In this document: in pieces, positions 1 to 64,000 of the stretch
Position numbering within the stretch: the stretch's first letter is position 1
How the letters are laid out: each line of letters opens with the position of its first letter
Source: a virus
Lineage: Duplodnaviria > Heunggongvirae > Uroviricota > Caudoviricetes
Direction: 5' to 3' (one strand)
DNA length: 64,000 bases
Virus record (IMG/VR): IMGVR_UViG_3300037484_000445
Location: 387,926 to 451,925 of that record
Position numbers and translations under genes: made by a program
The notes under the pieces: model-generated
Databases searched by the model: none
Seen by the model: the letters and a program-made list of their open reading frames with translations, nothing else
Told to the model about the DNA's origin: nothing

Positions 1-72
1 CAACGTACCGAGGCGGGGGTTGAGAATTTTGGTCCGGTTCATTTTTGAGGGAAAACGCTGTAACCTGGGGGA

Positions 73-108
73 CTTAAGAATCTGGGGGATTCTTCCGTAG
101 AAGGGGGT
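73..108 (+). promoter_or_regulatory. Class A promoter motif CTTAA-N18-CGTA-N9-ATG (representative of about 23 copies)
   Basis: CTTAA 73-77, CGTA 96-99, ATG 109; same geometry recurs across the window. Confidence 0.8.
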
Positions 109-485
109 ATGTCTTCTGAAAGTACGCCGGCCCAGGTTCTAATGGTCACTTTGAAGCGTGAGTTTGTGGAAGCTGGGTATCTTGAAGAGAAAGAGGGAGG
201 GGCATGGGTTTTGACGGAAGCTGGGAGGGCCTACCTTGATGGGTATGAGGCACGGCATCCGAAGTTGAAGCTTGAGGACTTAGGGGGAATCGTTCGGGAG
301 TTTGAAGCTCTTGGTGTTGAAGCTTGGGGGATGCGAGCCGGGTCGAGGTATGGTTGAAGCTTCGGGGGAAGACGGTCGAGGTTGTACGGTATGTGAGCCG
401 TGTTCTGACACCTGGGTTTCCGAAGGAGCTTGTCGAGGACATGAGGGCGGAGCTAGCCCAGAGGGAAGCTCCTCAGACGACCTAG
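109..485 (+). CDS. Hypothetical protein with winged-helix-like N-terminus; probable frameshift at G5 run 326-330
   Basis: ORF 109-357 (GYL...WVLTEAGRAYL); -1 frame continues DASRVEVWLKLRG... to TAG 485. Confidence 0.55.
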
Positions 486-651
486 GGATGGCCTTTGGGC
501 GCTTCTTCCAAGGGGGGCGGGGTATTGGTGTGGGTCCTGACCCAGAACGGCTTTGGGGGTGGCTTCTAGGCTTGGGGGAGGGCTATTGACGTTGTGGGCT
601 GGCGGGGTCTGTCCTCAAATTTCCTATGGATCGACATTTTGAGGGCAAACC

Positions 652-667
652 GGTGTAACTCAGAGGG
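652..667 (+). promoter_or_regulatory. Class B promoter motif GGTGTA-N10-ATG (representative of about 25 copies)
   Basis: GGTGTA 652-657, ATG 668; recurs 9-12 nt before many starts. Confidence 0.8.
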
Positions 668-1006
668 ATGTCGAAGCCGTGGAATGCTGGGCGTGAGAGT
701 GCTGATGACCTTCTCGACCCTTTGGTAGGGATTTTGAAGTACGTGGGGGCACATCCGGAGGTGAGACCGGAGGACATTGTGAACCTATTGGCCGAGACGA
801 AGGCTGAGCCGATGCCATTTGGGGCGAGAGGCACATCGTTCACGATGGAGGAGTGGTTGGAGCACGACCCGCGAGCTGAGGAGTACTCGATACGGTTGTT
901 TTTGCGGGCGTTTCGTTATGGTGTTGAGCAGGGGCGGCGGATGGCGATACAGCGACTATCGGATGGTGGAGCAGTGGGGTTCATGCGGGACGCTGAGGGT
1001 CTTTAG
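668..1006 (+). CDS. Hypothetical protein
   Basis: 112 aa ORF directly after class B motif. Confidence 0.75.
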   Translation: MSKPWNAGRESADDLLDPLVGILKYVGAHPEVRPEDIVNLLAETKAEPMPFGARGTSFTMEEWLEHDPRAEEYSIRLFLRAFRYGVEQGRRMAIQRLSDGGAVGFMRDAEGL

Positions 1007-1014
1007 TTTCTGGC

Positions 1015-1626
1015 CTAATTCGCCCTAGCCTCATCTGATGTTCCAGGCTCCATGGTTAGTTCCTCTGTTTGAGTGTTGAAGTTCATGCAGAGGTTGGCCC
1101 TATCTATAAACACGTAAACTCTACAGGGTCTGTTGGATGTTAGCCACTGTGCTGCCGGTGCATCAATGTTCTTCAAAGTCCTAGCGAGCCGCTTTGCCCT
1201 TTGTCTGGAGATTACGAAGTGATCCGCTACCCCGTCCCATCCAAGTTCTTTGAGGAGGCGGTGTGCTATTGGGTGTGGGTTTCGAACAAGTGCTGGTAGT
1301 TCCCCCTTGAGCATGTGCTCGGCGAGCCATTCAGCATTAGGTGTTACTACGAATTCGTGAAACTCTTTGAATTTGCGTGCTATTGTAGCGGTCGTTTCTG
1401 GATCAGGTATATTCATTTGGGTATCCTTGGTGAGGGTCTTCAACTTCTGGAGTTCGGTGACCAGTTTTCTGGCGGCGGTGACGGCCATTTTGCTATCGGC
1501 TTCGGAGAGGTTCTCGTAGAGATAGTTGGCTCCGGTGCCGTCGAGGTCGTTCTCGAGGGTAGCGATCAAGGAATCGAGGACGTAGTCCCGAGCGGCTCTT
1601 TGGCTGGTGAGTTGACGTTTGGGCAT
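1015..1626 (-). CDS. Hypothetical protein (possibly two genes; internal AAGGA-ATG at MNIPDPE)
   Basis: 203 aa ORF in a minus-strand gene run. Confidence 0.65.
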   Translation of the reverse strand: MPKRQLTSQRAARDYVLDSLIATLENDLDGTGANYLYENLSEADSKMAVTAARKLVTELQKLKTLTKDTQMNIPDPETTATIARKFKEFHEFVVTPNAEWLAEHMLKGELPALVRNPHPIAHRLLKELGWDGVADHFVISRQRAKRLARTLKNIDAPAAQWLTSNRPCRVYVFIDRANLCMNFNTQTEELTMEPGTSDEARAN

Positions 1627-1663
1627 TTGTACTCAGCACACACGGCCCTTGAGGGAGCTGTCT

Positions 1664-1957
1664 TTAGGCACGCTTCAGTTGCTCTTTGAGGGAGCAGGCT
1701 AGATAGTTGATCTGGTTGACTCGGCGTTGGGCCTCTTTCAAGGCTTCATTCAGTCGAACTGACTCTTGCTTCAGTGTCTTGATATGTCGACGGAGACAGG
1801 CGGCTCTATTCTTTGAGAGAGCTCTCTTTGTCCTATACGTGAATTTGTATTTTCGTGGAACTGAGACTTGAACTACGGTCCCACTTCCATTCAAACGATG
1901 ACATTTGACAAACACGGCTTTCCCATCTAGGACTAGCCAACCAGTGATAAGTTCCAT
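1664..1957 (-). CDS. Hypothetical protein with C-terminal coiled coil
   Basis: GAGG RBS before ATG 1957 (MELITGW). Confidence 0.65.
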   Translation of the reverse strand: MELITGWLVLDGKAVFVKCHRLNGSGTVVQVSVPRKYKFTYRTKRALSKNRAACLRRHIKTLKQESVRLNEALKEAQRRVNQINYLACSLKEQLKRA

Positions 1958-1980
1958 CTTTACCTCGAGAATTGATAGCT

Positions 1981-2304
1981 TCAAGGAGCTTTCGGATGTT
2001 TGCAGTCTGGGCGATGGCCGTTGGACTGAGTGGCCCCGCACATGTGGCAGACTGGTTCTTTTCCGACGCGTGGGATCCATTCGGGAGGGAAGCGTCGGAT
2101 GTTGGGGGTTTTGAAGTAGCTGGCGTAGCGCCACTGGACTTGGTTACCGTTCCAGGAGATGAGGGCCCGGCCTTGCTCGACGTTGACTTCGAAGACCTTG
2201 ATGGGCAGGACACGCAGGACTTTCACTGTCGTGTTGCCCATGGGGATTTTCGAGCAATCGTAGAGGGTGTCTTCGGGTTTGAGGATATTGAACGCTACGG
2301 ACAT
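1981..2304 (-). CDS. Hypothetical protein with C-terminal CxxC...HxxxC zinc site
   Basis: Class A motif 2313-2339, 8 nt before ATG. Confidence 0.75.
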   Translation of the reverse strand: MSVAFNILKPEDTLYDCSKIPMGNTTVKVLRVLPIKVFEVNVEQGRALISWNGNQVQWRYASYFKTPNIRRFPPEWIPRVGKEPVCHMCGATQSNGHRPDCKHPKAP

Positions 2305-2334
2305 GGTGACAATACGTAGGAGTTGTGCGGGAGG

Positions 2335-3105
2335 TTAAGGAAGGCCGATAGCTCTTCGGTGTTCTGGGCCGAGGAGCGATTCTTGGCCGCACCGGTTGCA
2401 AGAGCCCATTGAGAGGACGGCATGTGTGAGTTCCTCGTTGGAGCTATTGACGGTGCCGATGGGGAAGCAGAAGCGGCTTTCTCCGGCGGTGATGGTACCG
2501 TCGTGTGACACTGCGGGTGAGCAGAAGCCTGACTTCCCTAGGGCGCCGCGGATCCGAAGCATTCTGATGGCTTCCGGGACCGAGTTGAAGTACCGAACCA
2601 TGGATCGGAAGTTGAAGGAGCTGGGGCTTATTCTCGGATTCAGCCCTTTTGGGTCGAAGTTTGGTTTTGCGGCCCGACCGATTGTAGACAACAGAGTGAG
2701 GTTATCGACGTAGTGGACCCTTGGGTGTTTGAAGTGCGGTGGCTTCCTAGGGTAATACCGTGCGTCGTTGGTGACTTGGATCGTGACCTTCCAATCGTCT
2801 CGAAGAAGAGCGTCCCGGAGGGGTTCATTGTCGAGCCAGAGGCCGTGGGTTAGGATCATGACGATCCACTTACGGTCGACCACTTGCTTGACCATCTCGA
2901 GGATTTCTGGATTATCGGTGCATTCCCCGCCGGAGAGGAGGACCATCGTGGGGATCCCTGCCTTGAGGGCTTTGCACTCGGCTCTTTCGGTGAAGTCCAG
3001 GGCCTTTTGGAAGAGGGACAGATCCATGTGGGATCCGGCGGGGAGGGCGTCCTCGAGGCAGTGGCTACAGCCCATTTTGCAGGCGTTTGTGACTTTGATA
3101 AGCAT
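2335..3105 (-). CDS. Radical SAM protein
   Basis: N-terminal CxxxCxxC (CKMGCSHC), SGGE motif, C-terminal Cys cluster. Confidence 0.9.
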   Translation of the reverse strand: MLIKVTNACKMGCSHCLEDALPAGSHMDLSLFQKALDFTERAECKALKAGIPTMVLLSGGECTDNPEILEMVKQVVDRKWIVMILTHGLWLDNEPLRDALLRDDWKVTIQVTNDARYYPRKPPHFKHPRVHYVDNLTLLSTIGRAAKPNFDPKGLNPRISPSSFNFRSMVRYFNSVPEAIRMLRIRGALGKSGFCSPAVSHDGTITAGESRFCFPIGTVNSSNEELTHAVLSMGSCNRCGQESLLGPEHRRAIGLP

Positions 3106-3641
3106 TATTGCTTAGCTCTCCACCAAATCCACTGTTGTTTCTCGGCGTTTGTGCCGTCGGTCACTTCGAAGCCGGCCAATTCGAGGGCCTTCTTAGCCCG
3201 AGGGAAGTTGGCTTGGGCGATAGGGGCGACCTTCCATCCTGGTTTGAACACGTCCAAACCTACAGGTGTCAGCGCATCGTCCTCGATGGTTTTCGGATCG
3301 ATACCCAGGAAGGCGAAGTCGATGTCGGCGTTGAAGGGTGCTGTGATCTCTGGGCTCAGGTTGCAGAGGGCCTCAAGGAGTATTCTTGCGGCGAAGTTGA
3401 TGGCTTCTTTCTTGGCTACTTCGAGATCGTAGAAACGCCTACTATTGCAGAACACGCCGAAAGAGATTTTGTAGTAGGTTTGGTCTTCGGGCTTCCCCCA
3501 AATAGAAGGCCCGTATTCTCGGACGGTGATTTGGTAAACAGCAGGGCCACCATTGGGTGGGATCAGATCCACGTAATGAAAAGAGTCGTCGACCTTCCAA
3601 ACGAGGTTCGTGCCGGCGAGAAGGGTAGTCAGGTCCATCAA
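3105..3641 (-). CDS. Hypothetical protein
   Basis: 178 aa ORF overlapping both neighbours. Confidence 0.7.
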   Translation of the reverse strand: MMDLTTLLAGTNLVWKVDDSFHYVDLIPPNGGPAVYQITVREYGPSIWGKPEDQTYYKISFGVFCNSRRFYDLEVAKKEAINFAARILLEALCNLSPEITAPFNADIDFAFLGIDPKTIEDDALTPVGLDVFKPGWKVAPIAQANFPRAKKALELAGFEVTDGTNAEKQQWIWWRAKQ

Positions 3642-4099
3642 AGTGTTTCCGTGTAGGTGACGTAGGGGAAGGCGACGAAGCCTTCGGGGAGGATTTCGAC
3701 CCAGTTGATGGCGTCTATCAATTCCTTACGATTTTTCTCGGTGGTATGCCGGAGAACTTGAGCCATGATGTCGCCGAGGTCACCGTGGACGACGAGGTCA
3801 CCACGCTTTGCTGAGTTGCCGTTGCCGGCTGAGCACTCGAACAAGCTCTCGAGGATTGTCTGCAGGATATGCCGCTTGGGTAAAGCAGTTCGAATGGTTT
3901 CGAGCATATCGGCGTCGAATAGGAGCTTCAGTTGGGTCTCTTGGGCTACGATGATGTTCTTGAGGGCCACCACTTTATCTGGGATCCCAGTATCGGTCTC
4001 TGGAATGCGGGCCAGTTCGTCTCGATTGGCTTCGATTCTACGAAGGACCATTTGGATGCACTTGATTGGCACGGTGAGGGAGGCGTTGTCGTCTGGCAT
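3638..4099 (-). CDS. Hypothetical protein
   Basis: Class A motif 4109-4135, 9 nt before ATG. Confidence 0.75.
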   Translation of the reverse strand: MPDDNASLTVPIKCIQMVLRRIEANRDELARIPETDTGIPDKVVALKNIIVAQETQLKLLFDADMLETIRTALPKRHILQTILESLFECSAGNGNSAKRGDLVVHGDLGDIMAQVLRHTTEKNRKELIDAINWVEILPEGFVAFPYVTYTETL

Positions 4100-4278
4100 A
4101 GTGGTTAGTACGTCCGGTATGGCCGAAAGGTTAAGGGTTTCGATGGACGGGGTACCGCTCTAGGGACGCCACCTGACCGCCGCCATCCTCGACCAGGTCA
4201 CCACGGCCAGGGCTCCACTTCCCACACATTTGATCCGAGTATGTTGAAGGAAATTCTCGACGGTGTATAGTCTGGGAC

Positions 4279-4812
4279 ATGATTAGAGGACAGCTGACCG
4301 TGTTATCTGGACCGATGTTTGCTGGGAAGACGGACACGCTCATCACGATGGCTAGTGCCGTACCTGACGGTGACCGGCGAGTTTACTACCCGGAGATCGA
4401 CACACGATACGAAGCTGGTTATGTGACGGCACACAACGGTCGCAAGATCTTGGCTGAACCTGTAGATCTTCAGCTCTCTCGAGTAGTAGCGGCTCAGAAT
4501 GTCTTCATCGACGAGGCTCAATTCCTTACGGACTTGGAGGCTTTGGAGCGGGTCATGAAGATAGTACGAGGGGGTTCAAATGTCATCGTAGCCGGGCTCG
4601 ATTTGGACTACGCAGAGAAGCCATTTGGGTTGATGGGTGAGTTTATGGTACGATCAAACAAGGTCCTGAAGATCACAGGAACTTGTTCTCACTGTGGGGC
4701 TCCTTCGACCCGAACATACCGCAAGACTTCCGGGATAAGTGATGTTGTGTTAATAGGTGGAAGTGAGTGGTACGAGCCTCGGTGTCTCGATTGTTACCTT
4801 TCTGGTAAGTGA
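4279..4812 (+). CDS. tdk: Thymidine kinase
   Basis: GPMFAGKT P-loop, IDEAQF, AGLDLDY...PF, CxxC and YEPRC zinc ligands. Confidence 0.97.
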   Translation: MIRGQLTVLSGPMFAGKTDTLITMASAVPDGDRRVYYPEIDTRYEAGYVTAHNGRKILAEPVDLQLSRVVAAQNVFIDEAQFLTDLEALERVMKIVRGGSNVIVAGLDLDYAEKPFGLMGEFMVRSNKVLKITGTCSHCGAPSTRTYRKTSGISDVVLIGGSEWYEPRCLDCYLSGK

Positions 4813-4821
4813 AAGGTCCTA

Positions 4822-4974
4822 ATGATTTGGAGAGTTTGGGCTAAGGCCTTAGGGCAAAAGGATGGGCGAAACGATCGAGAAGCGGATGCAATTGCACTCA
4901 TCCGGACGACGCTTGTTCTTCTGGCCATGGTGACCAACATCATGATAATCGCTGGCATTATTCGTCACTGGTGA
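4822..4974 (+). CDS. Small phage membrane protein (50 aa, not in ORF track)
   Basis: MIWRVWAKALGQKDGRNDREADAIALIRT plus hydrophobic tail ending IIRHW; AAGG RBS. Confidence 0.75.
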   Translation: MIWRVWAKALGQKDGRNDREADAIALIRTTLVLLAMVTNIMIIAGIIRHW

Positions 4975-5019
4975 AGCCAGGCCCTTAAGATTCTACTGGG
5001 CCGACGCGTATAGGAACTC

Positions 5020-5226
5020 ATGCTTGTCCTCAAGTGCTGGAACTACCGGATGATCCAGGACGGTCCCCGCTCGTACTACACGATGCGGTGGGAGTTTGGA
5101 CGTTGGTGGCGTGAGAGTCCGACGGAGCTTTTGGACACCTATCCGAAAACCACGGAAGAGTCTATGCGTGAGGATTGGGCTGCAATCGTGGGAGAACCCC
5201 CTGAAGAATGCCGGCTAGATGCATGA
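5020..5226 (+). CDS. Hypothetical protein
   Basis: Class A motif 4984-5010, 9 nt before ATG. Confidence 0.75.
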   Translation: MLVLKCWNYRMIQDGPRSYYTMRWEFGRWWRESPTELLDTYPKTTEESMREDWAAIVGEPPEECRLDA

Positions 5227-5785
5227 TCGAGACATCCGGCAATGCCTCCGGCGTGAGCTCGCCCTGAAGAGCCCCCGTGGGACGGTCATTGTGGACGAGG
5301 TGGGGATCTGCCAAGGAACGGTCCGGATTGACGTGGCCGCGGTCAATGAGAGCTTCTATGGCTATGAGCTCAAGTCGGCGGCGGACTCAATAAAGCGGCT
5401 GGACAACCAGGTCGAGGTTTACAGCAAGGTCCTGGATTATGCCTCCGTTGTAGTTTCGCAGAACCATTTGGTTGGGGCTACGGAGAAGGTTCGCTCCTTC
5501 TGGGGGATTTACCTCGTAGTCGAGCGTGAAGGGGCTTTAGACGTCGAGACCGTCCGGGAGCCGTCCCTCAATGGGTCCCTTGAGGTCAGGGCCTTAGCCG
5601 AGCTCCTGTGGCACGAGGAGACGCTCAAGCTTCTTGAGGAACGAGGCGCCCTTCGAGGGGTGAAGAGCAAGCCCCGGCGGTTTGCTTGGGATCGCCTCGT
5701 TGAGGTTTACTCCCTCGATGAGATCCGTGAGGCGGTTCGAAAAAAGATCCGACGCCGTCGGAAGACGGTACTGCGGGTCAAGTAG
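5219..5785 (+). CDS. sce7726-family PD-(D/E)xK nuclease-like protein
   Basis: DxDIR, IVDE, RIDVAAVN, GYELKSAADSIKRL..QV..Y pattern. Confidence 0.85.
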   Translation: MHDRDIRQCLRRELALKSPRGTVIVDEVGICQGTVRIDVAAVNESFYGYELKSAADSIKRLDNQVEVYSKVLDYASVVVSQNHLVGATEKVRSFWGIYLVVEREGALDVETVREPSLNGSLEVRALAELLWHEETLKLLEERGALRGVKSKPRRFAWDRLVEVYSLDEIREAVRKKIRRRRKTVLRVK

Positions 5786-5809
5786 TCTATCTATGGGCTA
5801 ATCTAGGGT

Positions 5810-6202
5810 ATGAGCTCAGCGAAGCGTGTAGCGGCCCGGTACGCCGCCTCCAAAGGTGATAGGGACCGTAGCACGGGTCAATACATTCATTCCCGGTGGA
5901 GCCGGAAGTGTAAGCTTTGCGGGCATCCGGTAGGTGTTCATTCCGGGGAAAAGAGCGAGGGGACTCGTCCTTGTTTCCACGCGGATACCTACCACAACGA
6001 TGACGCTTGCGAGTGTCCCGTATTCACGTCGTCACCGAACTTCATGACGGATGAGGACTACGAGCGATACTATGCAGGGAAGTTCGACGCCAAAGAACTA
6101 CGAGAGCTCCGTGCCGAGGGAGCTAAGTCGGACGCGGAGCTCAAGAAGATGGGGGAAGACATTTACAAGAAGTACTGGGAAAAGCGAGAGAAGAAGCGTT
6201 AG
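5810..6202 (+). CDS. Putative virion-internal protein with RVAARY tag and CxxCxH...C zinc site
   Basis: MSSAKRVAARYAASK; CTAT motif 15 nt upstream. Confidence 0.6.
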   Translation: MSSAKRVAARYAASKGDRDRSTGQYIHSRWSRKCKLCGHPVGVHSGEKSEGTRPCFHADTYHNDDACECPVFTSSPNFMTDEDYERYYAGKFDAKELRELRAEGAKSDAELKKMGEDIYKKYWEKREKKR

Positions 6203-6996
6203 GCCATGAAGTCTTCGATTTCCTGAACGGCCCTAGTAAATTCAGGGCTACGCTTCATTGCTCGATTACGTTCGAGTGGGAGTGGGGACATGAATGACTT
6301 GGTGATGTTCCCAGGATTTCGTCCCATGATGTAGATGGTGTCGCCCAAGTAAACCGCTTCAGAGATATCGTGGGTCACCATGATGATAGTGGGGGTGATG
6401 CTAAGCCAGATCTTCGCCAACAGATCTTGCATTTGCGTGCGAGTTTCTATATCCAAAGCGCCAAAGGGTTCGTCCATGAGCAAGACTTTGCTCTCATAGG
6501 CCAGGCTTCTGGCTATGGCTACTCTTTGGAGTTGGCCACCGCTGAGATTGGGGTACTTGGCGAATTTATCCTCATGCCCTTCTAAGCCCATTTTTACGAT
6601 CATCTCCATGGACTTAGCGTCGCGTTCTTTCTTGGGTACGCCGCGGTAGCGAAGGCCTAGGCCAACATTGTCCAAGACGGTCATGTGCTCCAAGGACGAG
6701 TACTTTTGAAAGACCATGCCTATACATTCGTTAGGATGGCGTGGGCGTCCGTGGATAAGGACTTCACCTTCCGTGGGTGTTTGAAGGCCGCTGACATACC
6801 TCAAAATATGGCTCTTGCCACATCCTGAAGATCCGAGGATAACGACGAACTCGCCCTTATTTGGGAGATCCTCGATCAAGAGATTCAAATCCTCGATCAC
6901 AACCTTCTCTACCCCACCTTCCTTGTATACCTGTTTGACCCCTCGAAGTTCGATGATGTCGGGTAGATCCGTGTTGACCATTTTCACAGTTTGCAT
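6199..6996 (-). CDS. ABC transporter ATP-binding protein (NitT/TauT type)
   Basis: GSSGCGKS, LSGGQ, LLMDEPFGALD, VTHD. Confidence 0.96.
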   Translation of the reverse strand: MQTVKMVNTDLPDIIELRGVKQVYKEGGVEKVVIEDLNLLIEDLPNKGEFVVILGSSGCGKSHILRYVSGLQTPTEGEVLIHGRPRHPNECIGMVFQKYSSLEHMTVLDNVGLGLRYRGVPKKERDAKSMEMIVKMGLEGHEDKFAKYPNLSGGQLQRVAIARSLAYESKVLLMDEPFGALDIETRTQMQDLLAKIWLSITPTIIMVTHDISEAVYLGDTIYIMGRNPGNITKSFMSPLPLERNRAMKRSPEFTRAVQEIEDFMA

Positions 6997-7002
6997 ACAG
7001 CC

Positions 7003-7788
7003 TCAGGAATACTTGTAGGGGAACGACAATTTATCCAACAACTGAAACAACTTGTCTTGAAGGAACCCAATGAAGACAATAACGAACAGGAGTGCAAACA
7101 CCTTGTCGATCCGACCTTGACGGGCTGACACGAAGAGCATTCCACCAACACCTCCTGTATTGTTCACCATTTCAGCGACGATGACATAAGTCCAAGAAAT
7201 GGCCACAAGCACTCTGATATCGTTGATCAGCTGGCCAATGACGTGTGGGAAGAACACCGTCTTAAACAACTGCCACTTTGAGGCACCGAGGGTGAAGGCC
7301 GTCTGTTGGTAGACTTCAGGTACTTCTGAGACTCTTTGGACAACTACAGGCAGCAGGTACACAATGATTCCGAAGGCCAAGAATTGGATCTTCATGATAT
7401 CGTCGATCCCGAACCACGCTATGAACAACCCTGTGATAGCGGTCAAGGGAACGAATCTGATTGAGTCTACGGGTTTGTTGAACAGCCCTTGAAATAGAGG
7501 AAACATCCCAATCAGGAAGCCGATAGGAAGGCACACGGCTACAGCCTCTAAATACCCCAATCCGTTGAGGTAGACGGAATACAGGAGATTCCGTACCATA
7601 GCGTCTTGAAAATGAAGCTCGGGGATTGATTTTACAACGGTCAGGGGTGATGGGAGAAGTTGCGGTGAGACCCACCCTACCGCACTGATTAGCCACCAGA
7701 GGGTAACAAGTGAAAAGGTGCCAAGGACCTGGAGAGTCGTTGACACCTTTTCACTCAAGGCCCCCCGTACGACGAAGAGGTCTTGCAT
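7003..7788 (-). CDS. ABC transporter permease (SsuC/TauC type)
   Basis: About 6 TM segments, LPSP, EAA-like loop AFTLGAS, VAE motif; start reset to ATG 7788. Confidence 0.93.
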   Translation of the reverse strand: MQDLFVVRGALSEKVSTTLQVLGTFSLVTLWWLISAVGWVSPQLLPSPLTVVKSIPELHFQDAMVRNLLYSVYLNGLGYLEAVAVCLPIGFLIGMFPLFQGLFNKPVDSIRFVPLTAITGLFIAWFGIDDIMKIQFLAFGIIVYLLPVVVQRVSEVPEVYQQTAFTLGASKWQLFKTVFFPHVIGQLINDIRVLVAISWTYVIVAEMVNNTGGVGGMLFVSARQGRIDKVFALLFVIVFIGFLQDKLFQLLDKLSFPYKYS

Positions 7789-7793
7789 GGTTG

Positions 7794-9341
7794 TTAGTCT
7801 TCCAAAATTTGGAAGTCCGTGCGACGGTTTTTGGCCAAACAGATGGGGGTTGTTTCGTTGCACACAGGCTTATCGGGGCCATTGCCGACGGCGACGAAAC
7901 GATTCTTGTCCATTTGGTGTTGTGCCACCAAATAGTTCACGACGGCCTGGGCACGCTCTTGGCTGATCCGGCGGTTAGCTGCGAGGCTTCCCGTCGAGTC
8001 CGTGTTGCCTTCGATGCGTATACGTGAAGAAGGGAACGCCTTTGCCTGATCGACAAATAGCATGTCGATGATACCTCGAGCATTCTCATCCAAGACAGAG
8101 CTACCGCTATCAAAGGACACCTTCACGGGTTTGCTGGCTACAGCCTTAGCCTGAATGACTTTTTGAGTGGGTGCTGAGAAGGACACCTTCTTTTCAGGAG
8201 CCATACCAGTTTCCTTCTCGAGACCCAGACCTTGAATAAAGGGTATGTCGGCTATTTGACTCCAACTAAGAGGGTCCTTAGCCAGGTTCAACTTACCGTA
8301 GACTGTGGTCATCTTCTCGTAAAGATCTTTGCCTGTGACACCCTTGTATGTTGTATCCAAGCCGAAGAACTCGAGGTTGTCTCCGTACGTAGCCAGGCGG
8401 ACATTGTTGATAGCCCCAACGCAGAACTCCGAGTCAATCGACGGGCCTAGGCCTTCGGCCAGAATCTTCGCAGCTTGAGCCTTAGCCCCTTCAGATCCGT
8501 TGATTTCGGCGGATCCCTTCAACCAACCATGAACTAGTTTGGCGAGTTCGTCCTTACGCTTTTCGAACGTCGATAACTTAACCATGAAGCCGTCAGCGAT
8601 GATATGTGTTGCTTGTTTGGTGTTCACCAGGATCTTGGCTCCAGAGACGGCCTGGAGGCAAGCAGCGTCGTCGGGAGACCACACGACGGCAGCATCTACC
8701 TTGCCCGCCTTGAATGCCGTAGCGGCATCGACAGCGGAGTTTTCTTTGACCAGGGTGATATCCATGAAGGACAGTCCGGCCATATCCAACATCCACAGCA
8801 GGAAGGTGTGGCTCGGTGTGGCTTCGGCTACTGCGATCTTCTTGCCTGCCAAATCACCAACGGAGTTGATGCCGGACTTCACCACAATGGCGTCGCCGCC
8901 TCGTGACCAGTCGGCCTGAAACAGGAATTTAATGGGTTCTCCAAAGCTTCCAGACTCCGTGGGTAGAGCGTCGATGGTGACCCACATCAAGTCCATCTTC
9001 CCAGCTTTGAATGCCGCTCTACTCGCACCAAAATCATCCATTACGTGGAAGTTAACGCAAATGCCGTCCTTACGGTAACGTGAATTGGCATTGTCCTTGA
9101 AACCTGAATTCCAATACTGGCCTCCGACATACCCGCCCCAAGTAACCACACCTATCTCGAGACATTTGTTGTTTGAGGGGTTCTCTGTAGAGCCCTGGTT
9201 GCTACTCATTAGGCCTGAGACGCTTTGGGTTTTGGTTCCCTCAGGTAGGATAATAGGTCGAAGAAAGACGATTGCACAAATGATAGCTGTTGCTGCTAGC
9301 AGCATGATAGCTATCTTACCGGCGGGTTTGATTCTTGCCAT
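7794..9341 (-). CDS. Membrane-anchored NMT1/SsuA-like substrate-binding protein fused to C-terminal OmpA domain
   Basis: N-terminal TM, DWSRGGDAIV, LAGKKIAV, DAAVVWSP; FDSGS...IEGNTDSTG...N..ISQERA..V...NRR. Confidence 0.92.
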   Translation of the reverse strand: MARIKPAGKIAIMLLAATAIICAIVFLRPIILPEGTKTQSVSGLMSSNQGSTENPSNNKCLEIGVVTWGGYVGGQYWNSGFKDNANSRYRKDGICVNFHVMDDFGASRAAFKAGKMDLMWVTIDALPTESGSFGEPIKFLFQADWSRGGDAIVVKSGINSVGDLAGKKIAVAEATPSHTFLLWMLDMAGLSFMDITLVKENSAVDAATAFKAGKVDAAVVWSPDDAACLQAVSGAKILVNTKQATHIIADGFMVKLSTFEKRKDELAKLVHGWLKGSAEINGSEGAKAQAAKILAEGLGPSIDSEFCVGAINNVRLATYGDNLEFFGLDTTYKGVTGKDLYEKMTTVYGKLNLAKDPLSWSQIADIPFIQGLGLEKETGMAPEKKVSFSAPTQKVIQAKAVASKPVKVSFDSGSSVLDENARGIIDMLFVDQAKAFPSSRIRIEGNTDSTGSLAANRRISQERAQAVVNYLVAQHQMDKNRFVAVGNGPDKPVCNETTPICLAKNRRTDFQILED

Positions 9342-9424
9342 GCGTGATGGTCCTATGTGGTTGGAACGGTAGGGTGTATATACACCAAAAGCTCAGAAGA
9401 GCCAAGTTTTCTAAGGCGGTGTTG

Positions 9425-10435
9425 CTACTTATTGAAAATACTAGAGAATGAGCTTGCTCGTTGGGCTTCGGCCATAGGGTTAGGTTCGTCGTCTTCCCTG
9501 ACATCTCCCGTACTCGTGTCGATTCGGACCTTTCTGTTCTTGTCGTAGGCCAAGAGAGTGGACCCCGTGGATTCCCACTGCTCTAGCATCTTCAGGCCCT
9601 CTTCATTGAAGACGGCGTTCTGGAGATCCATACCATCCATGAATCCTTGTGAAGCTTCCATGAAGCGGTCCATTTCACCTAGCTTCATGCCTATGTCTTG
9701 AGCAATATACTCCAAGGTTTGCTCGAAGATCTCCTTAGCTTTATCCCCTTCGATGAGAGCTTGGGCCCCTTTCATTGCCTTGAAGGCGCTCTTTATGGCC
9801 TTGTACTCTTCCTCTTGGATCTCGACTTCGTGTGAGGTATCCTCATATAGGAACTCGAGGTTTTTCTTCATCTTGACGAGGATTTTCTGGATATCCTCCA
9901 TCTTTGCTAGGGTCACAGACAGCTTTTCGACGAAGTGCTTCTCTCGGGCGGCCTTAGATGTCTGAAGCTGTAACATGTCGACCTGCCCGCGGTCTTGGGC
10001 GGCCTTAGCGAACTTCATATACTCATCGATGTTGTGAGTTCGTTCTTCAATTTTCCGCCGAAGACCTGTTGTCTGGCCATACAACTGACGAAGGTGCTCT
10101 TCGATCTTCGTTAGGCGGTCTTTCATGTCCTGAAGATAGTTCTTCAGGATACCGATGGGATCGACGGCGATCCAAAATCCAGTCAACCAACGCATAGTAC
10201 TCTTGAACATGGAGGTCATCAAGAAGCGGAAACTGTCATTCATCAGAAGAGCTGTTCCTGCGAACAAGACGCCGCCAAGGACACTAGCGTAGATAAGATT
10301 CTGTAGGACTGTGATGATGAAGGGCAGGAAGTACCAACCCAAAGTGAATGTGGCCACAATGGCTGCGGCGATGAACACCAGCCCTGTAGTGCCCTCAGGT
10401 TTCTCAAAGAAGCTCTTGATTTTAGGTTGGTTCAT
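9425..10435 (-). CDS. PspA/IM30-like coiled-coil protein with N-terminal TM hairpin
   Basis: Two TM helices, DPIGILKNYLQDM, long heptad region. Confidence 0.65.
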   Translation of the reverse strand: MNQPKIKSFFEKPEGTTGLVFIAAAIVATFTLGWYFLPFIITVLQNLIYASVLGGVLFAGTALLMNDSFRFLMTSMFKSTMRWLTGFWIAVDPIGILKNYLQDMKDRLTKIEEHLRQLYGQTTGLRRKIEERTHNIDEYMKFAKAAQDRGQVDMLQLQTSKAAREKHFVEKLSVTLAKMEDIQKILVKMKKNLEFLYEDTSHEVEIQEEEYKAIKSAFKAMKGAQALIEGDKAKEIFEQTLEYIAQDIGMKLGEMDRFMEASQGFMDGMDLQNAVFNEEGLKMLEQWESTGSTLLAYDKNRKVRIDTSTGDVREDDEPNPMAEAQRASSFSSIFNK

Positions 10436-10442
10436 GGCTTGT

Positions 10443-11108
10443 TCACTTCAAGTAGGTTTCGATCTTAGTCCTGTCCGATTGGAGGCTACCAACGATAGCC
10501 AGGTAAGTTGCTTCGAAGGAAGCCCCCTTGTTTTGAATGGTCACCCGTGCTTGAGCTATGGCAACGCTAGTCTCGTCTTGTTGCCGGCGGCGCTCTTGGA
10601 TGGATTTGGTCAAGCGCTCGATTTCACCCACTTCTTTTTGGATCTCTTGATTCGAGGCTTCAATAGCCTGTTCCTTGGAGGTCACTTCGGAAGCGATTAC
10701 GCTTTCGACATAGGTTTGGAACTCGACCTTTTTACCATCGAGAATTCCAATGTAGTGATCGATAGCCTTGGTCAGGGTAGCCTTATCCACACCCATTGAT
10801 TGAGCTGCGGCAAAAGCGGCTTGGAACTTTTGTTCCTCGGTCATAGGGATCCCAGCCATCTTGACTAAGACCTCGCGGAACTCGAAATAGTCGAAACCTT
10901 TCAAATTACTATCAGTTATGGCCTTTTCCAAGATTTGGGCGATCTCGGGATCTGCTTGTCCTAACAGGGTTGGGGTGACAGGGAACACAACCGCAACCGG
11001 TGCTTTGGGTGCCTCGGTGTGTATTTTGCCGTCTTTGTTCGCCATAGGATCAGGCGTCTTCGGAACTTCATCCAGTTCTACGAACAGGTTCTTGAGTTTT
11101 TCAAGCAC
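10443..11108 (-). CDS. Coiled-coil protein, first gene of the PspA-ABC operon
   Basis: AAGGGAG RBS, GFDYFEF motif, C-terminal coiled coil; class B motif 11168-11173. Confidence 0.8.
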   Translation of the reverse strand: MLEKLKNLFVELDEVPKTPDPMANKDGKIHTEAPKAPVAVVFPVTPTLLGQADPEIAQILEKAITDSNLKGFDYFEFREVLVKMAGIPMTEEQKFQAAFAAAQSMGVDKATLTKAIDHYIGILDGKKVEFQTYVESVIASEVTSKEQAIEASNQEIQKEVGEIERLTKSIQERRRQQDETSVAIAQARVTIQNKGASFEATYLAIVGSLQSDRTKIETYLK

Positions 11109-11248
11109 GTTGATTTCTCCCTTGAGAATTGTCGTTGATCACAACCTGGTTTCATCTCGGGAGGTATATACACCAAGCAACGGACTTGGCTCGTACCAGA
11201 CCTAAGATTCTTCCGATGGCAACGACAGTCGATAGGGCAACGACTCGG

Positions 11249-11280
11249 AAGTAAGGCTTAAACTATGCTAAGCCTTACTT
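11249..11280. terminator. 12-bp stem hairpin, possible terminator
   Basis: AAGTAAGGCTTA / TAAGCCTTACTT. Confidence 0.55.
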
Positions 11281-11340
11281 TTCGTGGGCCTCAAAGGGGG
11301 TGCTACGGTCTCTGGGCCTACACCCCGAGGACGTTCTGCA

Positions 11341-11562
11341 TCAGTTGTTGAGCAGCACGCCGGTTCCGGATGTCCAGTCGGCTTTGGCCCGACATGGACG
11401 GGCAGAACAGATACGAAGGCTTTTGCCGGCTTCCACGTCTTCTTGCGTGTTGTTGTCCTTCATGGCCTTACCACAAAGGGGGCAGGGGTGTTCGGGCGGG
11501 ACTACCTTAGTGACGATGCCAGCTTCGACCTGATCGGTAGAGGAAACTTTGTCTTTAGCCAC
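11341..11562 (-). CDS. Small zinc-ribbon protein
   Basis: AGGAG RBS, CPLC and CSARPC. Confidence 0.75.
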   Translation of the reverse strand: MAKDKVSSTDQVEAGIVTKVVPPEHPCPLCGKAMKDNNTQEDVEAGKSLRICSARPCRAKADWTSGTGVLLNN

Positions 11563-11634
11563 GGTTATTTCTCCTGGTACATGTTGGTTTGAACAACAAG
11601 ATTATAGGCTACCCCATTAATTGGTTACAGTACT

Positions 11635-11838
11635 CTAATAACCTACACCCCTAAGCCACTCTAAAGTTAACTTATGCCCGTTACCAACGATGTAGCCTTG
11701 GCAGCGAAGCCTGAGGGAAAGGCGATCGTAGTCGGCTTCTTTCACGAGCCAAACGTTCCAGGGTGGAGAACGTCTCCAAATGGATATCTCCTTGAGAATC
11801 TCAGGATGCACTCTCGTTTGGACGTAGAGCGGTTTCAT
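11635..11838 (-). CDS. Hypothetical protein
   Basis: 67 aa ORF filling the gap. Confidence 0.5.
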   Translation of the reverse strand: MKPLYVQTRVHPEILKEISIWRRSPPWNVWLVKEADYDRLSLRLRCQGYIVGNGHKLTLEWLRGVGY

Positions 11839-11857
11839 TGCGGTGTATCGAAGCCTT

Positions 11858-12357
11858 ATGTTTGTAACAGCCGATCAACTACTTTGTCATCTCGTGGGCG
11901 ACTATCTACTTCAAAGCGACTGGATGGCCACGGAGAAAACGAAGAAGTGGGTGGCGTGCCTGGCCCATGCAATCACCTACACACTACCTTTCCTACTCCT
12001 CACGACTTCTTGGAAAGCTCTCTTGGTCATCTCGGCTAGCCACTTCGTCATCGACCATTGGCGCTTGGCTCGATACCTCTGTTGGATCAAAAACTATTTA
12101 GCCCCCAAGTGGATCGAAGGTGAGCGGGTTGAGACGAAGGAACCCAACACTATTGTGGGCTATGCCGACGGCACTACTAGGTTTTGGATTACAAATGGGT
12201 TCCTCGGATGATAAGGAACTACTCTTGGTCCGAGTGCGTGGCGACGGGCTACCACAAGGATCGTCCGGTGTGGCTGACGGTGTGGCTCATGATCATCACC
12301 GACAACACGATGCACTTCATCTGCAATGGGTTGGCCCTTAAGTTTTTGGGGTCTTAG
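11858..12357 (+). CDS. DUF3307-family membrane protein, frameshifted at T4 run 12182-12185
   Basis: HLVGDYLLQ, AH..TY, SHFVIDH in frame 1; the C-terminal DNTMH motif is in the -1 frame. Confidence 0.85.
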
Positions 12358-12371
12358 GCCGTACTAGCCTC

Positions 12372-12764
12372 ATGGACAACCCATACCACTGGCAGGTTTC
12401 CGTAACCTCGATTCGCAAGAAGGGCGAAAGCCATTTGGTTATCACAGTTCGGCTGATTGACCTGGCTCTTGGTCTAGACCCCTTCGTCAAAATTCCTCCT
12501 GGCCGTAACCCGTTCCCTGTGCCGAGAGATTTGGCTTTGACGATCAAGCGGTTGGAGGAGTCCTTGGCTTCGTATGATGCCAAAGGGTTGAGTCACCACA
12601 TCCCCGATTTCCTGGTTACCCCCTACCACAACATTGTACACGCCTCGTTGATACTGAAGTCGAAGCCTCGGGTAGTGAAGCGCTTTGAGCACGATCTACG
12701 GCTTAGCCTTTGCATGATCTGCAAGCAGAGTTCGACGCCTTTGACGGAGTGCCCTGCTGCTTGA
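12372..12764 (+). CDS. Hypothetical protein
   Basis: Class A motif 12337-12363, 8 nt before ATG. Confidence 0.75.
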   Translation: MDNPYHWQVSVTSIRKKGESHLVITVRLIDLALGLDPFVKIPPGRNPFPVPRDLALTIKRLEESLASYDAKGLSHHIPDFLVTPYHNIVHASLILKSKPRVVKRFEHDLRLSLCMICKQSSTPLTECPAA

Positions 12765-12783
12765 CTTGGTGTATATACCGATC

Positions 12784-13056
12784 ATGACGTACAGATACGG
12801 ATATGCTAGCCCCAGTCTGTTTGAACGAACCCTTCGCTTGATCGGAGCTTTTATTAAGGAACTCCCGTCGATCTTGGGCACGGCCCTTTGGAGTATCATC
12901 CTTCTAGCCTTCAATGCCGCGGTCTTCGCCCTCATTGTGGCGTGGCCGGCGCAATGGCTTTGGAACGAATGTGCTGTCAGCACCTTCCACGCCCCCCACG
13001 TAGGTTTTTGGCCGGCGTTTGGACTTCTCATTTTGGCTCGAATCATCAAAGGTTAG
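12784..13056 (+). CDS. Small membrane protein
   Basis: Class B motif 12768-12773; hydrophobic, WLWN...FWPAFGL. Confidence 0.75.
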   Translation: MTYRYGYASPSLFERTLRLIGAFIKELPSILGTALWSIILLAFNAAVFALIVAWPAQWLWNECAVSTFHAPHVGFWPAFGLLILARIIKG

Positions 13057-13059
13057 ATC

Positions 13060-13233
13060 ATGCGAATTCCGAAAGCACCGTCGTGGAGGACCGTTTTTCT
13101 CTTCAGTGCAGCTTGGAACCTGCTCATCACCCATTGCCTGTGGGGGTTGTCTATCTGCCTTGGGTTGTGGATCATTACCCCGGCGATGGGGCGTCTTGAC
13201 GCCCGCCTGTTTCCCCCACGGAAGTTCAGATAG
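13060..13233 (+). CDS. Small membrane protein (57 aa, not in ORF track)
   Basis: MRIPKAPSWRTVFLFSAAWNLL...; abuts both neighbours. Confidence 0.6.
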   Translation: MRIPKAPSWRTVFLFSAAWNLLITHCLWGLSICLGLWIITPAMGRLDARLFPPRKFR

Positions 13234-13445
13234 TGCTTTTCGATCGAACGCGAGAGACTCTGACCGATGGCCTTGAAGCCTTATTCGTTCGCATCAAGCG
13301 AATAGTCAAGGCCCTAATGGTCCTAGCCATTGTGACTCAATTTGGGCGGATTATCTGTGCCTGGGTACCCTCCTTACCCTACTTCGAAGTGGTCCACCTT
13401 CTTTTGTTTGGTTGGGTGATCTACCTCTTAACTTCCAAGAAGTAG
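13233..13445 (+). CDS. Small membrane protein
   Basis: Two hydrophobic segments; stop/start overlap. Confidence 0.6.
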   Translation: MLFDRTRETLTDGLEALFVRIKRIVKALMVLAIVTQFGRIICAWVPSLPYFEVVHLLLFGWVIYLLTSKK

Positions 13446-13462
13446 GGTTCGTACTACTCTTC

Positions 13463-13684
13463 ATGGCACACCTAACCCCCTACTCCGTCGGCCAACGCTG
13501 GTACTGCGACAACACGAAAACTGGTCGCGAGAGCTTCACGTTCGTGATCATTGGACCAGGCGCCAAGCCGGGTGAAAAGAAGTGTCGTCTGGAATACGAC
13601 AATCCAACGGCCTTGTGCCACAATTTGGAGCAGATTTACAACCACAAGCACCTCAAAAAGTATGCGAAGCACGTTGAGGCTTAA
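13463..13684 (+). CDS. Small SH3-like beta-barrel protein
   Basis: Class A motif 13427-13453; YSVGQRWY start motif. Confidence 0.7.
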   Translation: MAHLTPYSVGQRWYCDNTKTGRESFTFVIIGPGAKPGEKKCRLEYDNPTALCHNLEQIYNHKHLKKYAKHVEA

Positions 13685-13713
13685 GTCCCTACGAGACTGG
13701 CCGTAGTGAGAGC

Positions 13714-13908
13714 GTGACCCCAGGAGATTGAGTAGCTATGTTGCATGAATGAATAGCGGCGGCTCTTGGGTGGACGTTGACTGAAACGAAGTCCTTCTCG
13801 CTAGCCACTCTACGTGAAATGGTACGACCCGTAAGTCCCAAGCTAACGCACGAGATCACGATCGCAATGAAAGGTCTGTGTTTGACGACAGAAGATAAAT
13901 CCACCTAA
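13714..13908 (+). pseudogene. ORF with two in-frame TGA codons (13729, 13750)
   Basis: Class A motif 13680-13705 then GTG; MTPGD*VAMLHE*IAAALGWTLTETKSFSLATLREMVRPVSPKL... Confidence 0.65.
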
Positions 13909-14021
13909 GAGACCCCTGAGGGGGTTACTTCCGGCAGACCCCAGAAAACCCCTGGATGACGCTAGAGACCTGATACGTAATCAGGTCTCTTAGGAAGCCT
14001 CGGGGGCCTCTTAGGTGGATT
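13898..14021. ncRNA. Candidate structured RNA (long closing stem plus two inner hairpins)
   Basis: AATCCACCTAAGAGACCCCTGAGG pairs with CCTCGGGGGCCTCTTAGGTGGATT; inner AGAGACCTGAT/ATCAGGTCTCT and CCAG/CTGG. Confidence 0.5.
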
Positions 14022-14040
14022 CAGTGTGGAAAGTAAAGCC

Positions 14041-14358
14041 ATGTCAGAAGAAACTAAGCCACCGGATTCGCACAGTTCTTCGATCAAGCTATCCGACTGC
14101 ATTATCTTGCGCATCATCGTCGAGAACGATGAAACCAAACCTCCGAGAGGTCTCTATCTTGTCGTCCACAGCACACTAGGCTACTTGTCAGTTGTCGCTG
14201 AAGGTTTCATTGGCCCACAAGCTCTGGTATCCAAGTTTGGTGTTGATCTTGGCCGAAAAATGTTAGTACGCATCGTAGGTGAATTGAACACGACACCCAC
14301 CGAGTACGCCAAGCTCCTCAAGGAGCTCAGTCATAAGATGGTGCGGATCGTCGACTAG
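14041..14358 (+). CDS. Hypothetical protein
   Basis: ORF with GGA before ATG 14041. Confidence 0.65.
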   Translation: MSEETKPPDSHSSSIKLSDCIILRIIVENDETKPPRGLYLVVHSTLGYLSVVAEGFIGPQALVSKFGVDLGRKMLVRIVGELNTTPTEYAKLLKELSHKMVRIVD

Positions 14359-14366
14359 AGGTTATC

Positions 14367-14513
14367 ATGGGAATCAAGTCAGGTTGGATTGTCGTAGCGA
14401 CGGGTATTGGATTCTTGGCTCTCGGCTTGAAGGGAGCCGTCATCGGGCTGATCCTCGGAGTCCTCACGAACAAGATCGTCTGGGCCGCGATCAAGGCCAT
14501 TCCGAGAAAGTAG
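14367..14513 (+). CDS. Small Gly-rich membrane peptide (48 aa, not in ORF track)
   Basis: GAGG RBS; MGIKSGWIVVATGIGFLALGLKGAVIGLILGVL. Confidence 0.65.
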   Translation: MGIKSGWIVVATGIGFLALGLKGAVIGLILGVLTNKIVWAAIKAIPRK

Positions 14514-14516
14514 ACC

Positions 14517-14738
14517 ATGTCTCCAAGTGTGCTCAAGGGTCCTCTTCGCCCCGCCACAGGCCCTCACGACTACGAGGGCCTTGGCCGTGAGCGGTATTGG
14601 GACCTGACCCCCGAGCAAAGGGCTGAGGCCCTATCCAAAGTCGTTTCAGACGCCAACCTCGAAGTACTACGATCTCCCGATAAGGAATTCGCCCGTGGTT
14701 GGCTTTCAGAGCAATCCCGGCACCAAAGGGGATTCTAA
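14517..14738 (+). CDS. Hypothetical protein
   Basis: In operon; TAATG overlap with next gene. Confidence 0.6.
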   Translation: MSPSVLKGPLRPATGPHDYEGLGRERYWDLTPEQRAEALSKVVSDANLEVLRSPDKEFARGWLSEQSRHQRGF

Positions 14739-15049
14739 TGTCTAGACTTAGAGTTAGTGTTGAAGACTTGGTTGGCCCCAAGTACAATGTTGCCTGGGGA
14801 GATCTTCTTCAGTGCCGGGACGTTGCCAAATCGATGCTAGCCCCCAAGGGCTGGGTGGTGATGACTTGGGAGGAAGCTCCAGGGTCTCTCAAAAAGCTGT
14901 GCAATCTCAGTGCTGGAGACGAGGATTGGATGGCTCTCGTTGCAATAGAGCCTGAGTCCTTGCCCGTTTGGGTGATGAAGCTCGATGCTGGGGGTAGTCC
15001 GGACGTCTACGTACTTCAAGGTGTCATCATTTACGTGGGAACCCACTAG
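14738..15049 (+). CDS. Hypothetical protein
   Basis: Start reset to ATG 14738; GDEDW motif. Confidence 0.7.
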   Translation: MSRLRVSVEDLVGPKYNVAWGDLLQCRDVAKSMLAPKGWVVMTWEEAPGSLKKLCNLSAGDEDWMALVAIEPESLPVWVMKLDAGGSPDVYVLQGVIIYVGTH

Positions 15050-15067
15050 TTCGGTGTATAGGCCTAA

Positions 15068-15565
15068 GTGACCGTTCGACATTTAGCTATTCGGGCCACA
15101 CCTTGGTGTGGCAACTTCGCCGATGACAACACGGTTAGTGGCGGCGAGAACATTCTGTATCCGGACACATGGTGTCCGGATTGCCGACAGCTACTTCTGG
15201 ATCTGCACGGATTAGATCTTCCTGAGCCATTACACCGGATCTCATTTGGTGGTTCTACTTGCATTCCGGGCGAGTGCCCGTCGAGTGTGACACAGCCAAA
15301 AGAACCCTTATGGCCTGACTTGGCGCCTCCGTGTGATGCACGGAACGATCCCCACAAGTCCATCATCTGCACGCTCCCAAGAGGCCATAAGGGACCCCAC
15401 CGCTTCTTGCGTGCCCCTTATTGGGAATCTCCAGCTCGGAGCGGCATGTGCCAGTACACGAACCAACGGGGAGAGGTTTGTGTTATGGCCATCGACCATT
15501 GGCAAGCTCATGTGACCAAGGACGGTCACCAATTCTCGGCAGAAGAAGCCGTCCTCGTCAAATGA
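15068..15565 (+). CDS. Cys/His-rich zinc-binding protein
   Basis: Class B motif 15053-15058; CPDC and two C...CxxxxxHxxxH units. Confidence 0.7.
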   Translation: MTVRHLAIRATPWCGNFADDNTVSGGENILYPDTWCPDCRQLLLDLHGLDLPEPLHRISFGGSTCIPGECPSSVTQPKEPLWPDLAPPCDARNDPHKSIICTLPRGHKGPHRFLRAPYWESPARSGMCQYTNQRGEVCVMAIDHWQAHVTKDGHQFSAEEAVLVK

Positions 15566-16344
15566 CCATACCTAAAGAGCTCTACCGTATCACGAAGCAC
15601 ACGAAACCCCGGTATCAACTGTACCAACCGGGATTCAACATACACAACTCGTGTTGGTTGGATGGTAAGTGGATCGACGTTCCTAAGACCGAATGGGAGC
15701 AACGAAAGGACGAGCACCAGAAGCTTTCTGCGGTGATTAAACGCCGGATGAAGTCTCAACACTATCGTGATGAAGGTAGGAAGGTAGAAGACCTGACGCC
15801 TGCTGAACGACAAGCCTACGAGTTTTACTCGGGTGAGGGTCGTCTTGATTGCTTGATACACGACTGTGCCCAACCTGTCCACGTTGAGATGGTTGGTGCT
15901 AACGTCTCCGCCAAAAGCATCGCTTGGCTTCGGGGACAGGGCTACAAGGTCATTATCAATGTGAAACAGCCTGATGGCACGGTGACGAGCCAGCTAGGAC
16001 AAGGGATCCCTGACGACTTGATGATCGACACTGGTGAAGCCTATGATGTCTGGAAGAACATCGTCGCGACCAACAAGAAACGTCAACGCGAAATGTTCGA
16101 CAGCTTTCTTGAAGAACCAAGTTCTTTGGCTGCCGGCATAACTATTGGATCTTTGAGTCTTCCTCAGGCGATGGTAACCCAAGGACTCCTCGAGGTTGAG
16201 GTAGAGATCATCCATGAGGAGCACAATCTGTCCATAGGCAAGAAACCTGACAGATATACGGACTTGGTGGAAGAGCGTAAGAACTACGCTGAGATGCGAG
16301 CCAAGCTAGAGACCAAGGGGTTACGACGCTTACGAACAGGCTAA
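15562..16344 (+). CDS. Hypothetical protein
   Basis: ATGA overlap with upstream gene. Confidence 0.75.
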   Translation: MTIPKELYRITKHTKPRYQLYQPGFNIHNSCWLDGKWIDVPKTEWEQRKDEHQKLSAVIKRRMKSQHYRDEGRKVEDLTPAERQAYEFYSGEGRLDCLIHDCAQPVHVEMVGANVSAKSIAWLRGQGYKVIINVKQPDGTVTSQLGQGIPDDLMIDTGEAYDVWKNIVATNKKRQREMFDSFLEEPSSLAAGITIGSLSLPQAMVTQGLLEVEVEIIHEEHNLSIGKKPDRYTDLVEERKNYAEMRAKLETKGLRRLRTG

Positions 16345-16439
16345 GGTGACGCACAACGAGTGTGCTCGGTACAACCTCAATAGCTCTAATGGCCGAATGT
16401 ATAACTACGTCCTCCCGAAGTTCAATCCGGACGGGACAC

Positions 16440-17129
16440 ATGAGCCTTGGGGGCCGCGTGACGTCCCTTGGAACACCCCAGATGATGAAGCCTAGACCAT
16501 ATGAGGGGGACATCGAAGTTCTGGCATCCAAGTACCGGCAGGACTTCAAACGGCTCCAGCGGGGCAAGCAGGTGGACGTGGTAACCTTTTTGGAGGAGGG
16601 TCTCCGAAGCTTGGGTGGCAGGGTTGTCATCGCCCAAGACACGTGGTGCCACGAAGACTTCGTCGCTCATGATGGGGCCTTCGATGTCGTCGTCTCGCCG
16701 GTAAGCTCTCTGCACCGGGACAACTTCACGATCGCCCACAGCATCGGTCACTGGGCCATGCACTATCAAGAAGGCATCACGAAACTCTTTAGGGGGGACT
16801 CTATCATCGAAGCTCAAGCAGATCGATTTGCCCTAGGTCTTCTCATACCAAGGGATGAACTAAGTGCCTATGTGGACGAGGCTAAAGGGGATATTTATAG
16901 AATTGCCGGGCATTTTGGAGTTACCCCATCCATTGTTGCCGAGGCCCTAGGTGCCCTACCTAAGCCTATGAGGCCCTGCGATATTTGCAGAAAAGAGAAG
17001 ACGGAGCTCATCGAAAAGTCCCTCACGGGTACGGATGGTAAGCTCAAGAATTATGTGTGTTGTACCGACTGTGAAGCCAAGCTCAATTCAGCAATAGAAC
17101 AGCTGATTGCTCGCTTCTCTGGTGTATGA
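16440..17129 (+). CDS. ImmA/IrrE (peptidase M78)-like protein lacking the catalytic Glu, with C-terminal zinc finger
   Basis: RDNFTIAHSIGH, EAQADRFA..LLIP, IA..FGVT; start uncertain (16440 or 16482). Confidence 0.8.
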   Translation: MSLGGRVTSLGTPQMMKPRPYEGDIEVLASKYRQDFKRLQRGKQVDVVTFLEEGLRSLGGRVVIAQDTWCHEDFVAHDGAFDVVVSPVSSLHRDNFTIAHSIGHWAMHYQEGITKLFRGDSIIEAQADRFALGLLIPRDELSAYVDEAKGDIYRIAGHFGVTPSIVAEALGALPKPMRPCDICRKEKTELIEKSLTGTDGKLKNYVCCTDCEAKLNSAIEQLIARFSGV

Positions 17130-17144
17130 ATACTGAGTACCCCT

Positions 17145-17393
17145 ATGAATAGTAAACTTAGACGGAGTGGTTGGGAACACATTAGAATACCCTCCGGACA
17201 CAGGTTGCTCACTCAAACGCGCTATTGGTACGAACACCCACCATGGCAAGGTCGTGTGTATCGTGACTTAGACGGGGCTTACTATGTACAAACTAAACTC
17301 GAGGCTGATAACGGGCATAAGGGCTGCTTAACAACCTCTATTGCAACGGGGATGAGATTAGTAGACAAAGCGCTCGAAAAAGCTGCTAGGTAG
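17145..17393 (+). CDS. Hypothetical protein
   Basis: 82 aa ORF after class B motif 17121-17126. Confidence 0.65.
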   Translation: MNSKLRRSGWEHIRIPSGHRLLTQTRYWYEHPPWQGRVYRDLDGAYYVQTKLEADNGHKGCLTTSIATGMRLVDKALEKAAR

Positions 17394-17398
17394 AACGT

Positions 17399-17653
17399 AT
17401 GACAATCATAGCTGGTGACAAGGTTAGGTTGAAGAGTGGCGGCCCGGCGATGATGGTTGTCGGGTCTCGTCTGATTTCTGTTGGGGAACGCGAGTGCGAT
17501 TGTACCTGGTTTAGCCGCAACGGACTGTTCAAGGATAAGGCTGAACGAGCCTTCTTTCACGAAAGAGCCTTAGAGCTTGTTCGAGCTGACGGCTCTATCC
17601 TACCTGAGAAGCCCCTTGAGGCTATTCGGTCTTGGATCGATCGCTACCTGTGA
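17399..17653 (+). CDS. YodC/DUF2158-family protein
   Basis: GDKVRLKSGGPAMMV...CTWF...F...L. Confidence 0.88.
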   Translation: MTIIAGDKVRLKSGGPAMMVVGSRLISVGERECDCTWFSRNGLFKDKAERAFFHERALELVRADGSILPEKPLEAIRSWIDRYL

Positions 17654-17909
17654 ACACCATCACGTCGTCGGCGTCGCCGGAACTGACGGCTAGGTCACCG
17701 GCCCAGTTTCCGATATCCTTGCAGATTTCGGAGATGTTCCCTAGGACTTTGGTGTCGACCTCGAGTCGGCGGGCTTTGGTTTTGGCCAGCTGAACCAGAG
17801 CACTAAGACGATCTACCCAGACGTCTAGAGTTCGGAATTCACGTTGGAGGTTGTCGGGGGCTCCACGGGCGGTCTGGAACCGTCTAGCTAGCTTCTGAGC
17901 GGACGTCAT
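17622..17909 (-). CDS. Putative virion-internal protein (KLARRFQTA tag)
   Basis: CTTAT motif 14 nt before ATG. Confidence 0.6.
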   Translation of the reverse strand: MTSAQKLARRFQTARGAPDNLQREFRTLDVWVDRLSALVQLAKTKARRLEVDTKVLGNISEICKDIGNWAGDLAVSSGDADDVMVFTGSDRSKTE

Positions 17910-17960
17910 ACTCGAGGTAGGGGATAAGACGAAAACCGCTTAAGAGGGGATCCTGGGGCT

Positions 17961-18311
17961 TCAGTTGATCCCTTTGACGGGCGGTGCCGTGAACTCGGAT
18001 CCATAGTCGACCACGGGGATGGATATGACATGGTCGCCCACTTCGAGCAGGAACCAGAATCCTGGACCAGGGCCCAGGGCTAGCTTCTCCCGAGCACTAA
18101 CACCTAAGGTATTGCTCACGCTCTCGTCCTCATTGATCCTTAGGAACTCGCTTCGAAGGTAAACCAACCCCTGGCGATGGCCTTTGTTTAGCAAGATGAG
18201 AACGACCAAGTCGTCACTACCCAGCCTTTGTCGGGCCATCGAGTACAGACCGACAGCAGTGTCCTTGTTCATCTCGAAGGCTTCCTCAGTCCCCGGGGGC
18301 GTGTTGGTCAT
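17961..18311 (-). CDS. Paralog family member 1 (A..LY..A...L...DLVV...GFW)
   Basis: Class B motif 18323-18328; similar to 23271-23600 and 23602-23949. Confidence 0.8.
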   Translation of the reverse strand: MTNTPPGTEEAFEMNKDTAVGLYSMARQRLGSDDLVVLILLNKGHRQGLVYLRSEFLRINEDESVSNTLGVSAREKLALGPGPGFWFLLEVGDHVISIPVVDYGSEFTAPPVKGIN

Positions 18312-18390
18312 GGGGCTTGTTTTACACCAAAAGCTCTTTTGACCCTAGGGATTTACTTATGGGCCGGTTCCATTGAAAAGGGTCTGGACC

Positions 18391-18654
18391 ATGTACGACT
18401 ACGATCGGCGAGCCCCCACGAAGATTGCTGTGGACCTTAGGAGTGTGTTGGATCGGCCGGCTAAGGCTGATGAGGCCCTCGCTTTGGCCTACCAGTCGCT
18501 GATAACCTTCAAGCAGGGGTTGGATAGTATGTCGGAGATCCCGAGCCATTTGCAGGGGGTCTACAAGAAAGTGATGAACGCTGTAGACACCGTAGCAGAG
18601 GCCAGAAAAGACACCTACGACCTCCGCATGATGGCTCGTAGAATCGCAAACTAG
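18391..18654 (+). CDS. Putative virion protein, helical (MYDYDRR start)
   Basis: CTTAT 18356-18360 upstream; first gene of a late-type cluster. Confidence 0.65.
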   Translation: MYDYDRRAPTKIAVDLRSVLDRPAKADEALALAYQSLITFKQGLDSMSEIPSHLQGVYKKVMNAVDTVAEARKDTYDLRMMARRIAN

Positions 18655-18686
18655 ACTTGTTATCAAGGTGAATGGCAGGAAGTACC

Positions 18687-19928
18687 ATGGGACGATCGAC
18701 AATTTTTGATGGGGCTCTTGTTAAGCTTGGTTCTCGAGAAGCCGCTGCGGGGACCAGCGCTGAGGCTTTAGCCAAGGATCTATATGCGGCTGCAGATGTC
18801 TTGTACGATGTTAGGGGATCCGTTCGAGCTGTCACCACGGATGGCCTCAATGATGCCAAGGAAGGTTACGCTTTTCGGTTGGGGCCTATCCCATCGGGAA
18901 GCACCACGACTTTAGGCCTAGTGACGGAACTGAGGAACTTAGCCCAGAAATGGGACTTCACCGTAGGCAAAATTGCCGGTGATATGGAGTGGCTGGGAAA
19001 GACGCTGAACAAGTTCCCAAAGACGGCCGCCGTAAAGACGATTCGGTTCCGAACGAGGCCACTTGGTGAGGGTGTCACAACGGAAGAATTCGTAACCGCC
19101 TTAGGGGAATGCTCCAAGGTTCTCCTAGGTAACATGAAGGAGACCCGAGCCGTTATCAAGACAGTCGCGGCTGAAGTCAAGAATCCTATGGGGCTCTTTC
19201 AGCACAGCGAAGTCATGATCGGTGCCAAGGACTTGCTCGAACGGCAAGGCGTGTGGGAATTGGACACGAAAAACTTTGCTGAAGGTTGCAAAGCTCTAGC
19301 CACCGCTCTCAAGGCCAAGACAGCAAGCAAGCTTGACCTTTACGAAAACGCCCTGACCAAGCTAGCTACGATGGATGACGCCAAGCGCTCACGCTTCGAA
19401 GAGGGTAAGCCTGCCGACCCTACGGAGAACATGAGTCCCGCGGACGCCGCCGAGTGGCAGAAGCAGAACGACAAAAACAAGGACAAGTTCAAGACAGCCG
19501 CGAAAGCCGACGTCGACCTTTTGACCGACATTAAGACAGCTCTCAAGGAAAAAGACGCCGGGTTACTACAGTCAACCTTACGTGGAGTCTCGTCTGTAAA
19601 AGCTGTCCAACACACAATCGAAGCTTTGCTCACAACAGGCTTAAAACTCGAGATAGCAAGGGACTTGTTGGGTGGCAAACTTAGCCTAAAAACATCATCC
19701 TTCGACGCAGCCCTTCTCAAGCTCGGGAAGAGCTACACCTTCGACGGTGCTTGCGAAGCTGTTAAGGGTGCTCTCAAGTCCACTAAAGAAGCGGATGCCT
19801 TGATCGCTGCAGCACAAGAGCAAAAAGACGATAGCCGCTCAGCTCGTGATCTTGCCCGAGAATTCAAACTAGATGATGCTTTGGGTCTCGATGAGGCCAC
19901 CAAGATCATCAAGGCCATCCAAGAATAA
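18687..19928 (+). CDS. Putative internal head polyprotein with repeated [FY][DE].AL.KL[GA] and KTA motifs
   Basis: FDGALVKLG, YENALTKLA, FDAALLKLG; KTA x4; AGGA RBS. Confidence 0.6.
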   Translation: MGRSTIFDGALVKLGSREAAAGTSAEALAKDLYAAADVLYDVRGSVRAVTTDGLNDAKEGYAFRLGPIPSGSTTTLGLVTELRNLAQKWDFTVGKIAGDMEWLGKTLNKFPKTAAVKTIRFRTRPLGEGVTTEEFVTALGECSKVLLGNMKETRAVIKTVAAEVKNPMGLFQHSEVMIGAKDLLERQGVWELDTKNFAEGCKALATALKAKTASKLDLYENALTKLATMDDAKRSRFEEGKPADPTENMSPADAAEWQKQNDKNKDKFKTAAKADVDLLTDIKTALKEKDAGLLQSTLRGVSSVKAVQHTIEALLTTGLKLEIARDLLGGKLSLKTSSFDAALLKLGKSYTFDGACEAVKGALKSTKEADALIAAAQEQKDDSRSARDLAREFKLDDALGLDEATKIIKAIQE

Positions 19929-19944
19929 CTTCTTTGGGGTCATC

Positions 19945-20232
19945 ATGTTGAAGGCTTTACGAGAATTCCAGGCAGCTGTGGCGGCACGTCAGAGGGACGA
20001 TGAACCCTTTGCGACCAAGGATAAGGACATTAGTTCCTACACCAACACAGTCGTAGATGCCGCTATGAAGCTGGATGGTAAGACCCACGACACCAAGGAA
20101 TTCTACAAAGCGGGGGCAGCCCTTGTGAATGCCTTGGCTGAGGTATTTCAGCAATCTAGTGACTCCGCAATTCACGACGATCTCAAGGCTGTGGCGAAGA
20201 AGGTTGCTCAACGAAGCGAGAACTACGGATGA
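19945..20232 (+). CDS. Putative virion-internal protein (LKALREFQAAVAAR)
   Basis: N-terminus resembles that of the next gene. Confidence 0.6.
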   Translation: MLKALREFQAAVAARQRDDEPFATKDKDISSYTNTVVDAAMKLDGKTHDTKEFYKAGAALVNALAEVFQQSSDSAIHDDLKAVAKKVAQRSENYG

Positions 20233-21323
20233 ACACACTAAAAGCTTTCCAAGATGCTGTCATAGTCCGCAACGTGACGGCACGGTTTAAGGCTGCGGCT
20301 ATCGGGTACTCGGATGAGGAGCTCGCGATTCTGGCCATGATTCTAAGCCTCAAACCGGGGTATCGAGCCAAGGAACTCGAGGAGGCCAAGCTCGGACCCT
20401 ACAGCAAAGAGAACCCCCATATCAAGAGTTTGATAGAAAAGGGTCTTCTGAAGGTCAATAGTAGTGGGGCTATATCGGTAGTGAAGACTAAGGCGGACAA
20501 TGTCTTGAAGGAAGAGTACACGCCAGAGAAGTACCGTCACTACATTCCGAATCCAAGCTTTCACTTCAAGCGTAGGGAAGCTTCGAGCTCCGTGAACGGT
20601 CTTCCCCCAAACCAACACTACATTGAGAAATGTGGCACTTGTGGTACGGTCATCAGCCAATGCAAATGCATGGGAAACAAGATGGTCATACTAGGTACGT
20701 GCGAGAACTGTGCTGGTAAGTGCGAAGGGGGTTGCTCGGGAGAGTGTGACGGTAAGTGCTCTGGAGCATGTAAGTCACGTTTAGGTATGCAGCACTCGTC
20801 CCCTGAAGCTCTAAAGAAGTACTTACATGATCACCCTAAGGCAGATCCGAAAAACCACCACGTAGAGGAACAAAAGGGGCCTTCTAAGAGAGCCGACCCT
20901 AGCACAGCCCATTCGGAAGCTAGTAAGTCCGAAGGACGTTCAAAAGAGACTCAGAAAGCCTTCGATGAGATGGGGGATCTCAAAAAGAAAGTTGATAGTG
21001 CAAACCCCACTGCTGCAAAGAAGTTCGATCGAGCATATGATAAGATCTATGATGGTGGCGAGTCTGCAGCTAAGGCCGCAGACAAGCTTGTTCGTCAATA
21101 TAGCTCTATTGAGTCAGATGAGCCACGGGCTGCCGTACGAATGTTAGATCATGCTCTACGGGCTTGGGACTCCAATAAGGCTGACCATCAAGGATCCAAG
21201 GACGAATACACCTACAAAAAACTACAACAAGCTGAGCAGACGCACGCTTATGCTCAAGAGCTTGAAAGAGCCCTACAAGATGTCAGCAAAGCACTTAGAG
21301 GTGATTACGACGAAAGGGCTTAA
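20229..21323 (+). CDS. Putative multi-module virion protein (wHTH-like, Cys-rich and helical modules)
   Basis: RNVTARFKAA tag; modules separated by RREA and SRLG. Confidence 0.6.
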   Translation: MNTLKAFQDAVIVRNVTARFKAAAIGYSDEELAILAMILSLKPGYRAKELEEAKLGPYSKENPHIKSLIEKGLLKVNSSGAISVVKTKADNVLKEEYTPEKYRHYIPNPSFHFKRREASSSVNGLPPNQHYIEKCGTCGTVISQCKCMGNKMVILGTCENCAGKCEGGCSGECDGKCSGACKSRLGMQHSSPEALKKYLHDHPKADPKNHHVEEQKGPSKRADPSTAHSEASKSEGRSKETQKAFDEMGDLKKKVDSANPTAAKKFDRAYDKIYDGGESAAKAADKLVRQYSSIESDEPRAAVRMLDHALRAWDSNKADHQGSKDEYTYKKLQQAEQTHAYAQELERALQDVSKALRGDYDERA

Positions 21324-21352
21324 GCTGACGCTATTAATGGCGTATTGTAGTT

Positions 21353-21589
21353 ATGTGTGATCATCCTAGCACAACAGTCCCTGGTCAACTGCTTAGAATC
21401 ATTGATAAAGATCAACAGATTCTGTTCGAGGCCAAAGTCCAAGTCTGTCTGGGTTGTGGACATACAACGGGTACCGCAAACAACGGATCGATGTTTCATC
21501 CAATTGAATTCGGGTTCGAGGGTACCACCTACGAACTGGCTATAACTCAAGCCCGAGAAAAATATCAGGCTTTGGCTTCTGTATCATGA
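21353..21589 (+). CDS. Small zinc-binding hypothetical protein
   Basis: Class A motif 21319-21344; CxH...CxxC. Confidence 0.7.
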   Translation: MCDHPSTTVPGQLLRIIDKDQQILFEAKVQVCLGCGHTTGTANNGSMFHPIEFGFEGTTYELAITQAREKYQALASVS

Positions 21590-22272
21590 CACGAGATCCC
21601 TTAGTTGCAGCGGTTGTTCGACGTTACAAGCAGGCTAACGCAAGCAAGTGGTTAGCAGAAGTCGATCAACTCGGTATTGATGACGTTGAGGGCAACTATC
21701 GCCACGACGCCAAGCTAGCACGAGGGTACATAGCCAAGTGTAAGTACTTGGACCCCATCTTTAGGGCTCTTGCCGGTCCTATGATGACCCCGGTGATCGG
21801 AGAGTTTGCCGATCGCATGGCTCAGCGGGTTCAGGACGTCGAGAAACTGATGACCTTGGTTCAGGCCGGTGTCAAGCTGACCAAGAAGGTCCAGAAAGAG
21901 TTTGACGACTTCATCGACGAGGTAGCCGAAGGTCGAAACACGAGGTCGTCAGGGCTCATAGAAGCCGTCCACGACCTTCCCAGCATGGTTGAGCTATTCA
22001 AGATAGCCAAGGAAGCCGGAGACCTTCAGGACAGATTGTACGATGAAGACGAGAGTGGCCACATCGATTGGACCTTGGAAGACTATTTGGGTGGCGAAGC
22101 CAAGGTGTACGACAAGATCGAGAAAGCCTCTTCGGGCATGAGCTCTTGGTTCCAGGACGAATTTGGGGGCGCCAGGATCCTGTACGGTTTCGTCAAGTAC
22201 TTGGCCGATTCCAGCTACATCCAGGATCTTGTGCAGGAAGCCCGAGACAATCTTGAGACCGAGCCCGAGTAG
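21586..22272 (+). CDS. Putative virion-internal protein (AAVVRRYKQA tag), acidic helical
   Basis: N-terminal tag similarity. Confidence 0.6.
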   Translation: MTRDPLVAAVVRRYKQANASKWLAEVDQLGIDDVEGNYRHDAKLARGYIAKCKYLDPIFRALAGPMMTPVIGEFADRMAQRVQDVEKLMTLVQAGVKLTKKVQKEFDDFIDEVAEGRNTRSSGLIEAVHDLPSMVELFKIAKEAGDLQDRLYDEDESGHIDWTLEDYLGGEAKVYDKIEKASSGMSSWFQDEFGGARILYGFVKYLADSSYIQDLVQEARDNLETEPE

Positions 22273-22292
22273 CTTTCGGTGTACATACCGGA

Positions 22293-22493
22293 ATGCCTAA
22301 GGGTTATCGGATCATCGAACCCAAGTTCAACTTGTACTACGCGGGCCCCTCAGGGATTGGGCCCCGGTTTGGGGCCACACGTAAGAATGCCCACGTGTTC
22401 AAGACGTACAACGAAGCCTACGGGGCTACAGCTCACTACGCCTTCGTTGGATGCAAGATTGAAGACCCTGAGGGAAAGGTTGTGGCTGAGTAA
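22293..22493 (+). CDS. Hypothetical protein
   Basis: Class B motif 22278-22283. Confidence 0.7.
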   Translation: MPKGYRIIEPKFNLYYAGPSGIGPRFGATRKNAHVFKTYNEAYGATAHYAFVGCKIEDPEGKVVAE

Positions 22494-22855
22494 TGACCGA
22501 TCCTACCATGACCCTGTACCGCCCTGTGGGGCCAAAAGAGCTTGAGCTCATCAGGGCTTTTAAGTTCAAGGGGTTCCCCCCACGTCTACCGGAGCAACCC
22601 ATCTTCTACCCCGTTTTGCAGGAAGCCTATGCCCGCAAGATCGCTAGGGATTGGAATGTCCCCGAGAGTGGATCTGGGTATGTCACCCGGTTTCAAGTCA
22701 AGCTGGAATACCTGAACCAGTTCGAACAACATGCAGTCGGCGGAAACGACCATGTGGAGTACTGGATCCTGGCAGAAAAACTAGACGAGTTCAACAGCAA
22801 TATCGTGGGGTTGATTGAGGTAGTCGCCGAGTACCCTTATGCCAATGGAGCCTAA
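22493..22855 (+). CDS. Family commonly annotated ADP-ribosylation/crystallin J1 protein (ART-like)
   Basis: TLYRPVGPKELELI, FPPRLPEQPIFYPV, IARDWNV, GYVTRF, HVEYWI. Confidence 0.85.
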   Translation: MTDPTMTLYRPVGPKELELIRAFKFKGFPPRLPEQPIFYPVLQEAYARKIARDWNVPESGSGYVTRFQVKLEYLNQFEQHAVGGNDHVEYWILAEKLDEFNSNIVGLIEVVAEYPYANGA

Positions 22856-22896
22856 GGCCGTATAACTTGGGTATGCCCTAAGCATGTTCAAGTTCT

Positions 22897-23274
22897 ATGG
22901 ATCCGTCGAGCATCTCTCTTGTCATCAATGTCGACATTGACAGTCCCGTCGATGTGACGCCTCAAGTACCTAGCCTAGTTGAGATCTCTGTTGCGGATGC
23001 CATTCAGGCCCTAAACACAGGAAAGACGGTTGAGATCTTCCCTGACGGAAGCGCCAGCTACAAGCTAGAGCAAGGGAAAATATACGTTTCTCTGGACGAG
23101 GAGACGTGGCTACTCTCAGCAATCACGTTCCAAGACTTCAACCGGTATCGTTGGGGTCAGAGATCGAGACCACTTCTAACAGCTTCGGAGTTACCGGGAG
23201 TCGTTCAGAAAGCCCTCAGCCAGATCGCCAAGGTTCAAAGTAGTGACAAGATCCTAGTCATGTACTTGGGCTAG
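22897..23274 (+). CDS. Hypothetical protein
   Basis: 125 aa ORF; DAIQALNTGKTV segment weakly DUF2829-like. Confidence 0.65.
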   Translation: MDPSSISLVINVDIDSPVDVTPQVPSLVEISVADAIQALNTGKTVEIFPDGSASYKLEQGKIYVSLDEETWLLSAITFQDFNRYRWGQRSRPLLTASELPGVVQKALSQIAKVQSSDKILVMYLG

Positions 23275-23600
23275 TTAGCACTGGTGTTCATCACGGCGTA
23301 GGCGTACATACCGTGAGGCTCGATGATGAATAGCCAAAAGCCTGGCGCTTGAAGATCCTTACCGTGTGTTGGATGCTTCTTGATGTTTTCTAGGATGTCC
23401 GCCGGACACTTCGGATCCGCCACCAAGTCCAAGCGTTTACGAGCATAGGCGGGCTTATCTGGGTGCCCTTCAAACAGGATGACTACAAGGTCAGCGTCAC
23501 CCAGTTGTACCTTGGCTGTGTTGTAGATACGCCGAGCCTTATTCTCGTGTGTTGCGAAGACACTAGGGCCCTCAGGGGGTTCGATCGTTACGGTTGACAT
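23271..23600 (-). CDS. Paralog family member 2
   Basis: ARRIYNTAKVQLGDADLVV...CP...HP...GFW. Confidence 0.8.
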   Translation of the reverse strand: MSTVTIEPPEGPSVFATHENKARRIYNTAKVQLGDADLVVILFEGHPDKPAYARKRLDLVADPKCPADILENIKKHPTHGKDLQAPGFWLFIIEPHGMYAYAVMNTSAN

Positions 23601-23601
23601 A

Positions 23602-23949
23602 TCAATTAGCACCTGATGTTAAAGCGCCTACGACAGTGAAAATATAGGAGAAGTCATCCCGGACTACGCAAAGCCAGAAGCCAAGACTTGTATTTACCTT
23701 GAGTCCTTGAGCTGGGTGATTCTGGATGCTTTCTCGGATCTCTGGAGGGCACGTTGGTTGGGCGAGGAGGTTCAAGCGACGATCGGCTACTACGCCTTGC
23801 TCTTCATGGCAATCAAAAATGACCACCACTAGGTCGTTCTCTCGGAGAGACGCACGGGCCGTTTCGTAGACATCTACGGCTCTTTCCTTATATTGTTCAA
23901 GCACGTCCGAATGATTCGGATCAGGCGTGAAGAACTTCAATTCGGTCAT
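23602..23949 (-). CDS. Paralog family member 3
   Basis: Class B motif 23962-23967; AVDVYETARASLRENDLVV...CP...HP...GFW. Confidence 0.8.
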   Translation of the reverse strand: MTELKFFTPDPNHSDVLEQYKERAVDVYETARASLRENDLVVVIFDCHEEQGVVADRRLNLLAQPTCPPEIRESIQNHPAQGLKVNTSLGFWLCVVRDDFSYIFTVVGALTSGAN

Positions 23950-24007
23950 GGGGTTGGTATATACACCGAATGCCGGCCGAGGTCCATTCTTGGTGTATAG
24001 GTCAGAC

Positions 24008-24217
24008 ATGAACGTAGGTTATCTCAGAAAGTTGATCGCCGATATGCCGGACGATGCCCTAGTCCTTGTGGAAGGGCGTCACGGCAGCACCCTCGAAGCA
24101 AGAGCCCACAAGGGTTTGGCGACAGAGCCAAACAGTCAGGGTTTCACGAGCTTCTGTGAAGATGCTCCCAATGAGTCCTACATACACAAGGCTATTTATT
24201 TCTATCGCCCGATGTGA
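24008..24217 (+). CDS. Small phage protein (MNVGYLRKLIADMPDDALVLV)
   Basis: Class B motif 23992-23997; common phage N-terminal pattern. Confidence 0.75.
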   Translation: MNVGYLRKLIADMPDDALVLVEGRHGSTLEARAHKGLATEPNSQGFTSFCEDAPNESYIHKAIYFYRPM

Positions 24218-24220
24218 ACT

Positions 24221-24562
24221 ATGGACACATTTCTCCTTGGCCTTGGTGTTTTTCTATCAGCCATCGTGGTTGCCTGGTCCTTCCGGTTGGAGCGAAAATT
24301 CCGGAAAGTGTTAGACATTTTACAGCAACCTGAACCCCGTACGCACAACCTTACGTACCTTGAGATGGTACGGCTTCTCGGAACTGCGGACTACTTCATT
24401 GCCAAGCGTGATAGCTGGCCTGAAGGAACTTACCTGAAGTACACGGGGGACACCCTGTTGAGGAAATACAAGGGAAGCGTATTCGAAGGGTACTTCGGAT
24501 GCCCTGAAGACGTCGAAGCTCGGGACTGGCTTGTCTTCCAAGGTAGTCCTCTCAGGCCTTAA
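24221..24562 (+). CDS. DUF2829/Tad2-like protein with N-terminal TM anchor
   Basis: LTYLEMV...KRDSW...YL...EDVEARDW matches the DUF2829 pattern R..W...D..A.DW. Confidence 0.6.
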   Translation: MDTFLLGLGVFLSAIVVAWSFRLERKFRKVLDILQQPEPRTHNLTYLEMVRLLGTADYFIAKRDSWPEGTYLKYTGDTLLRKYKGSVFEGYFGCPEDVEARDWLVFQGSPLRP

Positions 24563-24599
24563 TTGCTGAAACATCTGACCGTATAGGCTTAGGAGAGCC

Positions 24600-24944
24600 A
24601 TGCCCGAATCAACGATACCCGTCGGAAATCCCAAGGTTTCTTTCGAGAAGCTCCCTTGCGGGATGTTGGTGAATACATCAACCGATCCTCCCCGCTACCA
24701 CCCGATCATTTTCCGGTATAGCCCGCCTCCGAGCGGTGATTTGGATAGTGGGGCTCGACGCTATAAGTCCTCCGGGCACCACACCGCAGGCTTTGACACG
24801 TTGGAAGAAGCCATGGCTTCCATTCAGGCTCAACCGAGCTGGCAGTGGACAGGTCTTGCCTGGGAGTGGAACGGTGAGGGCGTACCCGCTATGGTTGAGT
24901 GGTTCTTGAAAATGGACCCCTCTACGGAGACCCAAACATCATGA
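24600..24944 (+). CDS. Hypothetical protein
   Basis: Class A motif 24558-24583 plus AGGAG RBS; RYKS.GHHTAGFDTLEEA. Confidence 0.8.
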   Translation: MPESTIPVGNPKVSFEKLPCGMLVNTSTDPPRYHPIIFRYSPPPSGDLDSGARRYKSSGHHTAGFDTLEEAMASIQAQPSWQWTGLAWEWNGEGVPAMVEWFLKMDPSTETQTS

Positions 24945-25456
24945 TCGCAATTTACGCCGGCAGCCTAGACCCCATCACCTACGGGCATTTTGATGTCATC
25001 CTTCGGGCGGCAAAGATTTTCGATGAGGTTGTCGTTGGTATAGGCACCAACGGCTCGAAAAACTCTCTGTTCATCCCGGGGGAACGCCAAGAGCTGGCCC
25101 GAGCCGTCTGTTCAGAGATCGGGAACGTGCGTGTTGAGATCTTCAAGGATCTCTTGGTGACGTTTTGCAAGCGTGAAGGCGCTGACATCATCGTCCGGGG
25201 GTTTAGAGCGGTCTCAGACTTCGAGTACGAGCTCGGGGTGGCCCACGTCAATGGTCAACTCGATCCGAATATAGAGACCGTTTTCTTGCCGACTAAGCCT
25301 AAGTATTCCTTCATCTCGTCCTCAACCGTCAAGGATATTGCTAGCCATGGGGGTCCCTTGGACTATTATGTCCACCCAATCGTGGCCACAGCCCTTAGAA
25401 AGAAGTTCGGATGTACGAGTTCCTACCCAACAGCAGTCCCGAAAACCGACGGCTGA
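24941..25456 (+). CDS. coaD: Phosphopantetheine adenylyltransferase
   Basis: AIYAGSLDPITYGH, IVRGFRAVSDFEYE, ETVFL, ISSS.VK. Confidence 0.96.
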   Translation: MIAIYAGSLDPITYGHFDVILRAAKIFDEVVVGIGTNGSKNSLFIPGERQELARAVCSEIGNVRVEIFKDLLVTFCKREGADIIVRGFRAVSDFEYELGVAHVNGQLDPNIETVFLPTKPKYSFISSSTVKDIASHGGPLDYYVHPIVATALRKKFGCTSSYPTAVPKTDG

Positions 25457-25881
25457 ACAACATCCTGAATGCTCGGGTGCTGGAGGTGTACCACCGGAAG
25501 TTTCAGTGGCGCCTCTACCTTGTCCTTTACTTGGTCAAGGCTGTGGTAATCTTTTCAACCCTAGCGGCCTTGCTCCCATTGACGGGGAACGCACCTCAGG
25601 GTGTTGGTTGGGTTCTTTGCATCCCCTGTCTCTGTTTGATCTTCGATGTGAACGGTCGCATCTACGCTGAATACCAACGGCACGCACAGTTCTCTCATGT
25701 ATATGAGGACTTCGTTGGGGCTTTCGGTGAAGTAACCATGGATACTGTGTTGGTGTACGAACGAAACTATTCTCAAACACGGTACTTGGATGGTGCGTTA
25801 GACGAACAAGTATTTGAGGTGAGCAAAAGCAAAGTTCTCAAACAGTTGGACGTCTACCGAGGGAGGCTACACACAGTATGA
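25411..25881 (+). CDS. Two-TM membrane protein, SLATT-like architecture
   Basis: Two central TM helices with helical C-terminal tail. Confidence 0.55.
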   Translation: MYEFLPNSSPENRRLNNILNARVLEVYHRKFQWRLYLVLYLVKAVVIFSTLAALLPLTGNAPQGVGWVLCIPCLCLIFDVNGRIYAEYQRHAQFSHVYEDFVGAFGEVTMDTVLVYERNYSQTRYLDGALDEQVFEVSKSKVLKQLDVYRGRLHTV

Positions 25882-26001
25882 GGCCTCGAACCAAATAAGC
25901 CGAAATGCGGACGACTACCCACTCTATTATTTTCTGAGAGATTTCGGTGGGCTGTTGGTTTTTCTGGTGTAGGTCACCTGAGTAGCCTATAGGTGACATC
26001 T

Positions 26002-26361
26002 ATGAAACTAATGGGCGTTGAACTCAAGAAGAGCAATCTCTTGGGTGAAGGTGTCCTCTGGGAAGGCCATTGTGGTGACTGGACCTTTCAGGTCCGCAAA
26101 GTCAGATCTGGGGGACGTCATTATCTACAAGCCCGCGTCAGCCAAAGGTTCACTTGGTTGGATCCGGGTCCGAGGTTGCACCCAACCTTGTCGGCTTCGG
26201 AGCCTACCCTTTGGTTCCAAACCTGGGACCTCATGCAGATGGATCCCCCCGACGACTCATTGCAGGTCACGCTCGACAACTGGTTTGAGAACGAGCTACG
26301 GACCCTCGAAGAAAAGCGTTCGGAGCGTGAGGGGGCTGTGGCTAAGTTCCTCTGCCGCTAG
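26002..26361 (+). CDS. Hypothetical protein
   Basis: Class B motif 25966-25971, AGGTG RBS. Confidence 0.7.
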   Translation: MKLMGVELKKSNLLGEGVLWEGHCGDWTFQVRKVRSGGRHYLQARVSQRFTWLDPGPRLHPTLSASEPTLWFQTWDLMQMDPPDDSLQVTLDNWFENELRTLEEKRSEREGAVAKFLCR

Positions 26362-26912
26362 ATCTGTTGGGCCCAATCATCTACTTGGCGGTAGGTGTCC
26401 TCCCAAAGTTGAATGGTTTGCCCGGGGAAGCGAAGCTCGACCACTAGTTGCTCCCTCAGGTCACGATAGCCGATTTCCCGGTCCAGGAAGCTCACCAGGA
26501 CGTTATCGGGGAGCGTGAGCTGGAAGGGTCGCTTCTTGCTTCGAAGCTTGTCTATGCGGGGCAGGAAGCCTGCGGGAACTACGGGTCCTTTGGACGTAAC
26601 CGAACAGAGGGCCACGAAGTTGACGGACTTGTCACGACCGAAGTGGGCGGTGTAGACTTGTCCCGTCTGGCGATCGATGGCCAAGTTGTAGCCGTGCTTG
26701 TAGGTGCCGGGACCCTCGAAGATTCGATCGGTCAAGGTCTTGGTCAGCAGGGTGTTCCCTTGATCCTCGAGAACGAGCCAAGTCCTAGGGACTTTGCCTT
26801 TCGTCGCGAGGTCGAAAGAGAACAGGTCTCCCTCTGGGGGAGTTCTCGACTTACATCGATAAGTCCTGTTGTCCGTGAGGATCTCGTGGATAGTTTGGCC
26901 GTGAAACTTCAT
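26358..26912 (-). CDS. Hypothetical protein
   Basis: Class A motif 26921-26946 fixes the start at ATG 26912. Confidence 0.75.
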   Translation of the reverse strand: MKFHGQTIHEILTDNRTYRCKSRTPPEGDLFSFDLATKGKVPRTWLVLEDQGNTLLTKTLTDRIFEGPGTYKHGYNLAIDRQTGQVYTAHFGRDKSVNFVALCSVTSKGPVVPAGFLPRIDKLRSKKRPFQLTLPDNVLVSFLDREIGYRDLREQLVVELRFPGQTIQLWEDTYRQVDDWAQQI

Positions 26913-26950
26913 ACCCCCATTACGGACCACGCATCTGAAGGTTAAGCCCC

Positions 26951-27322
26951 ATGCTTGAAGTCTGGACAGCACGGATAAGTACTCGAGATCCTGATGCTTT
27001 TAACGTCACCCGCAAAAGCGGTCACAAGGAGTTCGCCCCTTCTTGGGAGACCCTTCAAGCGATGTTGGAGATCCGCCGATCCGGACGAGTGGCCACGGAT
27101 GATGAGTGGCGGGGGTACGTCGAAGAATACCTCAAGGCGATGGGGAGATCCCACCGGTTTCACAGAGCCGCCTGGGACGCCCTACTTGCCCGTCAGAGGG
27201 TGGTTTTGGTCTGCTACTGTGTTGACGCTAAGCGTTGCCACCGAAGCATTCTAGCCCGCGTTTTGGAGTCCCTAGGGGCTACCAATTGTGGAGAATTGCC
27301 AACTGTGTCTAAAAATACTTGA
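26951..27322 (+). CDS. DUF488-like protein
   Basis: FAPSW, W..Y...Y, VVLVCYC...CHR. Confidence 0.75.
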   Translation: MLEVWTARISTRDPDAFNVTRKSGHKEFAPSWETLQAMLEIRRSGRVATDDEWRGYVEEYLKAMGRSHRFHRAAWDALLARQRVVLVCYCVDAKRCHRSILARVLESLGATNCGELPTVSKNT

Positions 27323-27428
27323 ACCTGTGAAACCTCTGGTGTACCTTGTGTGCAGCTCTTGGGATAGTCCAGAGCTGGCCCGCATAGAAAATCCGGGCAA
27401 ATCAAAACAAGATCAGAGGATAGAGACC

Positions 27429-28325
27429 ATGTTCTCATTTGACACAGTGTCCAAGGATTTGGATGCAACGATCTACGCTGCACACGTTCGTGGGATTTTG
27501 CTGTACCACATAACGGTGTTGCAAAAAGCTGTAAGCTACGGCAAATTGGCTAAAGCCACAGGGGATATGCCGAGCGGAGGCCAGCTCGCACAGGCCTTGG
27601 CTCGCATAGCCGAACACGATCACTTCGCGGGAAAACCCCTCTCCACAGCCATAGTCGTGCGAGAGGACACAGGGATCCCAGGATCTGGCTTCTTCAACCA
27701 GTGCCGTAAGTTGGGTTATGACATCCTCGACGATCCAGCGGCGGAGGTATTGTTCTGGCGTAGTGCCATGACCAAGCTTGGGATCGAAGACGCCTTCGAT
27801 GCGGATCCCCTCAGTGCTTTACTGCATAGGCCCATTTCTGGAAGAGAGGAAATTTCAGTTCTGTCGAGCATGTGGCGTACACCTGAGACAGAAGGAGTTC
27901 CTGAAAAGCCGACGTCTGAAGTCAAACCTGTGAAGGACCCCCAACTATTTATCAGCAATATGGCTGACATACAGGCCAGGGATATACGGGAAGCCAGAAG
28001 TCCTGACGCCCGTATCTGCTCAGAGATTAAGGCACAAGACCCTAATTCGGTAGCAACGCAGAAGGAGCATATCTACGTACCAGCTTGGCAGCTCGAAAAG
28101 GGTGATATAGTACACTTGCCGGATCACGTGTCCCCTTTCGTGGTTGAGTCTGTAACGCAGCCACTACTTAGGGGAGACCCCAGACGAGTAGTTCGTTGGA
28201 GCTCCATGGGTCGTAATTTTGAGACAGAGTGTGGAAGTCACCTCAAGATTAACATGCCCGAACGTCTCAAGAAAGCTACTGGGAAACCGCGGCGACGTGT
28301 GGTTTCGACCCGCTTAGTGCCCTAA
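27429..28325 (+). CDS. Winged-helix-domain protein
   Basis: VSYGKLA...LARI...GKPLSTAIVV...TGIPGSGFF; GAGGA RBS. Confidence 0.7.
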   Translation: MFSFDTVSKDLDATIYAAHVRGILLYHITVLQKAVSYGKLAKATGDMPSGGQLAQALARIAEHDHFAGKPLSTAIVVREDTGIPGSGFFNQCRKLGYDILDDPAAEVLFWRSAMTKLGIEDAFDADPLSALLHRPISGREEISVLSSMWRTPETEGVPEKPTSEVKPVKDPQLFISNMADIQARDIREARSPDARICSEIKAQDPNSVATQKEHIYVPAWQLEKGDIVHLPDHVSPFVVESVTQPLLRGDPRRVVRWSSMGRNFETECGSHLKINMPERLKKATGKPRRRVVSTRLVP

Positions 28326-28332
28326 GTAGACC

Positions 28333-28369
28333 AAGAACAGGCATAGTTAGTCCACTTATGCCTGTTCTT
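28333..28369. terminator. 13-bp hairpin overlapping a CTTAT promoter-like motif
   Basis: AAGAACAGGCATA / TATGCCTGTTCTT. Confidence 0.55.
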
Positions 28370-28375
28370 CCACGA

Positions 28376-28747
28376 GACCTGTGCTCTACGCGGCCCCTTA
28401 GCCGCGGAAGAGTAGAACACCGTGAACAGAGAATTCAAAATCGGAGGACACGTCACTTTCATTGACTCCCATTTCGTGGAGCATGATGCCTTGATCACTC
28501 AAGTTTGGGGCAAAGAGGATGTAGTCAACCACTACTACCCTGCATGCAACGTGGTTTGGGTCAGTGGGGATGAGTCCAAGACGGATCCTTACGGGCGTCA
28601 ACTGGAGAGGGCGACTTCAATCGTTCACATCAGCATGAACCCCGCCAAGGCGATGTGTTGGAAGTGGCCCGACGAGTAGTCTGAGATTCTCCCTAGTGGT
28701 ACCGATGAGGCGCCATAACAGCTAGGAAGCCGCGTAGAGCACAGGTC
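28376..28747. repeat. Perfect 19-bp inverted repeat (28376-28394 / 28729-28747) enclosing one ORF
   Basis: GACCTGTGCTCTACGCGGC / GCCGCGTAGAGCACAGGTC, extendable to 27 bp with 2 mismatches and 1 G-U pair. Confidence 0.95.
28422..28679 (+). CDS. Small beta-rich protein
   Basis: 85 aa; KIG..V.F.D...ALIT.VWG...N...DPYGRQLER.TS. Confidence 0.8.
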   Translation: MNREFKIGGHVTFIDSHFVEHDALITQVWGKEDVVNHYYPACNVVWVSGDESKTDPYGRQLERATSIVHISMNPAKAMCWKWPDE

Positions 28748-28783
28748 CCAGGGGGAGTACGCATGTCTGGTGTATACACAGGC

Positions 28784-29821
28784 ATGCGTGGAATTTTGAC
28801 AGCCTACGAGTGGAACAACCAGAACCTGTTGAAGCTGTCGGACATCTACGGTAGCCTTGCAGAGCGTCGCATCGTCGAGCTGGTTGTTCGTAGTAGGCGA
28901 CGAGATTGCCTGGTAACCCTACAAGGGGATGAGCTCACCCAGTTCAAATCTGGGTACGGTATCACGGGGGGTCGTTCGAAGATCTGCTTTGCTGAGGAGG
29001 CTTGTTGGCCTGAACTCTGGACCGCTCTGAACTGGAAACTACCTGTACCTATTCAATTCAGTACACCGACCGTGACCACGTATGACGTCGAGCTGCCGGG
29101 TCAAGACAACGTAAAAATCCCCTCGATCGTAAGTAGAATTTCCGAGGTGCGGGACCTGGTGTTGGAAGTCCTTGAAGAGAAGCTTCCAGATTTAATAGGT
29201 AAGCTTCTTCCGAGCTTGGTGGAAAAGCACTTAGGCTCAACGCCCTTGTTAGAGGCAAATAGTCCCGCCGCCCCTTATACGTACCGCGGGGAACTGAAGT
29301 GTTCTTCCGTGGAACCTTACAGAACCTTGGAAGAATTGGTGAAGGATCTCAGCCTAAATTCTGGGCAAAAAGTCACATCTGACCGCTGTAGGATGATGCT
29401 TAGTTATTTCCAGTTTAACGGGCCTCCTTGGCGACGTTCTGAGGGTGGGCAGACCTATTGGGACGACGATACTTACGTGAGCTTGCTTCACATTTTGCTC
29501 TTGAATCAAAGTGCTGCGAACCTTTCCAAGATCCCTCAATACCGGGGCCGCCCAAAAACCAAGTACTTGGAGAAAAACGAGCGTGACGTCGCAACTATGA
29601 TTTCAGACTTGCGGCGAGTAACCGGTATCAAAATCAGTGAAAACGATATGGCGAGATTCTTTGTGGATAAGCAGATGATATCGCCACCTTGGCGACGATT
29701 GGACCAGAGCACTGGCGTCATCTACTGGGACATCGAAGCCTTTGAAGAGTTAGTTCGAATGTGTCGGGAGGGCGATGTTGTTCTCCCAGGAGGTCAAACC
29801 TGTGCCAGGCCCAATCTCTGA
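28784..29821 (+). CDS. Putative DNA-binding regulator (ORF6N/Bro-like N-terminus plus two repeated C-terminal domains)
   Basis: Class B motif 28769-28774; LQGDELTQFK; PPWRR...G..YWD twice. Confidence 0.6.
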   Translation: MRGILTAYEWNNQNLLKLSDIYGSLAERRIVELVVRSRRRDCLVTLQGDELTQFKSGYGITGGRSKICFAEEACWPELWTALNWKLPVPIQFSTPTVTTYDVELPGQDNVKIPSIVSRISEVRDLVLEVLEEKLPDLIGKLLPSLVEKHLGSTPLLEANSPAAPYTYRGELKCSSVEPYRTLEELVKDLSLNSGQKVTSDRCRMMLSYFQFNGPPWRRSEGGQTYWDDDTYVSLLHILLLNQSAANLSKIPQYRGRPKTKYLEKNERDVATMISDLRRVTGIKISENDMARFFVDKQMISPPWRRLDQSTGVIYWDIEAFEELVRMCREGDVVLPGGQTCARPNL

Positions 29822-30044
29822 TAGTTATGACCCTGAGTTCAGTACCGGTGCCAATGCCAACGATGTTCGTGAGGGTATTCGCGACGTGGTGGATCGTATT
29901 GGCGAGGTACTTGGGGAGAAGCTCCTCAACATCGTTGAGATAGTTCACTCGGAGAATCTCCAGAACAAGGTACCAATTGAGCTGACGGAGCAAGAGCTCC
30001 GTATCATCCGCTTCGGATTAAACCGAGCTATTGAGACAATTTGA
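29775..30044 (+). CDS. Hypothetical protein
   Basis: GGAGG RBS, 89 aa. Confidence 0.7.
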   Translation: MLFSQEVKPVPGPISDSYDPEFSTGANANDVREGIRDVVDRIGEVLGEKLLNIVEIVHSENLQNKVPIELTEQELRIIRFGLNRAIETI

Positions 30045-30050
30045 GGGCTT

Positions 30051-30338
30051 ATGCCACAACCAATGCAGCCCTTGTATCGTGATGAGGATAGTATTCCAAG
30101 GTTCCGAAAGAACAGCATTGTACGGCATCTGTTGGATAAGGCCAGAACCCACGGTATTGACCTGAGTTACCTATCCACCCAAGACTTCCCCAGAGAGGAC
30201 TGGGAGCAGTTTGCCCAGTTGATTGGGTACAGTCTAACTGGGTGGAGTGACCTGAACTACGTTTCAGACGAAGCTTACAAAAAGGCTTCAGAAGCCGCCG
30301 AAGCCTTACCTGAGGACGCACCCCTATCTCGAGTCTAG
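30051..30338 (+). CDS. Conserved phage-type hypothetical protein
   Basis: RFRKNSIVRHLLD, EQFAQLIGYSL, YVSDE. Confidence 0.8.
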   Translation: MPQPMQPLYRDEDSIPRFRKNSIVRHLLDKARTHGIDLSYLSTQDFPREDWEQFAQLIGYSLTGWSDLNYVSDEAYKKASEAAEALPEDAPLSRV

Positions 30339-30385
30339 ACGTGTTGATATCTTAATCTTCCACCCAGCCGACACGTATTACCAGC

Positions 30386-30907
30386 ATGAGCCTCCTGATC
30401 CATAAAGCTCTGAAGTACGCGGAGCTCAAGCACCGAGGACAGAAGCGTAAGGTTTCAGGGGCCGACTACATCACCCACCCGATCATGGTGTCGTACCTGG
30501 CAGCGAACTACAAGCGCTCTAAGGCCCTTGAGACCCTGATCTGTGCCGCTATCCTGCATGATACGGTAGAAGACACCAACGCATCCTACAACGATATCCT
30601 ACGCCGGTTTGGGATGCCCGTAGCCTCTATCGTGTTCGAGCTCACTTCGGACCCCGTGGCCCTGAAGGCTGTCGGAAAGCTGGAATACCTCAAGGCTCAT
30701 ATGGCTGGGATGTCCAGCTACGCCCTTTTCCTGAAGCTTTGCGACCGTTTGGCTAACATCCTGGACAACCCGTCGGCTAAGCAGTTGAACGAAACCCGGA
30801 AGATCTTGGAACACCTGCGAAAGCGCCGCCGATTGACGAAAAGCCACTTGGCCGTCATGGCTGAGATCGAGAAGATCTTGGATAATCGACAGCTTACACT
30901 AGTGTGA
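30386..30907 (+). CDS. Mesh1/SpoT-type HD hydrolase (small alarmone hydrolase-like)
   Basis: HRGQKRK.SG..YITHP, AAILHDTVEDT, KLCDRLAN; class A motif. Confidence 0.92.
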   Translation: MSLLIHKALKYAELKHRGQKRKVSGADYITHPIMVSYLAANYKRSKALETLICAAILHDTVEDTNASYNDILRRFGMPVASIVFELTSDPVALKAVGKLEYLKAHMAGMSSYALFLKLCDRLANILDNPSAKQLNETRKILEHLRKRRRLTKSHLAVMAEIEKILDNRQLTLV

Positions 30908-31025
30908 AAGAGTTTCTTGCTCTCGGCGTGAAACGAGCTACCTTTGATAGTTGAGCCATTGGAAATAGCACTCTAGGTGGTTTCTTTTGGCTCCACTATT
31001 TTTGGTTCACCCGTAGGAACCTGAT

Positions 31026-31065
31026 AGGAAACCCACTGGAGGCCTAGTCCTTTAGTGGGTTTCCT
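31026..31065. other. 17-bp stem hairpin just upstream of ATG 31071
   Basis: AGGAAACCCACTGGAGG / CCTTTAGTGGGTTTCCT with G-U pairs on the + strand. Confidence 0.6.
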
Positions 31066-31070
31066 TGCGT

Positions 31071-31367
31071 ATGACCTCTAGGATGTTCAAGCTAGGATCG
31101 GGCATCAAGTTCCGAGGATCAGTCGGGACTGGCGGAAACCTAGTGTTGGAGGTCCGTAGGCCGGATGCCTGGTACCCAGTGACCGCTCCGGACCTGCAAG
31201 CCAGCGCCCTGCAAGCATTGGCATTGGCGGCTATAGGAGCTCCCCCAAGTGGCTTTGCTTTCACCTTCGACGACCGCTTCATCGAAGGTGTGCCGAACGC
31301 CTCAGACCCTAACTACGCCCAGTACAACCCATTTGTCGTGAGGGCTGCCCAACAGTTTGGTTGCTAG
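31071..31367 (+). CDS. Hypothetical protein
   Basis: 98 aa ORF. Confidence 0.65.
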   Translation: MTSRMFKLGSGIKFRGSVGTGGNLVLEVRRPDAWYPVTAPDLQASALQALALAAIGAPPSGFAFTFDDRFIEGVPNASDPNYAQYNPFVVRAAQQFGC

Positions 31368-31368
31368 G

Positions 31369-31860
31369 CTACTTCTCCCAATCCGGGATTTTGGGCTCGA
31401 CCTCGGCGACGACTTTCTTCAGGAAAGATTCCAGATAGTCGAGGATTGCTTGAGGCGTGGCTGTCTTCGCCCGTAGGTTCCACTTTCGATCGAGGGCGTT
31501 TATCCTCTGCGTGATCTTGACTTTTCCTGGAGCGGGGACGTTCGGGTCCTTCTTGTCGAAGCCTTCGATGGAGAACAACATCCGATTGTTCTCTCCAAGG
31601 GCGCCTCGAACCCTCTCCCTCGGAAGATTGTAGAAGTTGATGAAGGCCATATTGTGCCCGCCTAGGGCAGCACCTTCATCGGCTGCAATAGTTCGATCCC
31701 CAACATCTAAGTCCTTGGCTTTACTCAAGAATTCCTTGAGACTTAGGTTTTCGGCGGCGACTCTCTCTGTCATGGTGCGTATCTTAGAAGCCAGAACGGC
31801 CCGAAAGGGCGATCCTGAACTAGAGTAGTCGTACGCGGTGGGGGAGGAGATCTTGGCCAT
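31369..31860 (-). CDS. Putative virion-internal protein (YDY motif, ERVAA)
   Basis: TCCACTTATGCC motif and GGAGG RBS before ATG 31860. Confidence 0.6.
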   Translation of the reverse strand: MAKISSPTAYDYSSSGSPFRAVLASKIRTMTERVAAENLSLKEFLSKAKDLDVGDRTIAADEGAALGGHNMAFINFYNLPRERVRGALGENNRMLFSIEGFDKKDPNVPAPGKVKITQRINALDRKWNLRAKTATPQAILDYLESFLKKVVAEVEPKIPDWEK

Positions 31861-31902
31861 CACCTCCCCCTGGGGCATAAGTGGATTTGACAGGCCTTTT
31901 GG

Positions 31903-32148
31903 TCAGCTTTTGGCTTGAGCTTCTCGGAAGCCGATGACCGAGAGGAGGGCCCGCTGGGTAAACGCCGTGGAGAGCGTCAAAATGTTGTCGGTTGTGCCGG
32001 TGGCTTCACACCAGGCACGAAAATAGGGTCGTACCTCACTCGAGATAGTGCCCTTCACCACGAGATCTCGGGTGCAGGTATAGAGTTCCTCAGCTTCTTC
32101 GGCCGTTAGGTGAGTGAACGTCTTTTCTGGGCCAACTTCGAGGCTCAT
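31903..32148 (-). CDS. Hypothetical protein
   Basis: 81 aa ORF in operon. Confidence 0.65.
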   Translation of the reverse strand: MSLEVGPEKTFTHLTAEEAEELYTCTRDLVVKGTISSEVRPYFRAWCEATGTTDNILTLSTAFTQRALLSVIGFREAQAKS

Positions 32149-32160
32149 GTTGGGGGATCC

Positions 32161-32373
32161 TTAGGTGTAGTGTGTTTGGTTGTAGCGGTTGCCTTGTACG
32201 AGACCAGTGGCTCGCATGATAGTGTTGCCGTCTGAGAAGGTAATCGTTTCGTCGTTGATCTTGTCTACGGTGACCGAGGCTTCTTTGCCGTCGGGGTAGT
32301 GAGCTGTGAAAGGTGTGCCGACTTCAGCCTTGATGCGAGCCATCACGATATCCAGGTGCTTTGCTGAGTTCAT
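32161..32373 (-). CDS. Hypothetical protein
   Basis: GAGGA RBS, ATGA overlap. Confidence 0.7.
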   Translation of the reverse strand: MNSAKHLDIVMARIKAEVGTPFTAHYPDGKEASVTVDKINDETITFSDGNTIMRATGLVQGNRYNQTHYT

Positions 32374-32903
32374 TTGGATCCTCGCTTCACCAACAAGTGT
32401 GCCCTCGCTACACAGGTGGCTTCTTCTTCAGTTGCAAATGCTTCATTCGTAGCATCGTCATCGCCGTCGACTGACACTTCTTTGACGTACCAAAGGCCAT
32501 GAAGTTGGCCAACATGGACTTCGACGAGATCTAGGTTTTCCCCAGTTCTGTATGAATCCAGGCACTTGGACGACTCCAACTCTTTGCGCTCGTGAGCGTC
32601 TTCAGCACAGCCCGCAAGACGTACGAGTTCCTTGTAACGCTCGGGTTCATTAACTTCGGACACGGATTCGTAGGATACTAGTCCGAGAAGGACAACCCTA
32701 ATTACATCGTCGACAGTTCCGTGACACGTCGGCACCAACATGACAGCCCTTCTGGTGCAAGTCTCGTACGTACGCCGGCCAGATTGATCTTTGGTATAGA
32801 CATCTAGACGCTTTTCGACGAAGACCAAGATACTATCGGCTGAAATACGCACAGCTTTTGCGCTGGAGGAAACCTGGCCGTCGGAAGATGTTGTGATCGC
32901 CAT
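32370..32903 (-). CDS. Hypothetical protein sharing a domain with 33733-34197
   Basis: Class A motif 32912-32938; VEVHVGQLHGLWYV. Confidence 0.75.
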   Translation of the reverse strand: MAITTSSDGQVSSSAKAVRISADSILVFVEKRLDVYTKDQSGRRTYETCTRRAVMLVPTCHGTVDDVIRVVLLGLVSYESVSEVNEPERYKELVRLAGCAEDAHERKELESSKCLDSYRTGENLDLVEVHVGQLHGLWYVKEVSVDGDDDATNEAFATEEEATCVARAHLLVKRGSK

Positions 32904-32933
32904 AGTTCTAGTACGTACCTTGTGTTGGGAGAC

Positions 32934-33134
32934 TTAAGGTTTTCGAGGCACTATCAGATCCGGCACAGGTGCGAGGAATTTCAGGGTTGGGTGTTGCGCT
33001 TGCAATCGTCGAAGGTAATCGTTGACGCCACGAACATCCTCGCGGGTGAGCTTCAACGGTGCGGATTCACCTAAAGGGGGATCCGTCCACCAAGCTGGAT
33101 CTGCAAGGTTGTGAACTTTTGGTTGGTCTGGCAT
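32934..33134 (-). CDS. Hypothetical protein
   Basis: Class A motif 33144-33170 fixes the start at ATG 33134. Confidence 0.7.
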   Translation of the reverse strand: MPDQPKVHNLADPAWWTDPPLGESAPLKLTREDVRGVNDYLRRLQAQHPTLKFLAPVPDLIVPRKP

Positions 33135-33174
33135 AGGTCTCAATACGTGAAGTAGCCCGGAAGTATTAAGGCCC

Positions 33175-33492
33175 TCACCCTGGTTCCGTGTAAGGAATGT
33201 GAGGAAAGTAAAGGATGGTCTCAGTCGAGGTTATGGGGACTTTTTGGGAATTCGAAAGTGTTTCGACGACGGCTTCTACGATGGCCTGGATGCCCTGTTG
33301 CGCCTCGCTTTGGCTCAAGGCACTGATAGCATTACCCGTCAAACCGATGAGGCACTTCAAGGGATCCTTCGTCGCAATGCCAAGACATAGCGGAAAACCC
33401 TCTTCACCGTGTCCCAGGGTGGCGGCGAATACTCGAGTTGGGTCAATGGCTTGAGCTGCTGAAATAACAGCCTTGTGGACTTCTTGTGTCAT
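33175..33492 (-). CDS. Hypothetical protein
   Basis: AAGGA RBS, ATGA overlap. Confidence 0.7.
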   Translation of the reverse strand: MTQEVHKAVISAAQAIDPTRVFAATLGHGEEGFPLCLGIATKDPLKCLIGLTGNAISALSQSEAQQGIQAIVEAVVETLSNSQKVPITSTETILYFPHIPYTEPG

Positions 33493-33755
33493 CGGGGTTT
33501 TCCTTGAAGCGTTGAGAGTGCCAATAGGCGCTCTAGGCAGCGTTGTAGACGTTCGAGTTTTCCCGACGTCAGCTTGGTGTGAACGAGGCCCTTTCGGGGG
33601 AGGGTTCGACGATAACGACCTTGGACCGATCGCTGTTGAGCTTGGGCTTGGAGGCGGCGTTCTTCCTCCAAAATTTGCATTCTCAGCCTTATTTCAACGC
33701 CGCTCAGGGACTCTGTTTTGGACATGGCATCCTCACGCACATGGCACCCAGTCAC
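33489..33755 (-). CDS. Small basic coiled-coil protein (start probably at MSKTE)
   Basis: GAGGA before internal ATG. Confidence 0.55.
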   Translation of the reverse strand: MTGCHVREDAMSKTESLSGVEIRLRMQILEEERRLQAQAQQRSVQGRYRRTLPRKGLVHTKLTSGKLERLQRCLERLLALSTLQGKPR

Positions 33756-34197
33756 CTTCGACCAGGCAGCGGATTTGGTAGTCCTTCAAGTGGTGCTTGA
33801 TTTGATAGGATTCGGCTTGTTCCCACGTACTAAATCTCTCGAGGGGCCGGTCCGAGTAGAGACTGAATAGACCAGCGCCATCGGGTTCATCTGAGAAATC
33901 GTCTGCAAGAGCGTCTAGGAAGCCCTGTGCATCGGTGTGAAGCCCACCCTCATGGTTGGTCGTTGCCAGTTGTTTGGCGGCTTTCTTGGCCCATTCTCGT
34001 GTCTTGTAGTCGGTGTCTGAAGCTACATCTTCGTCGATGGTCCGGACATACCAAAGGTCGCCTGCTTTACCGATCTGAACTTCGACGTCATAGACATTAG
34101 CACGGCCACTATTTGGACAGAGGGCCACATAACTGCAGACGGTGTGCCATTGACTTACAGCCGCCTTTGCAGTCCGAGGTAAGATGTTGGGGGTCAT
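33733..34197 (-). CDS. Hypothetical protein sharing a domain with 32370-32903
   Basis: VEVQIGKAGDLWYV. Confidence 0.7.
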   Translation of the reverse strand: MTPNILPRTAKAAVSQWHTVCSYVALCPNSGRANVYDVEVQIGKAGDLWYVRTIDEDVASDTDYKTREWAKKAAKQLATTNHEGGLHTDAQGFLDALADDFSDEPDGAGLFSLYSDRPLERFSTWEQAESYQIKHHLKDYQIRCLVEGDWVPCA

Positions 34198-34514
34198 GGA
34201 GGCAATACGAGAAGCGGGTCCGTCGAGTTAAGAGACCTCTCGTAGCCAACGTAGTAATCTTCAGGCATTACAAGCGTAGGCCGGCTGAAGCGATGCTTCT
34301 CGTTTTCCCAGACGGCTTTCATTTCTTGAGCTCGCCGCTTGTCCTCTTCGGCTTGACGTAGCTCTTCTTCTGACTTAACGAAGTTCCTTCGAGCCCGGCG
34401 TAGCACAACGAGAGACCCTAACAGGATAATAGCCGCCAAGATCAAGCACACCAAAGCCGTATTGGTGAGAACTATTAGGGCCTGACGAGGATCGTGAAAG
34501 AAGGACAGCCGCAT
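34194..34514 (-). CDS. Single-TM coiled-coil protein
   Basis: Class A motif 34524-34549. Confidence 0.7.
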   Translation of the reverse strand: MRLSFFHDPRQALIVLTNTALVCLILAAIILLGSLVVLRRARRNFVKSEEELRQAEEDKRRAQEMKAVWENEKHRFSRPTLVMPEDYYVGYERSLNSTDPLLVLPP

Positions 34515-34527
34515 GGATGGCTATACG

Positions 34528-34800
34528 TCAGGTTTTCTCACTTTTTAAGGGGTTGGACACCTCTTGCTTGGCAATATGCGCTAAGTACCTCATCACCAGC
34601 CAATCTTGAACGCAGTTACCCGCTTCGCCGGATTCCTCACCGTCATCCACATACCGGATGTAGTTTTCCTTGAAACTTGCGAGTTCTTCTGTGGTTAGGC
34701 CTAGACGATCCAGATGTAGGTCGTTGCAGCCGTGGTTGCTAAACTCACTAGCAGCCTTATCCAAAAGATGAGCAAGAACCTTTAGTTGTGCCGCGGTCAT
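34528..34800 (-). CDS. Hypothetical protein (FSNHGCND motif)
   Basis: Class B motif 34811-34816 fixes the start at ATG 34800. Confidence 0.75.
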   Translation of the reverse strand: MTAAQLKVLAHLLDKAASEFSNHGCNDLHLDRLGLTTEELASFKENYIRYVDDGEESGEAGNCVQDWLVMRYLAHIAKQEVSNPLKSEKT

Positions 34801-34837
34801 GTCCTGTATATACACCAGACCCGGTGTATGGTAAGTC

Positions 34838-35116
34838 ATGCCCATAAAAATCCCCATCCACGGCATCCCCTTCAAACTATTCGAGGAAACTGGTACATAC
34901 CTAGCAAGGACTCGGGCTCTTCAAGCCCTGATCCACCTAGACGGTCTCTACTGGAAGTGCTCGCTGGTACTTCGGGTGAACGGCCAAGACTACGTAGGTC
35001 AAGGTAGGGCCATCGATCCCGCGGGAGCAGTTTTTCGTGCAAAAAGTGCAGCTACCAAAAGGTCTTTACGACACGCGGGTCCAGCTATTAATCCGACGAA
35101 GCCTCTTACCGTATAG
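34838..35116 (+). CDS. Hypothetical protein
   Basis: Class B motif 34823-34828. Confidence 0.7.
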   Translation: MPIKIPIHGIPFKLFEETGTYLARTRALQALIHLDGLYWKCSLVLRVNGQDYVGQGRAIDPAGAVFRAKSAATKRSLRHAGPAINPTKPLTV

Positions 35117-35121
35117 GAGGT

Positions 35122-35418
35122 ATGCGCCGTCGTCACCTTACTCAAGACCTGAATCATCGTCGAGACTTAGCTCGAAGCGTTCTTGCTTGTCCGAAGCTTT
35201 CTCACCTCAAGCCCATTGATCAAGTTCGTTGGGTCTCAGAGCACCATCAGGCTGCTCGGGTATCGGGTGCCTTTCTTGATGCCACTTCGGCCAACATGAT
35301 CCTACAGGTCCACGCCTGCTTGTCACCGACGAACCAGCAACGCCTCGAGAACATGCCCGTACGAGCCATGTTCGCCACAGTTTGTGCTGTTCTGAGCAGC
35401 CGTCACGAATCCAACTGA
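35122..35418 (+). CDS. Hypothetical protein (LDATSAN.I.QV...LS..NQ motif)
   Basis: Class A-like motif 35087-35113 and AGGAGG. Confidence 0.75.
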   Translation: MRRRHLTQDLNHRRDLARSVLACPKLSHLKPIDQVRWVSEHHQAARVSGAFLDATSANMILQVHACLSPTNQQRLENMPVRAMFATVCAVLSSRHESN

Positions 35419-35460
35419 TTTACCGGTATCCAACCATGGTGTTGCGGTGTAGCCGACACC

Positions 35461-36525
35461 ATGGCTAGAGGTCGCTTCATCGTAGTTGAGGGTATCGATG
35501 GCTGTGGGTCATCCACACAAGCACGGTTACTTAAGGATCGCCTAGAGGGCGAGGGTATCGGGACCCTCCTCACGTGCGAACCCTGCCAAGGGCTGATCGG
35601 CAGGATGATTCGCCAGAACTTGCGTAAAGAACTGACGGACCCCCGAGACAACCAGCCCCATTCTTTTGGGTGGGAAGTTTCGGCCCTCCTCTTCGCCGCG
35701 GATCGTCTGGACCACGTCCAGAAAGAGATTCTTCCAGCCCTAGAGAAGGGCCACTGGGTTGTTTCAGACCGCTATCTGTTCTCCAGCCTTACCTACCAGT
35801 CTTTGACAGCAGGGGTGACTCGAGGGGAGGCCTTGGAGTGGATCCAAGTACTCAACTGTCGGGCGCTCGTTCCCGATCTGACGATCATCATCAACGCCTC
35901 AGCGGATGTGGCCGCTAGCCGTCGAGCCAAACGGGGCGGGGCCAAAGAACTCTACGAAGAGGACGATCTTCAACGAGCCCTTGCCGAAGCCTACAGTAAT
36001 CCTCGTGATTACCTCCTACACAAGAATTACGCCCTTGTGGATGGGAACACTGATGATCCTCACGAGGTGTTCAAGAGTGTTTGGGCCCTTATTCAAAAGG
36101 CACAAACAGACGGGTTTCCCGACGCCCGATTCGGGTTGAGCCCGGCCCTGAAGCAGCAGATGATCACCAATGCTATTGAAATGTCCCGTAACCCGGGGCG
36201 CCGTCTTCTTGGCGGAAGTGGCCCCATTTTAGGCTACACGGAAATAGCCCGAAGATTGTTTCCTATCGAGCCTATGCCTCAAGGAGCGCTGCCTATTTAT
36301 GACAGAGACCCAGGAGGGCCAGAGCCTCTAAGGGTTGTCTTCCCCCTATTTGAAGAACCAGCTTCGTCAAAAGATGAAGCTGGTTCAGAGGCAGGGCCTG
36401 TTACTCGACAAGAAGCAGCGATTGCTGGCCTCAAGTTGATATACGGTGGAGGAGCTGACACGACCGTTGAGGAAGCTCCTGGGGCCACCCCACCAGAGGG
36501 TGATGACGATCCTGACGTAGCTTGA
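35461..36525 (+). CDS. tmk: Thymidylate kinase with a C-terminal extension of about 135 aa
   Basis: EGIDGCGSSTQ P-loop, LLFAADRLDH, SDRY..SSLTYQ, PDLT. Confidence 0.93.
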   Translation: MARGRFIVVEGIDGCGSSTQARLLKDRLEGEGIGTLLTCEPCQGLIGRMIRQNLRKELTDPRDNQPHSFGWEVSALLFAADRLDHVQKEILPALEKGHWVVSDRYLFSSLTYQSLTAGVTRGEALEWIQVLNCRALVPDLTIIINASADVAASRRAKRGGAKELYEEDDLQRALAEAYSNPRDYLLHKNYALVDGNTDDPHEVFKSVWALIQKAQTDGFPDARFGLSPALKQQMITNAIEMSRNPGRRLLGGSGPILGYTEIARRLFPIEPMPQGALPIYDRDPGGPEPLRVVFPLFEEPASSKDEAGSEAGPVTRQEAAIAGLKLIYGGGADTTVEEAPGATPPEGDDDPDVA

Positions 36526-36749
36526 TGGCCAAGTGTAAGTATTGTGGTCGTGCCAATTGCCGACCTGGTCGGCCAAGGTGCCCTATGCAACGCAAAGTCA
36601 ACTCCAAGTGGGAGTTGTGTAATTGCGGGGCGTACCATTACACCCACCGTAAGGGATCAGGTATCTGTTACCATGCGAAGGATGCCGAGAAGAAGCAGTG
36701 GGAGAAGATCACAGGCACTTCTTGGGACACTGGCAAGCCAATCACATAG
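36525..36749 (+). CDS. Small Cys-rich zinc-binding protein
   Basis: CKYC...CNCGAYHYTHRKGSGIC. Confidence 0.75.
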   Translation: MAKCKYCGRANCRPGRPRCPMQRKVNSKWELCNCGAYHYTHRKGSGICYHAKDAEKKQWEKITGTSWDTGKPIT

Positions 36750-37251
36750 AGAAACCTTGCAGCTCTAACAGCCACAAGTCAAAGTCATCGGGGATTGAAT
36801 CCTTCGACCGCGGCCCCATGGCATCAGACCCTGTATGTAGTGTCGGGAGCCTCGGACCTTGGTAGAAAAATCCCAATGGTATGAGTCGAGAAACGTAGAC
36901 AGTTTCACCCTTTAGGACCCCGTAGAGTCCCTCCTGACGCTTTCCTAGGTTTTCTTCGGGGGTGAACCCAGGAGACAGATGGACTTGCACGAAGTCCACA
37001 GGATTGACGGTGAAAGGACCTTTTCGGTGGGCTAACGAGTGTTCTACCTCGGCGATAGTGGCCGGCAAGTGGCTGGGATCTTCAGGACATAGTTCCTCCC
37101 ACATGCAAATTTCTTCGTCCGTAGCTTCACGCTTCTCATCTTCAGCGTTGTTGTGTGGGACTAGGGTACGGCACTCTACATCAATGTAGAAGTGAAGGCG
37201 GTGCCTGGATCCTATTCGACGTAAGTTGCTTTCTCGTAGTTCCAAAGTCAC
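36742..37251 (-). CDS. Hypothetical protein
   Basis: AGGAG RBS, GTGA overlap. Confidence 0.7.
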   Translation of the reverse strand: MTLELRESNLRRIGSRHRLHFYIDVECRTLVPHNNAEDEKREATDEEICMWEELCPEDPSHLPATIAEVEHSLAHRKGPFTVNPVDFVQVHLSPGFTPEENLGKRQEGLYGVLKGETVYVSRLIPLGFFYQGPRLPTLHTGSDAMGPRSKDSIPDDFDLWLLELQGFSM

Positions 37252-37919
37252 GCTCCTTTTGGGTTCAATTGCCGAATAGACCTACGAAGATTGGTTTTGG
37301 CTCGTTGTTCGTAGATTCCTCCGCGCATCTCCGGTGACCAAAACACAGGGCCTTGATTGAACCGTTTCAAGATGTTGGCCCGAGCATGACGAAAGTCTTC
37401 GAGGCTCACATGCTGCTGATATTCTTGCCAAACACCGTTCTCGTAGTGATCAAATTCTTCCGAGGTCGCACCGAGAATAGCTAGGTCAATGTCCAGAAGT
37501 ATCTCAGCTTCTCGTGACTTCGGAGGGATTTTATGTTCCGAAGCACGGATCAATAGCGCAATCTTGGTTGAGTCCTGTTCGGATAGGCCCAACCCTCGCA
37601 ATGCCCTGTCTTCGGCAACGAAGGCGCTTTTGACCTCGTTATCATGTAGCTTCGGATCGTAGACGAAGTCATGATACCAAAAGGCCAAATCGATCAGGCC
37701 AATGTTTGGCTCTTTCGAGGGAAACACTTCATCTAAGACTTGAAAGCCAAATCGCAGGTGTTCGAGAGTGTGATAATGACGAGCCTCTTCTGAGTACCGA
37801 CGCAAGACTTCGTCAAAGGGCCTTGCCCCTAAGGAGGGCTTAGTCTGAAGCCGCGTTAGAGTAAGGCGCCAACGTTGTTGTAGATAGTCCCTCGTGGACT
37901 GTTTGCTGTCGATGGCCAT
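37248..37919 (-). CDS. HD-superfamily metal-dependent phosphohydrolase (COG4339-like)
   Basis: RHYHTLEH, WYHDFVYDP, DNEVKSA, LDIDLAILG. Confidence 0.88.
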   Translation of the reverse strand: MAIDSKQSTRDYLQQRWRLTLTRLQTKPSLGARPFDEVLRRYSEEARHYHTLEHLRFGFQVLDEVFPSKEPNIGLIDLAFWYHDFVYDPKLHDNEVKSAFVAEDRALRGLGLSEQDSTKIALLIRASEHKIPPKSREAEILLDIDLAILGATSEEFDHYENGVWQEYQQHVSLEDFRHARANILKRFNQGPVFWSPEMRGGIYEQRAKTNLRRSIRQLNPKGA

Positions 37920-37941
37920 AAACTGTGTGTCCATACACCAA

Positions 37942-38406
37942 TCAGGGCTTCCAATCCTTCGGCGGCGTCCAACCCGCAGCGAGGGCAGTAATGGCCCAAT
38001 CAGGCATAGGTTTATCGTGCCAACCAAAGTTCAGCGCAATGTTAGCCTGCCGCAAAGCAGCAACAGCATCTGTTCGACGCTCGAAGTACCACACACCAGA
38101 TTTATGGCCTTGCGTTACTTGGTCAGGATCGAGACCTTTGGCGAAGGCATCCACGGCCATAGTAGCCGTGTAGCAAGACCAGCTGTCCTCGGTCTTAGGG
38201 ACGAAGTTTTTCGGGTATTTTTCATCACCAAGACAACCGCCCATATCGGCTTCTTCTACGAGGTACCAGGCTATGAAGTAGCCGTAAGGCTGTTGGTGAC
38301 CGTTGGACTCGAAGATGTTGAGATACTCTCCCTCAGGAGCGACATAGCGCTTAACCTTCGGCGTCTTGGTTTTCGACGGGGTGGGCTTTTTGGCTGTCTT
38401 CGACAC
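37942..38406 (-). CDS. Hypothetical protein with Lys-rich N-terminus
   Basis: GGAG RBS before GTG; PDWA..ALAAGWTPP tail. Confidence 0.7.
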   Translation of the reverse strand: MSKTAKKPTPSKTKTPKVKRYVAPEGEYLNIFESNGHQQPYGYFIAWYLVEEADMGGCLGDEKYPKNFVPKTEDSWSCYTATMAVDAFAKGLDPDQVTQGHKSGVWYFERRTDAVAALRQANIALNFGWHDKPMPDWAITALAAGWTPPKDWKP

Positions 38407-38647
38407 GATGTAACGTCTCCAAAATGTACGGGGTGAATCCAACGTCAATTATGTTCAAGATCTCCCAAAGACCCTGCCAATCGATAGGGCCGTTCTCAAG
38501 GATGTCCTGTCCATCATCGCTAAGTAGTGGGAAGCCAACCAACTTCAAGACTTCTGCTTGAGCTGAGCTCAAGTTCGTAATCCGAAACCCTTCATGCAGA
38601 GCCCAAGAACCCTTAGGATAGGTCGGCGATCCGAGACACATCTTCAC
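38351..38647 (-). CDS. Hypothetical protein
   Basis: GTGA overlap with upstream gene. Confidence 0.55.
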   Translation of the reverse strand: MKMCLGSPTYPKGSWALHEGFRITNLSSAQAEVLKLVGFPLLSDDGQDILENGPIDWQGLWEILNIIDVGFTPYILETLHRVEDSQKAHPVENQDAEG

Positions 38648-38847
38648 GGACGTCGCGCTTTCTCGAGGCTACCAACGCCACGAGCCTTCAGAGCTTTTGC
38701 TACAGCCAGAGCTACACGTTGCTCCGACAAGACCGTATTGACCTTGGGGTTGGCTAAATGTTCGGCTTCGCTCCAAGCGAGAGGTCTCTTGGACCTCCAC
38801 CAAGTTAGGGCCGCTTTCTCTACTGGGCTGGCATCTCGAATGTGCAT
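38644..38847 (-). CDS. Hypothetical protein
   Basis: Class A motif 38861-38886; WWRSKRP..WS...HLANP..N. Confidence 0.75.
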   Translation of the reverse strand: MHIRDASPVEKAALTWWRSKRPLAWSEAEHLANPKVNTVLSEQRVALAVAKALKARGVGSLEKARRP

Positions 38848-38998
38848 GGTATGTCCCTAATACGTTCTGGGTCCTGAGAAGTTAAGGTCTTCCAAATCGT
38901 ACAGATTTTGGCTACTCGTCCGGCGTATCATTTTTAGTACCTTTCGCCGGGTTAGGTGTATATACATCTGCTCGAAGGTTCCCTAAGGAGACCCCCAC

Positions 38999-39356
38999 AT
39001 GAAAAGTCACAAAGTTCCTGGTTTTCGTTGCAGACCCTCAAGACGGCCTTTTGCCCAGTAGCCTTTGTACTGCTGTCGAACAAGAAGTGAAGAGCAAGGG
39101 TCTAGCGCCCAAGTCGATTGGTGTCGAGTACTTGGAGGGCCGCCAGAAGGTCGTCCTAAGCTTGGGCTACAACGAACTCGAGACCGGGTATCCGATCAAG
39201 CTGCAAGCCATCCGCTTGGGTAAATTGGGTTTGGACCCTCAGGCTATTGCGTCTGCCATGGAAACTGCAGCGGCGAAGGTCAACGGTGTTATCTGCCACG
39301 AGTTCTACGTCCTTGGAGACGAGGAGTATGTCTTGGTTGTGATGACCCTGGCTTGA
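38999..39356 (+). CDS. Hypothetical protein, frameshifted at A4 run 39002-39005
   Basis: AAGGAG plus ATG 38999; removing one A gives MKVTKFLVFVADPQDGLLPSSL joined to ORF 39051-39356. Confidence 0.75.
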
Positions 39357-39379
39357 GTTTGGCGTCACAGTTTGACGTC

Positions 39380-39418
39380 AGTTAAGGGCCAGAACCACAG
39401 TGGTTCTGGCCCTTAACT
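39380..39418. repeat. Perfect 19+1+19 palindrome whose right arm contains a class A CTTAA
   Basis: AGTTAAGGGCCAGAACCAC A GTGGTTCTGGCCCTTAACT. Confidence 0.9.
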
Positions 39419-39446
39419 ATCCTGACGATTGGTCGTATAAAGGCGC

Positions 39447-41162
39447 ATGACAGCTAGTCAGGTAGTCCGGGGCACGAGCATTTCTAGACGTGTGGCCGAC
39501 TTGATCATTAGTGCTTTGGTTGACTTAGGTACCGACACATTCTTTGGGGTCCCGGGTGGACCCGTGGCGCCTATCTACGATGCGATTTGGACAACCCCGA
39601 GGGCTCGCCTCATTGAATCCAGGCATGAGACCGGGGCAGCTTTTGCCGCGGCTGGGTACCAAAAGTCTGGTGGTCGTGTACCTTGTGTTGTGGTGACGGC
39701 GGGTCCAGGAGCCACCAATGCTCTTACGGGCGTCACGGCGGCTCATTTCGAACGTACTCCGATGATTGTCATCTCGGGGGATGTTTCTTGGGCAGCAAAG
39801 GGAGGCCGGCTACTGCAGGATTCAGGGCCTCAGGGTACCAACATCGAGGAATTGTTCCGAGGGGTGACCCGAATGGTCATTCGCATAAACCAGCCACAGT
39901 CGGCTACGGCCCAAGTGGTGGCAGCCCTTAAGGCCGCGACCAACCTCGAGAACCCGGGCCCGGTTCTTATTGTCGTAGCCATCAATCAGGCTTCGAGCCA
40001 AGCAATTTCCCCCGAGATAGTGTTGGGATCCGCGGTAGAGCCCAACCTTACGGCTGGTATTCCTGTGGTTGCTCAAGTCTTAGAGAAGTTGCTCAAGGCT
40101 GAAAGGCCCCTGATTGTGCTTGGTGCCGGTTGTCGATCAGCCAAGACCTTTCTAGAAACCCTAACCTCGGTACTCAAGATCCCCATCATAACAACCCCAC
40201 GAGCAAAGGGGATCCTGAACGAAAACCACTCCTGTTCATTGCGCCACGGCGGCTTGGCGGCTTCGATGTGGGCTCGGGAGTATACCCGGCGGGGTGTCGA
40301 TGTGGCCCTGGTCTTAGGTACCGATCTGGATGATTGCTCGATTGGTCCAACCCCCTACGTACGTGAAGGGGGTGAGCTGATCCACGTGGACTTGGATGCC
40401 AGGGTATTCAACCGTAACCTGCCCACAACATTGGGGATCGTGGCGGATGTCCAAAGTTTCATAGTGTCCCTGATAACTCTCTGTCGCGACAACGAGCTTC
40501 CCTTGAAGCAGGAAGTTCTTGATATCAAGGCAGAATCCGCCTTCGATGTGGCGACCTTTGCCGAGGACACAAAGACCCCTATTACTCCTTACCGGGCGCT
40601 GGCGGACCTTCAAAGGGCGTGGCCTAGTGCGATGTTTGTGACGGATATTGGGGAGCACATGCTCTTTGCTCTGCACTATTTGACGGCTACAGATGCCAGC
40701 AAATTCACCATTCACTTGGGATTGGGAAGCATGGGTTCGGGTATTTGCTCTTCTTTGGGGTTAGCCTTGGGTGCCCGGAACTCCAAAGTCGTCTGTGTTT
40801 GCGGCGACGGCGGCATGCAAATGAATGGGATGGAGGTCATGGTAGCAAAGATGCAGAAGCTGAGGATCCTCTTCGCTGTTTTCAACGACAGTCGCTACAA
40901 CATGGTCCACCACGGCTTTCGTCAAGTCTTTGGTCGGGAGATCTCCGTGGAAACCCCCTTGATCGATTTTCGTGATTGGGGAAGGTCTTTGGGGATCCCT
41001 TCTGAGAGGATTCTGCACCCGGGAGATATCACAGCAGCTTTGGTTGACCTGCTCACGGCAGAAGGACCTGCTATTTTGGACATCCGGATCGACAAAGATA
41101 TTCGAATGGCCGGCGGGGGACGCAATGAGGTCCTCCAGCAAATGAGCCTTACTCAGACTTAA
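39447..41162 (+). CDS. Thiamine pyrophosphate-dependent enzyme (acetolactate synthase-like)
   Basis: FGVPGG, RHETGAAFAA, TAGPGATN, GSMG, GDGG...NDS.YNMV. Confidence 0.95.
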   Translation: MTASQVVRGTSISRRVADLIISALVDLGTDTFFGVPGGPVAPIYDAIWTTPRARLIESRHETGAAFAAAGYQKSGGRVPCVVVTAGPGATNALTGVTAAHFERTPMIVISGDVSWAAKGGRLLQDSGPQGTNIEELFRGVTRMVIRINQPQSATAQVVAALKAATNLENPGPVLIVVAINQASSQAISPEIVLGSAVEPNLTAGIPVVAQVLEKLLKAERPLIVLGAGCRSAKTFLETLTSVLKIPIITTPRAKGILNENHSCSLRHGGLAASMWAREYTRRGVDVALVLGTDLDDCSIGPTPYVREGGELIHVDLDARVFNRNLPTTLGIVADVQSFIVSLITLCRDNELPLKQEVLDIKAESAFDVATFAEDTKTPITPYRALADLQRAWPSAMFVTDIGEHMLFALHYLTATDASKFTIHLGLGSMGSGICSSLGLALGARNSKVVCVCGDGGMQMNGMEVMVAKMQKLRILFAVFNDSRYNMVHHGFRQVFGREISVETPLIDFRDWGRSLGIPSERILHPGDITAALVDLLTAEGPAILDIRIDKDIRMAGGGRNEVLQQMSLTQT

Positions 41163-41192
41163 CTTCTTTGGTTCGAAGGCCGTATAACTGCC

Positions 41193-42035
41193 ATGAACCA
41201 TTTACCTGAGAACCATAGCGGAGCGTACACTGACGACCAGCTCGTGGGTTTATGGCTCTCAGGGAGGCCGGTTTCAACCCAGACGGTCTATCGTCCCGTT
41301 GTGGTAGAGTTCCTGAAGTCGCTGAGCAAGGGCCTTCAAGAAGCCACCGTAGCCGACGTGGTCGCCTGGACTGAAAGCCTTACAGGCTCGCCGGCCACCA
41401 AATGTCGCAAGGTGTCGACGATCAAGAGCCTGCTCTCCTACGCCCACCGAACGGGCTACAATGTGTTCAATGTAGGGCTTTGCCTTCGAGTTCAACGGCC
41501 CACGAGCGACCTTCATGAGCGCATCATCGAAGCTGAACAAGTCCCCTTGATTCTTGATGAGGCCGCCGCCGGACGTGACCGGATCCTTCTGAAGTTCCTT
41601 TATGCCTCAGGCGCCCGTATCAGCGAAGCCTGTTCGATTCGATTCGTTGACCTCCGGGGGAATCGCGTGACCCTCCAAGGTAAAGGCCAGAAGACCCGCA
41701 CGGTTTTGATTCCTGAGACCGTGGCTCAAGAGCTTCGATCCCTCCGTTGGGTATCGGACACCGAGCAAAGCCCCATCTTCAAGTCCTACCGGGGCCGCGC
41801 TCTCAACGTCCGAAACGCCCGGACCCTTGTGTCCCAAGCAGCCCATGAAGCCGGCGTCGAGATGAGCCCCCACTGGTTCCGCCACGCCCACGCTTCCCAC
41901 GCCCTGGACAACGGAGCCCCCATCCACCTGGTTTCCCAATGTTTGGGCCACCAGAATGTCGCGACGACCTCGAAGTACCTTCACGCTCGCCCGACGGATG
42001 GCGCCAGTAGATATCTCTCGATCCCCCAGGGGTGA
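41193..42035 (+). CDS. Tyrosine recombinase (XerC/D-like)
   Basis: SGARISE, GKGQK, HWFRH, LGH, Y catalytic set. Confidence 0.95.
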   Translation: MNHLPENHSGAYTDDQLVGLWLSGRPVSTQTVYRPVVVEFLKSLSKGLQEATVADVVAWTESLTGSPATKCRKVSTIKSLLSYAHRTGYNVFNVGLCLRVQRPTSDLHERIIEAEQVPLILDEAAAGRDRILLKFLYASGARISEACSIRFVDLRGNRVTLQGKGQKTRTVLIPETVAQELRSLRWVSDTEQSPIFKSYRGRALNVRNARTLVSQAAHEAGVEMSPHWFRHAHASHALDNGAPIHLVSQCLGHQNVATTSKYLHARPTDGASRYLSIPQG

Positions 42036-42056
42036 GTTTTGGTGTAGCAAAGATCC

Positions 42057-42764
42057 ATGACTATTGAAGAGAACCTGACGGTAGCCATACGAGTCGCCAC
42101 GGAGTACCGCTTACGTATTTGGGAGAAATTCCTCAAGGAGCATCAGAACCATGCAACCTTCAGGGCCATGAGTTGTCCCATGACCCTTCAATACGGATTT
42201 TCTTGCGCTTGCTCAGGGGTCCGAGAGGACTTCAACATAACCGTCAGGACCCTTGCCCAAACCCTTCCTGAGGCCCGGGACTTCTTCTTCCGAAGATTCC
42301 GAGCAGTTGAGGGTAGGGGCCGAAAGAAGGTGAAAAAAGACGCTAAATTGGCTTTGATGCGTTCTAAGGCCTTGTTGCACCGGTACTTGACGGCGGAGCA
42401 GCGGCGAGAATTGAAGGGCACCAAGTCTCTCACCCTACAAGCCCAAGACGGTAGAACCTACCTCCTCAAAGCGGGCTTGATTGACCTTTTGGGAGAGGAC
42501 TCCAAACCAACACACCACTTGTGCGTGGTGGCCAAAGGGCACGGTCGCATACCCGTTTACGACCTCATGTTGTCACATAAGTTGATGCTTGAGTGCTCGC
42601 CTGAGGACCTCTGGAAGATCGCCGTAGTCACGAAAGTGTCTGATCGTGAACTGGTTTTGAATGGGCCCCCACCACCTTTGAACCCCATCGAGGTGATTCC
42701 CGTTGAGGTCCTCGACAATCCAGTGGAGTGGGTTGAACAACGACTGCAGTGTGTGGAAACATAA
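42057..42764 (+). CDS. Conserved phage-type hypothetical protein
   Basis: Class B motif; LL..YLT.EQ...G..Y...LC...P..D.ML..KL.LE. Confidence 0.75.
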   Translation: MTIEENLTVAIRVATEYRLRIWEKFLKEHQNHATFRAMSCPMTLQYGFSCACSGVREDFNITVRTLAQTLPEARDFFFRRFRAVEGRGRKKVKKDAKLALMRSKALLHRYLTAEQRRELKGTKSLTLQAQDGRTYLLKAGLIDLLGEDSKPTHHLCVVAKGHGRIPVYDLMLSHKLMLECSPEDLWKIAVVTKVSDRELVLNGPPPPLNPIEVIPVEVLDNPVEWVEQRLQCVET

Positions 42765-42878
42765 AAAGTGATCGTCGTCTGGCTGTTAGTACGGATTTGT
42801 GCTTGCACTAATTAAGAGGCTGCGATAGAAACTGAGGACTAGGAGCTCCTCACACACTTTCTCGAGGAGTAGATAAAC

Positions 42879-43046
42879 ATGAGCAAGACATCCAAGAAGA
42901 CGTCCAAGACCACCGTCAAGTCCGCACCTAAGGCGAAAGCCACCAAGGCGCCAAGGATCGCCAAGAAGGTTGCGAAGAAGGCCGCCAAGAAGGTTGCAAA
43001 GAAGACCGCCAAGAAGGCCACCAAGGCCGCCAAGCAAGCAGCCTAG
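42879..43046 (+). CDS. Histone H1-like Lys/Ala-rich protein (55 aa, not in ORF track)
   Basis: GAGGAG RBS; MSKTSKKTSKTTVKSAPKAKATKAPRIAKKVAKKAAKKVAKKTAKKATKAAKQAA. Confidence 0.88.
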   Translation: MSKTSKKTSKTTVKSAPKAKATKAPRIAKKVAKKAAKKVAKKTAKKATKAAKQAA

Positions 43047-43324
43047 TCCAGATGGGGTCATCGTGATTGTGGGGCTCGTCGATTCAATTAGCGAGCCCTC
43101 TCACGACCCTCTCAGAAAGTTGCTCGGGGGTCAGGGCAACAAAGTAGCTACCTACATGTCGTTGTAATCATTAGGTATTGCCGTTATTTAGGTTCCTAAC
43201 CCGAGCCTTTTCTGGCGGATCTTTGTTTCAAGTTCCTCTAAGGAGGGCTGAGAACTTCGCGGTGAGGTATCCCCGAGTCCTCGGTGTATAGGAGATACGG
43301 AGGAATCCTCCGGAGTTAAGAATC

Positions 43325-43771
43325 ATGGGAAATCGACTGTATGTTGGCAATCTCTCTTACCATACAACGACTGAAGAACTTCGAGCTGAGTTCGCATCTT
43401 GTGGCACGGTGATCGACGCCAAAGTCGTGGTGGATCAAGAGACTGGCCAGAACCGAGGTTTTGGTTTCGTCGAATTTGGCACAGAAGCTGAAGCCACCAA
43501 GGCCATTCAAGAGTTCGACGGGTATGAGTTTGGGGGTCGCCAGTTGCGGGTGAGGATTGCTGAACCGAAGCCCCCACGGGGTTCGGGCGGACCGCGAAAC
43601 TTTGGAGGGGCACCCCAGGGCACACGACCCAGTGGCACCCAGGGACGCAGCTTTGGTGGTCCCCCAGCGGCTCCATCACAAGACTTCTCGAACAACCGAG
43701 GTGGTGGTGGTGGGAAACGTCGTGGTGGTGGCGGCAGCCGTAGACGCAACGACGACTCTGACTGGAGTTAA
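43325..43771 (+). CDS. RRM RNA-binding protein with Gly/Arg-rich tail
   Basis: RNP2 LYVGNL, RNP1 RGFGFVEF. Confidence 0.96.
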   Translation: MGNRLYVGNLSYHTTTEELRAEFASCGTVIDAKVVVDQETGQNRGFGFVEFGTEAEATKAIQEFDGYEFGGRQLRVRIAEPKPPRGSGGPRNFGGAPQGTRPSGTQGRSFGGPPAAPSQDFSNNRGGGGGKRRGGGGSRRRNDDSDWS

Positions 43772-43774
43772 ACC

Positions 43775-44038
43775 ATGGGCGTTCTAAAGGATGCTGCGGC
43801 TGAGTTGGAAGAGCTCTGTGCGGACTTCATCAAGGTTTTCAAGAACGACGACCCCAAAAAGAAGCTTGAAGAGACGGTAGCTCTTCTACGTAGGTTGACC
43901 GAGGATGACAACTCCGAGGATGTTCAACTCAGGGCTTTGATGGTGTACCTGGCGATAGTCAAGCACACTAAAGCCGGCGGCTCCGTGAAATTCGTGGGCA
44001 ATGGTCCCGACAGAACACTAAAGGTTCGACTCCGTTAG
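43775..44038 (+). CDS. Hypothetical protein (possibly ribbon-helix-helix-like)
   Basis: GGAG RBS, 87 aa. Confidence 0.7.
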   Translation: MGVLKDAAAELEELCADFIKVFKNDDPKKKLEETVALLRRLTEDDNSEDVQLRALMVYLAIVKHTKAGGSVKFVGNGPDRTLKVRLR

Positions 44039-44049
44039 GATTAAATGGG

Positions 44050-44087
44050 TTCGGGCCCCTAATACCTTTCGGCGTCAGGGGCCCGAA
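44050..44087. terminator. Hairpin between convergent genes
   Basis: TTCGGGCCCCT / AGGGGCCCGAA. Confidence 0.65.
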
Positions 44088-44103
44088 GTCCGTTCAGGCG
44101 AGA

Positions 44104-44718
44104 CTACTTCTTCTTGCCGAAGACGTCTATTTGCTCGTCTTCTCCCGTCTGAAAAGCTTTCTTGGTGCGAGCACTTGTGACAATGGGGTAGTCGAGAACG
44201 GTAAGCTTGCCGTCGCCATCGAGGTCTTTCGGAGGGGCGACATCACCCTTGACCTCTCGAGGGAACCCGTAGTGGCTAGCCAGTATGCCACCCCACCATC
44301 CCTCGACCTTATTGGTGTACACACGCTGGCGATCCGTCAGCATGTCTTGGGACCGTTTGAAGTCGTCCCGACCTGACTCGATGACGTCTTGAACCTTGCG
44401 GTAGAGAGAAGCGTCGAAGTTGATGTTGCGATCCTTGAACCACTGGAAGGTAGCTTTCGATCCTTCGGCGCCGAACTTGGCTTGGGTTTCTGCAACGAGC
44501 AACTCTTTGAAGTCGTCCTTATACTGTGACGGGACTTGAGCTACCTCTTGGACTTTCTTCCAGAAGGCATCGTAGGTGTTCTGGTTGCTCTTCCATTGTG
44601 CTTTGACACCGTTTTCGGCTGCAACGGCACCGTCGTACCAACCAGTCATACTCAGGAAGATGGTGAGCCCAACGATAGCCGCACCGATACCAAGTGCTAA
44701 CAATACCTTATTCTTCAC
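44104..44718 (-). CDS. LemA-like membrane-anchored helical protein
   Basis: AAGGAG RBS, GTGA overlap; N-terminal TM then Y..AV..EN.VKAQW. Confidence 0.65.
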   Translation of the reverse strand: MKNKVLLALGIGAAIVGLTIFLSMTGWYDGAVAAENGVKAQWKSNQNTYDAFWKKVQEVAQVPSQYKDDFKELLVAETQAKFGAEGSKATFQWFKDRNINFDASLYRKVQDVIESGRDDFKRSQDMLTDRQRVYTNKVEGWWGGILASHYGFPREVKGDVAPPKDLDGDGKLTVLDYPIVTSARTKKAFQTGEDEQIDVFGKKK

Positions 44719-45770
44719 GACCACATTCTCCTTTGGCGTTCTTCGCCGAAAACATCCTTTTTGTGCATCAAAATGGTGAGTCCTATGCTGACGAGCAGCT
44801 GAATGATGACGAGCAGAGCTAGTGTTCCCCCTGTAGGTTGAGCAGCGTCCATCAGGTAAGCAAATTCGCTCATAGGGGTCCTGTGAAATTCTTGAGCAAT
44901 ACCCTGGCGAATGATGTCTAACACTTTGGGATCGCTGAGATCCAGTGTCTGGAGGTTGTCCCGGAGATGTATCTTCAGATCCTCTACTCGAGAAATGGTG
45001 ATAACTCGGACCCACTTGATGGCCCGCCCCTCAACCCCTATCACGAGGGTGATTGAATTCTTGGGGCCGTACAGCCACTTGGCCTCGAGAGCTTGGGCGT
45101 AGGTGGGATCGTTGATAGTGGTTAGGACCACGGTCACGTCAACCTGTTTAGTCGCGCCGAAGTCAGCATTAATCTCGCGGAAGAAGTCTTGCCACCCAGC
45201 GGGCACCGGAACGTCCAAGCCTATGACATGGTTCACTTTGTAAAGATTGTAGATCTTGGGGTACTTGGGGATAGACCCTAAGAACTTGCCCATATCCTTG
45301 TGGACGAAGAGACTCTCGGGATCTGCAAGAAGGAAATTCTGGTAGATGTGGGAGACGGCAGCGGGTTCCCCGACTCTAGCCTGGGCCCAAACATCGGGCG
45401 TGCTGTCCCAACCACTGCAATCCTCAACGTCTATGGTTCCTACAGTGGTCCTCAAATTCCAGTAATAGTCCGTCGTATGACTACACTCCTCGTGAGATCG
45501 GGTACACTTACCATCCTTGTCCTTAGCATCGCACTCATCGTGACAATGACAGCACTTTTGGGTACCATGGACCTTCTGGGTGATGCGACCGTTCAAGTGC
45601 TCTATGTCGCTGACGGCAGCGTACTTGGCTATGAACCACGAGGCAACTACGACAGTCACCCCCACCGATATCTGAAGGAGAAACTCCTTGGTCGTTATCG
45701 TGGCTTTCAGTAAAAAGAAGGCCACGATACTAACAACGACTGGGATGAAGATCAGGAGCAGGAAGTTCAC
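44715..45770 (-). CDS. Three-TM membrane protein with Cys-rich and TPM-like extracytoplasmic region
   Basis: Class A motif 45780-45806; translationally coupled to the LemA-like gene. Confidence 0.7.
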   Translation of the reverse strand: MNFLLLIFIPVVVSIVAFFLLKATITTKEFLLQISVGVTVVVASWFIAKYAAVSDIEHLNGRITQKVHGTQKCCHCHDECDAKDKDGKCTRSHEECSHTTDYYWNLRTTVGTIDVEDCSGWDSTPDVWAQARVGEPAAVSHIYQNFLLADPESLFVHKDMGKFLGSIPKYPKIYNLYKVNHVIGLDVPVPAGWQDFFREINADFGATKQVDVTVVLTTINDPTYAQALEAKWLYGPKNSITLVIGVEGRAIKWVRVITISRVEDLKIHLRDNLQTLDLSDPKVLDIIRQGIAQEFHRTPMSEFAYLMDAAQPTGGTLALLVIIQLLVSIGLTILMHKKDVFGEERQRRMWS

Positions 45771-45885
45771 GGGGACCTATACGGTGGGGGCTGCTAACAA
45801 CTTAAGTGCCAGCCGGTTTTTGCGTATATACACCGCAGGCCTAAAGGCCTGCTAGGCTTGGCCGTAAGTTGGTGTAAATAGACCC

Positions 45886-46926
45886 ATGCACGACAACTCA
45901 GAGACTAAGCTACAGCGGGAACGAGCCTCAGCTAACCTACGAGAGTTGTTGAAAGAAAACCCCACGCTTCAAACCCAGATTGGTACAAGCAAAGAGGCCC
46001 TGATAGCCTTAGGCAAGCAGCTCTGGCCTCTCACGTACAAGGGGACAGATTCCGATAGCCAAGCCTTTACACGATTCTGCGTGGCTCTCGAAATGGGCAA
46101 GGGCCTGTTATTCCACCCTACTTTCGCAGACGCCATGCAATACTTGCCGATGGAACAGCTGGCCAGTATCTGGTCAGCTAGATGGGCCGACCAAGCTTTC
46201 CCTGTTCTAGCCATGGGTCACAAGTACGCAGCTTCCTTAATGGCCACGTCGATCCCGTCCGAGTATGCCGCGGAGATCATTCCCCCGTTCAAAGCCTTCA
46301 TGATTGAAATCCCTAACGGTTTGATCGACGTCCGGGATGATCAGGGAGTTTCTTGGAATGTACGCTATGCCTTGGTTCAATTTCTGGAGAATATTCCCGG
46401 TGTTTTCGTTTGGAACTACGTGCTGATCACTGAGGGTTCAATCACCTTGTGGCGCCATGGCGTTCCGACAAACCTGCTAACTGAAGCCAAGCCGGAACAC
46501 GTAACTTCTTGGGAAGATTACTCTTTTTCTCTTAAGATCAATTCTCACGATGATCGAGTGAATGTGGTCATCGGGCGCTTGATTCTTGGTGCCTGTTTGG
46601 CCCTTTCCAGCAAGGACAGTTCCAAGCCAATAGGTAAGAGCCACAGCTGTCCTTCGGGCAGCCTCAGAACGTCTCCAGAGCCGCTCGTGAGGGTGTTTCA
46701 GCTGGGACGCCCCATTGTCGTTGATTGCCGGCAAACCATTAAGGACTACTTGTCCGGCGAGAAGCACTCGGCCCCTTCTGTGCAAAAACTCGTTAGAGGG
46801 CATTGGCAGCGGCAGCCCTATGGAGCTCAAAGCTCTCTACGTAAGTGGATTCAGAAGGAACCTTACTGGAGAGGCCCTGAAGGTGCTCCAATTCTTCAGA
46901 GAGTCATGCACCTGAAGGGTGTATAA
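45886..46926 (+). CDS. Conserved phage-type protein with C-terminal VRGHW.RQ.YG...PYWRG motif
   Basis: Class B motif 45871-45876. Confidence 0.8.
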   Translation: MHDNSETKLQRERASANLRELLKENPTLQTQIGTSKEALIALGKQLWPLTYKGTDSDSQAFTRFCVALEMGKGLLFHPTFADAMQYLPMEQLASIWSARWADQAFPVLAMGHKYAASLMATSIPSEYAAEIIPPFKAFMIEIPNGLIDVRDDQGVSWNVRYALVQFLENIPGVFVWNYVLITEGSITLWRHGVPTNLLTEAKPEHVTSWEDYSFSLKINSHDDRVNVVIGRLILGACLALSSKDSSKPIGKSHSCPSGSLRTSPEPLVRVFQLGRPIVVDCRQTIKDYLSGEKHSAPSVQKLVRGHWQRQPYGAQSSLRKWIQKEPYWRGPEGAPILQRVMHLKGV

Positions 46927-46932
46927 TCAGGA

Positions 46933-47793
46933 GTGTTTTGTCTTGCCTGGTTAACTGACACCCATTTGAACTTCATCCGCTTACCTGAAGCCCCTAAGGT
47001 TTTTGGACAGTACTTAGCCGAAGAGATCGATTGTAATGCAGCGGTCATTTCTGGAGACATCTCCGAAAGTCCTACGTTGAAGCTTCATCTAGAAGGTTTC
47101 GCGGAAGGTTTGGGTAAACCGGTACACTTCGTAATGGGTAACCACGACTTCTATGGGAGCTCCATTCACAGCACTCTGAAGAAGGCTGCCAAGCTAGCCA
47201 ACTGGTTGACTCGAGAGGGTGTTGTCGAACTGACTTCGGAGACGGCCCTAATCGGCCATGAAGGTTGGTACGACGCTATTCTAGGAATGCCCTACTCCGA
47301 CTTCGGTATGTCAGATTGGGATTGCATCAAAGAGTTTCGACGACAAGCCCGACGTTATGATCGAGGTGGGATCATACATTTAGCCCAAGACCTGAGTCTC
47401 ACAGCTGTGCGGGAAATTCGACCAATCTTGGAAAGGGCCCTCGAACGCTACCCTCTCGTTATCATGGCCACACACATACCGCCGTTCGAACAGTCTTCAC
47501 GGTATGATCTTAGGTTCGCCCCTCCAAAAACACTCCCTTGGTACACATCGAAGATGATGGGGGATATGCTACTCGAGGTGATGTACAAGAGACCTCATCG
47601 AAAATTGCTTGTTCTGTGTGGTCACTCACACAGTTCAGCTAATTATCGTCCTTTGAAGAATCTCCAAGTGCTGACTGGAAGGGCTACGTACTACGCCCCC
47701 GACTTGGCCGGATTTCTTAGAATCAACGATAGCCATATTGAGATTCGGATGCGGACCGAAACCGGTTGGACCAACCTGAGGCCCTTCAGATGA
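46933..47793 (+). CDS. Calcineurin-like metallophosphoesterase
   Basis: DTH, SGD, GNHD, TH, GHSH. Confidence 0.93.
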   Translation: MFCLAWLTDTHLNFIRLPEAPKVFGQYLAEEIDCNAAVISGDISESPTLKLHLEGFAEGLGKPVHFVMGNHDFYGSSIHSTLKKAAKLANWLTREGVVELTSETALIGHEGWYDAILGMPYSDFGMSDWDCIKEFRRQARRYDRGGIIHLAQDLSLTAVREIRPILERALERYPLVIMATHIPPFEQSSRYDLRFAPPKTLPWYTSKMMGDMLLEVMYKRPHRKLLVLCGHSHSSANYRPLKNLQVLTGRATYYAPDLAGFLRINDSHIEIRMRTETGWTNLRPFR

Positions 47794-48083
47794 CGTTGCA
47801 GCAATCACGCTTTGATACCAGCTACAATCGGTGGAAGCACAAGACTCTAGGTTACAAGGTCAAAGTTGTGGACATTCGTCACAACAGTCGCCCTGACGGA
47901 AGCCTCTATTCTGTGGTGATTGTAGAGGGCACACACTTGAGCAAGAAGCAGAAAAGAACGTGGCCCGCTAGTACATTCAGAGATACTTTCACGCCAATTG
48001 GTGCTAAGAATAAGGATCGAACAGTTTTGGATTACATTCTTACTGGCGAGGATCTGGATGAGGATCCCAAAGCACCAACCTAG
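47790..48083 (+). CDS. Small SH3-like protein with C-terminal RTVLD.IL motif
   Basis: ATGA overlap. Confidence 0.65.
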   Translation: MTLQQSRFDTSYNRWKHKTLGYKVKVVDIRHNSRPDGSLYSVVIVEGTHLSKKQKRTWPASTFRDTFTPIGAKNKDRTVLDYILTGEDLDEDPKAPT

Positions 48084-48088
48084 GTAAA

Positions 48089-48343
48089 GTGCCTGAGGTA
48101 GTTTCAATGTTTCTTTCTTTGCTATTGGGTTGCAGCAGCATGCTGTTCACCAATGCCTCCATACGAGCTCACGACGCTATTCCAGCCTGCCGCTACCGTG
48201 AGCTTCAAGGACTTCGAAACAAGACCCAGACGTACACGGGGTTGTCCGTGGCCTTGGGTCTAGCTCCCTTGTGGTGGCCGCCGTTAGGGATCCCGGTTAC
48301 GTTGGTGTCGATTGGCTATATGGCCTATAAGCGTTTGGCTTAA
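48089..48343 (+). CDS. Small membrane protein
   Basis: Hydrophobic segments; its stop lies within the next promoter motif. Confidence 0.6.
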   Translation: MPEVVSMFLSLLLGCSSMLFTNASIRAHDAIPACRYRELQGLRNKTQTYTGLSVALGLAPLWWPPLGIPVTLVSIGYMAYKRLA

Positions 48344-48372
48344 GTTCTATTCCAACCGGCCGTAATGGAGAT

Positions 48373-49206
48373 ATGCTCCCTAAGTCTGAATTTGACCGAA
48401 TTCTGATGAGTCCACAAGTTCGATCTATGCTCGAAGAGCTTCTGATCGACGGGGAGCTGCAGAGGACTTTCCCCGAAGTTCATGCCATGGTTGGCTTTGG
48501 TGGCGGGGAACAAGGTCACAAGGACCTTTGGGGGCACACCAAGCAGGTCGTTTACCAGTGCCCGTATGACCTCACCATTCGATGGGCGGCCTTATTCCAC
48601 GACGTGGGCAAGATTCGATGCTTCGTACGAAACAACGACGGAGTGTCTTTCCACGGACATGAGATTGCAGGTGCTAGGCTATTTAGTAATGCCGCTTCAC
48701 GCACCCGACTCTTCAAGGCTCAAGAAATAGGGGATATCTACCTTCTCATTGGAACCTTAGGCTACGTTGAGTCCTATGAATCCGAGTGGACGGATAGTGC
48801 CGTACGACGACTGAGAAACTCAGTTGCAGACTGCTTCGACAGTCTTTTGAGTCTGTCCCGAGCGGACATTACCACGCGGCATGATCACAAGCGAGTTGCT
48901 CACCACGCGAGAATTCAAGAGTTGAAGGACCGAGCCGACGCTATTCTAAAGGCAGATTCGGCTACTCCGATGCTTCCCAGGGATTTGGGTACCGCCCTTC
49001 AAAAGGACCTGGGTATAGCACCCTCACCTCTTCTTGGGAAAATCGTAGCTGCGATCAAATCCGCTGTAGCAGCGGGGGACTTGCCTTGGCCCCCCACGAT
49101 CGAACAAGCTGTCGAACACGCAAAAACCGTATGTATACCCCAAATATCCGCACCACCCACAACCCCCGAAACATTGCCGCCTACGGAGGATCTTACGACC
49201 CGGTGA
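48373..49206 (+). CDS. HD-domain protein like the C-terminal half of CCA tRNA nucleotidyltransferase (no NTase head)
   Basis: FPE...HKDLWGHT, AALFHDVGK, SFHGHE..GA, WTDSAVRR, RADITT. Confidence 0.88.
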   Translation: MLPKSEFDRILMSPQVRSMLEELLIDGELQRTFPEVHAMVGFGGGEQGHKDLWGHTKQVVYQCPYDLTIRWAALFHDVGKIRCFVRNNDGVSFHGHEIAGARLFSNAASRTRLFKAQEIGDIYLLIGTLGYVESYESEWTDSAVRRLRNSVADCFDSLLSLSRADITTRHDHKRVAHHARIQELKDRADAILKADSATPMLPRDLGTALQKDLGIAPSPLLGKIVAAIKSAVAAGDLPWPPTIEQAVEHAKTVCIPQISAPPTTPETLPPTEDLTTR

Positions 49207-49733
49207 CCTTAGGCCACCTGATGGTGGTAACGCACCTTCTGCTTAATGAATTGAACGTGGACTACATTCACGTGATTCCTTGTTTCCAGCAGACGGGTAA
49301 GAATCTTCAGCCTTTCGGGGTGAGAATGACTATGTGCCGGGCGGCTTTTGCCCATCTTCCTAGGACATACGTAGACCCTATCGAAGAAGAGCTAGGCGGC
49401 GAAAGCTTGACTATCAATCTGGTTCGAGCCTTGAAGCACCGTTACCCTCACGACAACTTACGATTCGTTATGGGGGCAGACTTGCTGGAGTCTGCTCCCA
49501 CATGGCAAGGCTGGGAGGAGATCAATCGATTGGCACCACCCCTCATCATTGGGCGTGCTGGTATCACCCCCGTCAGTGGTGAGAGCCCAAGCCCTATTTC
49601 GCCGCTCGTCAGTGCCTCTATCGTGCGTAAGGCCCTCGAGGCCCGAAACTACGAACTCGCCGAACGTTATATACCCTCGCCAGCCCTGCAAATCATTCAG
49701 GATCATCACTTGTACACGACTCAAGTCCCTTAG
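49131..49733 (+). CDS. nadD: Nicotinate-nucleotide adenylyltransferase
   Basis: YGGSYDP.TLGH, R..M, E.ELGGESLT, FVMGAD...W..W, VSAS.VR. Confidence 0.9.
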   Translation: MYTPNIRTTHNPRNIAAYGGSYDPVTLGHLMVVTHLLLNELNVDYIHVIPCFQQTGKNLQPFGVRMTMCRAAFAHLPRTYVDPIEEELGGESLTINLVRALKHRYPHDNLRFVMGADLLESAPTWQGWEEINRLAPPLIIGRAGITPVSGESPSPISPLVSASIVRKALEARNYELAERYIPSPALQIIQDHHLYTTQVP

Positions 49734-51115
49734 TCGAAGGGAGAGTCGTCATCAAGGACACGATCAAGCACAGTCTTACGCTCAAGAACTTTGGCACCCC
49801 AAAAATCCTTAATGTCTATCTGTTTGGAGCCGCCCTCATTCTTCAACTTGATCTCGCGTATACCAATGTCTTGAAGCTCACCCCAATTCTCTTGGTCTGG
49901 GCCATACGTGTACTCGAGGCCAACCTTCCACGTACTACGCTCTTGGTTGGCGTCGTGTTCTAGCTGAAATTCATCAAGAGTAGCCACATAGTGGTTATCC
50001 TTGATGGTGAACTTTACCGCCGTAATGTCTTGGCGTTCCTCAACACTTAGAACGGAGCTGTAACACCCCTCATCACGGTTGTACCAGTGTTCCCCTTGCT
50101 TCGGCACAGATCTCAAGGGATTTGGGTTGTTTCTGGCCCCTGTAGGGACGCTACTCGAATTGGAAAGGTCGTACGTCAGAATGCGCTTAAACTTCTCACG
50201 TAGTCCCACCTCGTTGAACTTTGTAACCAAACTTGGGTCTGTTGGGTTGGTACATAGTATGTCTCCGTCAAACTTGGGGATCCTAGCGACACGTATGATG
50301 TGTGTTGGATCCGCACGGCTCTGCCATAAGGTGCCCAGGCGTAGCTTCTGATGCAGAATATCGCGTTCTTCAGGGCTAAGACTGGGCGTGCCTAGAAGCA
50401 TCAAGACACCCTGACCATACTTCGCATCGAACGATGTTCGTGTCTCTATCGAAGTACCTTGTGTGACTTGGGTGAGAATGTTGTTGATGAGGGGTACGTC
50501 TGTAGCCGGCCTTAGTATGTCAGATCCCAAAAAGGTAGTGATGTCTGTGCATTCCTTTGCAATCAACAGATGCAAGGCCTGGGTGAGCCCCTGTCCTAAT
50601 GCTTCATGATCCAGATCTCTATTTGATGGGTTTATGAGGGTTTGGATCAACAGTGGCACGAAAACACTTTGGCACGAGCAGGAAGAGACTATACAGCCTT
50701 CGACGAGTCCCCAAATCTTGTCCCGTACCGAAGCAGGGGTCTTACACACTGGGCATTGGCCAAACAAGTCCTTTACGAGTTTGGGATCTTCAGACAGGTT
50801 ATCACCTGGAAAGTACACAGGTTGATGCTTCGGCGCGTGCTCTTCACAGTAGTTTGCCTTGTCCAAACCAATGACTAAGGCTTGGTTGGTACAGGGTTCT
50901 TGACTTACGTGCGAACAAGTCTTGTTGAGTGCGGGAGCCGAAAACTTCCACATCAACTTGAGGGACTGTTCTGTGATGTGCGTGACCTGTCGGCTACGAC
51001 TCAGAATACGATACCCTGAAGTTCCATGGCGAGCTGATAGAACCGCTGTCACAGTAGTGTTAGTGCCGTTGTTTGTCGTCCAAACTTCACCGATTTGAGG
51101 ATTGTCCTGTGGCAT
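49730..51115 (-). CDS. Multi-module protein with four SH3-like G..W repeats and zinc fingers
   Basis: PQIGEVW, RLGTLW, PKQGEHW, KVGLEY; C-terminal KTVLDRVLDDD. Confidence 0.7.
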   Translation of the reverse strand: MPQDNPQIGEVWTTNNGTNTTVTAVLSARHGTSGYRILSRSRQVTHITEQSLKLMWKFSAPALNKTCSHVSQEPCTNQALVIGLDKANYCEEHAPKHQPVYFPGDNLSEDPKLVKDLFGQCPVCKTPASVRDKIWGLVEGCIVSSCSCQSVFVPLLIQTLINPSNRDLDHEALGQGLTQALHLLIAKECTDITTFLGSDILRPATDVPLINNILTQVTQGTSIETRTSFDAKYGQGVLMLLGTPSLSPEERDILHQKLRLGTLWQSRADPTHIIRVARIPKFDGDILCTNPTDPSLVTKFNEVGLREKFKRILTYDLSNSSSVPTGARNNPNPLRSVPKQGEHWYNRDEGCYSSVLSVEERQDITAVKFTIKDNHYVATLDEFQLEHDANQERSTWKVGLEYTYGPDQENWGELQDIGIREIKLKNEGGSKQIDIKDFWGAKVLERKTVLDRVLDDDSPFD

Positions 51116-51133
51116 GTGGTGTAAAGGTCCAGA

Positions 51134-51523
51134 GTGAAAGTTCTTGTTTTCGGTTCTCGTAACTGGCTCAATCAGAAGGCCATAGAGAAGGTCCTTCGAG
51201 GATTGCCCCCTGGCACGGTTGTGGTCGAAGGGGATGCCAGAGGTGCCGATCGTATCGCGGGCTTCGTAGCACGTCTTCTAGGGCTTACTGTGCGGGTCTA
51301 TCCGGCCCTTGCCAACAACCGTACTTGGCCCTCGGCGGGCCCTTTACGGAATCAGGAGATACTGGATTGTGAGCATCCTTCTGAGGACGGTACCTTCATT
51401 GACAGGGCGTTCTGTTTTCATGAGGACCCCAACTTAGGTAAGGGATCTCGTGATATGGTGGCTCGTCTACGCAAGGCTCAGCCTCCAATAGTCGTTGAAG
51501 TCAGCATTGACCGACTACCCTGA
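51134..51523 (+). CDS. SLOG-family protein (DUF2493/YspA-like)
   Basis: LVFGSRNW, EGDARGAD, AGPLRNQ, KGSRDM. Confidence 0.88.
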   Translation: MKVLVFGSRNWLNQKAIEKVLRGLPPGTVVVEGDARGADRIAGFVARLLGLTVRVYPALANNRTWPSAGPLRNQEILDCEHPSEDGTFIDRAFCFHEDPNLGKGSRDMVARLRKAQPPIVVEVSIDRLP

Positions 51524-51734
51524 ACCGTTGAGAAAGGCTACGACCTTCCGTATCCAATCGGCTCCAAGCAAATCCTTGTAGACGACCTTAGAGTTTGAAC
51601 GCATAACACGAGCTCCGTGTTCATCACAGTAACGGCCCATTGTAACCAAATTCACGAGTGGCTGGCCCTTTACAGACACAACATCTACAAGCTTGTGAGT
51701 CCAACTTTTCACGTAACAGATCTTCAGCAGTCAC
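51515..51734 (-). CDS. Small zinc-finger protein, frameshifted at 51636-51638
   Basis: Class B motif 51746-51751; removing one G joins CCVCKGPAT to YCDEH. Confidence 0.65.
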
Positions 51735-51751
51735 ACCTAGGAACATACACC

Positions 51752-52705
51752 ATGGACAATGATTCTTCTTGCGGGCCTGAGATTCAAGCACGTGAAGTTG
51801 TAGCTAAGATGAAAGAGGCAGACGCCCGAGAAGACTTTTCGGGGAAGTGCGACCTTCTCACAGACTTACCCCGTGATGTCTTGCTTGAGGTTGTTAAACT
51901 CGAACAAGCGAACGATCGCAAAGAGTATGGTGCCTACTTCACACCTGAGAATTCTCTCAACGATACGAAAGTCCACACATCACCCTCAGATAAGTATCGC
52001 CTCGAGACAACGCACTTCAAGTCAACTTCAGGGGGCTGGCACCTATGCCAAGGGCGGGTGTTTGAAAAGGACTCGAGTACTCCTCTATTCGAAGTCAACC
52101 GGAACTACGGTGCTTTCCCCTTCTCTTGGGTAGAACAACACCCTAATGGTCATGACTACTTGGTCTGCGGTGAGGACTACCAAGGGGCCACGGTGCTTGA
52201 GTTGGATAGTGCCCAGCGAGTCGACTACTTGCCGGTCCTAGCGATTCTAGGCTGGGGATTTTGCTGGGGTAGTCACTACCCTTCCCCTGGAAAGACATTG
52301 CTGGCTATTGAAGGTTGCGTCTGGGCGGGCCCTTACGAGATCGTCATACACGACTTCTCGGACCCTATGCATCCTCCGTGGCCCGAAGTCCACGTGAACC
52401 AGGAAGCTCAAGCTTTTGATGTGTGGTTGACCGAGGAGTCCTATCGGACCAAGGACGAACAACCTCCGCAAGGCGCTCACGTCATCCAGATTCAACCATT
52501 CCTCGAACACGTAAAGCAGTACATCTTGGGTGAAGTTGAACACTTAGCCCGAACAAACAACATCAGTCCGGACGACAGTTTCATGATCGAGGTTCTACTT
52601 GAAAAGCTCGGTAAGTTGTCCCCGGACGACCTCATGAATATCCATCTCGATCCTACCATCAGGGGTTACTTCGACACCTTGAGGGAGCGGGGATTTCGGG
52701 TTTAG
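51752..52705 (+). CDS. Hypothetical beta-rich protein
   Basis: AGGA RBS; YLVCGEDYQG, GFCW, EGCVWAGPY. Confidence 0.75.
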   Translation: MDNDSSCGPEIQAREVVAKMKEADAREDFSGKCDLLTDLPRDVLLEVVKLEQANDRKEYGAYFTPENSLNDTKVHTSPSDKYRLETTHFKSTSGGWHLCQGRVFEKDSSTPLFEVNRNYGAFPFSWVEQHPNGHDYLVCGEDYQGATVLELDSAQRVDYLPVLAILGWGFCWGSHYPSPGKTLLAIEGCVWAGPYEIVIHDFSDPMHPPWPEVHVNQEAQAFDVWLTEESYRTKDEQPPQGAHVIQIQPFLEHVKQYILGEVEHLARTNNISPDDSFMIEVLLEKLGKLSPDDLMNIHLDPTIRGYFDTLRERGFRV

Positions 52706-52793
52706 CTTTTCGTGTTCTCGAATAATCCGGCACATAATCCGAATTTCTTCACCTGCATAGTCTGGCTGGACGTAAGTATATCGAGAAGGGTTA

Positions 52794-53744
52794 CTAAGGT
52801 TTGGCATCTTCGGGAACTTCAGGTGCTAGTTCAAAGAGAAGATCTTCGACACGTATCAGGTGTTGAGCTTGTTCCAGTTGACCTAGATACCCTTCCAAGG
52901 CAGCACGACCATAAAGGGACCCTGCCAGAGCGCCGGTTATGGCCGCGGTCGTGTCCGTGTCTCCGCCGGCATGGATGGCGAGGGCCACGGCATCCTGGTA
53001 GCTGGTAGTGCCCAGAAAACACAAGAAAGCCGCGGGAATTGTTTGAACTACATGGGCCCCAGTACCCCATTGAATCAGGGTATTGAGAATGTCCGCAGGA
53101 CTCGGATTGGATTGCAGAACCCTTTTCACCCGTATGAGCCCCTCCTGCACCTTTGAGTCGTTCAGAAAGGCGATAACAGGGGCTAGAACCTCAGATTTAG
53201 CATACCCGTCGCAGAGCAAAGAGACCCCTATGGCAACGGCGGCGGAACCTTCACTGGCCTCAATGGAATTGTGGGTTAGGCCGGCATCGATCCGAGCCAT
53301 GTGTGCCGCTGTCAAAACGTTACGGTGGTAGAAAGCCCCAATGGGAGCCACTCGCATGGCCGTACCGTTGCCCTCTGCATGCAAGATACCGGACTGATCC
53401 CAGTGATAGCCTTGAGAGATCCTTTGGAGAGCTTGCTTTATAGTCTTTCCCATACCTCGGTGGTCACCAGAATCGTACCACTCCATGTATCTGGCCAAAG
53501 CCGACACAGGATTGTATGTCTCCGCTTCTACAAGGCTCGTGGCGAGGGCTAGAGCCGCCTTAGTGTCATCCGTCCATTCTCCAGGCTTGCGTTCTGGTTG
53601 AATCTCGTTGATCTCCCACGTATGAAAAGAGCCGTCCCACCTAGCCAGTTCTTGCGAAGAGAAATGCTTGGTCTCGAAGGGACCGCCCAAGCTATCACCA
53701 ATGGCCAAACCAAGAAGAGGTGCGGGTTGTCGGGATTCTGTCAC
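52794..53744 (-). CDS. ADP-ribosylglycohydrolase (DraG/ARH family)
   Basis: GLAIGDSLG.P.E, WTDDT, GNGTAMR.AP, GGDTDT.AAITGALAG. Confidence 0.96.
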   Translation of the reverse strand: MTESRQPAPLLGLAIGDSLGGPFETKHFSSQELARWDGSFHTWEINEIQPERKPGEWTDDTKAALALATSLVEAETYNPVSALARYMEWYDSGDHRGMGKTIKQALQRISQGYHWDQSGILHAEGNGTAMRVAPIGAFYHRNVLTAAHMARIDAGLTHNSIEASEGSAAVAIGVSLLCDGYAKSEVLAPVIAFLNDSKVQEGLIRVKRVLQSNPSPADILNTLIQWGTGAHVVQTIPAAFLCFLGTTSYQDAVALAIHAGGDTDTTAAITGALAGSLYGRAALEGYLGQLEQAQHLIRVEDLLFELAPEVPEDAKP

Positions 53745-54097
53745 GTACGAGCTTCCTTGCGTTTGGGGGCCTTGACAAACTTACGCTTTTTCGATCCGTA
53801 GAGTCCGTGGAACTGTAGGTCCTGAGGACTCATAGTCCTTATGGCCCGTCGAGCCTTCAAATAGGCTTCACGGATCGTGAGACCGTAGGTAAAAAGCTTA
53901 GGTTGGTTGGAGTATCCTAAAGCAATACACCAGATCATGATGCAGCTTTGCCCGACATCTGCGGACTTTTTGAGTTCTATCCCGTAGCTCTTCCACAAGG
54001 TTCGATCAAGGATCACCCTCGTAATTGAGGGATCTGCCGTATTGGGGTTAGTTAGTAGGCTAGTGAGACTCTTGTCAATATCCCAACGCATGGTCAC
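53741..54097 (-). CDS. Hypothetical protein co-transcribed with the ADP-ribosylglycohydrolase
   Basis: Class A motif 54130-54155; GTGA overlap. Confidence 0.7.
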   Translation of the reverse strand: MTMRWDIDKSLTSLLTNPNTADPSITRVILDRTLWKSYGIELKKSADVGQSCIMIWCIALGYSNQPKLFTYGLTIREAYLKARRAIRTMSPQDLQFHGLYGSKKRKFVKAPKRKEART

Positions 54098-54201
54098 CGT
54101 CCGAAGTTCTTGAAGTCACAACGAATAGATACGGTCGGCCTGGTTGTCGATTAAGCCCAAAAAGGCATTAAGTCCTTCAGCGAGTGGCCGTATAGACCCC
54201 C

Positions 54202-55782
54202 ATGCTTCAGACCACATCGGACGCCCTGAACAATTTCGACGAACCTCTGCCTGAGTATATACCTATCACCCGGACGGATGGCTACAAGCTATCGATGGCA
54301 GAAGCTGGGGCACCTCTCCGCATTGAAAGCTTCTACTACGCCCACCGTCGCGGCGGTATCAATGGCTGGCACTACATGCCAGTGGACGTCGACCAGTTCG
54401 TTCGGTCCCTGTTGCCAACACCCAAACCCGAGGACTACGATTATCTCACGCATCACAACTACGAAGTCGGGGCGGCCTATCGTCGGGCCATGACCATGCG
54501 GGACAGTCTTGTGGTGAGAGGGGTGCCGAAGGGCTGTTGGTTCTACAACCGTGAGCCTGCTTACTCGGTCAAATCCACTTCCGTGATCTCTAGTTGGATC
54601 GAACCCACGGGGTTGATGCTCCAGTTTCGCATTCAAGCGGCCACGGCCATGCTCACCAACACCAACAAGGAGCGTCTTAAGTATGCGACATGCCTGAAAG
54701 AAAAGGAGATTCTTCTCGAGTTGTACGAAAGCCTTGGGGTCCGAGCGCCTGAGATCATCGTACGTTCGGAAGATTACTTCAAAGCCGTCCTCAAGCGAGG
54801 ACAGGATATTGTGATGCTCTTGGGAGATCCCAGCCGGGCCTTTGAAGTCGGCATGCGGGCGGTGTCCTGCATTGAGCAGCATGAGATTGCTCTTGCTGCC
54901 TTGAAAGAGGCTGGCATCGTTCGAACCTCTAACGTAGAAGCTGCCCAAAAGCTGGACATGGTCCCTGTGGGGACCATGGGCCACGAGCATCTTCAGCGAA
55001 TGGGTAGCGATTACGAAGGCTTCACGTCCATGCGTGATCGATTCCCCGGGTTTCTCTCCTACCTCCTCGATACCTTTGATACGTTGCGGTCAGGGATCCC
55101 AACGGGTCTCCGCGTGATAGCCGAGCAACCCTACCGTCAAGCAGGCCTTCGATTCGACTCAGAAAAGTCTGTTCTAGGCCAGTACGTGTTCGCCGTCGCT
55201 CGATCGCGGGACATGGGCTTGGAGCCCTACCTCACCCTCGAGAGTGGTTGGGACTACCAAAAGACTGTTGAATACGAGAAGTATCGGGAGATGCTTGGTT
55301 GGCCCAGCAAGCTTCAGGGGTATGGCTACGGTGGGTACTTCGTCAAACCTGAGTGGCCCACCTTCGAGCGTGATGGTGTGGCCGCCGTGTACAAGCTGAG
55401 CCAGACCGGTAGCAAGGCTTGCATGAAGTTCGGAGATGACCCCGGCAGCCCCAAGCAGTCAATCCCGGGCGAGCCTGTCATTTGGCGATACAAGCCCTTG
55501 AGTTGCTACCAAGGGAATCTAATCAGCGTGATTGCCCAGGACGGAGAGGTCATCCCCAACCAAGAGGCTTTTTACCGGGTTGACCTCGAGGGAGCTGACT
55601 ACCTACCTCCTATGAAAGCCGGTAAGCCCGATCAAATACCGTCTCACATGACTCTGTTGAAGAGACGTCTCGGAATCACTGACGAAGGCGAAGTTCAAAT
55701 GTCTCCTGAGACAGCCCGTTTGATTGCCGAATGCACAGCACGTCGCGAAGCAGCCATCGACAAGGCTTCAGGGGCATTATGA
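54202..55782 (+). CDS. pncB: Nicotinate phosphoribosyltransferase
   Basis: TDGYKLSM, FEVGMR, TSNV, GTMGHE, LLDTFD, RFDS, VYKL. Confidence 0.85.
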   Translation: MLQTTSDALNNFDEPLPEYIPITRTDGYKLSMAEAGAPLRIESFYYAHRRGGINGWHYMPVDVDQFVRSLLPTPKPEDYDYLTHHNYEVGAAYRRAMTMRDSLVVRGVPKGCWFYNREPAYSVKSTSVISSWIEPTGLMLQFRIQAATAMLTNTNKERLKYATCLKEKEILLELYESLGVRAPEIIVRSEDYFKAVLKRGQDIVMLLGDPSRAFEVGMRAVSCIEQHEIALAALKEAGIVRTSNVEAAQKLDMVPVGTMGHEHLQRMGSDYEGFTSMRDRFPGFLSYLLDTFDTLRSGIPTGLRVIAEQPYRQAGLRFDSEKSVLGQYVFAVARSRDMGLEPYLTLESGWDYQKTVEYEKYREMLGWPSKLQGYGYGGYFVKPEWPTFERDGVAAVYKLSQTGSKACMKFGDDPGSPKQSIPGEPVIWRYKPLSCYQGNLISVIAQDGEVIPNQEAFYRVDLEGADYLPPMKAGKPDQIPSHMTLLKRRLGITDEGEVQMSPETARLIAECTARREAAIDKASGAL

Positions 55783-57698
55783 CGTACATCAAGGTTGGCA
55801 CGGCGTGCTTGAATCAAACCCCCCTCGATTGGGAAGGTAACAGGCAACGGATCATGGCAGCCCTAGAAGCGGCTAGAGCTGCAGGAGTAGACCTTCTGTG
55901 CCTTCCCGAGCTGTGCATCACCGGCTACGGTTGCGAGGACCTCTTTCACAGTCCCGAAGTTTGTGAAAGAGCTATAGATACCCTCTACCAGATAGCCTCA
56001 GATTCTCCGATAAACCCAGTCTTTTGTGTTGGGTTACCCGTCATCCACAACGGTGCTCTATATAACACAGTAGCCGTGATTCAGCACAATCGTGTTCTTG
56101 GCTTCGTTACTAAGCAACATCTAGCGGGGGACGGTATTCACTATGAACCTCGTTGGTTCAAGCCGTGGCCAGAAGGCGTTGTGAAGACGCTGGACAATAG
56201 ACACAAGCCGATTGGCGACCTACAGTTCGACTTCAAAGGTGTCAAAGTTGGATTTGAAATCTGTGAGGATGCTTGGGTAGCAAATCGTCCCGGTGCTACC
56301 TTGGCCCGCAAAGGCGTGGATATCATCATGAATCCCTCGGCGTCCCATTTCGCCATTGGGAAGAATACAACCAGACGTCGATTCGTCGCCGAAGGCGCAA
56401 GGGCCTTCAGGGTGACGTACCTCTACGCCAATCTCGTGGGCAATGAAGCGGGACGAGCTATCTACGACGGGGATTGCCTTATTGCGGGCGGATCCAACGG
56501 GGATATCCTAAGCGAAGGACCAAGGTTCAGCTTTAAGGATATGGAACTCACCACGGCCGTCGTGGACCTCAGCTCTACACGGGTTCCTCGAATTGGTTCG
56601 GCTTCTTTCACGCCAGATCTATCAACAACATTCATCGAAGGTAGCCATTTTGAGGGAACATTTGAGCCCCTTACGAGAAACGCCGATCTGAAGTACTGGG
56701 ACGATTACGAAGAGTTTCAAGAAGCCGAAGCCCTAGGCCTTTGGGATTATGCCCGAAAGAGCCACTCGAAGGGGTATGTGATCTCCTTGAGTGGCGGAGC
56801 TGACTCAGCTGCTTGTGCCTATCTCGTGGACTATGCTCTCCAAAGGGCTGTGGCTACTCATGGCACAGACGCTGTGGAACGAATGGTTGGGACCAACAAC
56901 CTTTATGATTTTCTCACGTGTGTCTACCAAAGCACCGAGAACAGTTCAGACACAACCTTTGCAGCTGCGGAAACCCTCTCTGAGAACATTGGTTGTAAGT
57001 TCCGAGAGCTCGACGTCGAGGATATCGTCCAAGCTTACGTGAAGGGAATATCCAAATCCTTAGGCCTGTCATTGACGTGGGGAAGTAACGATATTGCCCT
57101 ACAAAACATTCAGGCCCGTGTACGAGCTCCCAGTGCTTGGTTGATAGCCAACTTGGAAGGTAAACTCTTGATTACGACCAGTAATCGGAGTGAGGCTGCT
57201 GTTGGTTATTGCACAATGGATGGGGATACTGCGGGTAGCATCGCTCCTATAGCCGGGGTAGCCAAAGCCTTTCTTCTCGGGTGGCTTCGTAGTGAGCCTG
57301 TCCAGAAGTCCTACACAAGTGCGGCTCTCATAACAGCCCAGAAGCCTACGGCGGAACTTCGTCCTGGTTCAACTCAAACCGACGAAGATGACCTGATGCC
57401 CTACGGTATTCTGAATGCCATCGAAACTTGGGCGATCGAAGGCAAGCTGGGACCCTCTGAGGCTTATGATCGCCTCATGATGTCTCAACCCCTCGATGAG
57501 GACCAAGCCTACGAGTACATACGTAAGTTCTACACGTTGTGGTCAAGAAACCAATGGAAGCGTGAGCGCTACGCCCTGGCCTTCCACATAGCTTCCAGGA
57601 ACCTCGACCCCAGATCGTGGTGCCGATTCCCGGTGTTGTCGTCGGGATTCGAACTCGAACTCAAAGAGCTCAAAGAGCGTATTATGAAGGATCGTTGA
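55779..57698 (+). CDS. nadE: Glutamine-dependent NAD+ synthetase
   Basis: Nitrilase domain (PEL, K, EICED) plus SGGADS, NIQARVR, GYCTMDGD, PTAEL. Confidence 0.96.
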   Translation: MTYIKVGTACLNQTPLDWEGNRQRIMAALEAARAAGVDLLCLPELCITGYGCEDLFHSPEVCERAIDTLYQIASDSPINPVFCVGLPVIHNGALYNTVAVIQHNRVLGFVTKQHLAGDGIHYEPRWFKPWPEGVVKTLDNRHKPIGDLQFDFKGVKVGFEICEDAWVANRPGATLARKGVDIIMNPSASHFAIGKNTTRRRFVAEGARAFRVTYLYANLVGNEAGRAIYDGDCLIAGGSNGDILSEGPRFSFKDMELTTAVVDLSSTRVPRIGSASFTPDLSTTFIEGSHFEGTFEPLTRNADLKYWDDYEEFQEAEALGLWDYARKSHSKGYVISLSGGADSAACAYLVDYALQRAVATHGTDAVERMVGTNNLYDFLTCVYQSTENSSDTTFAAAETLSENIGCKFRELDVEDIVQAYVKGISKSLGLSLTWGSNDIALQNIQARVRAPSAWLIANLEGKLLITTSNRSEAAVGYCTMDGDTAGSIAPIAGVAKAFLLGWLRSEPVQKSYTSAALITAQKPTAELRPGSTQTDEDDLMPYGILNAIETWAIEGKLGPSEAYDRLMMSQPLDEDQAYEYIRKFYTLWSRNQWKRERYALAFHIASRNLDPRSWCRFPVLSSGFELELKELKERIMKDR

Positions 57699-57943
57699 TG
57701 GCACAACAAGGGCTAGAAATCGACAAGGAATACCTGACGCCGGCAGGCTTTATCGTTAGAATCCTGAAGATCGAGGGAGGTAAAGCGGAAGTCTGGCTGA
57801 CGCATCAAGATGTCGTGCGAGAGATGAAAATAGAAGACATCTTACAGCTAGGTGGTACCTGTTCTGTCTGCGGAGGGCAGAAGCCTCAAGGGTGGGATAA
57901 GTGTGTGCATTGCACGAATATGGATACCTTCGAGCCTGGCTAA
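57698..57943 (+). CDS. Small SH3-like plus zinc-ribbon protein
   Basis: TGATG overlap; CSVC...CVHC. Confidence 0.7.
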   Translation: MAQQGLEIDKEYLTPAGFIVRILKIEGGKAEVWLTHQDVVREMKIEDILQLGGTCSVCGGQKPQGWDKCVHCTNMDTFEPG

Positions 57944-57965
57944 ACCTTTGGTATAAGTACCCAGA

Positions 57966-58259
57966 ATGATGCAATGTCTTGATTTGGAAGGGGGTCGCGT
58001 TGTCGAAATCCCTTCCACAGCGCTTCAGGAATTGACCCTTGGACGCAAGACCTCAGACCCCTTGGTTTTCTTTGCCCAAGACGGGCTTGCCATTTTAGTG
58101 GTCGATAACACCCTCGTACGCATAGGAACGGCAACCTTCCCGGCTGCTCCACAGCATCGAGACAAGAGCCCTCTACGCCTGGTTTGTGACCGTTTGAAGA
58201 GGCGTTTCGTTGCCGAGGATGTTCAGCTGAGCCATCCCGTACTACAGCGGCTTTCTTAG
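57966..58259 (+). CDS. Hypothetical protein
   Basis: GGTATA variant motif 10 nt upstream. Confidence 0.65.
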   Translation: MMQCLDLEGGRVVEIPSTALQELTLGRKTSDPLVFFAQDGLAILVVDNTLVRIGTATFPAAPQHRDKSPLRLVCDRLKRRFVAEDVQLSHPVLQRLS

Positions 58260-58954
58260 AGGTCTAACTCTCGAACAAGAATCTGTCGGATGTATCGATT
58301 GTTGGAGCTGTTCAAGTGCTTTCCCACCTCCCTCCAAGTTGGAGATGCACTTAGAAGGTCTTCAACCAAGGATGCCCCTTGGAGCATAGGCTTCTTTGAT
58401 GCTCGGGATTTAAGACGAAGACCTTTTAGGGTGCGGCCGGCTTCATCGATGATTTGTCGAGCAAAAGCCTTCACTTCGTGGGGGCTATTGTAGTAAACTT
58501 CGAGGCCAGGATCTCTTAGACGACGGTCGATGACATCGAGGGCGTGTGTGACTTCGTGGATTACTATGGACTTGACCTTGTTGATGACTTCGTACGAGCG
58601 ACGACCTAGATCCTCGCTCGTCCATCCAGGGGACAAGAAGACGACTATAGCTTGACGCTCACTGTCATAGTGCCCGAAAGTGTATCTGTCGTCGCGGCTT
58701 ACTTTGCCCACTACGAGCTGGACACGGAATTCAGTATCAACCCCCTTGACTGTCTTTAGGATTAGATTGTCTGCCGCACAAATGGTCCCAGCCCTTAGGT
58801 GATCCCCAATAGCGTCATTGTCAGGTACGATCCCCAACAGGTACTTCAGCGCCTCTTCGGTGACTTTCTGTGCGAAGCTAGTCACGTAGCCAACGTCAAA
58901 TGGGATCAGACGTCGACTAAAGCGTTGAGCTATTCTGGAGGCTTGTATTGTCAC
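58256..58954 (-). CDS. Zincin-like metalloprotease with SRIAQRF N-terminal tag
   Basis: IHEVTHALD...YYNSPHEVKAF. Confidence 0.75.
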   Translation of the reverse strand: MTIQASRIAQRFSRRLIPFDVGYVTSFAQKVTEEALKYLLGIVPDNDAIGDHLRAGTICAADNLILKTVKGVDTEFRVQLVVGKVSRDDRYTFGHYDSERQAIVVFLSPGWTSEDLGRRSYEVINKVKSIVIHEVTHALDVIDRRLRDPGLEVYYNSPHEVKAFARQIIDEAGRTLKGLRLKSRASKKPMLQGASLVEDLLSASPTWREVGKHLNSSNNRYIRQILVRELDL

Positions 58955-59301
58955 GGGGTCAGCTCACACGTCGTCGGGTCCTTCTGACGATAGGGCTCAA
59001 TGTCCCCACAAGTGGTCACTAAGGCCACACAACGCGGGTTGATGAAGACACCCTTGTCTTGCATCTCGATGCACCAATCCTTACAGCTTTGGTTGGGAAT
59101 GTCCACAGGACCGGGCAGGTCGGAGTTGTAAACGGGCTTACCCTCGTCGCAATTTAGGCTCGGACTAGCCAGGTGGTTACACATTCGTTCGCACAAATTG
59201 GTGTCCGGAGGCGGGTTTGGGGGTGGGACAGGCTTCTCTTGGGTAGGGTTGCAGGAGAACATAACCAGGCAAAACACTAGAACTGACAGGGTTTTTGGCA
59301 T
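58951..59301 (-). CDS. Cys-rich lipoprotein
   Basis: GGAGG RBS, signal peptide ending MFSC, Pro linker, several Cys. Confidence 0.75.
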   Translation of the reverse strand: MPKTLSVLVFCLVMFSCNPTQEKPVPPPNPPPDTNLCERMCNHLASPSLNCDEGKPVYNSDLPGPVDIPNQSCKDWCIEMQDKGVFINPRCVALVTTCGDIEPYRQKDPTTCELTP

Positions 59302-59364
59302 AGCGCCTCCGTATTACAGTTTCTATCGAAAGATCTTCTTATCTAAGGGCTCTAGTCAGAGCCT

Positions 59365-60156
59365 ATGGACAAATTTGGCTACCGCCCAGACCCTCCTAAG
59401 TCGACGGATAAGGACTTCTCAACGCTCCTCCGTCCTAAGCTTGTTAGGGTAACCACCGGGGACGTAGACCTTAGGCCTTACTGCACTACGACCAACCAAT
59501 ATGGCCTCGGGGCTTGTGCTGGGAATGCCACCGCAGATTCTGTGGAGATAACCAACGCGATCGAGGGTAAGCCCCCAGTTCAATTGTCTCGACTCTTCGT
59601 CTACACCTTGGCCCGAAATATGGCGGATGAGGACGGGGATGGTCGTAGCGACATTAACAAGGATGAAGGCACTTACATTAGGTTGTGCTTCGATGTCCTT
59701 GCCAAGTTTGGGATCTGCCGTGAGGATCTTCCTGCGGGTCAAGGCGGCTGGCCTTATGACCTTACCAAAGCTTTCACGCTTCCCGATCTGAAGGCTATGC
59801 GAGCGGCAACGGCCCATCGCATTCACAGCTATTACCGAATCTATGAGACAGGCAGTAGTCGCATCGATGCCATGATCGAGGCCCTACAAGGCCAACACCC
59901 GATCGTCTTTGGTACAATTGTCGATCAGTCTTTCATGGATCTGAGTGACGACACCCCTTGGAGTCCGACAGGTACCACCCTCGGGGGCCACGCCATGGTG
60001 GTTGTTGGATACCTTCGCGCTCTCGGTTTCATCGTCAAGAACAGCTGGGGACCGGATTGGGGTATGAAAGGCTTCTGCATTATGAAGCCCGAAGTCTTCA
60101 TCTCCAGCAGCACCAGTGATATTTGGGTGCCCACGAGTGGAACTGTTTTTCGATGA
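59365..60156 (+). CDS. Papain-like (C1) cysteine peptidase
   Basis: NQYGLGAC, LSRLFVY, GGHAM..VGY, KNSWG..WG..G. Confidence 0.94.
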   Translation: MDKFGYRPDPPKSTDKDFSTLLRPKLVRVTTGDVDLRPYCTTTNQYGLGACAGNATADSVEITNAIEGKPPVQLSRLFVYTLARNMADEDGDGRSDINKDEGTYIRLCFDVLAKFGICREDLPAGQGGWPYDLTKAFTLPDLKAMRAATAHRIHSYYRIYETGSSRIDAMIEALQGQHPIVFGTIVDQSFMDLSDDTPWSPTGTTLGGHAMVVVGYLRALGFIVKNSWGPDWGMKGFCIMKPEVFISSSTSDIWVPTSGTVFR

Positions 60157-60989
60157 ACTCTAGTGCTTCCGTACGTCGCGTTCTGGCTGCCTACTTCAAC
60201 GTCGGTGATCTCATAACCTTTGGTAAGTACCAGAACAAGAAAGGCCGTATCGTCGGTTTTACTACCGACGAAAAGGGCTATCCTGCTGTTGAGATTGAGC
60301 CCGTACCTAAAGACGGAAAGCACAACAAGACCCTAACACTATTCAAAATCCGCAAAGTGCCAATAGAGAAACAAGCCATGAACCTAGCACGTCGAGTAGT
60401 TGCACGTTATCTTCAAGCCTTTGGTGGATGGACCGTCGTTGTGGGTAATATCCGCATTCAACGATGGCAAAATGCCATACGCGTTTGGGACCTCACCAAT
60501 GCTGGTAAGCGGGGTAAGAAGGTCGACAGCATCCACGTTTGGACCAAAAGACACTTACCCCACGAAGAGGAGAGTGCCTTCATCGGCAGGCTCTATGAGA
60601 TGCTTCAGAATTACGACACTCTAGCCGAAGCCAAAAGTGGGATCGAAGACTATATGGACCAGTATCCAGACAGTTTGAGTCTGGACAAAGGCCAAGAGCG
60701 TGGGATCGACGTGCAGCCGGCAGGTACCACAAGTCTTCGTTTGACTACGAGCACAGGTTGTAGGATCACAGCAACACCACTTGAGTGGCAGATTGTCAAC
60801 ACTGTGGAGTTCACAGGACCTAGGGGTAACAAATTCGATCAAGACACTAGTTACTGGAACCGAGGTAAGAAGTCGGCACAGCTATTCTACAATTGGTTGT
60901 TGGGGAACACAGACAAAATCAGTCGTATGACAATCCAAGACTTCCAGAAATTGTGGAGTGAGTTGGGTATTGACTACGACTCCCATTGA
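60153..60989 (+). CDS. Putative virion polyprotein with two RV[LV]A.Y tags
   Basis: VRRVLAAY at the N-terminus; EKQA-MNLARRVVARYLQA internally. Confidence 0.6.
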   Translation: MNSSASVRRVLAAYFNVGDLITFGKYQNKKGRIVGFTTDEKGYPAVEIEPVPKDGKHNKTLTLFKIRKVPIEKQAMNLARRVVARYLQAFGGWTVVVGNIRIQRWQNAIRVWDLTNAGKRGKKVDSIHVWTKRHLPHEEESAFIGRLYEMLQNYDTLAEAKSGIEDYMDQYPDSLSLDKGQERGIDVQPAGTTSLRLTTSTGCRITATPLEWQIVNTVEFTGPRGNKFDQDTSYWNRGKKSAQLFYNWLLGNTDKISRMTIQDFQKLWSELGIDYDSH

Positions 60990-61019
60990 AAGTCCTGTGT
61001 GTTGGTGTACAGCTAAGAC

Positions 61020-61631
61020 ATGATTCTTAGTGGCCCCGAGATCCTCAAACAGGTAGAGCTAGGCAACATCAGAATTGACCCCTTCAATGCCAAAAGGGTC
61101 AACCCGGCGAGCTTCGATCTGACCCTCGGAGACCAGGTTGCCGTTTACTCAAACGTGGTCGACTTCCTCCAGGGAGAGATACCGAGTTTCGGGCACAACT
61201 TGGTGCCAAAGCGTGACGGTATCTTGGACACAGCAAAAAATGAAGGTGTCCTGAGGTACAAGATCCTTCCAGAAGGGTGGCTTTTGAAGCCAGGCATCGG
61301 ATACTTGATGCATACGGCGGAAACCGTATGGACGAAGAGCTATGTACCCGTGCTAGATGGTAAATCATCCATTGGGCGTATGTTCATCAAGGTCCACGAG
61401 ACCGCGGGCTACGGCGATCCAAACTTCGACGGTCAGTATACTCTTGAGGTGACCGCTGTACATCCAGTCATTGTCTATCCAGGGATGCGCATTGCTCAGA
61501 TTCGCTTCCATGCTATGGAGGGCGAACTGGCTTTATACGACGGCAACTACAAGAACGAAAACGCCAAGGGTCCCGTACCTTCGCGTGTTTGGGCCCAGAT
61601 TAAGAATGAGGGCCTGGGCAAAAAAGATTGA
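61020..61631 (+). CDS. dcd: dCTP deaminase
   Basis: MILS, PASFDLTL, GKSSIGR, AGYGDPNFDGQYTLE, GMRIAQ. Confidence 0.94.
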   Translation: MILSGPEILKQVELGNIRIDPFNAKRVNPASFDLTLGDQVAVYSNVVDFLQGEIPSFGHNLVPKRDGILDTAKNEGVLRYKILPEGWLLKPGIGYLMHTAETVWTKSYVPVLDGKSSIGRMFIKVHETAGYGDPNFDGQYTLEVTAVHPVIVYPGMRIAQIRFHAMEGELALYDGNYKNENAKGPVPSRVWAQIKNEGLGKKD

Positions 61632-61688
61632 AAATTCAAGGGAGTCCGAATACATCGAAGATAATCCTTTGGTGTACCAATGCCTTAC

Positions 61689-61766
61689 GAGTTGGGAGAC
61701 AACCGCACCCTCGGTTGCCTCAACTTAAGAGCACCGTGAGTCTTTACCCCAAGGTTCACGGTGCTC
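61689..61766. other. Tandem hairpins after a class B motif (terminator or structured 5' leader)
   Basis: GAGTTG..CAACCG/CGGTTG..CAACTT and GAGCACCGTGA/TCACGGTGCTC. Confidence 0.55.
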
Positions 61767-61793
61767 GACTTTTTAGAATAGAATCGCTATCCT

Positions 61794-62330
61794 ATGCAAC
61801 AGATGCACAAGCAACGGTTACACGAGGAAACCATCGGAGTGAAGGTTCCAGGGCGGGGACATCAGTTGGCTACGGTGAGAGTAAGTGCCACCGACAGCGA
61901 TGAAGATGTTCTTCGTGGAATTTCCAAAGTAGTTGGCACAATATTCAACGTAACCGGAGTACGGTACGAGTTGGTATGTGCCGAGCCGTTCAAACTCAAA
62001 CGTTTAAACGGCTCCAAGAAAAGAGACCTCACCGTCGATGACCCCCCTGAAGAGGAAGAAATCGTTGAGGTGGCGGCGCCGGAACCTCCTGTTGTCAAGG
62101 CCGTTACAGAGGTGCCCCCCTTGCCAAAGGATCTGCCTGTAGTCTTCAAAGCACCTTCCAAAGTAGTCCCTGAGAAAACTGTCGGATTTCAAGTAGGTGA
62201 GACGTGGCGAACGAAGGATAAGCGTCGACAGACCACCTTCAAGGTCGTGTCAATTGACGGGGACTTTGCTGTCACGGACGATGCCCGTCGAATCCAATTG
62301 ACTAGATCTTGTCGATACGAGCGAATCTAG
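61794..62330 (+). CDS. Hypothetical protein with C-terminal SH3-like module
   Basis: Pro/Glu linker, FQVGETWRTKD. Confidence 0.7.
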   Translation: MQQMHKQRLHEETIGVKVPGRGHQLATVRVSATDSDEDVLRGISKVVGTIFNVTGVRYELVCAEPFKLKRLNGSKKRDLTVDDPPEEEEIVEVAAPEPPVVKAVTEVPPLPKDLPVVFKAPSKVVPEKTVGFQVGETWRTKDKRRQTTFKVVSIDGDFAVTDDARRIQLTRSCRYERI

Positions 62331-62370
62331 TCGAACCCTCTTAACCGTCACCGTAACTTAGCGTACTGGA

Positions 62371-62544
62371 ATGGCAATGGTCACCCAAAGTCAACCCGCA
62401 CCCCGTTTGGATCAGAGAGTCTTCTTTCATCCAGAAACCGAAGAAAATCCTTGCTTTTACACCGTGCGTTGGGAGTTGTTCGAAGGAGTTGTTCATCTGA
62501 GCAACGTACGACAAAACCCCAAACCGCCAGCAAATACAGAGTAA
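62371..62544 (+). CDS. Small hypothetical protein (57 aa, not in ORF track)
   Basis: Class A motif 62340-62365. Confidence 0.55.
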   Translation: MAMVTQSQPAPRLDQRVFFHPETEENPCFYTVRWELFEGVVHLSNVRQNPKPPANTE

Positions 62545-62548
62545 GTAC

Positions 62549-63304
62549 GTGCCTACACCAGACTTCGTTCGGCCCCCGCCGCCGCACAAGGCTTTCGAGA
62601 ATCATCTTCGGATAGAGATTGTCTCAGGTCGACCACCATCTGAGCAATTGCTGATCCATTGGGGCCGACGCACGGAGGAAGGATCCCTCCCCGTGATATG
62701 CCTGACCCTGGTGCTGACGTACACGCAAGCGCCCGAAAGCTGGGACGTTCTCAAAGAGGCCGCCATCGAAGCCTTGGAGGATATTCCTTCAGACGCTGCA
62801 TGTGTCTTAGCTCAAGCGATGAAGACGGCTCGTTGGCCCAAGACCATTTTTCAAGAATTTACCCGTGAAGGGGAAGAGCACGTTATTGCTAGCCTGCAAT
62901 TGAACGACCTCACCTACGAAGCGAAGGTCTCATTCCCTCTCAGAGGGAATGGCAAGTATGCCAGGCAGATAGCCGCATACGAGCTTCTGAAGGGGATTGT
63001 CGAGCACAGGCAGACTAGCCAGAAGAAGCTGGAGGGACCCGCCACAAGGTCCTTCCAGCTTCACCCAAAGCCCATTGGGGGAAGTACCGAGAAAAGCCCA
63101 ATCTCGATACTGTACGAGTACTGTCAGGCCAAGAACTTCGAGGGGCCAACTTTTGACTACCGGCTGTACGGTGCAAAGCCTCAGCTGCGAGTCACGTGCC
63201 GGGCCTTGTTTCAGGGTCGAACTTTTATGGAAAGTTCCAAGAGCAAGCACGAAGCCAAGACCGTGGTCTGCCAGAAGATCTTGCAATACCTTCAGCTGGT
63301 TTAG
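62549..63304 (+). CDS. Double-stranded RNA-binding motif protein (one clear and one degenerate dsRBD)
   Basis: PISILYEYCQ...PTF....G......C.......SKSKHEAK..C..IL..L; upstream PKTIFQEF...GNGKYARQIAA..LL. Confidence 0.75.
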   Translation: MPTPDFVRPPPPHKAFENHLRIEIVSGRPPSEQLLIHWGRRTEEGSLPVICLTLVLTYTQAPESWDVLKEAAIEALEDIPSDAACVLAQAMKTARWPKTIFQEFTREGEEHVIASLQLNDLTYEAKVSFPLRGNGKYARQIAAYELLKGIVEHRQTSQKKLEGPATRSFQLHPKPIGGSTEKSPISILYEYCQAKNFEGPTFDYRLYGAKPQLRVTCRALFQGRTFMESSKSKHEAKTVVCQKILQYLQLV

Positions 63305-63696
63305 ATCGACGTACGCGGAAACACCGTCGGGCCCAGCCTACGTGACTCAGCAGGGCGTTTCTTGACGGACCGCCACGTGGGCACCTTCGTCGAGGGAACC
63401 AAGCTCAGAAGCTGTCTGTGCGGCACCGTAGAGGTATCGAAGCCGACGGTGTCGACTCGGAACATTCCATCCACTTCAAGGACTTCCGAACGGCCCCCCG
63501 TTTGACGTGAGAGTACGCACCGAAGAACCAAAGGATCGCCATTGCGAAGAGGTCCCGGCAAGTCTGCCTTGAACACCGGTTCGCCATTTACATCGGCCAG
63601 CTTGACAATACTCAACACGTTCAAAACTCCTTGCCTGATGATCAGTACGCGGTGTAGATGATCCAGGTTCCGAGGCCGCAAGTCAAGGAACAACAC
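63301..63696 (-). CDS. Hypothetical protein
   Basis: 131 aa beta-rich ORF. Confidence 0.65.
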   Translation of the reverse strand: MLFLDLRPRNLDHLHRVLIIRQGVLNVLSIVKLADVNGEPVFKADLPGPLRNGDPLVLRCVLSRQTGGRSEVLEVDGMFRVDTVGFDTSTVPHRQLLSLVPSTKVPTWRSVKKRPAESRRLGPTVFPRTSI

Positions 63697-64000
63697 CCCA
63701 GACCAGGGTGATGCTGGTTCCTAGGTTCCAGTTCTTCTACCGAAGAGCAAAAACCAATTGATCGAAATCTGACTGGTCCCTCTCCCAAGAGGTCAGATGC
63801 GTCGGCCCCCCATGTAACCCAAGAGGTCAAACCCAGGGGAGCTGAAAAGGAGTCTCACCGCCGAGGATGGCGCTGACTCCCACCAAGTATGGAGCAAAAC
63901 AGTGACGATCCAAGCAAAGCTGAAAAACAAAGAGGTCTCGTCCAGGGACGTTGTCTCTTGCTTTGCCCGATCACTACTAGGTCAAGAGATCCTCTCCCCA

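Follow-up and report, generated by a model that had tools for sequence, protein, structure and literature searches.

Class-A Sites in the Window

The window (the whole 64,000-nt stretch of phage DNA that was analysed) contained 24 strict matches to the bipartite motif CTTAA-N17/18-CGTA, hereafter class A, while 0.40 were expected and the largest number found in any shuffle was 3. A preliminary description of this DNA had reported the motif together with a fixed distance of 8 or 9 nt between CGTA and the start codon, and both were borne out by these counts and by the 80 sites found genome-wide (see below). The starts it had listed on the plus strand were re-derived at the same distances, with one exception. 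The site at 73..111 (CTTAA at 73-77, an 18-nt spacer and CGTA at 96-99) lies 9 nt ahead of ATG 109, which opens an 82-aa ORF. It is followed on this strand by 4984..5022 (ATG 5020 at 9 nt; 68-aa ORF), 12337..12374 (ATG 12372 at 8 nt; 130-aa ORF), which had the top matrix score of the window, 13427..13465 (ATG 13463 at 9 nt; 73-aa ORF) and 21319..21355 (17-nt spacer, ATG 21353 at 8 nt; 78-aa ORF). Genes with a recognizable product were preceded by the sites at 30351..30388 (ATG 30386 at 8 nt; a 173-aa HD-domain protein whose domain begins at residue 8), 39412..39449 (ATG 39447 at 9 nt; a 571-aa thiamine-pyrophosphate enzyme), 41158..41195 (ATG 41193 at 8 nt; a 280-aa integrase-family recombinase) and 48339..48375 (ATG 48373 at 8 nt; a 277-aa HD-domain protein). 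The exception was 13714, where the GTG opens a frame of only 5 codons. Therefore, the promoter at 13680..13705 (+) has no usable start and serves something else, either an mRNA with a leader or a small RNA.

All the minus-strand starts were also recovered. They correspond to the sites at 2302..2339 (18-nt spacer, ATG 2304 at 8 nt; 107-aa ORF with no Pfam match), 4097..4135 (18-nt spacer, ATG 4099 at 9 nt; 153-aa ORF), 26910..26946 (ATG 26912 at 8 nt; 184-aa ORF), 32901..32938 (ATG 32903 at 8 nt; 177-aa ORF), 33132..33170 (ATG 33134 at 9 nt; an ORF of about 66 aa), 34512..34549 (17-nt spacer, ATG 34514 at 9 nt; 106-aa ORF) and 45768..45806 (GTG 45770 at 9 nt; 351-aa ORF). The palindromic CTTAAG of this last site also forms part of a weak copy on the plus strand (45801-45826). 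One further site that had been overlooked was found on the minus strand (34195..34232, with the motif at 34206-34232); its ATG 34197 is at 8 nt and opens a 154-aa ORF.

The two ATTAA variants were confirmed. The first (35087..35124, +) precedes ATG 35122 at 8 nt and a 98-aa ORF, followed by a thymidylate kinase gene at 35461, and the second (54167..54204, +) precedes ATG 54202 at 9 nt and a 526-aa ORF, followed by an NAD synthase gene at 55731. The copies described at other distances are real as well: 24558..24602 (+) has a 16-nt leader with AGGAG ahead of ATG 24600, 38845..38886 (-) a short leader, with ATG 38847 at 13 nt past CGTA, and 62340..62373 (+) an ATG (62371) just 5 nt past CGTA, while 54095..54155 (-), 32 nt ahead of GTG 54097, is either a leadered or a weak member. 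Two minus-strand sites are less clear. That at 42790..42816 has an uncertain target, with no start at 8-9 nt and the closest ATG (44-aa ORF) 27 nt away. That at 43296..43320 is class-A-like and an uncertain member, since its spacer is 16 nt long and no ORF follows. As had been proposed, the motif corrected over-long starts in the ORF track (26972 to 26912 and 13412 to 13463). In annotation it can be used for fixing true start codons and for flagging promoter-only sites, possible sources of small RNAs.

Distribution and Nature of the Motif

The genome-wide motif search suggested in the preliminary description was performed with a weight matrix on the whole 451,925-bp phage genome and revealed 80 class-A sites, compared with 1-3 in Markov shuffles. 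None of them was located in the first 160 kb. The spacer was 18 nt long in 54 sites, 17 nt in 23, 19 nt in two and 16 nt in one. The -35 box, CTTAA(G/C), was nearly invariant, the base after AA being C in 41% and G in 40% of the sites, and it was followed by a T-rich run. The -10 element was CGTA(y)TA, with an invariant CG followed by TA, no conserved GC extension and no T at -7. In addition, a weak compensation between spacer length and start distance was observed.

An equal frequency within genes had been named beforehand as evidence against a promoter function. Instead, 66 of the 80 sites were outside gene calls, and the remainder were divided equally between same-strand and opposite-strand calls (7 each). 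It is very improbable that the motif is a repeat, a site of recombination or a signal acting in RNA instead of a promoter, given that the boxes are short and invariant, the spacer is unconserved in sequence but fixed in length, the sites are strictly oriented toward genes and intergenic, the distance to the ATG is fixed and no repeat-like flanks were found around them. Class A is most likely a bipartite alternative-sigma promoter class of a dedicated phage regulon, heading about 80 small gene units.

Start-Codon Placement and Predicted Leaderless mRNAs

A start codon was present exactly 8 or 9 nt past CGTA in 49 of the 80 sites (binomial P ~1e-52 for ATG at two offsets). When the interval was widened to 6-11 nt, 54 sites had a start codon, which was ATG in 49 (91%) and was preceded by a pyrimidine at -1 in 51 (94%). 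A gap of 8 or 9 nt leaves no room for a Shine-Dalgarno (SD) sequence. Among the sites without a start codon in the 6-11-nt interval, five have an SD of the GGAG/GAGG/AGGA type ahead of the next ORF. Judging from this geometry, class-A promoters very probably make leaderless mRNAs, the predicted +1 coinciding with the start codon or adjoining it, which supports what the preliminary description had deduced from the window.

A second promoter class, GGTGTA-N9/10-ATG, is larger than class A (about 125 genes) and its mRNAs are also predicted to be leaderless, so that the two classes together would account for about a quarter of the phage genes. Another class, TTTAT-N13-TGA, is present as well. SD-like sequences were found in about half of the remaining genes, compared with 20% in the null, and several genes of the structural region have AGGAG upstream. 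The preliminary description had suggested that leaderless translation of the class-A regulon could keep working when canonical initiation is shut down. This was unsupported, since leaderless mRNAs are also predicted for the larger GGTGTA class and SD-like sequences occur elsewhere, and hence nothing points to a shut-off-proof channel. With the promoter tied to the start codon in about 50 class-A genes, and in about 125 more of the second class, leaderless translation would be a main mode of expression in this phage.

In this regard, class A resembles the leaderless transcriptomes of Actinobacteria and Deinococcus-Thermus, in which transcription begins on the AUG itself, a short and constant distance past the -10 element, without SD (PMC3898074, PMC4633059, PMC3160421). 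However, leaderless transcription in those bacteria uses the housekeeping sigma factor, whereas here alternative phage promoters are involved and the probable host belongs to Myxococcota. A limited literature search found no transcription-start study of Myxococcota reporting leaderless mRNAs. Phages phiKZ and AR9, two jumbo phages whose transcript starts have been mapped, likewise have huge genomes with phage-specific promoter classes, but they have their own multisubunit polymerases and no leaderless transcripts, the AR9 leaders being 26-491 nt long (PMC8244752, PMC5312081).

Phage Sigma Factors and the Candidate Reader of Class A

Neither genes for the RNA polymerase beta and beta' subunits nor any other RNA polymerase genes were detected in the 452-kb phage genome, and three sigma-70-family genes were found. 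Of the dedicated sigma/RNAP regulon initially envisaged, the sigma part is supported, while no phage polymerase was found.

The candidate reader of class A is a 187-aa sigma factor (G000:C1:269968-270531). Its best NCBIfam match was FliA_WhiG (E 7e-37), with 127 bits against a cut-off of 189.6 bits and the match in two pieces. Among its ten matches to solved structures, the best seven relatives were FliA or WhiG and none was an ECF sigma. Domains 2 and 4 are kept, but domain 3 is missing, which shortens the stretch separating them by about 50 residues. The N-terminus of the protein (MATQ) is shared with phage relatives. Directly upstream of the gene is CTTAA-N19-CGTA-N8-ATG, and the only promoters of this gene are of class A. 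A 196-kb phage encoding a 53%-identical sigma lacks the class-A motif, which counts against this candidate.

We consider it probable that class A is read by this sigma-28-like factor together with the core RNA polymerase of the host, presumably a member of Polyangiaceae. The holoenzyme would bind CTTAA at about -35 to -31 and CGTA at about -13 to -10, and transcription would begin 8-9 nt past CGTA, at the A of the ATG. With this predicted start point, most class-A mRNAs would have neither a leader nor an SD. The location of the sigma gene behind a class-A promoter would provide positive feedback. It must be noted that, if this factor were the sole reader of class A, its first expression would need a trigger, and none was found.

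The ECF sigma SigW of B. subtilis recognizes TGAAAC-N16-CGTA. Class A is similar to the promoters of such (group 4) factors in its rigid spacing and CGTA -10 element, and the system shares with them a two-domain sigma whose gene is headed by a promoter of the type it would read. However, the class-A -35 box is CTTAA(C/G), not GAAC or AAC, and by its sequence the best-fitting sigma falls outside the ECF family. The proposal in the preliminary description of an ECF-like promoter holds as regards an alternative sigma, but the best match is a sigma-28 (FliA/WhiG) factor without domain 3 rather than an ECF sigma. A separate ECF-like sigma is also encoded and is a serious rival. This 256-aa protein (G000:C1:2309-3079) has the sigma70-ECF superfamily, SigZ and M. 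tuberculosis SigH among its matches, and it is conceivable, although less likely, that it reads class A and that the sigma-28-like gene is a class-A target switching on a later class. Such a cascade would account for the presence of class-A promoters only at the sigma-28-like gene, and the CGTA element and the gap of 16-17 nt after the AAC-like TTAAC of 41% of the sites would suit an ECF promoter. A weak sigma-70-like site (TTGACG-N17-TACAAG) lies ahead of the operon with the ECF-like gene, but it fails the standard consensus scan. In addition, the C of the ECF -35 AAC is nearly universal, but in class A this position is almost as often G (40%). Neither GGTGTA nor TTTAT-N13-TGA resembles a sigma-28 target, and the sigma-28-like factor would thus lack a regulon if class A belonged to the ECF-like one.

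Another protein, of 245 aa (C1:62606-63343), has a region-4 fold as its sole sigma domain and its gene adjoins one for a NusG-like fusion. A faint match to region 2 was obtained for a 449-aa protein encoded next to the ECF-like gene. These proteins would fit a split or assisted system with a -10 factor and a separate CTTAA binder, e.g., the region-4-only protein, comparable to T4 MotA/AsiA or to two-part sigmas. We regard this as improbable, since one sigma spanning the two boxes would typically give a spacing as strict as 17/18 nt and a weak compensation of the kind seen here between spacer length and start distance, and class A lacks a sigma-A-like -10 element.

Comparison With Sigma-28 Promoters

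The elements of the P. aeruginosa fliC promoter are (-36)TCTAAAG(-30) and (-15)GCCGATAA(-8) (PMC12784957). Arranged as CTAAA-N17-CGAT-N9-+1, this promoter can be set beside class A, CTTAA-N17/18-CGTA-N8/9-A. The group 3 (FliA/WhiG) consensus is TAAA-N15-GCCGATAA. Class A shares with sigma-28 promoters the geometry and 7 of the 9 core bases. The -35 box CTTAA(G/C) equals CTAAAG at five of six positions, differing at the base equivalent to -33, the T-rich run after it is likewise a common trait, and the spacing is that of sigma-28 (17/18 nt in 77 of the 80 sites, with the start at 8/9 nt in 49). In contrast, the -10 element is CGTA(y)TA rather than CGATAA and does not match the GCCGATAA box with its essential CGA. 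When CG is aligned with -13/-12 of sigma-28, the base at -11 is T instead of the flipped A, which counts against the pairing proposed. The class-A system also differs from sigma-28 systems in being unconnected with flagella, in its predicted leaderless mRNAs and in the absence of domain 3 from the sigma.

In P. aeruginosa sigma-28, the residues Y76, R80, D87 and Q228 either make contacts at -13/-12 and -36/-35 or are stacked against the base at -11, and I79 is beside them. Alignment to 9wsm_F showed that Y76, I79, R80, D87 and Q228 are conserved as Y, I, K, D and Q in the phage sigma, the residue equivalent to R80 being R in relatives and hosts. In addition, the phage protein has P in place of S224, and its specificity loop has lost one residue. 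These last two differences fall where the promoter motif departs from that of sigma-28. Accordingly, a trimmed sigma-28 relative with matching base and contact changes would offer a small, testable case of the rewiring of sigma specificity.

Host Genomes and Related Systems

The class-A motif was either missing or depleted in all the sequences compared, namely five candidate Polyangiaceae host genomes, other IMG/VR phage contigs and 1.25 Mb of bacterial flanks, indicating that class A is phage-specific. The bacterial homologues of the sigma are located behind sigma-54 promoters and have no N17/18 motif, which counts against the proposed pairing; the Polyangiaceae homologue is 41-58% identical to the phage sigma. 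In the probable hosts, SD-like sequences precede this sigma gene. Since the DNA-reading helices of the phage and bacterial proteins are nearly identical, the host sigma itself might read class A, with the phage copy reinforcing or replacing it later. This would solve the problem of first expression, and in host genomes a few copies of the motif are followed by a start codon at 10 nt or by a leader with an SD. However, we find it quite improbable, because the motif was rarer than its reversed control in the five host-type genomes (0-6 vs. 5-85 copies) and the host gene, being under sigma-54 control, would not be constitutively available.

Taking the phage sigma as the reader, a tentative scenario, which we hold to be possible rather than probable, is that the phage captured a sigma-28-family factor specific to Polyangiaceae, dropped its N-terminal extension of about 95 residues together with the sigma-54 control, and retuned it to the CTTAA/CGTA motif avoided by the host, creating an orthogonal and self-amplifying channel. 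Along with the second private class, about a quarter of the genes of this jumbo phage of a Gram-negative host would then be leaderless, the early/middle genes being expressed without leaders and the late ones with SD sequences. If true, such a programme-wide division would be one not yet described for jumbo phages. Synthetic biology, too, looks for small orthogonal parts of this kind, in which a sigma is paired with a promoter that the host genome avoids.

That phages encode sigma factors with promoters of their own is textbook knowledge, and class A is most likely a further example of this strategy. As phiEco32 gp36, SPO1 gp28 with gp33/34 and T4 gp55 do, a phage sigma would here redirect the host core polymerase to a private promoter class, and the coexistence of several sigmas and several promoter classes in one genome is common to phage-sigma systems and to this phage. 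On the other hand, the sigma promoters of phiEco32, SPO1 and T4 are centred on the -10 element and give leadered mRNAs, whereas class A is bipartite and locked to the start codon. The box recognized by phiEco32 gp36 is AATGTA at -11.5 (PMC12276001), to which the GGTGTA class of this phage is closer than class A.

Class-A promoters and their start codons

The strict class-A pattern, CTTAA-N17/18-CGTA, was found 24 times in the window against 0.4 expected, and 71 times in the whole genome, with no match before position 171,930 and the highest density between 360 and 450 kb. An iterated weight matrix converged on 80 sites, while shuffled genomes gave 1-3. In this matrix CTTAA and CGTA were near-invariant, within a weaker extended preference of approximately cCTTAA-S-Y-T-Y and CGTA-Y-T-R, and the spacer was of 18 nt in 54 sites, 17 nt in 23, 19 nt in two and 16 nt in one. 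Most of the sites (66 of 80) lay outside gene calls, and in 49 of the 80 a start codon was located exactly 8 or 9 nt past CGTA. The starts listed in the preliminary description were all reproduced except 13714, which opens five codons only; one good site, with an ATG at 34197, had been missed there.

When the distance between CGTA and the start codon was extended to 6-11 nt, 54 sites were recovered, with ATG as the start codon in 49. Transcription usually starts at a pyrimidine-purine dinucleotide, and the presence of C or T at −1 in 51 of these sites matches it. Spacer length and start distance partly compensated each other (18+8 in 24 sites, 17+9 in seven), and at class-A units there is no space for a Shine-Dalgarno sequence between CGTA and the start codon. 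Several sites without a start codon at that distance kept CAT or TAT in its place. Five start-less sites followed by an ORF had a Shine-Dalgarno sequence of the GGAG, GAGG or AGGA type in the leader, the clearest being the AGGAG before 24600. The protein data agree with the class-A start codons: in the product of 30386 the HD domain starts at residue 8, in that of 39447 the TPP domain starts at residue 15, and relatives of the phage sigma-28-like factor share its N-terminal MATQ. From motif placement, start usage and protein N-termini we infer that class-A genes are leaderless units.

Genes preceded by class-A promoters

Most class-A genes in the window were small ORFs without known domains. 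The others encoded two HD-domain proteins, a TPP enzyme and an integrase-family tyrosine recombinase (window 41193-42035, plus strand; Pfam E 2.5e-30) with a predicted leaderless class-A promoter, and further class-A units led to thymidylate kinase and to NAD synthase. Behind the promoter at window 13680-13705 (plus strand) the nearest start codons open 4-5 codons and no sizeable ORF starts before 14026; this promoter may drive a small RNA or an mRNA with a long leader. Strong class-A promoters that no ORF follows were also clustered outside the window, at G000:C1:377000-386100 (coordinates of the whole phage record), and three of them (378068, 383580 and 383820) shared AAGCGA(C/G) as predicted transcript start. 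These ORF-less promoters are candidates for small RNAs or short-leader genes.

Sigma factors and the reading of class A

The phage carries three sigma-70-family genes, namely a sigma-28-like gene (C1:269,968-270,531), an ECF-like gene (C1:2,309-3,079), whose nearest solved relative was M. tuberculosis SigH (E 1e-4), and a gene whose product has the region-4 fold only (C1:62,606-63,343). An archaeal TATA/BRE reading of the motif was dropped because the record is a phage with sigma genes of bacterial type. No genes for the RNA polymerase beta or beta' subunits were found in the phage; the search for T7-type polymerases gave no match, but its control was silent too and it is uninformative. The intergenic DNA of the phage contained no canonical TTGACA-N17-TATAAT sigma-70 promoters, and one weak sigma-70-like site, which fails the standard scan, precedes the ECF-like operon.

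The best family of the sigma-28-like protein was FliA_WhiG (E 7e-37, below the cut-off), its best solved relatives were all FliA or WhiG, and about 50 residues were absent at the position of domain 3. Inside its frame, which reads 250 aa from a TTG, lies a class-A motif whose boxes are 19 nt apart, with an ATG 8 nt further on. Therefore, the real protein is of 187 aa, and the sigma gene is itself a predicted leaderless class-A unit.

The geometry of class A (CTTAA, 17/18 nt, CGTA, 8/9 nt, A of ATG) is the same as that of sigma-28 promoters. The fliC promoter of P. aeruginosa, with (−36)TCTAAAG(−30) and (−15)GCCGATAA(−8), is laid out as CTAAA, 17 nt, CGAT, 9 nt and +1 (PMC12784957), and seven of the nine core bases match. 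Contact residues were compared by alignment to chain 9wsm_F, together with the contact list of the fliC work, in which Y76 stacks on the flipped base, Q228 reads −36/−35, R80 reads −12G and S224 lies near −34/−35 (PMC12784957). The equivalents of Y76, I79, D87 and Q228 are kept in the phage sigma. That of R80, an arginine in relatives and hosts, is K, that of S224 is P, and the specificity loop, by which the −11 base is held, has one residue fewer and a different sequence. Residues that are kept thus lie opposite unchanged bases, and those that are changed opposite altered bases, which is suggestive but is not proof. The extended GC of sigma-28 promoters was unconserved in class A, which fits the absence of domain 3.

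With respect to these data, class A is probably read by the sigma-28-like factor. Reading by the ECF-like sigma, which would accord with the ECF-like promoter class proposed in the preliminary description and for which the phage does have a gene, is less likely, and the remaining probability falls to host, split or other readers. With the sigma-28-like factor as reader, the host core polymerase would most likely associate with it and begin transcription at the start ATG of each class-A unit, with feedback of the factor on its own gene. The first sigma molecules might come from a host homologue, from read-through, from the ECF-like sigma acting in a cascade or from a virion-borne protein.

A phage sigma with private promoters is a known strategy, comparable to those of SPO1, T4 and phiEco32. 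What is new here is the predicted reader, a sigma-28 relative without domain 3, together with a bipartite box pair one step off the flagellar consensus and a promoter systematically fused to the start codon.

Genome features, relatives and host

The phage genome is available as a single IMG/VR virus record of 451,925 bp with a G+C content of 52%, whose last 64 kb (387,926-451,925) form the window. The first 200 kb contain long genes, nearly all in plus orientation, and the stretch from 200 to 452 kb contains many small genes on both strands. The record encodes 48 tRNAs and, near its start, a tmRNA. IMG/VR lists the record as linear and without end repeats, despite the fact that its terminal ~270 nt (window 63727-64000) are a copy of the first ~270 nt (C1:1-274) with about six mismatches. 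Given this repetition, the genome is closed, by terminal redundancy or circular permutation, and the window therefore adjoins the 1-3 kb region. Outside the window, a CRISPR-like array (C1:367524-370145; positions 5525-8146 of locus L292) in which a 36-nt repeat recurs 10 times at a spacing of 69-73 nt adjoins a 629-aa ORF with RRXRR (Pfam E 8.5e-62) and HNH domains, the architecture being like that of IscB or a miniature Cas9. One copy of the repeat in inverted orientation, near 369296, could serve as anti-repeat or tracrRNA, and solitary copies were located near 329460 and 377184.

No DNA match to the phage was found among GenBank phages, and no phage relatives were found with its NusG-nuclease protein as query. 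Sigma relatives of the phage type, 62-80% identical, were present on contigs of 449 and 293 kb, among them relatives of 80% and 74% identity, respectively. There were a further ~1,600 relatives, and those listed shared 52-57% identity, with lengths of about 280 aa and a ~95-residue extension at the N-terminus. The best 80 metagenome loci were of this same long type (50-58% identical). The best 80 genome loci (41-56%) were nearly all titled Polyangiaceae, Polyangiales, Myxococcales or Myxococcota, with a few MAGs labelled only Proteobacteria or delta proteobacterium, which points to a probable host within the Polyangiaceae. Among GenBank phages, the matches to the sigma were limited to 28-38% identity, on four contigs from human faeces that are short and unannotated. 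The sole IMG/VR phage with a relative (53% identical), of 196 kb, showed neither the class-A motif nor a comparable box pair.

When IMG/VR was scanned with a 16-base and a 14-base version of the motif, all matches were single and chance-like. Around the bacterial sigma homologues the pattern occurred once in 1.25 Mb, with no enrichment, and in five Polyangiaceae genomes (G004-G008) CTTAA-N17/18-CGTA was several-fold rarer than the reversed control (0-6 vs 5-85 per genome). Therefore, the class-A motif is private to this phage lineage. A host regulon was discarded, the motif being unenriched both in the homologue flanks and in the five whole genomes. One possible cause of its rarity in the latter is that CTTAAG, or the class-A promoter itself, is avoided; two of the few copies there had an ATG 10 nt downstream.

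The bacterial homologue genes (L021-L100, the loci of these homologues) had clear sigma-54 promoters upstream, TGGCAC-N5-CTGCA, preceded by a GGGTC-N6-GACCC palindrome and by CTTAA 36-38 nt before TGGCAC. This recurrent CTTAA was rejected as a class-A box because of its wrong spacing to CGTA (12-14 nt). The layout is an undescribed regulation of FliA-like sigma factors in non-flagellated myxobacteria.

Other promoter classes and the predicted leaderless share

The second putative leaderless class of the phage is built on the box GGTGTA, usually as (T/C)(T/C)GGTGTA and with no −35 box. Of the 317 boxes in the whole genome, 125 were followed by ATG or GTG at 8-13 nt, mostly 9-10 nt, and the box was often part of the palindrome GGTGTATATACACC, serving divergent genes. 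Examples in the window are located at 4262-4281, 12768-12786 and 28769-28786, all on the plus strand. The box resembles that of phiEco32 gp36, AATGTA (PMC12276001).

Altogether, leaderless expression is predicted for about 148 of the 548 gene calls (27%), with class A contributing fewer of them than the GGTGTA class. This undercuts the earlier proposal of class A as a dedicated route of expression that outlasts a block of canonical initiation. Transcript starts have been mapped in two jumbo phages, phiKZ and AR9, which show no leaderless transcripts (PMC8244752, PMC5312081), in contrast to the leaderless genes predicted here from sequence. Among the 400 genes outside both leaderless classes, 43-57% had a Shine-Dalgarno-like sequence compared to 20% in the null. 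AGGAG was present upstream of several genes of the structural region, and a weaker motif, TTTAT-N13-TGA, preceded structural genes.

What the first reader, a model, noticed from the sequence alone, without database searches (positions are those of the whole stretch)
36133..36354. Thymidylate kinase carries a tail resembling pieces of a major capsid protein
Seen: after the complete Tmk fold comes LSPALKQQMITNAI...GRRLL...GYTEIARRLFPIEPMPQGALPIYDRDP...PLRVVFPLFE. From memory (not a search), this resembles N-terminal segments of HK97-fold major capsid proteins of some large myoviruses (roughly DY..VGRK.F.VE.LP.GALPIYDKDP and PRRV.FPLFE), with the intervening stretch deleted. Inference: a capsid-derived fragment fused to an enzyme could be a decoy for capsid-sensing defences, a tag that docks Tmk at assembly sites, or a relic of recombination.
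Basis: inference. Interest (0 to 1): 0.75.

Follow-up and report, generated by a model that had tools for sequence, protein, structure and literature searches.

The report
Capsid-mimic tail on phage thymidylate kinase
A thymidylate-kinase-like enzyme of a 452-kb uncultured phage ends in a conserved, selected copy of the N-terminal part of the phage's own capsid protein; this belongs to a large family of such "capsid-piece" proteins that I could not find described, and what they bind is unknown.

Summary
ORF 35461-36525 (354 aa) has a Tmk-like domain (residues 1-215) and a 139-aa tail. Tail residues 226-298 are homologous to residues 4-94 of this phage's own major capsid protein (MCP; phage G gp27 type): BLASTP E 6e-13. 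MCP residues 66-83, the presumed E-loop tip, are replaced by a four-residue turn.

- **Not an artefact.** The fused frame stands without indels in contigs from four studies. It also occurs in four relatives of 354, 354, 292 and 299 aa.
- **Not debris.** The MCP-like helix and core motif are under purifying selection (dN/dS 0.06). The linker between them evolves freely.
- **Part of a family.** The module defines about 60 clusters of small proteins with the same MCP-derived ends and variable middles. Each genome searched holds at most one copy beside the MCP.
- **Other pieces.** This genome also has two further small genes carrying other MCP pieces.

The function is unknown. I favour a molecular mimic that competes for a factor recognising the MCP N-terminus, probably a host capsid sensor (0.35). 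A head-docking tag is the main rival (0.25). A structure-based binding test gave no verdict.

Earlier notes of this scan describe capsid-piece genes on other huge-phage DNA, including one on a 407-kb phage with this MCP type.

The parts
35461..36525 (+). Whole gene: Tmk-like enzyme plus MCP-mimic tail (P0001, 354 aa, stop included)
   Evidence: orthologues P0005, P0006 (354 aa), P0018 (292 aa) and P0019 (299 aa)
35461..36105 (+). Thymidylate-kinase-like domain, residues 1-215. The P-loop reads GIDGCGSST, with Ser17 where the canonical Lys stands.
   Evidence: Pfam PF02223 E 6.6e-32; PHROG 761; dN/dS 0.068 against L005; P-loop S/T in all 121 closest homologues checked
36136..36198 (+). Residues 226-246: copy of the MCP N-terminal helix (LSPALKQQMITNAIE... 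against MCP VSNELKQQIISEYVK...)
   Evidence: BLASTP; AF2 helix at tail residues 13-27, block pLDDT 71-80; 7 synonymous to 1 non-synonymous change against L005, dN/dS 0.024
36199..36234 (+). Residues 247-258: variable linker, in place of MCP ~27-39. Other family members carry inserts of up to ~50 aa here.
   Evidence: residues 247-265 have only 44% nt identity to L005, with 87% flanks; dN/dS ~0.6-1 in three of the four pairs, not computable in the fourth; alignments A2, A5
36235..36312 (+). Residues 259-284: core motif YTEIARRLFPIEPMPQGALPIYDRDP, the copy of MCP 40-65 (YTAVGRKTFLVEQLPDGALPIYDKDP). This is the signature of the whole family.
   Evidence: synonymous excess p 0.025 to 1.8e-5 in four pairwise comparisons
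36313..36324 (+). Residues 285-288 (GGPE): short turn that replaces MCP 66-83, the presumed E-loop tip
   Evidence: gap in BLASTP alignment; same deletion in P0009, P0011 and L116-L119
36325..36354 (+). Residues 289-298 (PLRVVFPLFE): copy of MCP 85-94 (PRRVIFPLFE), the returning strand. Missing in P0018 and P0019 and in most stand-alone members.
36355..36522 (+). Residues 299-354: acidic, mostly low-confidence C-terminal extension. Its last 19 residues (VEEAPGATPPEGDDDPDVA, 36466-36522) look like a second, degenerate copy of the MCP motif VEQLPDGALPIYDKDPDVS.
   Evidence: BLASTP second segment E 0.017; MAFFT aligns it with the second motif copy of P0008; pLDDT about 50; lies in a high-identity recombination block, so selection cannot be read

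Best explanation
The tail is an exapted, selectively maintained copy of the N-terminal region of the phage's own major capsid protein. It keeps the N-terminal helix, the strand and loop with the near-invariant motif LP.GALPIYD(K/R)DP, and the base of the E-loop. It lacks the E-loop tip and the rest of the HK97 fold, so it cannot be a capsid subunit.

I read it as a molecular mimic. It presents the MCP's most conserved N-terminal surface in soluble form, and so competes with real MCP for whatever recognises that surface.

The partner I favour is a host factor that senses or acts on newly made capsid protein. The tail would then be a decoy, and the Tmk-like enzyme an abundant carrier made before the late capsid gene.

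Shown here:
- homology of the tail to the phage's own MCP;
- the exact anatomy of the copy;
- that the fusion is real;
- purifying selection on the helix and the core motif;
- membership of a large family;
- at most one copy per genome beside the MCP;
- no sign of a compact fold of its own, in a low-confidence model.

Inferred, not shown:
- that the tail binds anything;
- the identity of the partner;
- early expression;
- kinase activity.
For: 1. Homology to own MCP.
2. Purifying selection on the MCP-like segments: 17 synonymous to 5 non-synonymous differences, dN/dS 0.063, binomial p 1.7e-7. The linker between them is free to vary. The helix and core still show a synonymous excess in the distant pair L146/L147.
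3. The module itself looks like the effector.
   - About 60 clusters of 46-203-aa proteins consist of little more than an MCP-like N-helix, a variable insert and the core motif.
   - 58 of 66 end within 25 residues after the motif, with an acidic tail.
4. Copy number is 0-1 per genome beside the MCP, in this genome and in 13 large relatives. A general cargo tag would be expected on several proteins.
5. The motif is sometimes doubled within one protein (P0008, L119, and the degenerate C-terminal copy here). That suits avidity for a binder.
6. Different MCP pieces sit on different small accessory proteins of this genome, like a panel of epitopes.
7. The MCP is at least 90% identical in the best 80 of 581 matching IMG/VR loci. 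Escape from a sensor by mutating the MCP would be constrained.
8. The mimics diverge fast and are patchily distributed. Those I looked at lie among nucleotide and DNA-metabolism genes, not in the head module.
9. The tail alone is not predicted as a compact fold (pLDDT 61, pTM 0.19). This model is low-confidence, so it is weak support.
Against: - No sensor of this MCP is known, and no binding data exist.
- Known capsid sensors are switched on by binding. A decoy would have to bind without triggering.
- The Tmk fusion is kept stably in at least five variants with 78-99% identical Tmk domains. That could mean the enzyme itself is what needs to be addressed somewhere.
- Many members keep both the N-helix and the strand at opposite ends of the protein. 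This suggests recognition of a three-dimensional surface, such as the MCP body or the scaffold, rather than a linear epitope.
- Expression timing was not measured.
Confidence: 0.35

Rival explanations
1. Head-docking or loading tag. The MCP-like tail binds what the MCP N-terminus binds during assembly: the scaffold C-terminus, a neighbouring MCP subunit or the decoration protein. The Tmk-like enzyme is thereby tethered to, or packed into, procapsids.
For: - The module is terminal in nearly all members and joined to varied partners: Tmk, Zn-ribbon and basic patches, and other domains.
- A phage G multi-omics preprint reports thymidine kinase and thymidylate synthase in proteomic data, and describes ribonucleotide reductase as packaged in the particle (bioRxiv 10.1101/2024.12.16.628780, read).
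- The Tmk fusion is stably kept.
- The scaffold C-terminus is highly conserved and would make a plausible partner.
Against: - There is at most one copy of the module per genome beside the MCP. Known targeting peptides mark several cargo proteins.
- Many members carry no obvious cargo.
- The module is absent from cultured phage G.
- Distribution among close relatives is patchy.
Confidence: 0.25
2. Assembly modulator. The mimic caps or competes for MCP or scaffold contact sites to time or tune assembly of the very large capsid.
For: - It copies elements that in HK97-fold shells make contacts between subunits and with the scaffold. This rests on established knowledge of the fold and was not tested here.
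- The helix and the core motif are under selection.
Against: - A core assembly factor should be present in all relatives that share a 90%-identical MCP. Instead the module is patchy and has several architectures.
- It lies outside the head module.
Confidence: 0.12
3. Functionless relic of an illegitimate recombination or duplication of the MCP gene, carried along by the Tmk gene.
For: - The C-terminal 55 residues show no sign of constraint: 1 synonymous to 8 non-synonymous changes, inside a recombination block.
- The linker has been scrambled.
Against: - dN/dS is 0.06 on the MCP-like segments, with p 1.7e-7.
- The same segments are conserved in distant orthologues.
- They are also conserved across a family of about 60 clusters.
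Confidence: 0.07
4. Fold complementation. The N-terminal piece on Tmk, the E-loop piece (G000:366358-366804) and the C-terminal-strand piece (G000:349512-349910) come together into a pseudo-capsid-protein domain that holds their carrier proteins in one complex.
For: The three genes of this genome carry different pieces of the MCP, overlapping only slightly: residues 4-94, 59-137 and 241-280.
Against: - The pieces do not co-occur in relatives. Orthologues turn up in different genomes.
- No structural test could be run.
Confidence: 0.05

Closest known systems
Major capsid protein of phage G type (gp27, PDB 6wkk; HK97 fold, Pfam PF05065)
   Same: The tail is homologous to residues 4-94 of this phage's own gp27-type MCP: N-terminal helix, conserved strand and loop motif, and base of the hairpin.
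   Different: It holds only about a quarter of the protein. The hairpin tip, spine helix, A-domain and C-terminal strands are missing, so it cannot build a shell. It is fused behind an enzyme.
Capsid-targeting peptides: encapsulin cargo-loading peptides and the T4 capsid targeting sequence (from established knowledge)
   Same: A short terminal module on otherwise unrelated proteins, next to a flexible linker. The shell protein is of HK97 or encapsulin type.
   Different: Those tags are not derived from the shell protein and mark several cargo proteins per genome. Here the module is a copy of the shell protein itself and occurs at most once per genome beside the MCP.
Gol region of T4 gp23, sensed by the Lit protease with EF-Tu, and other capsid-sensing defences such as CapRel (from established knowledge)
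   Same: A short, highly conserved N-terminal stretch of an MCP acts on its own as the recognised element. Earlier notes of this scan report stand-alone copies of that region in T4-like huge phages.
   Different: The MCP lineage is different, with no sequence relation to gp23. No sensor is known for this MCP. A phage-encoded antagonist copy has not been described, as far as I could find.
SaPI1 CpmB, and P4 Sid or PICI Ccm, as mimics within capsid assembly (from established knowledge)
   Same: These are proteins that imitate part of a head-assembly protein to compete for its contacts.
   Different: They are satellite proteins that imitate the scaffold or the whole MCP in order to redirect capsid size. 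Here the phage copies a piece of its own MCP, outside the head module.
Bacterial thymidylate kinases with a Lys-less P-loop, ~213 aa (Polyangiaceae and Labilithrix MAG entries among the named hits)
   Same: The N-terminal 215 residues are about 50% identical and share the unusual P-loop GxxGxG(S/T)(S/T)T.
   Different: None of the two bacterial homologues aligned, nor any listed homologue of 208-245 aa, carries a tail. The tail is confined to the phage orthologues.

Membership tests
Thymidylate kinase (Pfam PF02223) | Profile match above the curated cut-off over the kinase fold | tested here: met
   111 bits against a cut-off of 27, residues 9-178; PHROG 761
Thymidylate kinase (Pfam PF02223) | Canonical P-loop GxxGxGK(S/T) with the catalytic Lys | tested here: not met
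   The P-loop is GIDGCGSST, with Ser17. All 121 closest homologues checked have S or T there, so this is a sub-family trait and not decay.
Thymidylate kinase (Pfam PF02223) | dTMP phosphorylation activity | not testable with these tools
   No assay possible. The name rests on sequence similarity only.
HK97-fold major capsid protein (phage G gp27 type) | Sequence homology to the MCP | tested here: met
   Tail 226-298 against own MCP 4-94, E 6e-13; E 7.8e-7 genome-wide
HK97-fold major capsid protein (phage G gp27 type) | Complete fold: E-loop, spine helix, A-domain and C-terminal P-domain strands | tested here: not met
   The alignment stops at MCP residue 94 and skips 66-83. Nothing in the tail matches MCP 95-292. 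The tail is therefore not a capsid protein.
Capsid-targeting or cargo-loading peptide | The same tag present on several different proteins of one genome | tested here: not met
   The family HMM finds only the Tmk tail and the MCP in this genome, and 0-1 extra copies in each of 13 relatives.
Capsid-targeting or cargo-loading peptide | Physical binding to the shell or scaffold, and presence in heads | tested here: inconclusive
   The complex prediction gave no verdict. No proteomics exist for this phage.
Anti-defence decoy or mimic protein | Accessory-gene behaviour: fast-evolving, patchy, outside the structural module | tested here: met
Anti-defence decoy or mimic protein | Binds and blocks a host immune sensor | not testable with these tools
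   The host and any sensor are unknown.

The most novel reading that the evidence does not exclude
Huge phages whose capsid protein is too constrained to mutate carry panels of small proteins, or tails on early enzymes, that copy the most conserved pieces of that capsid protein. They use these as competitive antagonists of capsid-sensing bacterial immunity. The Tmk tail would be one such decoy. If earlier notes of this scan hold, the same strategy arose independently in T4-type huge phages.
Probability: 0.3. Interest if true: 0.85.

Novelty: new variant of a known kind. Interest (0 to 1): 0.72.

Why it matters
If the module is a decoy, it would be a new class of counter-defence: self-mimicry of a structural protein. 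It would also point directly to the epitope that unknown capsid sensors read.

If it is a docking tag, it would be a shell-derived address that loads enzymes into one of the largest known phage heads. Such an address could be useful for engineering HK97 or encapsulin-type shells.

Either way, it shows that pieces of an almost invariant capsid protein have repeatedly been turned into independent, selected modules. The family has dozens of members and no annotation.

Tried and rejected
- **Complex prediction** (MCP + two copies of the scaffold C-terminus + tail): no verdict (score 0.00, controls not run). It counts neither for nor against binding.
- **AF2 model of the MCP** from 23 near-identical sequences: pLDDT 31, unusable. 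The assignment of 'N-arm helix' and 'E-loop' to MCP segments therefore rests on colinearity with 6wkk and on general knowledge of the HK97 fold, not on a model.
- **RNA evidence**: no RNA holder listed, so nothing can be said on expression.
- **ESM Atlas look-up of the tail**: no usable hit.
- **Pfam and PHROGs on the tail and on family members**: nothing significant.
- **Pfam on ten neighbouring genes**: only a TPP enzyme 3 kb downstream.
- **Tmk homologue in 13 large relatives**: none found. The fusion could therefore not be dated in that set.
- **Phage G and LR745208.1**: phage G has a tail-less Tmk and no mimic. LR745208.1 has only a weak hit inside a 1260-aa ORF (E 1.5e-3), left open.
- **Phage G capsid paper** (PMC7316594): not held.
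- **Literature search** for capsid decoys or mimics: no description of such a family. The library is limited.
- **dN/dS of the C-terminal 55 residues**: rejected as uninformative, because they lie in a recently exchanged high-identity block.
- **Two 'degenerate MCP paralogue' notes** of earlier readers on this genome (near 58 kb and 190 kb): not recovered by my MCP search of the genome.

Full report
**What is there.** The window is G000:C1:387926-451925 of a 451,925-bp IMG/VR virus record that CheckV estimates as 94% complete. ORF 35461-36525 (+) encodes P0001, 354 aa.
- Residues 9-178 match Pfam Thymidylate_kin (E 6.6e-32) and PHROG 761.
- Bacterial homologues of about 213 aa end at P0001 residue ~215. 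The last 139 residues are therefore an appendage.
- The appendage has no Pfam or PHROG match.

**The tail is a copy of the phage's own capsid protein N-terminus.**
- A six-frame search of the whole genome with the tail finds only itself and one other place, G000:C1:83356-83544 (E 7.8e-7).
- That place lies in a 292-aa gene (P0003). It is preceded by a Gln-rich protein with a conserved C-terminus (the probable scaffold) and by a 211-aa gene at the position of phage G's capsid decoration gene gp26.
- P0003 matches phage G gp27 (PDB 6wkk) end to end at E 7.7e-63.
- BLASTP of tail against MCP gives E 6e-13. Tail 226-298 aligns with MCP 4-94, 34 of 93 positions identical, with one 15-residue gap.

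Read from the alignment, the tail keeps these parts:
- the N-terminal helix (residues 226-246);
- the near-invariant MCP stretch YT.(V/I)(G/A)R..F.(V/I)E.(L/M)P.GALPIYD(K/R)DP (residues 259-284);
- the returning strand PLRVVFPLFE (residues 289-298).

MCP residues 66-83 lie between the two halves of a hairpin-like pattern. By their position in the HK97 fold they are the E-loop tip. They are replaced by GGPE.

The last 19 residues resemble a second, degenerate copy of the motif (E 0.017). MAFFT aligns them with the second motif copy of P0008.

**Not an artefact.**
- Contigs of four public runs from four studies (freshwater sediment, sediment, wetland) cover 35300-36700 with substitutions only and no indels. 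Two single contigs span the whole stretch.
- Fused genes of the same length occur in independent assemblies: P0005 (98% identical) and P0006 (89% identical; NCBI contig of 448,843 bp).
- More distant orthologues are P0018 (292 aa) and P0019 (299 aa). Their Tmk domains are 80% and 78% identical. They carry a shorter tail with the helix, linker, core motif and a short acidic end.

**Selection.** Against L005, Nei-Gojobori counts give:

| Segment | dN/dS or identity |
|---|---|
| Tmk domain | 0.068 |
| Two MCP-like segments together | 0.063 (17 synonymous, 5 non-synonymous) |
| Linker, residues 247-265 | 44% nucleotide identity, same length |

- The synonymous excess in the MCP-like segments has binomial p 1.7e-7.
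- In the distant pairs (window/L146, window/L147, L146/L147), synonymous sites are saturated or nearly so. The core still shows a synonymous excess in every pair (p 1.5e-3 to 1.8e-5). The helix shows it in L146/L147 and window/L146 (p 8e-4, 4e-3), but not in window/L147 (p 0.34). The linker behaves as neutral.
- The C-terminal 55 residues lie in a high-identity block that also covers the next gene, so they cannot be judged.

**A family, not a one-off.**
- A search of 1.84 billion representative proteins with the tail returned small proteins and fusions that carry the same module.
- A profile of these found 125 proteins of 46-203 aa.
- About half are truncated or frameshifted MCP calls. Some 60 are distinct mimics: an MCP-like N-helix at the start, a variable middle and the core motif.
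- The variable middle can be a helical insert, a basic RGRKRLRKKKA-type patch or a Zn-ribbon.
- In 58 of 66 mimics the protein ends within 25 residues after the motif, usually with an acidic tail.
- Proteins of 250-330 aa carry the module internally, with the same hairpin-tip deletion: P0011, P0009 (211 aa) and L116-L119.
- The MCP is at least 90% identical in the best 80 of 581 matching IMG/VR loci.
- In 13 large relatives, the profile finds the MCP in every one and one further copy in only four.
- In this genome the Tmk tail is the only copy beside the MCP. The flanking domains of the 250-330-aa type are absent.
- None of the 13 relatives has a detectable Tmk homologue. Phage G has a tail-less Tmk and no mimic.
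- Where context could be read, the mimic genes lie among nucleotide and DNA-metabolism genes, not head genes. Neighbours include thymidine kinase, NUDIX, thioredoxin, UvrD, exonuclease, Ham1, HD-domain proteins and a DNA methyltransferase.

**Other capsid pieces in the same genome.** A search of the genome with the MCP also hits two small genes.
- G000:366358-366804 (+) resembles MCP 59-137, with the hairpin intact (pairwise E 3e-8).
- G000:349512-349910 (-) resembles MCP 241-280 (E 6e-8).
- Both have orthologues in single relatives, G009 and G008.

**Structure.** AF2 on the tail with the family alignment gives helices at tail residues 13-27, 31-34, 44-51 and 101-112, and an extended motif. 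Mean pLDDT is 61 and pTM 0.19. This low-confidence model gives no sign of a compact domain, so the tail probably takes shape on a partner. The MCP model failed. The complex prediction gave no verdict.

**Interpretation.**
- The data establish a selected mimic of the MCP N-terminus. What it binds is inferred.
- I favour a competitive mimic or decoy (0.35), for four reasons:
  - the module, rather than any cargo, is the constant part;
  - it is at most single-copy per genome;
  - it is sometimes doubled within one protein;
  - different MCP pieces sit on different accessory proteins, while the MCP itself is nearly frozen.
- The head-docking reading (0.25) remains serious. The module is terminal, the Tmk fusion is stable, and a phage G multi-omics preprint reports nucleotide-metabolism enzymes in its proteomic data of purified particles (bioRxiv 10.1101/2024.12.16.628780).
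- The relic reading is largely excluded by the selection tests.

**Novelty.**
- I found no description of such a family in the held literature.
- Earlier notes of this scan report comparable capsid-piece genes on other huge-phage DNA, including a 407-kb phage with a gp27-type MCP and T4-like phages. These are unchecked AI notes.
- My own searches independently recover the family.

Noticed in passing
window 35491-35517 (P0001 residues 11-19): The Tmk P-loop is GIDGCGSST, without the canonical Lys. All 121 closest homologues checked, phage and bacterial (Polyangiaceae and Labilithrix MAGs among the named ones), have S or T at that position. This is a distinct Lys-less Tmk sub-family whose activity is untested.
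   Followed up: partly
G000:C1:366358-366804 (+) = L016:1444-1890: A 148-aa gene whose residues 21-95 resemble MCP 59-137, with the complete hairpin, the following strand and the start of the long helix (pairwise E 3e-8). An orthologue lies in G009 at 280111-280296.
   Followed up: partly
G000:C1:349512-349910 (-) = L017:1240-1638: A 132-aa gene whose N-terminus resembles MCP 241-280, the C-terminal strands (19/40 identical, E 6e-8). An orthologue lies in G008 (38% identical over the whole length, E 1.3e-19).
   Followed up: partly
G000:C1:348520-348927 (-): A 136-aa frame ending ...CESCEAKEGYYHAMGRSVIKVEPLSVG. It looks like a truncated member of the Zn-ribbon sub-family of mimics (compare P0008, P0161). 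The HMM hit is weak (E 0.3-0.9).
   Followed up: no
window 36199-36255: A 57-nt stretch, the linker of the tail, has only 44% identity to the orthologue in L005 and the same length, inside 87-100% identical flanks. L005's version resembles that of the distant orthologue L146 (GRRSG.xY), so the window's copy is the one that changed.
   Followed up: partly
L004:3-719 (G000 ~81858-82574) and the same position in relatives: The probable scaffolding protein has a Gln- or acid-rich variable body. Its C-terminus is strongly conserved: RTAS.RTVGT.P..GV...G, a variable stretch, then KL..LW.SAPDV...F.
   Followed up: partly
L013 (LR745208.1 101439-101624, minus strand): A 1260-aa ORF of the 485-kb uncultured phage contains a weak match to the core motif (...LAKALVPVESMPAGA...; E 1.5e-3 to 2.7e-3). 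It could be an internal copy of the module or chance.
   Followed up: no
P0216, P0245 (metagenomic proteins): In these, MCP C-terminal-like strands (…PVRTELT…) are followed directly by the MCP N-terminal module, as if derived from the junction of tandem MCP copies.
   Followed up: no
window 36522-36749 (+): A 75-aa Cys-rich (zinc-finger-like) ORF overlaps the Tmk stop codon. It lies in the same high-identity block shared with L005. It has no Pfam hit.
   Followed up: no

Follow-up and report, generated by a model that had tools for sequence, protein, structure and literature searches.

A probable deamidating NAD+ salvage pathway in a jumbo phage, with recurrent linkage to ADP-ribose-handling genes

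Described NAD+ salvage systems

Two described phage routes, NARP1 (Adps and Namat) and NARP2 (Nampt and a bifunctional Nmnat/Nudix enzyme, e.g., NadV/NatV of KVP40), rebuild NAD+ from nicotinamide, stay amidated throughout and overcome defence by experiment. NARP3 combines a PnuC-like transporter, importing nicotinamide riboside, with a NadR-like enzyme, and was proposed and tested as a counter-defence (PMC13464706, 2026). In jumbo phages, pncB-nadD-nadE clusters and the Preiss-Handler pathway were reported from annotation alone, in a KEGG and BLAST survey of gut phages that includes Kuafu_71 (pncB-nadD-nadE) and Kuafu_19 and also mentions phage pncA (PMC11662467, Microbiome 2024). In bacteria, NrtR-controlled salvage was described with the gene orders nrtR-pncA-pncB-nadD-nadE in Clostridium acetobutylicum, nrtR-nadD<>pncA-pncB-nadE in Pseudomonas and nrtR-draG in Streptomyces, and with operators that follow a common rule, each being a palindrome of 21 bp built around a GT-N7-AC core (Rodionov et al. 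2008, PMC2330246).

The gene set described here resembles each of these systems in part. Like NARP1 and NARP2, it is predicted to rebuild NAD+ from nicotinamide in a phage, with a PRTase of type II fold. However, those routes use Nampt-family enzymes, whereas the present PRTase is NAPRT-like (Z 30-34 vs 12-15), Adps is absent, and the route would require a nicotinamidase and an amidating NadE. Moreover, their action against defence is experimental, whereas that of the present set is predicted. With NARP3, it would share the restoration of NAD+ by a phage but no enzyme, and its counter-defence role is a prediction. Like the NAD-jumbo phages of the gut survey, ours is a jumbo phage with pncB, nadD and nadE; the pathway is read in the same way, and in both cases from annotation. 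With the bacterial NrtR system, it has in common the four roles of PncA, PncB, NadD and NadE, a regulator of the Nudix plus winged-helix kind and, for its candidate operators, the operator rule; as in Streptomyces nrtR-draG, NrtR adjoins an ADP-ribosylglycohydrolase in several related phages. In contrast to the bacterial system, the set is phage-encoded, its PncB-like and PncA-like proteins come from divergent clades that score below family thresholds, candidate operators occur solely at the nrtR-pncA-like operon, and a VWA-like gene follows every nicotinamidase-like gene. The original prediction had presented this as a third, nicotinate-based route. This is overstated, as NARP3 already bears the name of third pathway and pncB-nadD-nadE sets of jumbo phages have been published.

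Origin of the record and enzymes of the predicted route

The window, that is, the whole 64-kb stretch of DNA analysed, is the end of a 451,925-bp IMG/VR phage record. A bacterial chromosome had been named as the case that would speak against the original prediction, and the contig was confirmed as an IMG/VR virus record. Were the contig nevertheless chromosomal or a chimeric assembly, the NAD genes would be ordinary host genes. As a matter of fact, the pair formed by the PRTase and the PncA-like gene has close chromosomal relatives in Myxococcota, a search for Terminase_6N gave no match, and there are no tRNA genes in the 64-kb window. Against this, the virus record is 452 kb long with a CheckV completeness of 94%, 21 related loci were located on viral contigs, the longest of 619 kb, the majority of ORFs have no family match, and the genome has promoter motifs of its own, with leaders that are very short. 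Its GC content, ~52%, also differs from that of the high-GC Myxococcota. A host origin thus appears extremely improbable.

The gene at 54202..55782 (+) encodes a 526-aa PRTase of a divergent PncB-like clade, predicted to convert nicotinate and PRPP to NaMN. It scored under every curated NAPRT family cut-off: 17.4 bits for PF04095 (NAPRTase; gathering score 20.8), 63.5 for TIGR01513 (cut-off 297.4) and 23.5 for TIGR01514 (269.55); just 24 of the 63 clade members matched PF04095 at E<0.01. The fold was more telling. An AF2 model (pLDDT 91) aligned to six PncB-type NAPRT structures (2im5, 3os4, 1vlp, 1yir, 4hl7 and 1ybe) with VIA Z 29.8-33.6 and rmsd 2.9-3.5 over 353-371 residues, whereas NAMPT, NadV and Namat gave Z 12-15.4, NAMPT being the next group at no more than 15.4 and Namat (9w5w) reaching 13.4. 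In the PDB, the family profile matched NAPRT 2f7f (4e-32) and human NAPRT (1e-30) far better than NAMPT (6e-12 or weaker); with the single sequence, NAPRTs were the sole PDB matches and NAMPT did not appear. Y28, R219 and H261, invariant or nearly so in 63 sequences, align to Y21, R171 and H213 of human NAPRT, the last of which we take to be the autophosphorylated histidine. Roles of a ring-stacking tyrosine and a PRPP-binding arginine have been described in the human active site (PMC4442680). Hence the modelled fold and the profiles place the enzyme with nicotinate PRTases, so that the PncB assignment, for which a profile and structure comparison with Nampt had been proposed, came out on the NAPRT side. 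We rejected Nampt or Namat, as in NARP2 or NARP1, on the low fold scores, the weak profile match and the absence of Adps (PRPP-synthetase-like, PF13793) from the phage's own genome and from 20/20 related records.

The ATG of nadE (55779..57698, +) overlaps the TGA of the PRTase gene (ATGA at 55779), and the two are translationally coupled, as originally proposed. NadE is a glutamine-dependent NAD+ synthetase with a nitrilase-like glutaminase domain and a synthetase domain (CN_hydrolase 74.6 bits, NAD_synthase 114.2 bits, both exceeding gathering scores); it passed TIGR00552 (93.9 vs 63.65) and remained under the full-length equivalog NF010588 (277.8, cut-off 479). The motifs SLSGGADS, corresponding to the SGGxDS loop, and FEICEDAW are readable in its translation. 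An NAD_synthase gene lies directly 3' of the PRTase gene in 19/20 related viral records, the majority of relatives having a short NadE of ~350 aa that lacks the glutaminase domain.

The NadD-type nicotinate-mononucleotide adenylyltransferase (49131..49733, +, starting with ATG), predicted to convert NaMN to NaAD, carries the (H/T)xGH-type motif GGSYDPVTLGH. It scored 41.5 bits for PF01467 (CTP_transf_like), above 21, and 102.7 for TIGR00482, slightly short of the cut-off of 112.45. Its 18 PDB sequence matches were all NadD enzymes (top 1kam, 6.7e-15), and NadD-like genes occur in 12/20 related records. It is the second gene of a unit opened by an HD-domain phosphohydrolase (48373..49206, +; PF01966 25.6 bits) that resembles the C-terminal part of CCA-adding enzymes (TIGR02692 positions 211-440). 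The two genes overlap by 76 nt at the end of the HD gene, and the pair is kept in the relative G003.

No nicotinamidase is encoded within the 64-kb window, in line with the original prediction, which had advised looking for pncA elsewhere in the genome. There, a divergent PncA-like gene was found at G000:238670-239470, ~200 kb from PRT-NadE. The route could thus begin at nicotinamide. The product had no Pfam match at E<0.01, and relatives reached 19-24 bits for the isochorismatase family, below the gathering score of 27. Its identity with the copies of relatives is 43-54%. The top PDB matches of the family profile were nicotinamidases (2h0r at 1.2e-10, 3pl1 and 1ilw), and in the fold comparison, the twelve top-ranked entries, all nicotinamidases, gave Z 19.7-22.2 vs about 17-19.4 for other isochorismatase-like hydrolases. 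The catalytic residues D11, K157 and C207 do not vary, nor do the metal-binding D54, H56 and H123, and all align with the Pnc1 and PncA motifs, including WPxHC. Such a gene is present in 17/20 related records, lies 3' of PRT-NadE in most relatives (at least nine distinct loci), and follows the PRTase gene in 67/80 Myxococcota loci. A VWA-like gene is always found 3' of it.

A possibility was that this clade does not use nicotinate but nicotinamide or another pyridine, or that NadE, like that of Francisella, turns NaMN into NMN as an NMN synthetase; the route would then not be classical Preiss-Handler. The clade is indeed very distant from canonical NAPRTs, as seen in its PF04095 score and in the long branch that separates it from the canonical myxobacterial NAPRTs in a quick tree. 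Since the Myxococcota that carry the PRTase/PncA-like pair also hold a separate, more canonical NAPRT, its substrate could have shifted. The lack of NadD in 8/20 related records, some of them fragments, and the short NadE of most relatives point the same way. Yet NAPRT is far nearer in fold than NAMPT or Namat, the conserved adjoining nicotinamidase-like gene makes sense solely with nicotinate as the PRTase substrate, the conserved NadE makes sense solely for a deamidated intermediate, and the NadD-like protein matches NaMN-type NadD exclusively in the PDB. We consider such a departure from nicotinate unlikely, and retain the deamidating route.

Promoter-like motifs, NrtR and ADP-ribose-handling genes

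Three operons of the window are preceded by a promoter-like motif, TTAA-N16/17-CCGTA, which is real: TTAAK-N15-CCGTA has five matches in the window vs 0.08 expected, and genome-wide, the N16 and N17 spacings occur 12 and 23 times, other spacings 0-2 times. In most cases, the start codon follows the motif after 8-10 nt. TTAAGT-N14-GGCCGTA stands 9 nt 5' of the PRTase ATG (54168..54192, +), and TTAAT-N15-CCGTA (54130..54154, -) faces the neighbouring ADP-ribosylglycohydrolase operon, so that the back-to-back arrangement first described between these operons is present. The motif said to precede nadD is also there (TTAAGT-N14-GGCCGTA, 48340..48364, +), but it lies 8 nt 5' of the HD gene ATG and serves nadD as second gene. 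These genes do share a promoter class, as first described, but this says little: with 35 copies genome-wide, the motif is not specific to NAD genes.

The genes called ADP-ribosylglycohydrolase and SLOG, along with nadD at 49131, in the ~9-kb region were recovered as announced. The former (ARH/DraG family; 52794..53744, -) scored 214.7 bits for PF03747 (GA 26.2) and is intact, with metal-binding motifs GEWTDDT and GGDTDT, whose TDD and DTD align with MJ1187; PDB matches were MJ1187, Tri1, DraG and ARH3. The first gene of its operon, which overlaps the ARH start by 4 nt, is a 118-aa ORF (53741..54097, -) with no family match and a 38% identical copy at the equivalent position in L006. The small SLOG (YAcAr/YpsA-like) protein (51134..51523, +) scored 27.0 bits for PF10686, slightly below the gathering score of 28.2, and 4.3e-14 for phrog_289; a 61% identical copy adjoins NadD in G003. 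By analogy with the literature, it possibly binds or processes ADP-ribose-derived nucleotides. ORFs with no family match interrupt the cluster (49730-51115, -, and 51617-52705).

NrtR is encoded at L108:6487-7185, with the nicotinamidase operon behind it, and NADAR and NUDIX genes are found in that operon region. The protein scored 43.2 bits for NUDIX and 67.2 for NrtR_WHD (vs 27), its Nudix box is degenerate (RVLKDK instead of REUxEE), and its PDB matches include AraR 5bs6 (6.5e-34) and Shewanella NrtR 3gz5 (9.3e-29). NrtR family members are repressors that sense ADP-ribose, a cleavage product of NAD+, whose binding releases the operator. Upstream of nrtR lie two tandem 21-bp palindromes with the GT-N7-AC core and symmetric arms of 7/7 and 6/7, while chance alone gives a loose palindrome of this type roughly every 11 kb. 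The first overlaps a GGTGTA motif. Both agree with the published NrtR operator rule (PMC2330246) and are candidate operators. The promoters of PRT-NadE and HD-nadD have no such palindrome, and both operons are therefore probably outside NrtR control.

In this phage, the NAD genes are split over two loci, ~200 kb apart. In four lineages of relatives (G008/9, G010, G013 and G018), an island of PRT-NadE-(PncA-like)-NadD-NrtR-ARH lies on one strand within 7-15 kb, and includes the PncA-like gene in three of the four. That ARH, NadD and NrtR recur next to PRT-NadE in a number of related phages supports a functional connection with ADP-ribose.

Predicted pathway and its purpose

Starting from the observed gene identities, folds, catalytic motifs, translational coupling and conserved neighbourhoods, we think it fairly probable that every step of a deamidating NAD+ salvage from nicotinamide is encoded by the phage, and that its likeliest purpose would be NAD+ supply in infection, including under NAD+-depleting defence. 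The route would have its bacterial counterpart in "salvage I plus universal" (PncA plus Preiss-Handler). The divergent PncA-like enzyme would convert nicotinamide to nicotinate, from which the PncB-like PRTase would make NaMN with PRPP; the NadD-like enzyme would then form NaAD, and glutamine-dependent NadE would amidate it to NAD+. PRTase and NadE would be made, with coupled translation, from a single short-leader or leaderless transcript. ADP-ribose would release NrtR, raising salvage while NAD+ is being broken down, and NAD+ would be kept available for infection, also in hosts firing NAD+-depleting defences. ARH, which may remove ADP-ribose marks, and SLOG, NADAR and NUDIX would act in this conflict too, on conjugates or derivatives of ADP-ribose. 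The PRTase, NadD-like, SLOG and PncA-like proteins all fall below curated family cut-offs, which counts against this reading, as do the distribution of the genes over two distant loci, the unrelated ORFs between them and the lack of NrtR-type palindromes at the PRT-NadE and HD-nadD promoters.

Part of the salvaged NAD+ may also feed the NAD-dependent DNA ligase encoded in the genome. This ligase raises the question of whether the same enzymes are ordinary auxiliary metabolism, supplying NAD+ for the ligase and for redox in a large, slow infection, with no counter-defence and with ARH and SLOG unrelated. Consistent with this, the gut survey sees jumbo-phage NAD synthesis mainly as a supply for phage NAD consumers (PMC11662467), the promoter class is common to many unrelated genes, and unrelated ORFs break up the window cluster. 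It accounts less well for the tight, recurrent linkage to an ADP-ribose-sensing NrtR and ARH in four lineages, for the NADAR and NUDIX genes of the nicotinamidase operon region, or for the entry compound, nicotinamide, which is a product of NADase defences; moreover, other phage NAD pathways counter such defences by experiment (bioRxiv 10.1101/2024.02.11.579819; PMC13464706). We regard purely auxiliary supply as possible but rather doubtful, and a counter-defence role as the better guess. In the literature searched, we found no report of a defence-rescue test of a PncA/PncB/NadE set.

Because the clade of the 54202 PRTase lies below Pfam and NCBIfam cut-offs, it may have escaped the gut-phage survey. 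Text searches of PMC11662467 found neither the conserved PRT-NadE-PncA-like-VWA operon nor the NrtR/ARH linkage. Phage NAD salvage sets as such are already in surveys; what is new here is a divergent, widely conserved version with a predicted ADP-ribose-sensing regulator.

Gene content and promoter-like motif of the 48.3-57.7 kb region

The gene content at 48.3-57.7 kb was read from ORF calls and family searches. The source record, from IMG/VR, is 451,925 bp long with a completeness of 94% by CheckV estimate; the window is its final 64 kb, and GC is ~52% across the whole window. An HD-domain gene (48373-49206), with a product similar to the C-terminal portion of CCA-adding enzymes, overlaps by 76 nt a gene for a NadD-type adenylyltransferase (49131-49733, ATG at 49131) that scores just below the curated cut-off (102.7 vs 112.45). 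On the strand opposite to nadD lies orf461, 461 aa long and devoid of family match. A small SLOG protein (51134-51523) falls just under threshold (27.0 vs 28.2), and a 362-aa ORF, orf362, likewise had no family match; ESM Atlas look-ups yielded nothing usable for orf461 or orf362. The minus strand carries an ADP-ribosylglycohydrolase (ARH) gene (52794-53744), preceded within its operon by a 118-aa ORF. Divergent from this operon is a 526-aa phosphoribosyltransferase (PRT, 54202-55782). The next gene, for a two-domain glutamine-dependent NadE, has its ATG at 55779, where it overlaps the PRT TGA (ATGA). ORF calls, family searches and the ATGA overlap therefore bore out the gene cluster described in the original prediction.

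Megablast of 48000-58000 against GenBank phages returned no match, a tRNA scan of the window and a Terminase_6N search were negative, and a Macro domain search gave a sub-threshold match only. The order metallophosphoesterase, orf105, orf84, HD, NadD, SLOG is kept in a related viral record (G003). The genome's second cytidylyltransferase-like gene (24899-25456, plus strand) encodes a phage CoaD, that is, a pantetheine-phosphate adenylyltransferase (TIGR01510, 179.4 bits vs a cut-off of 103.3) and not an NMN adenylyltransferase. Just downstream of the NAD cluster lie genes for a papain-family (C1) peptidase-like protein (59365-60156, 64% identity to the copy in locus L006) and a dCTP deaminase-like protein (61020-61631). 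Elsewhere in the phage genome (G000), an NAD-dependent DNA ligase, a phage-encoded NAD+ consumer, was located at G000:42628-43311 (plus strand; PF01653, 138.6 bits, 629-aa frame).

The NAD genes had also been assigned to one promoter class. The window contains 5 copies of the motif TTAAK-N15-CCGTA, whereas shuffles predict 0.08. Genome-wide, there are 12 copies of TTAA-N16-CCGTA and 23 with the N17 spacer, and spacings of 12-15 and 18-20 gave 0-2 copies; of the 35 N16 and N17 copies, 22 fall within the final 100 kb of the record, with sites for example at 12338, 35088, 41159, 45805 (minus), 48340 and 54168. Because a start codon follows most copies by 8-10 nt, often without a Shine-Dalgarno sequence, the motif suggests transcripts that are leaderless or have a very short leader. 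The motif is thus real and precedes HD-nadD, orf118-ARH and PRT-nadE, but with 35 copies in the genome it is a general expression class and not a NAD regulon. The motif at 48340, said to be followed by nadD, stands before the HD gene; nadD is the second gene after it.

The phosphoribosyltransferase at 54202 and its viral neighborhood

The 54202 enzyme reaches none of the curated cut-offs (Pfam NAPRTase 17.4 vs 20.8; TIGR01513 63.5 vs 297.4). An exhaustive search recovered ~112 clusters (50% identity) at E<1e-30 and only 461 at E<1e-3, and a 63-sequence alignment of the family revealed the signature GTxGHEHxQR. Judged from its sequence, the enzyme is a member of a distinct family. Using tblastn against GenBank phages, we obtained partial matches only, at ≤36% identity (e.g., Bacillus phage G gp277), and found the clade in no cultured phage of that collection.

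Whether this enzyme is PncB or Nampt had been left as a check. Its AlphaFold model (pLDDT 91) matched six PncB-type NAPRT structures with Z 29.8-33.6 over 353-371 residues, as compared with only Z 12-15.4 for NAMPT, NadV and Namat. With the family profile, E-values were 4e-32 and 1e-30 for NAPRTs but no better than 6e-12 for NAMPT. The clade also keeps the equivalents of human NAPRT Y21, R171 and catalytic His213 (PMC4442680). Fold, profile and retained residues all indicated a NAPRT-like enzyme, neither Nampt- nor Namat-like. E262, which neighbors the catalytic His and corresponds to S214 of human NAPRT, was considered as a sign of nicotinamide specificity. E. coli-type PncB has a GTxAHE motif, however, and the fold is nearest the PncB class, so this reading was dropped.

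The PRT clade was found on 21 viral loci, many on contigs of 200-619 kb. In 19 of 20 records the gene immediately after PRT encodes a NAD_synthase, which is the long glutamine-dependent NadE in the three closest relatives and ~350 aa long in the others. NadD-like genes were present in 12/20 records and NrtR in 13/20. Neither our own genome nor the 20 related records contained a PRPP-synthetase-like Adps or a Prs homologue. This absence excluded NARP1, the Adps+Namat pathway, NARP2 being Nampt+Nmnat (bioRxiv 10.1101/2024.02.11.579819), and led us to reject a Namat-like reaction in which nicotinate is joined to ADPR-PP, yielding NaAD directly. A single strand carries, within 7-15 kb and in this order, PRT-NadE-(X)-NadD-NrtR-ARH in G008/9, G010, G013 and G018, where X is a divergent PncA-like gene. 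That these genes recur together is the strongest argument for a functional tie of ARH to the NAD genes. The island resembles gene orders known from bacteria, nrtR-draG and nrtR-pncA-pncB-nadD-nadE (PMC2330246).

A nicotinamidase-like gene and a phage NrtR at a second locus

Gene X, third in the operon of most relatives, gave weak isochorismatase matches, and its family is present in 17/20 records. A Pfam PF00857 search of our own genome had no match, and the absence of PncA first drawn from this was overturned by homology to the relatives' X: searching for pncA elsewhere in the genome, as had been proposed, uncovered a divergent PncA-like gene at G000:238670-239470. This copy is 43-54% identical to those of the relatives and, as in them, is followed by a VWA-like gene, Y. 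The family retains an Asp-Lys-Cys triad and an Asp/His/His metal site including WPxHC. The best solved relatives of its profile are nicotinamidases, and the model of X (pLDDT 84) matched twelve nicotinamidase entries with Z 20-22. A nicotinamidase is thus very likely present in this genome, as sequence and model both suggest, so that the route could start from nicotinamide. Nicotinamide is the product of NADase defences.

X belongs to a second NAD/ADP-ribose locus (L108, G000:233000-247000), ~150 kb upstream of the window. Its minus-strand operon comprises orf221, NrtR, X, Y, a PP2C phosphatase, a kinase-like protein and NADAR; adjacent to it are genes for a NUDIX protein of 263 aa and a Nuc_deoxyri_tr2+NUDIX fusion. 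Y (~247 aa, weak VWA-domain matches; own copy at G000:237872-238612) follows X in seven phage loci (L007, L013, L015, L017, L020, L023 and L024), at about 11.3-13.3 kb in each, and in 17/80 Myxococcota loci.

The protein encoded before X combines NUDIX and an NrtR winged helix; its Nudix box is degenerate, and its best structure matches are of the NrtR family. Upstream of phage nrtR, at G000:240246-240289, are two tandem 21-bp palindromes, TTTTGGT-N7-ACCAAAA and TTCTGGT-N7-ACCATAA, the first of which overlaps a GGTGTA motif. NrtR operators are 21-bp palindromes with a GT-N7-AC core, and ADP-ribose relieves binding (PMC2330246). The two palindromes fit this rule and are candidate NrtR operators. 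No NrtR-type palindrome was found at the PRT and nadD promoters of the window. Upstream of the relatives' PRT operons, such palindromes occurred at 3 loci vs ~0.65 expected from a rough chance-rate calculation, which is too weak to use.

Cellular relatives and the proposed salvage route

Members of this PRT clade, with 43-50% identity, are encoded on chromosomes across Myxococcota. There, X lies directly after PRT in 67/80 loci, and NadE is not the gene that follows. These genomes hold a second, more canonical NAPRT, which leaves some room for a shifted function of the clade. In a quick tree, rooted on these canonical NAPRT copies and used for placement only, viral PRT sequences are deep and Myxococcota form a shallow nested clade, which fits a mainly viral family. 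Several contigs catalogued as MAG sequences cluster with the phage PRTs (L025, L026, L027, L028 and L032, a set including an 18-kb "Bifidobacterium breve", a 165-kb "proteobacterium", a 461-kb "uncultured bacterium" and Planctomycetota contigs; L032 also has a short NadE and ARH) and are probably jumbo-phage DNA binned into MAGs. On the Myxococcus sp. Y35 chromosome (L045, 2993-4336), an inorganic pyrophosphatase domain protein is encoded ~1.6 kb upstream of PRT-X; a tie to the PPi-releasing PRTase reaction is possible.

Most likely, the phage encodes a salvage from nicotinamide to nicotinate, NaMN, NaAD and NAD+, which would serve NAD+ maintenance during depletion; ADP-ribose probably induces part of it. 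More tentatively, and with more doubt than confidence, we propose that a fourth NARP, a deamidating one (a conserved PRT-NadE-X-Y core operon with linked NadD, NrtR and ARH), is present in many uncultured jumbo phages. In this bolder reading, free ADP-ribose produced by a host NADase would induce the phage genes, nicotinamide set free in the process would be salvaged, and Thoeris-, SIR2- or DSR-type defence would be evaded; the PncB-like and PncA-like pair would also have been exchanged between these phages and Myxococcota.

Among the strategies of bacteria against phages, NAD+ depletion is one of the most common. The original prediction regarded the route as a new, third one, yet NARP3 is PnuC+NadR (PMC13464706), and a study based on KEGG annotation had already assigned a Preiss-Handler pathway, and a cluster of pncB-nadD-nadE, to jumbo phages and mentioned phage pncA (PMC11662467). 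The deamidating phage route is for this reason not new as an idea; overall, the interpretation found partial support, among other points in the NAPRT-like enzyme and its coupling to NadE. Phage surveys by Iyer and colleagues describe amidated salvage only (PMC7824862, PMC9503650), and in our literature search we came across neither a deamidating phage route tested by experiment nor a "NARP4". The three experimentally shown phage NAD+ pathways keep the amide, whereas the route here, as read from genes, would be deamidating. Apparently new are divergent enzyme clades with sub-threshold scores, a conserved operon of four genes, the linkage with NrtR and ARH, and the split arrangement in this phage.

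Standard annotation misses such divergent enzymes, so these systems are probably under-counted, and the four-gene set is small enough for direct cloning and test. If the deamidating route is true, the longer bacterial salvage, which consumes ATP and glutamine, is also open to phages. If the phage NrtR acts as proposed, it would be a simple example of a virus sensing a chemical trace of host defence, ADP-ribose, to induce a countermeasure.
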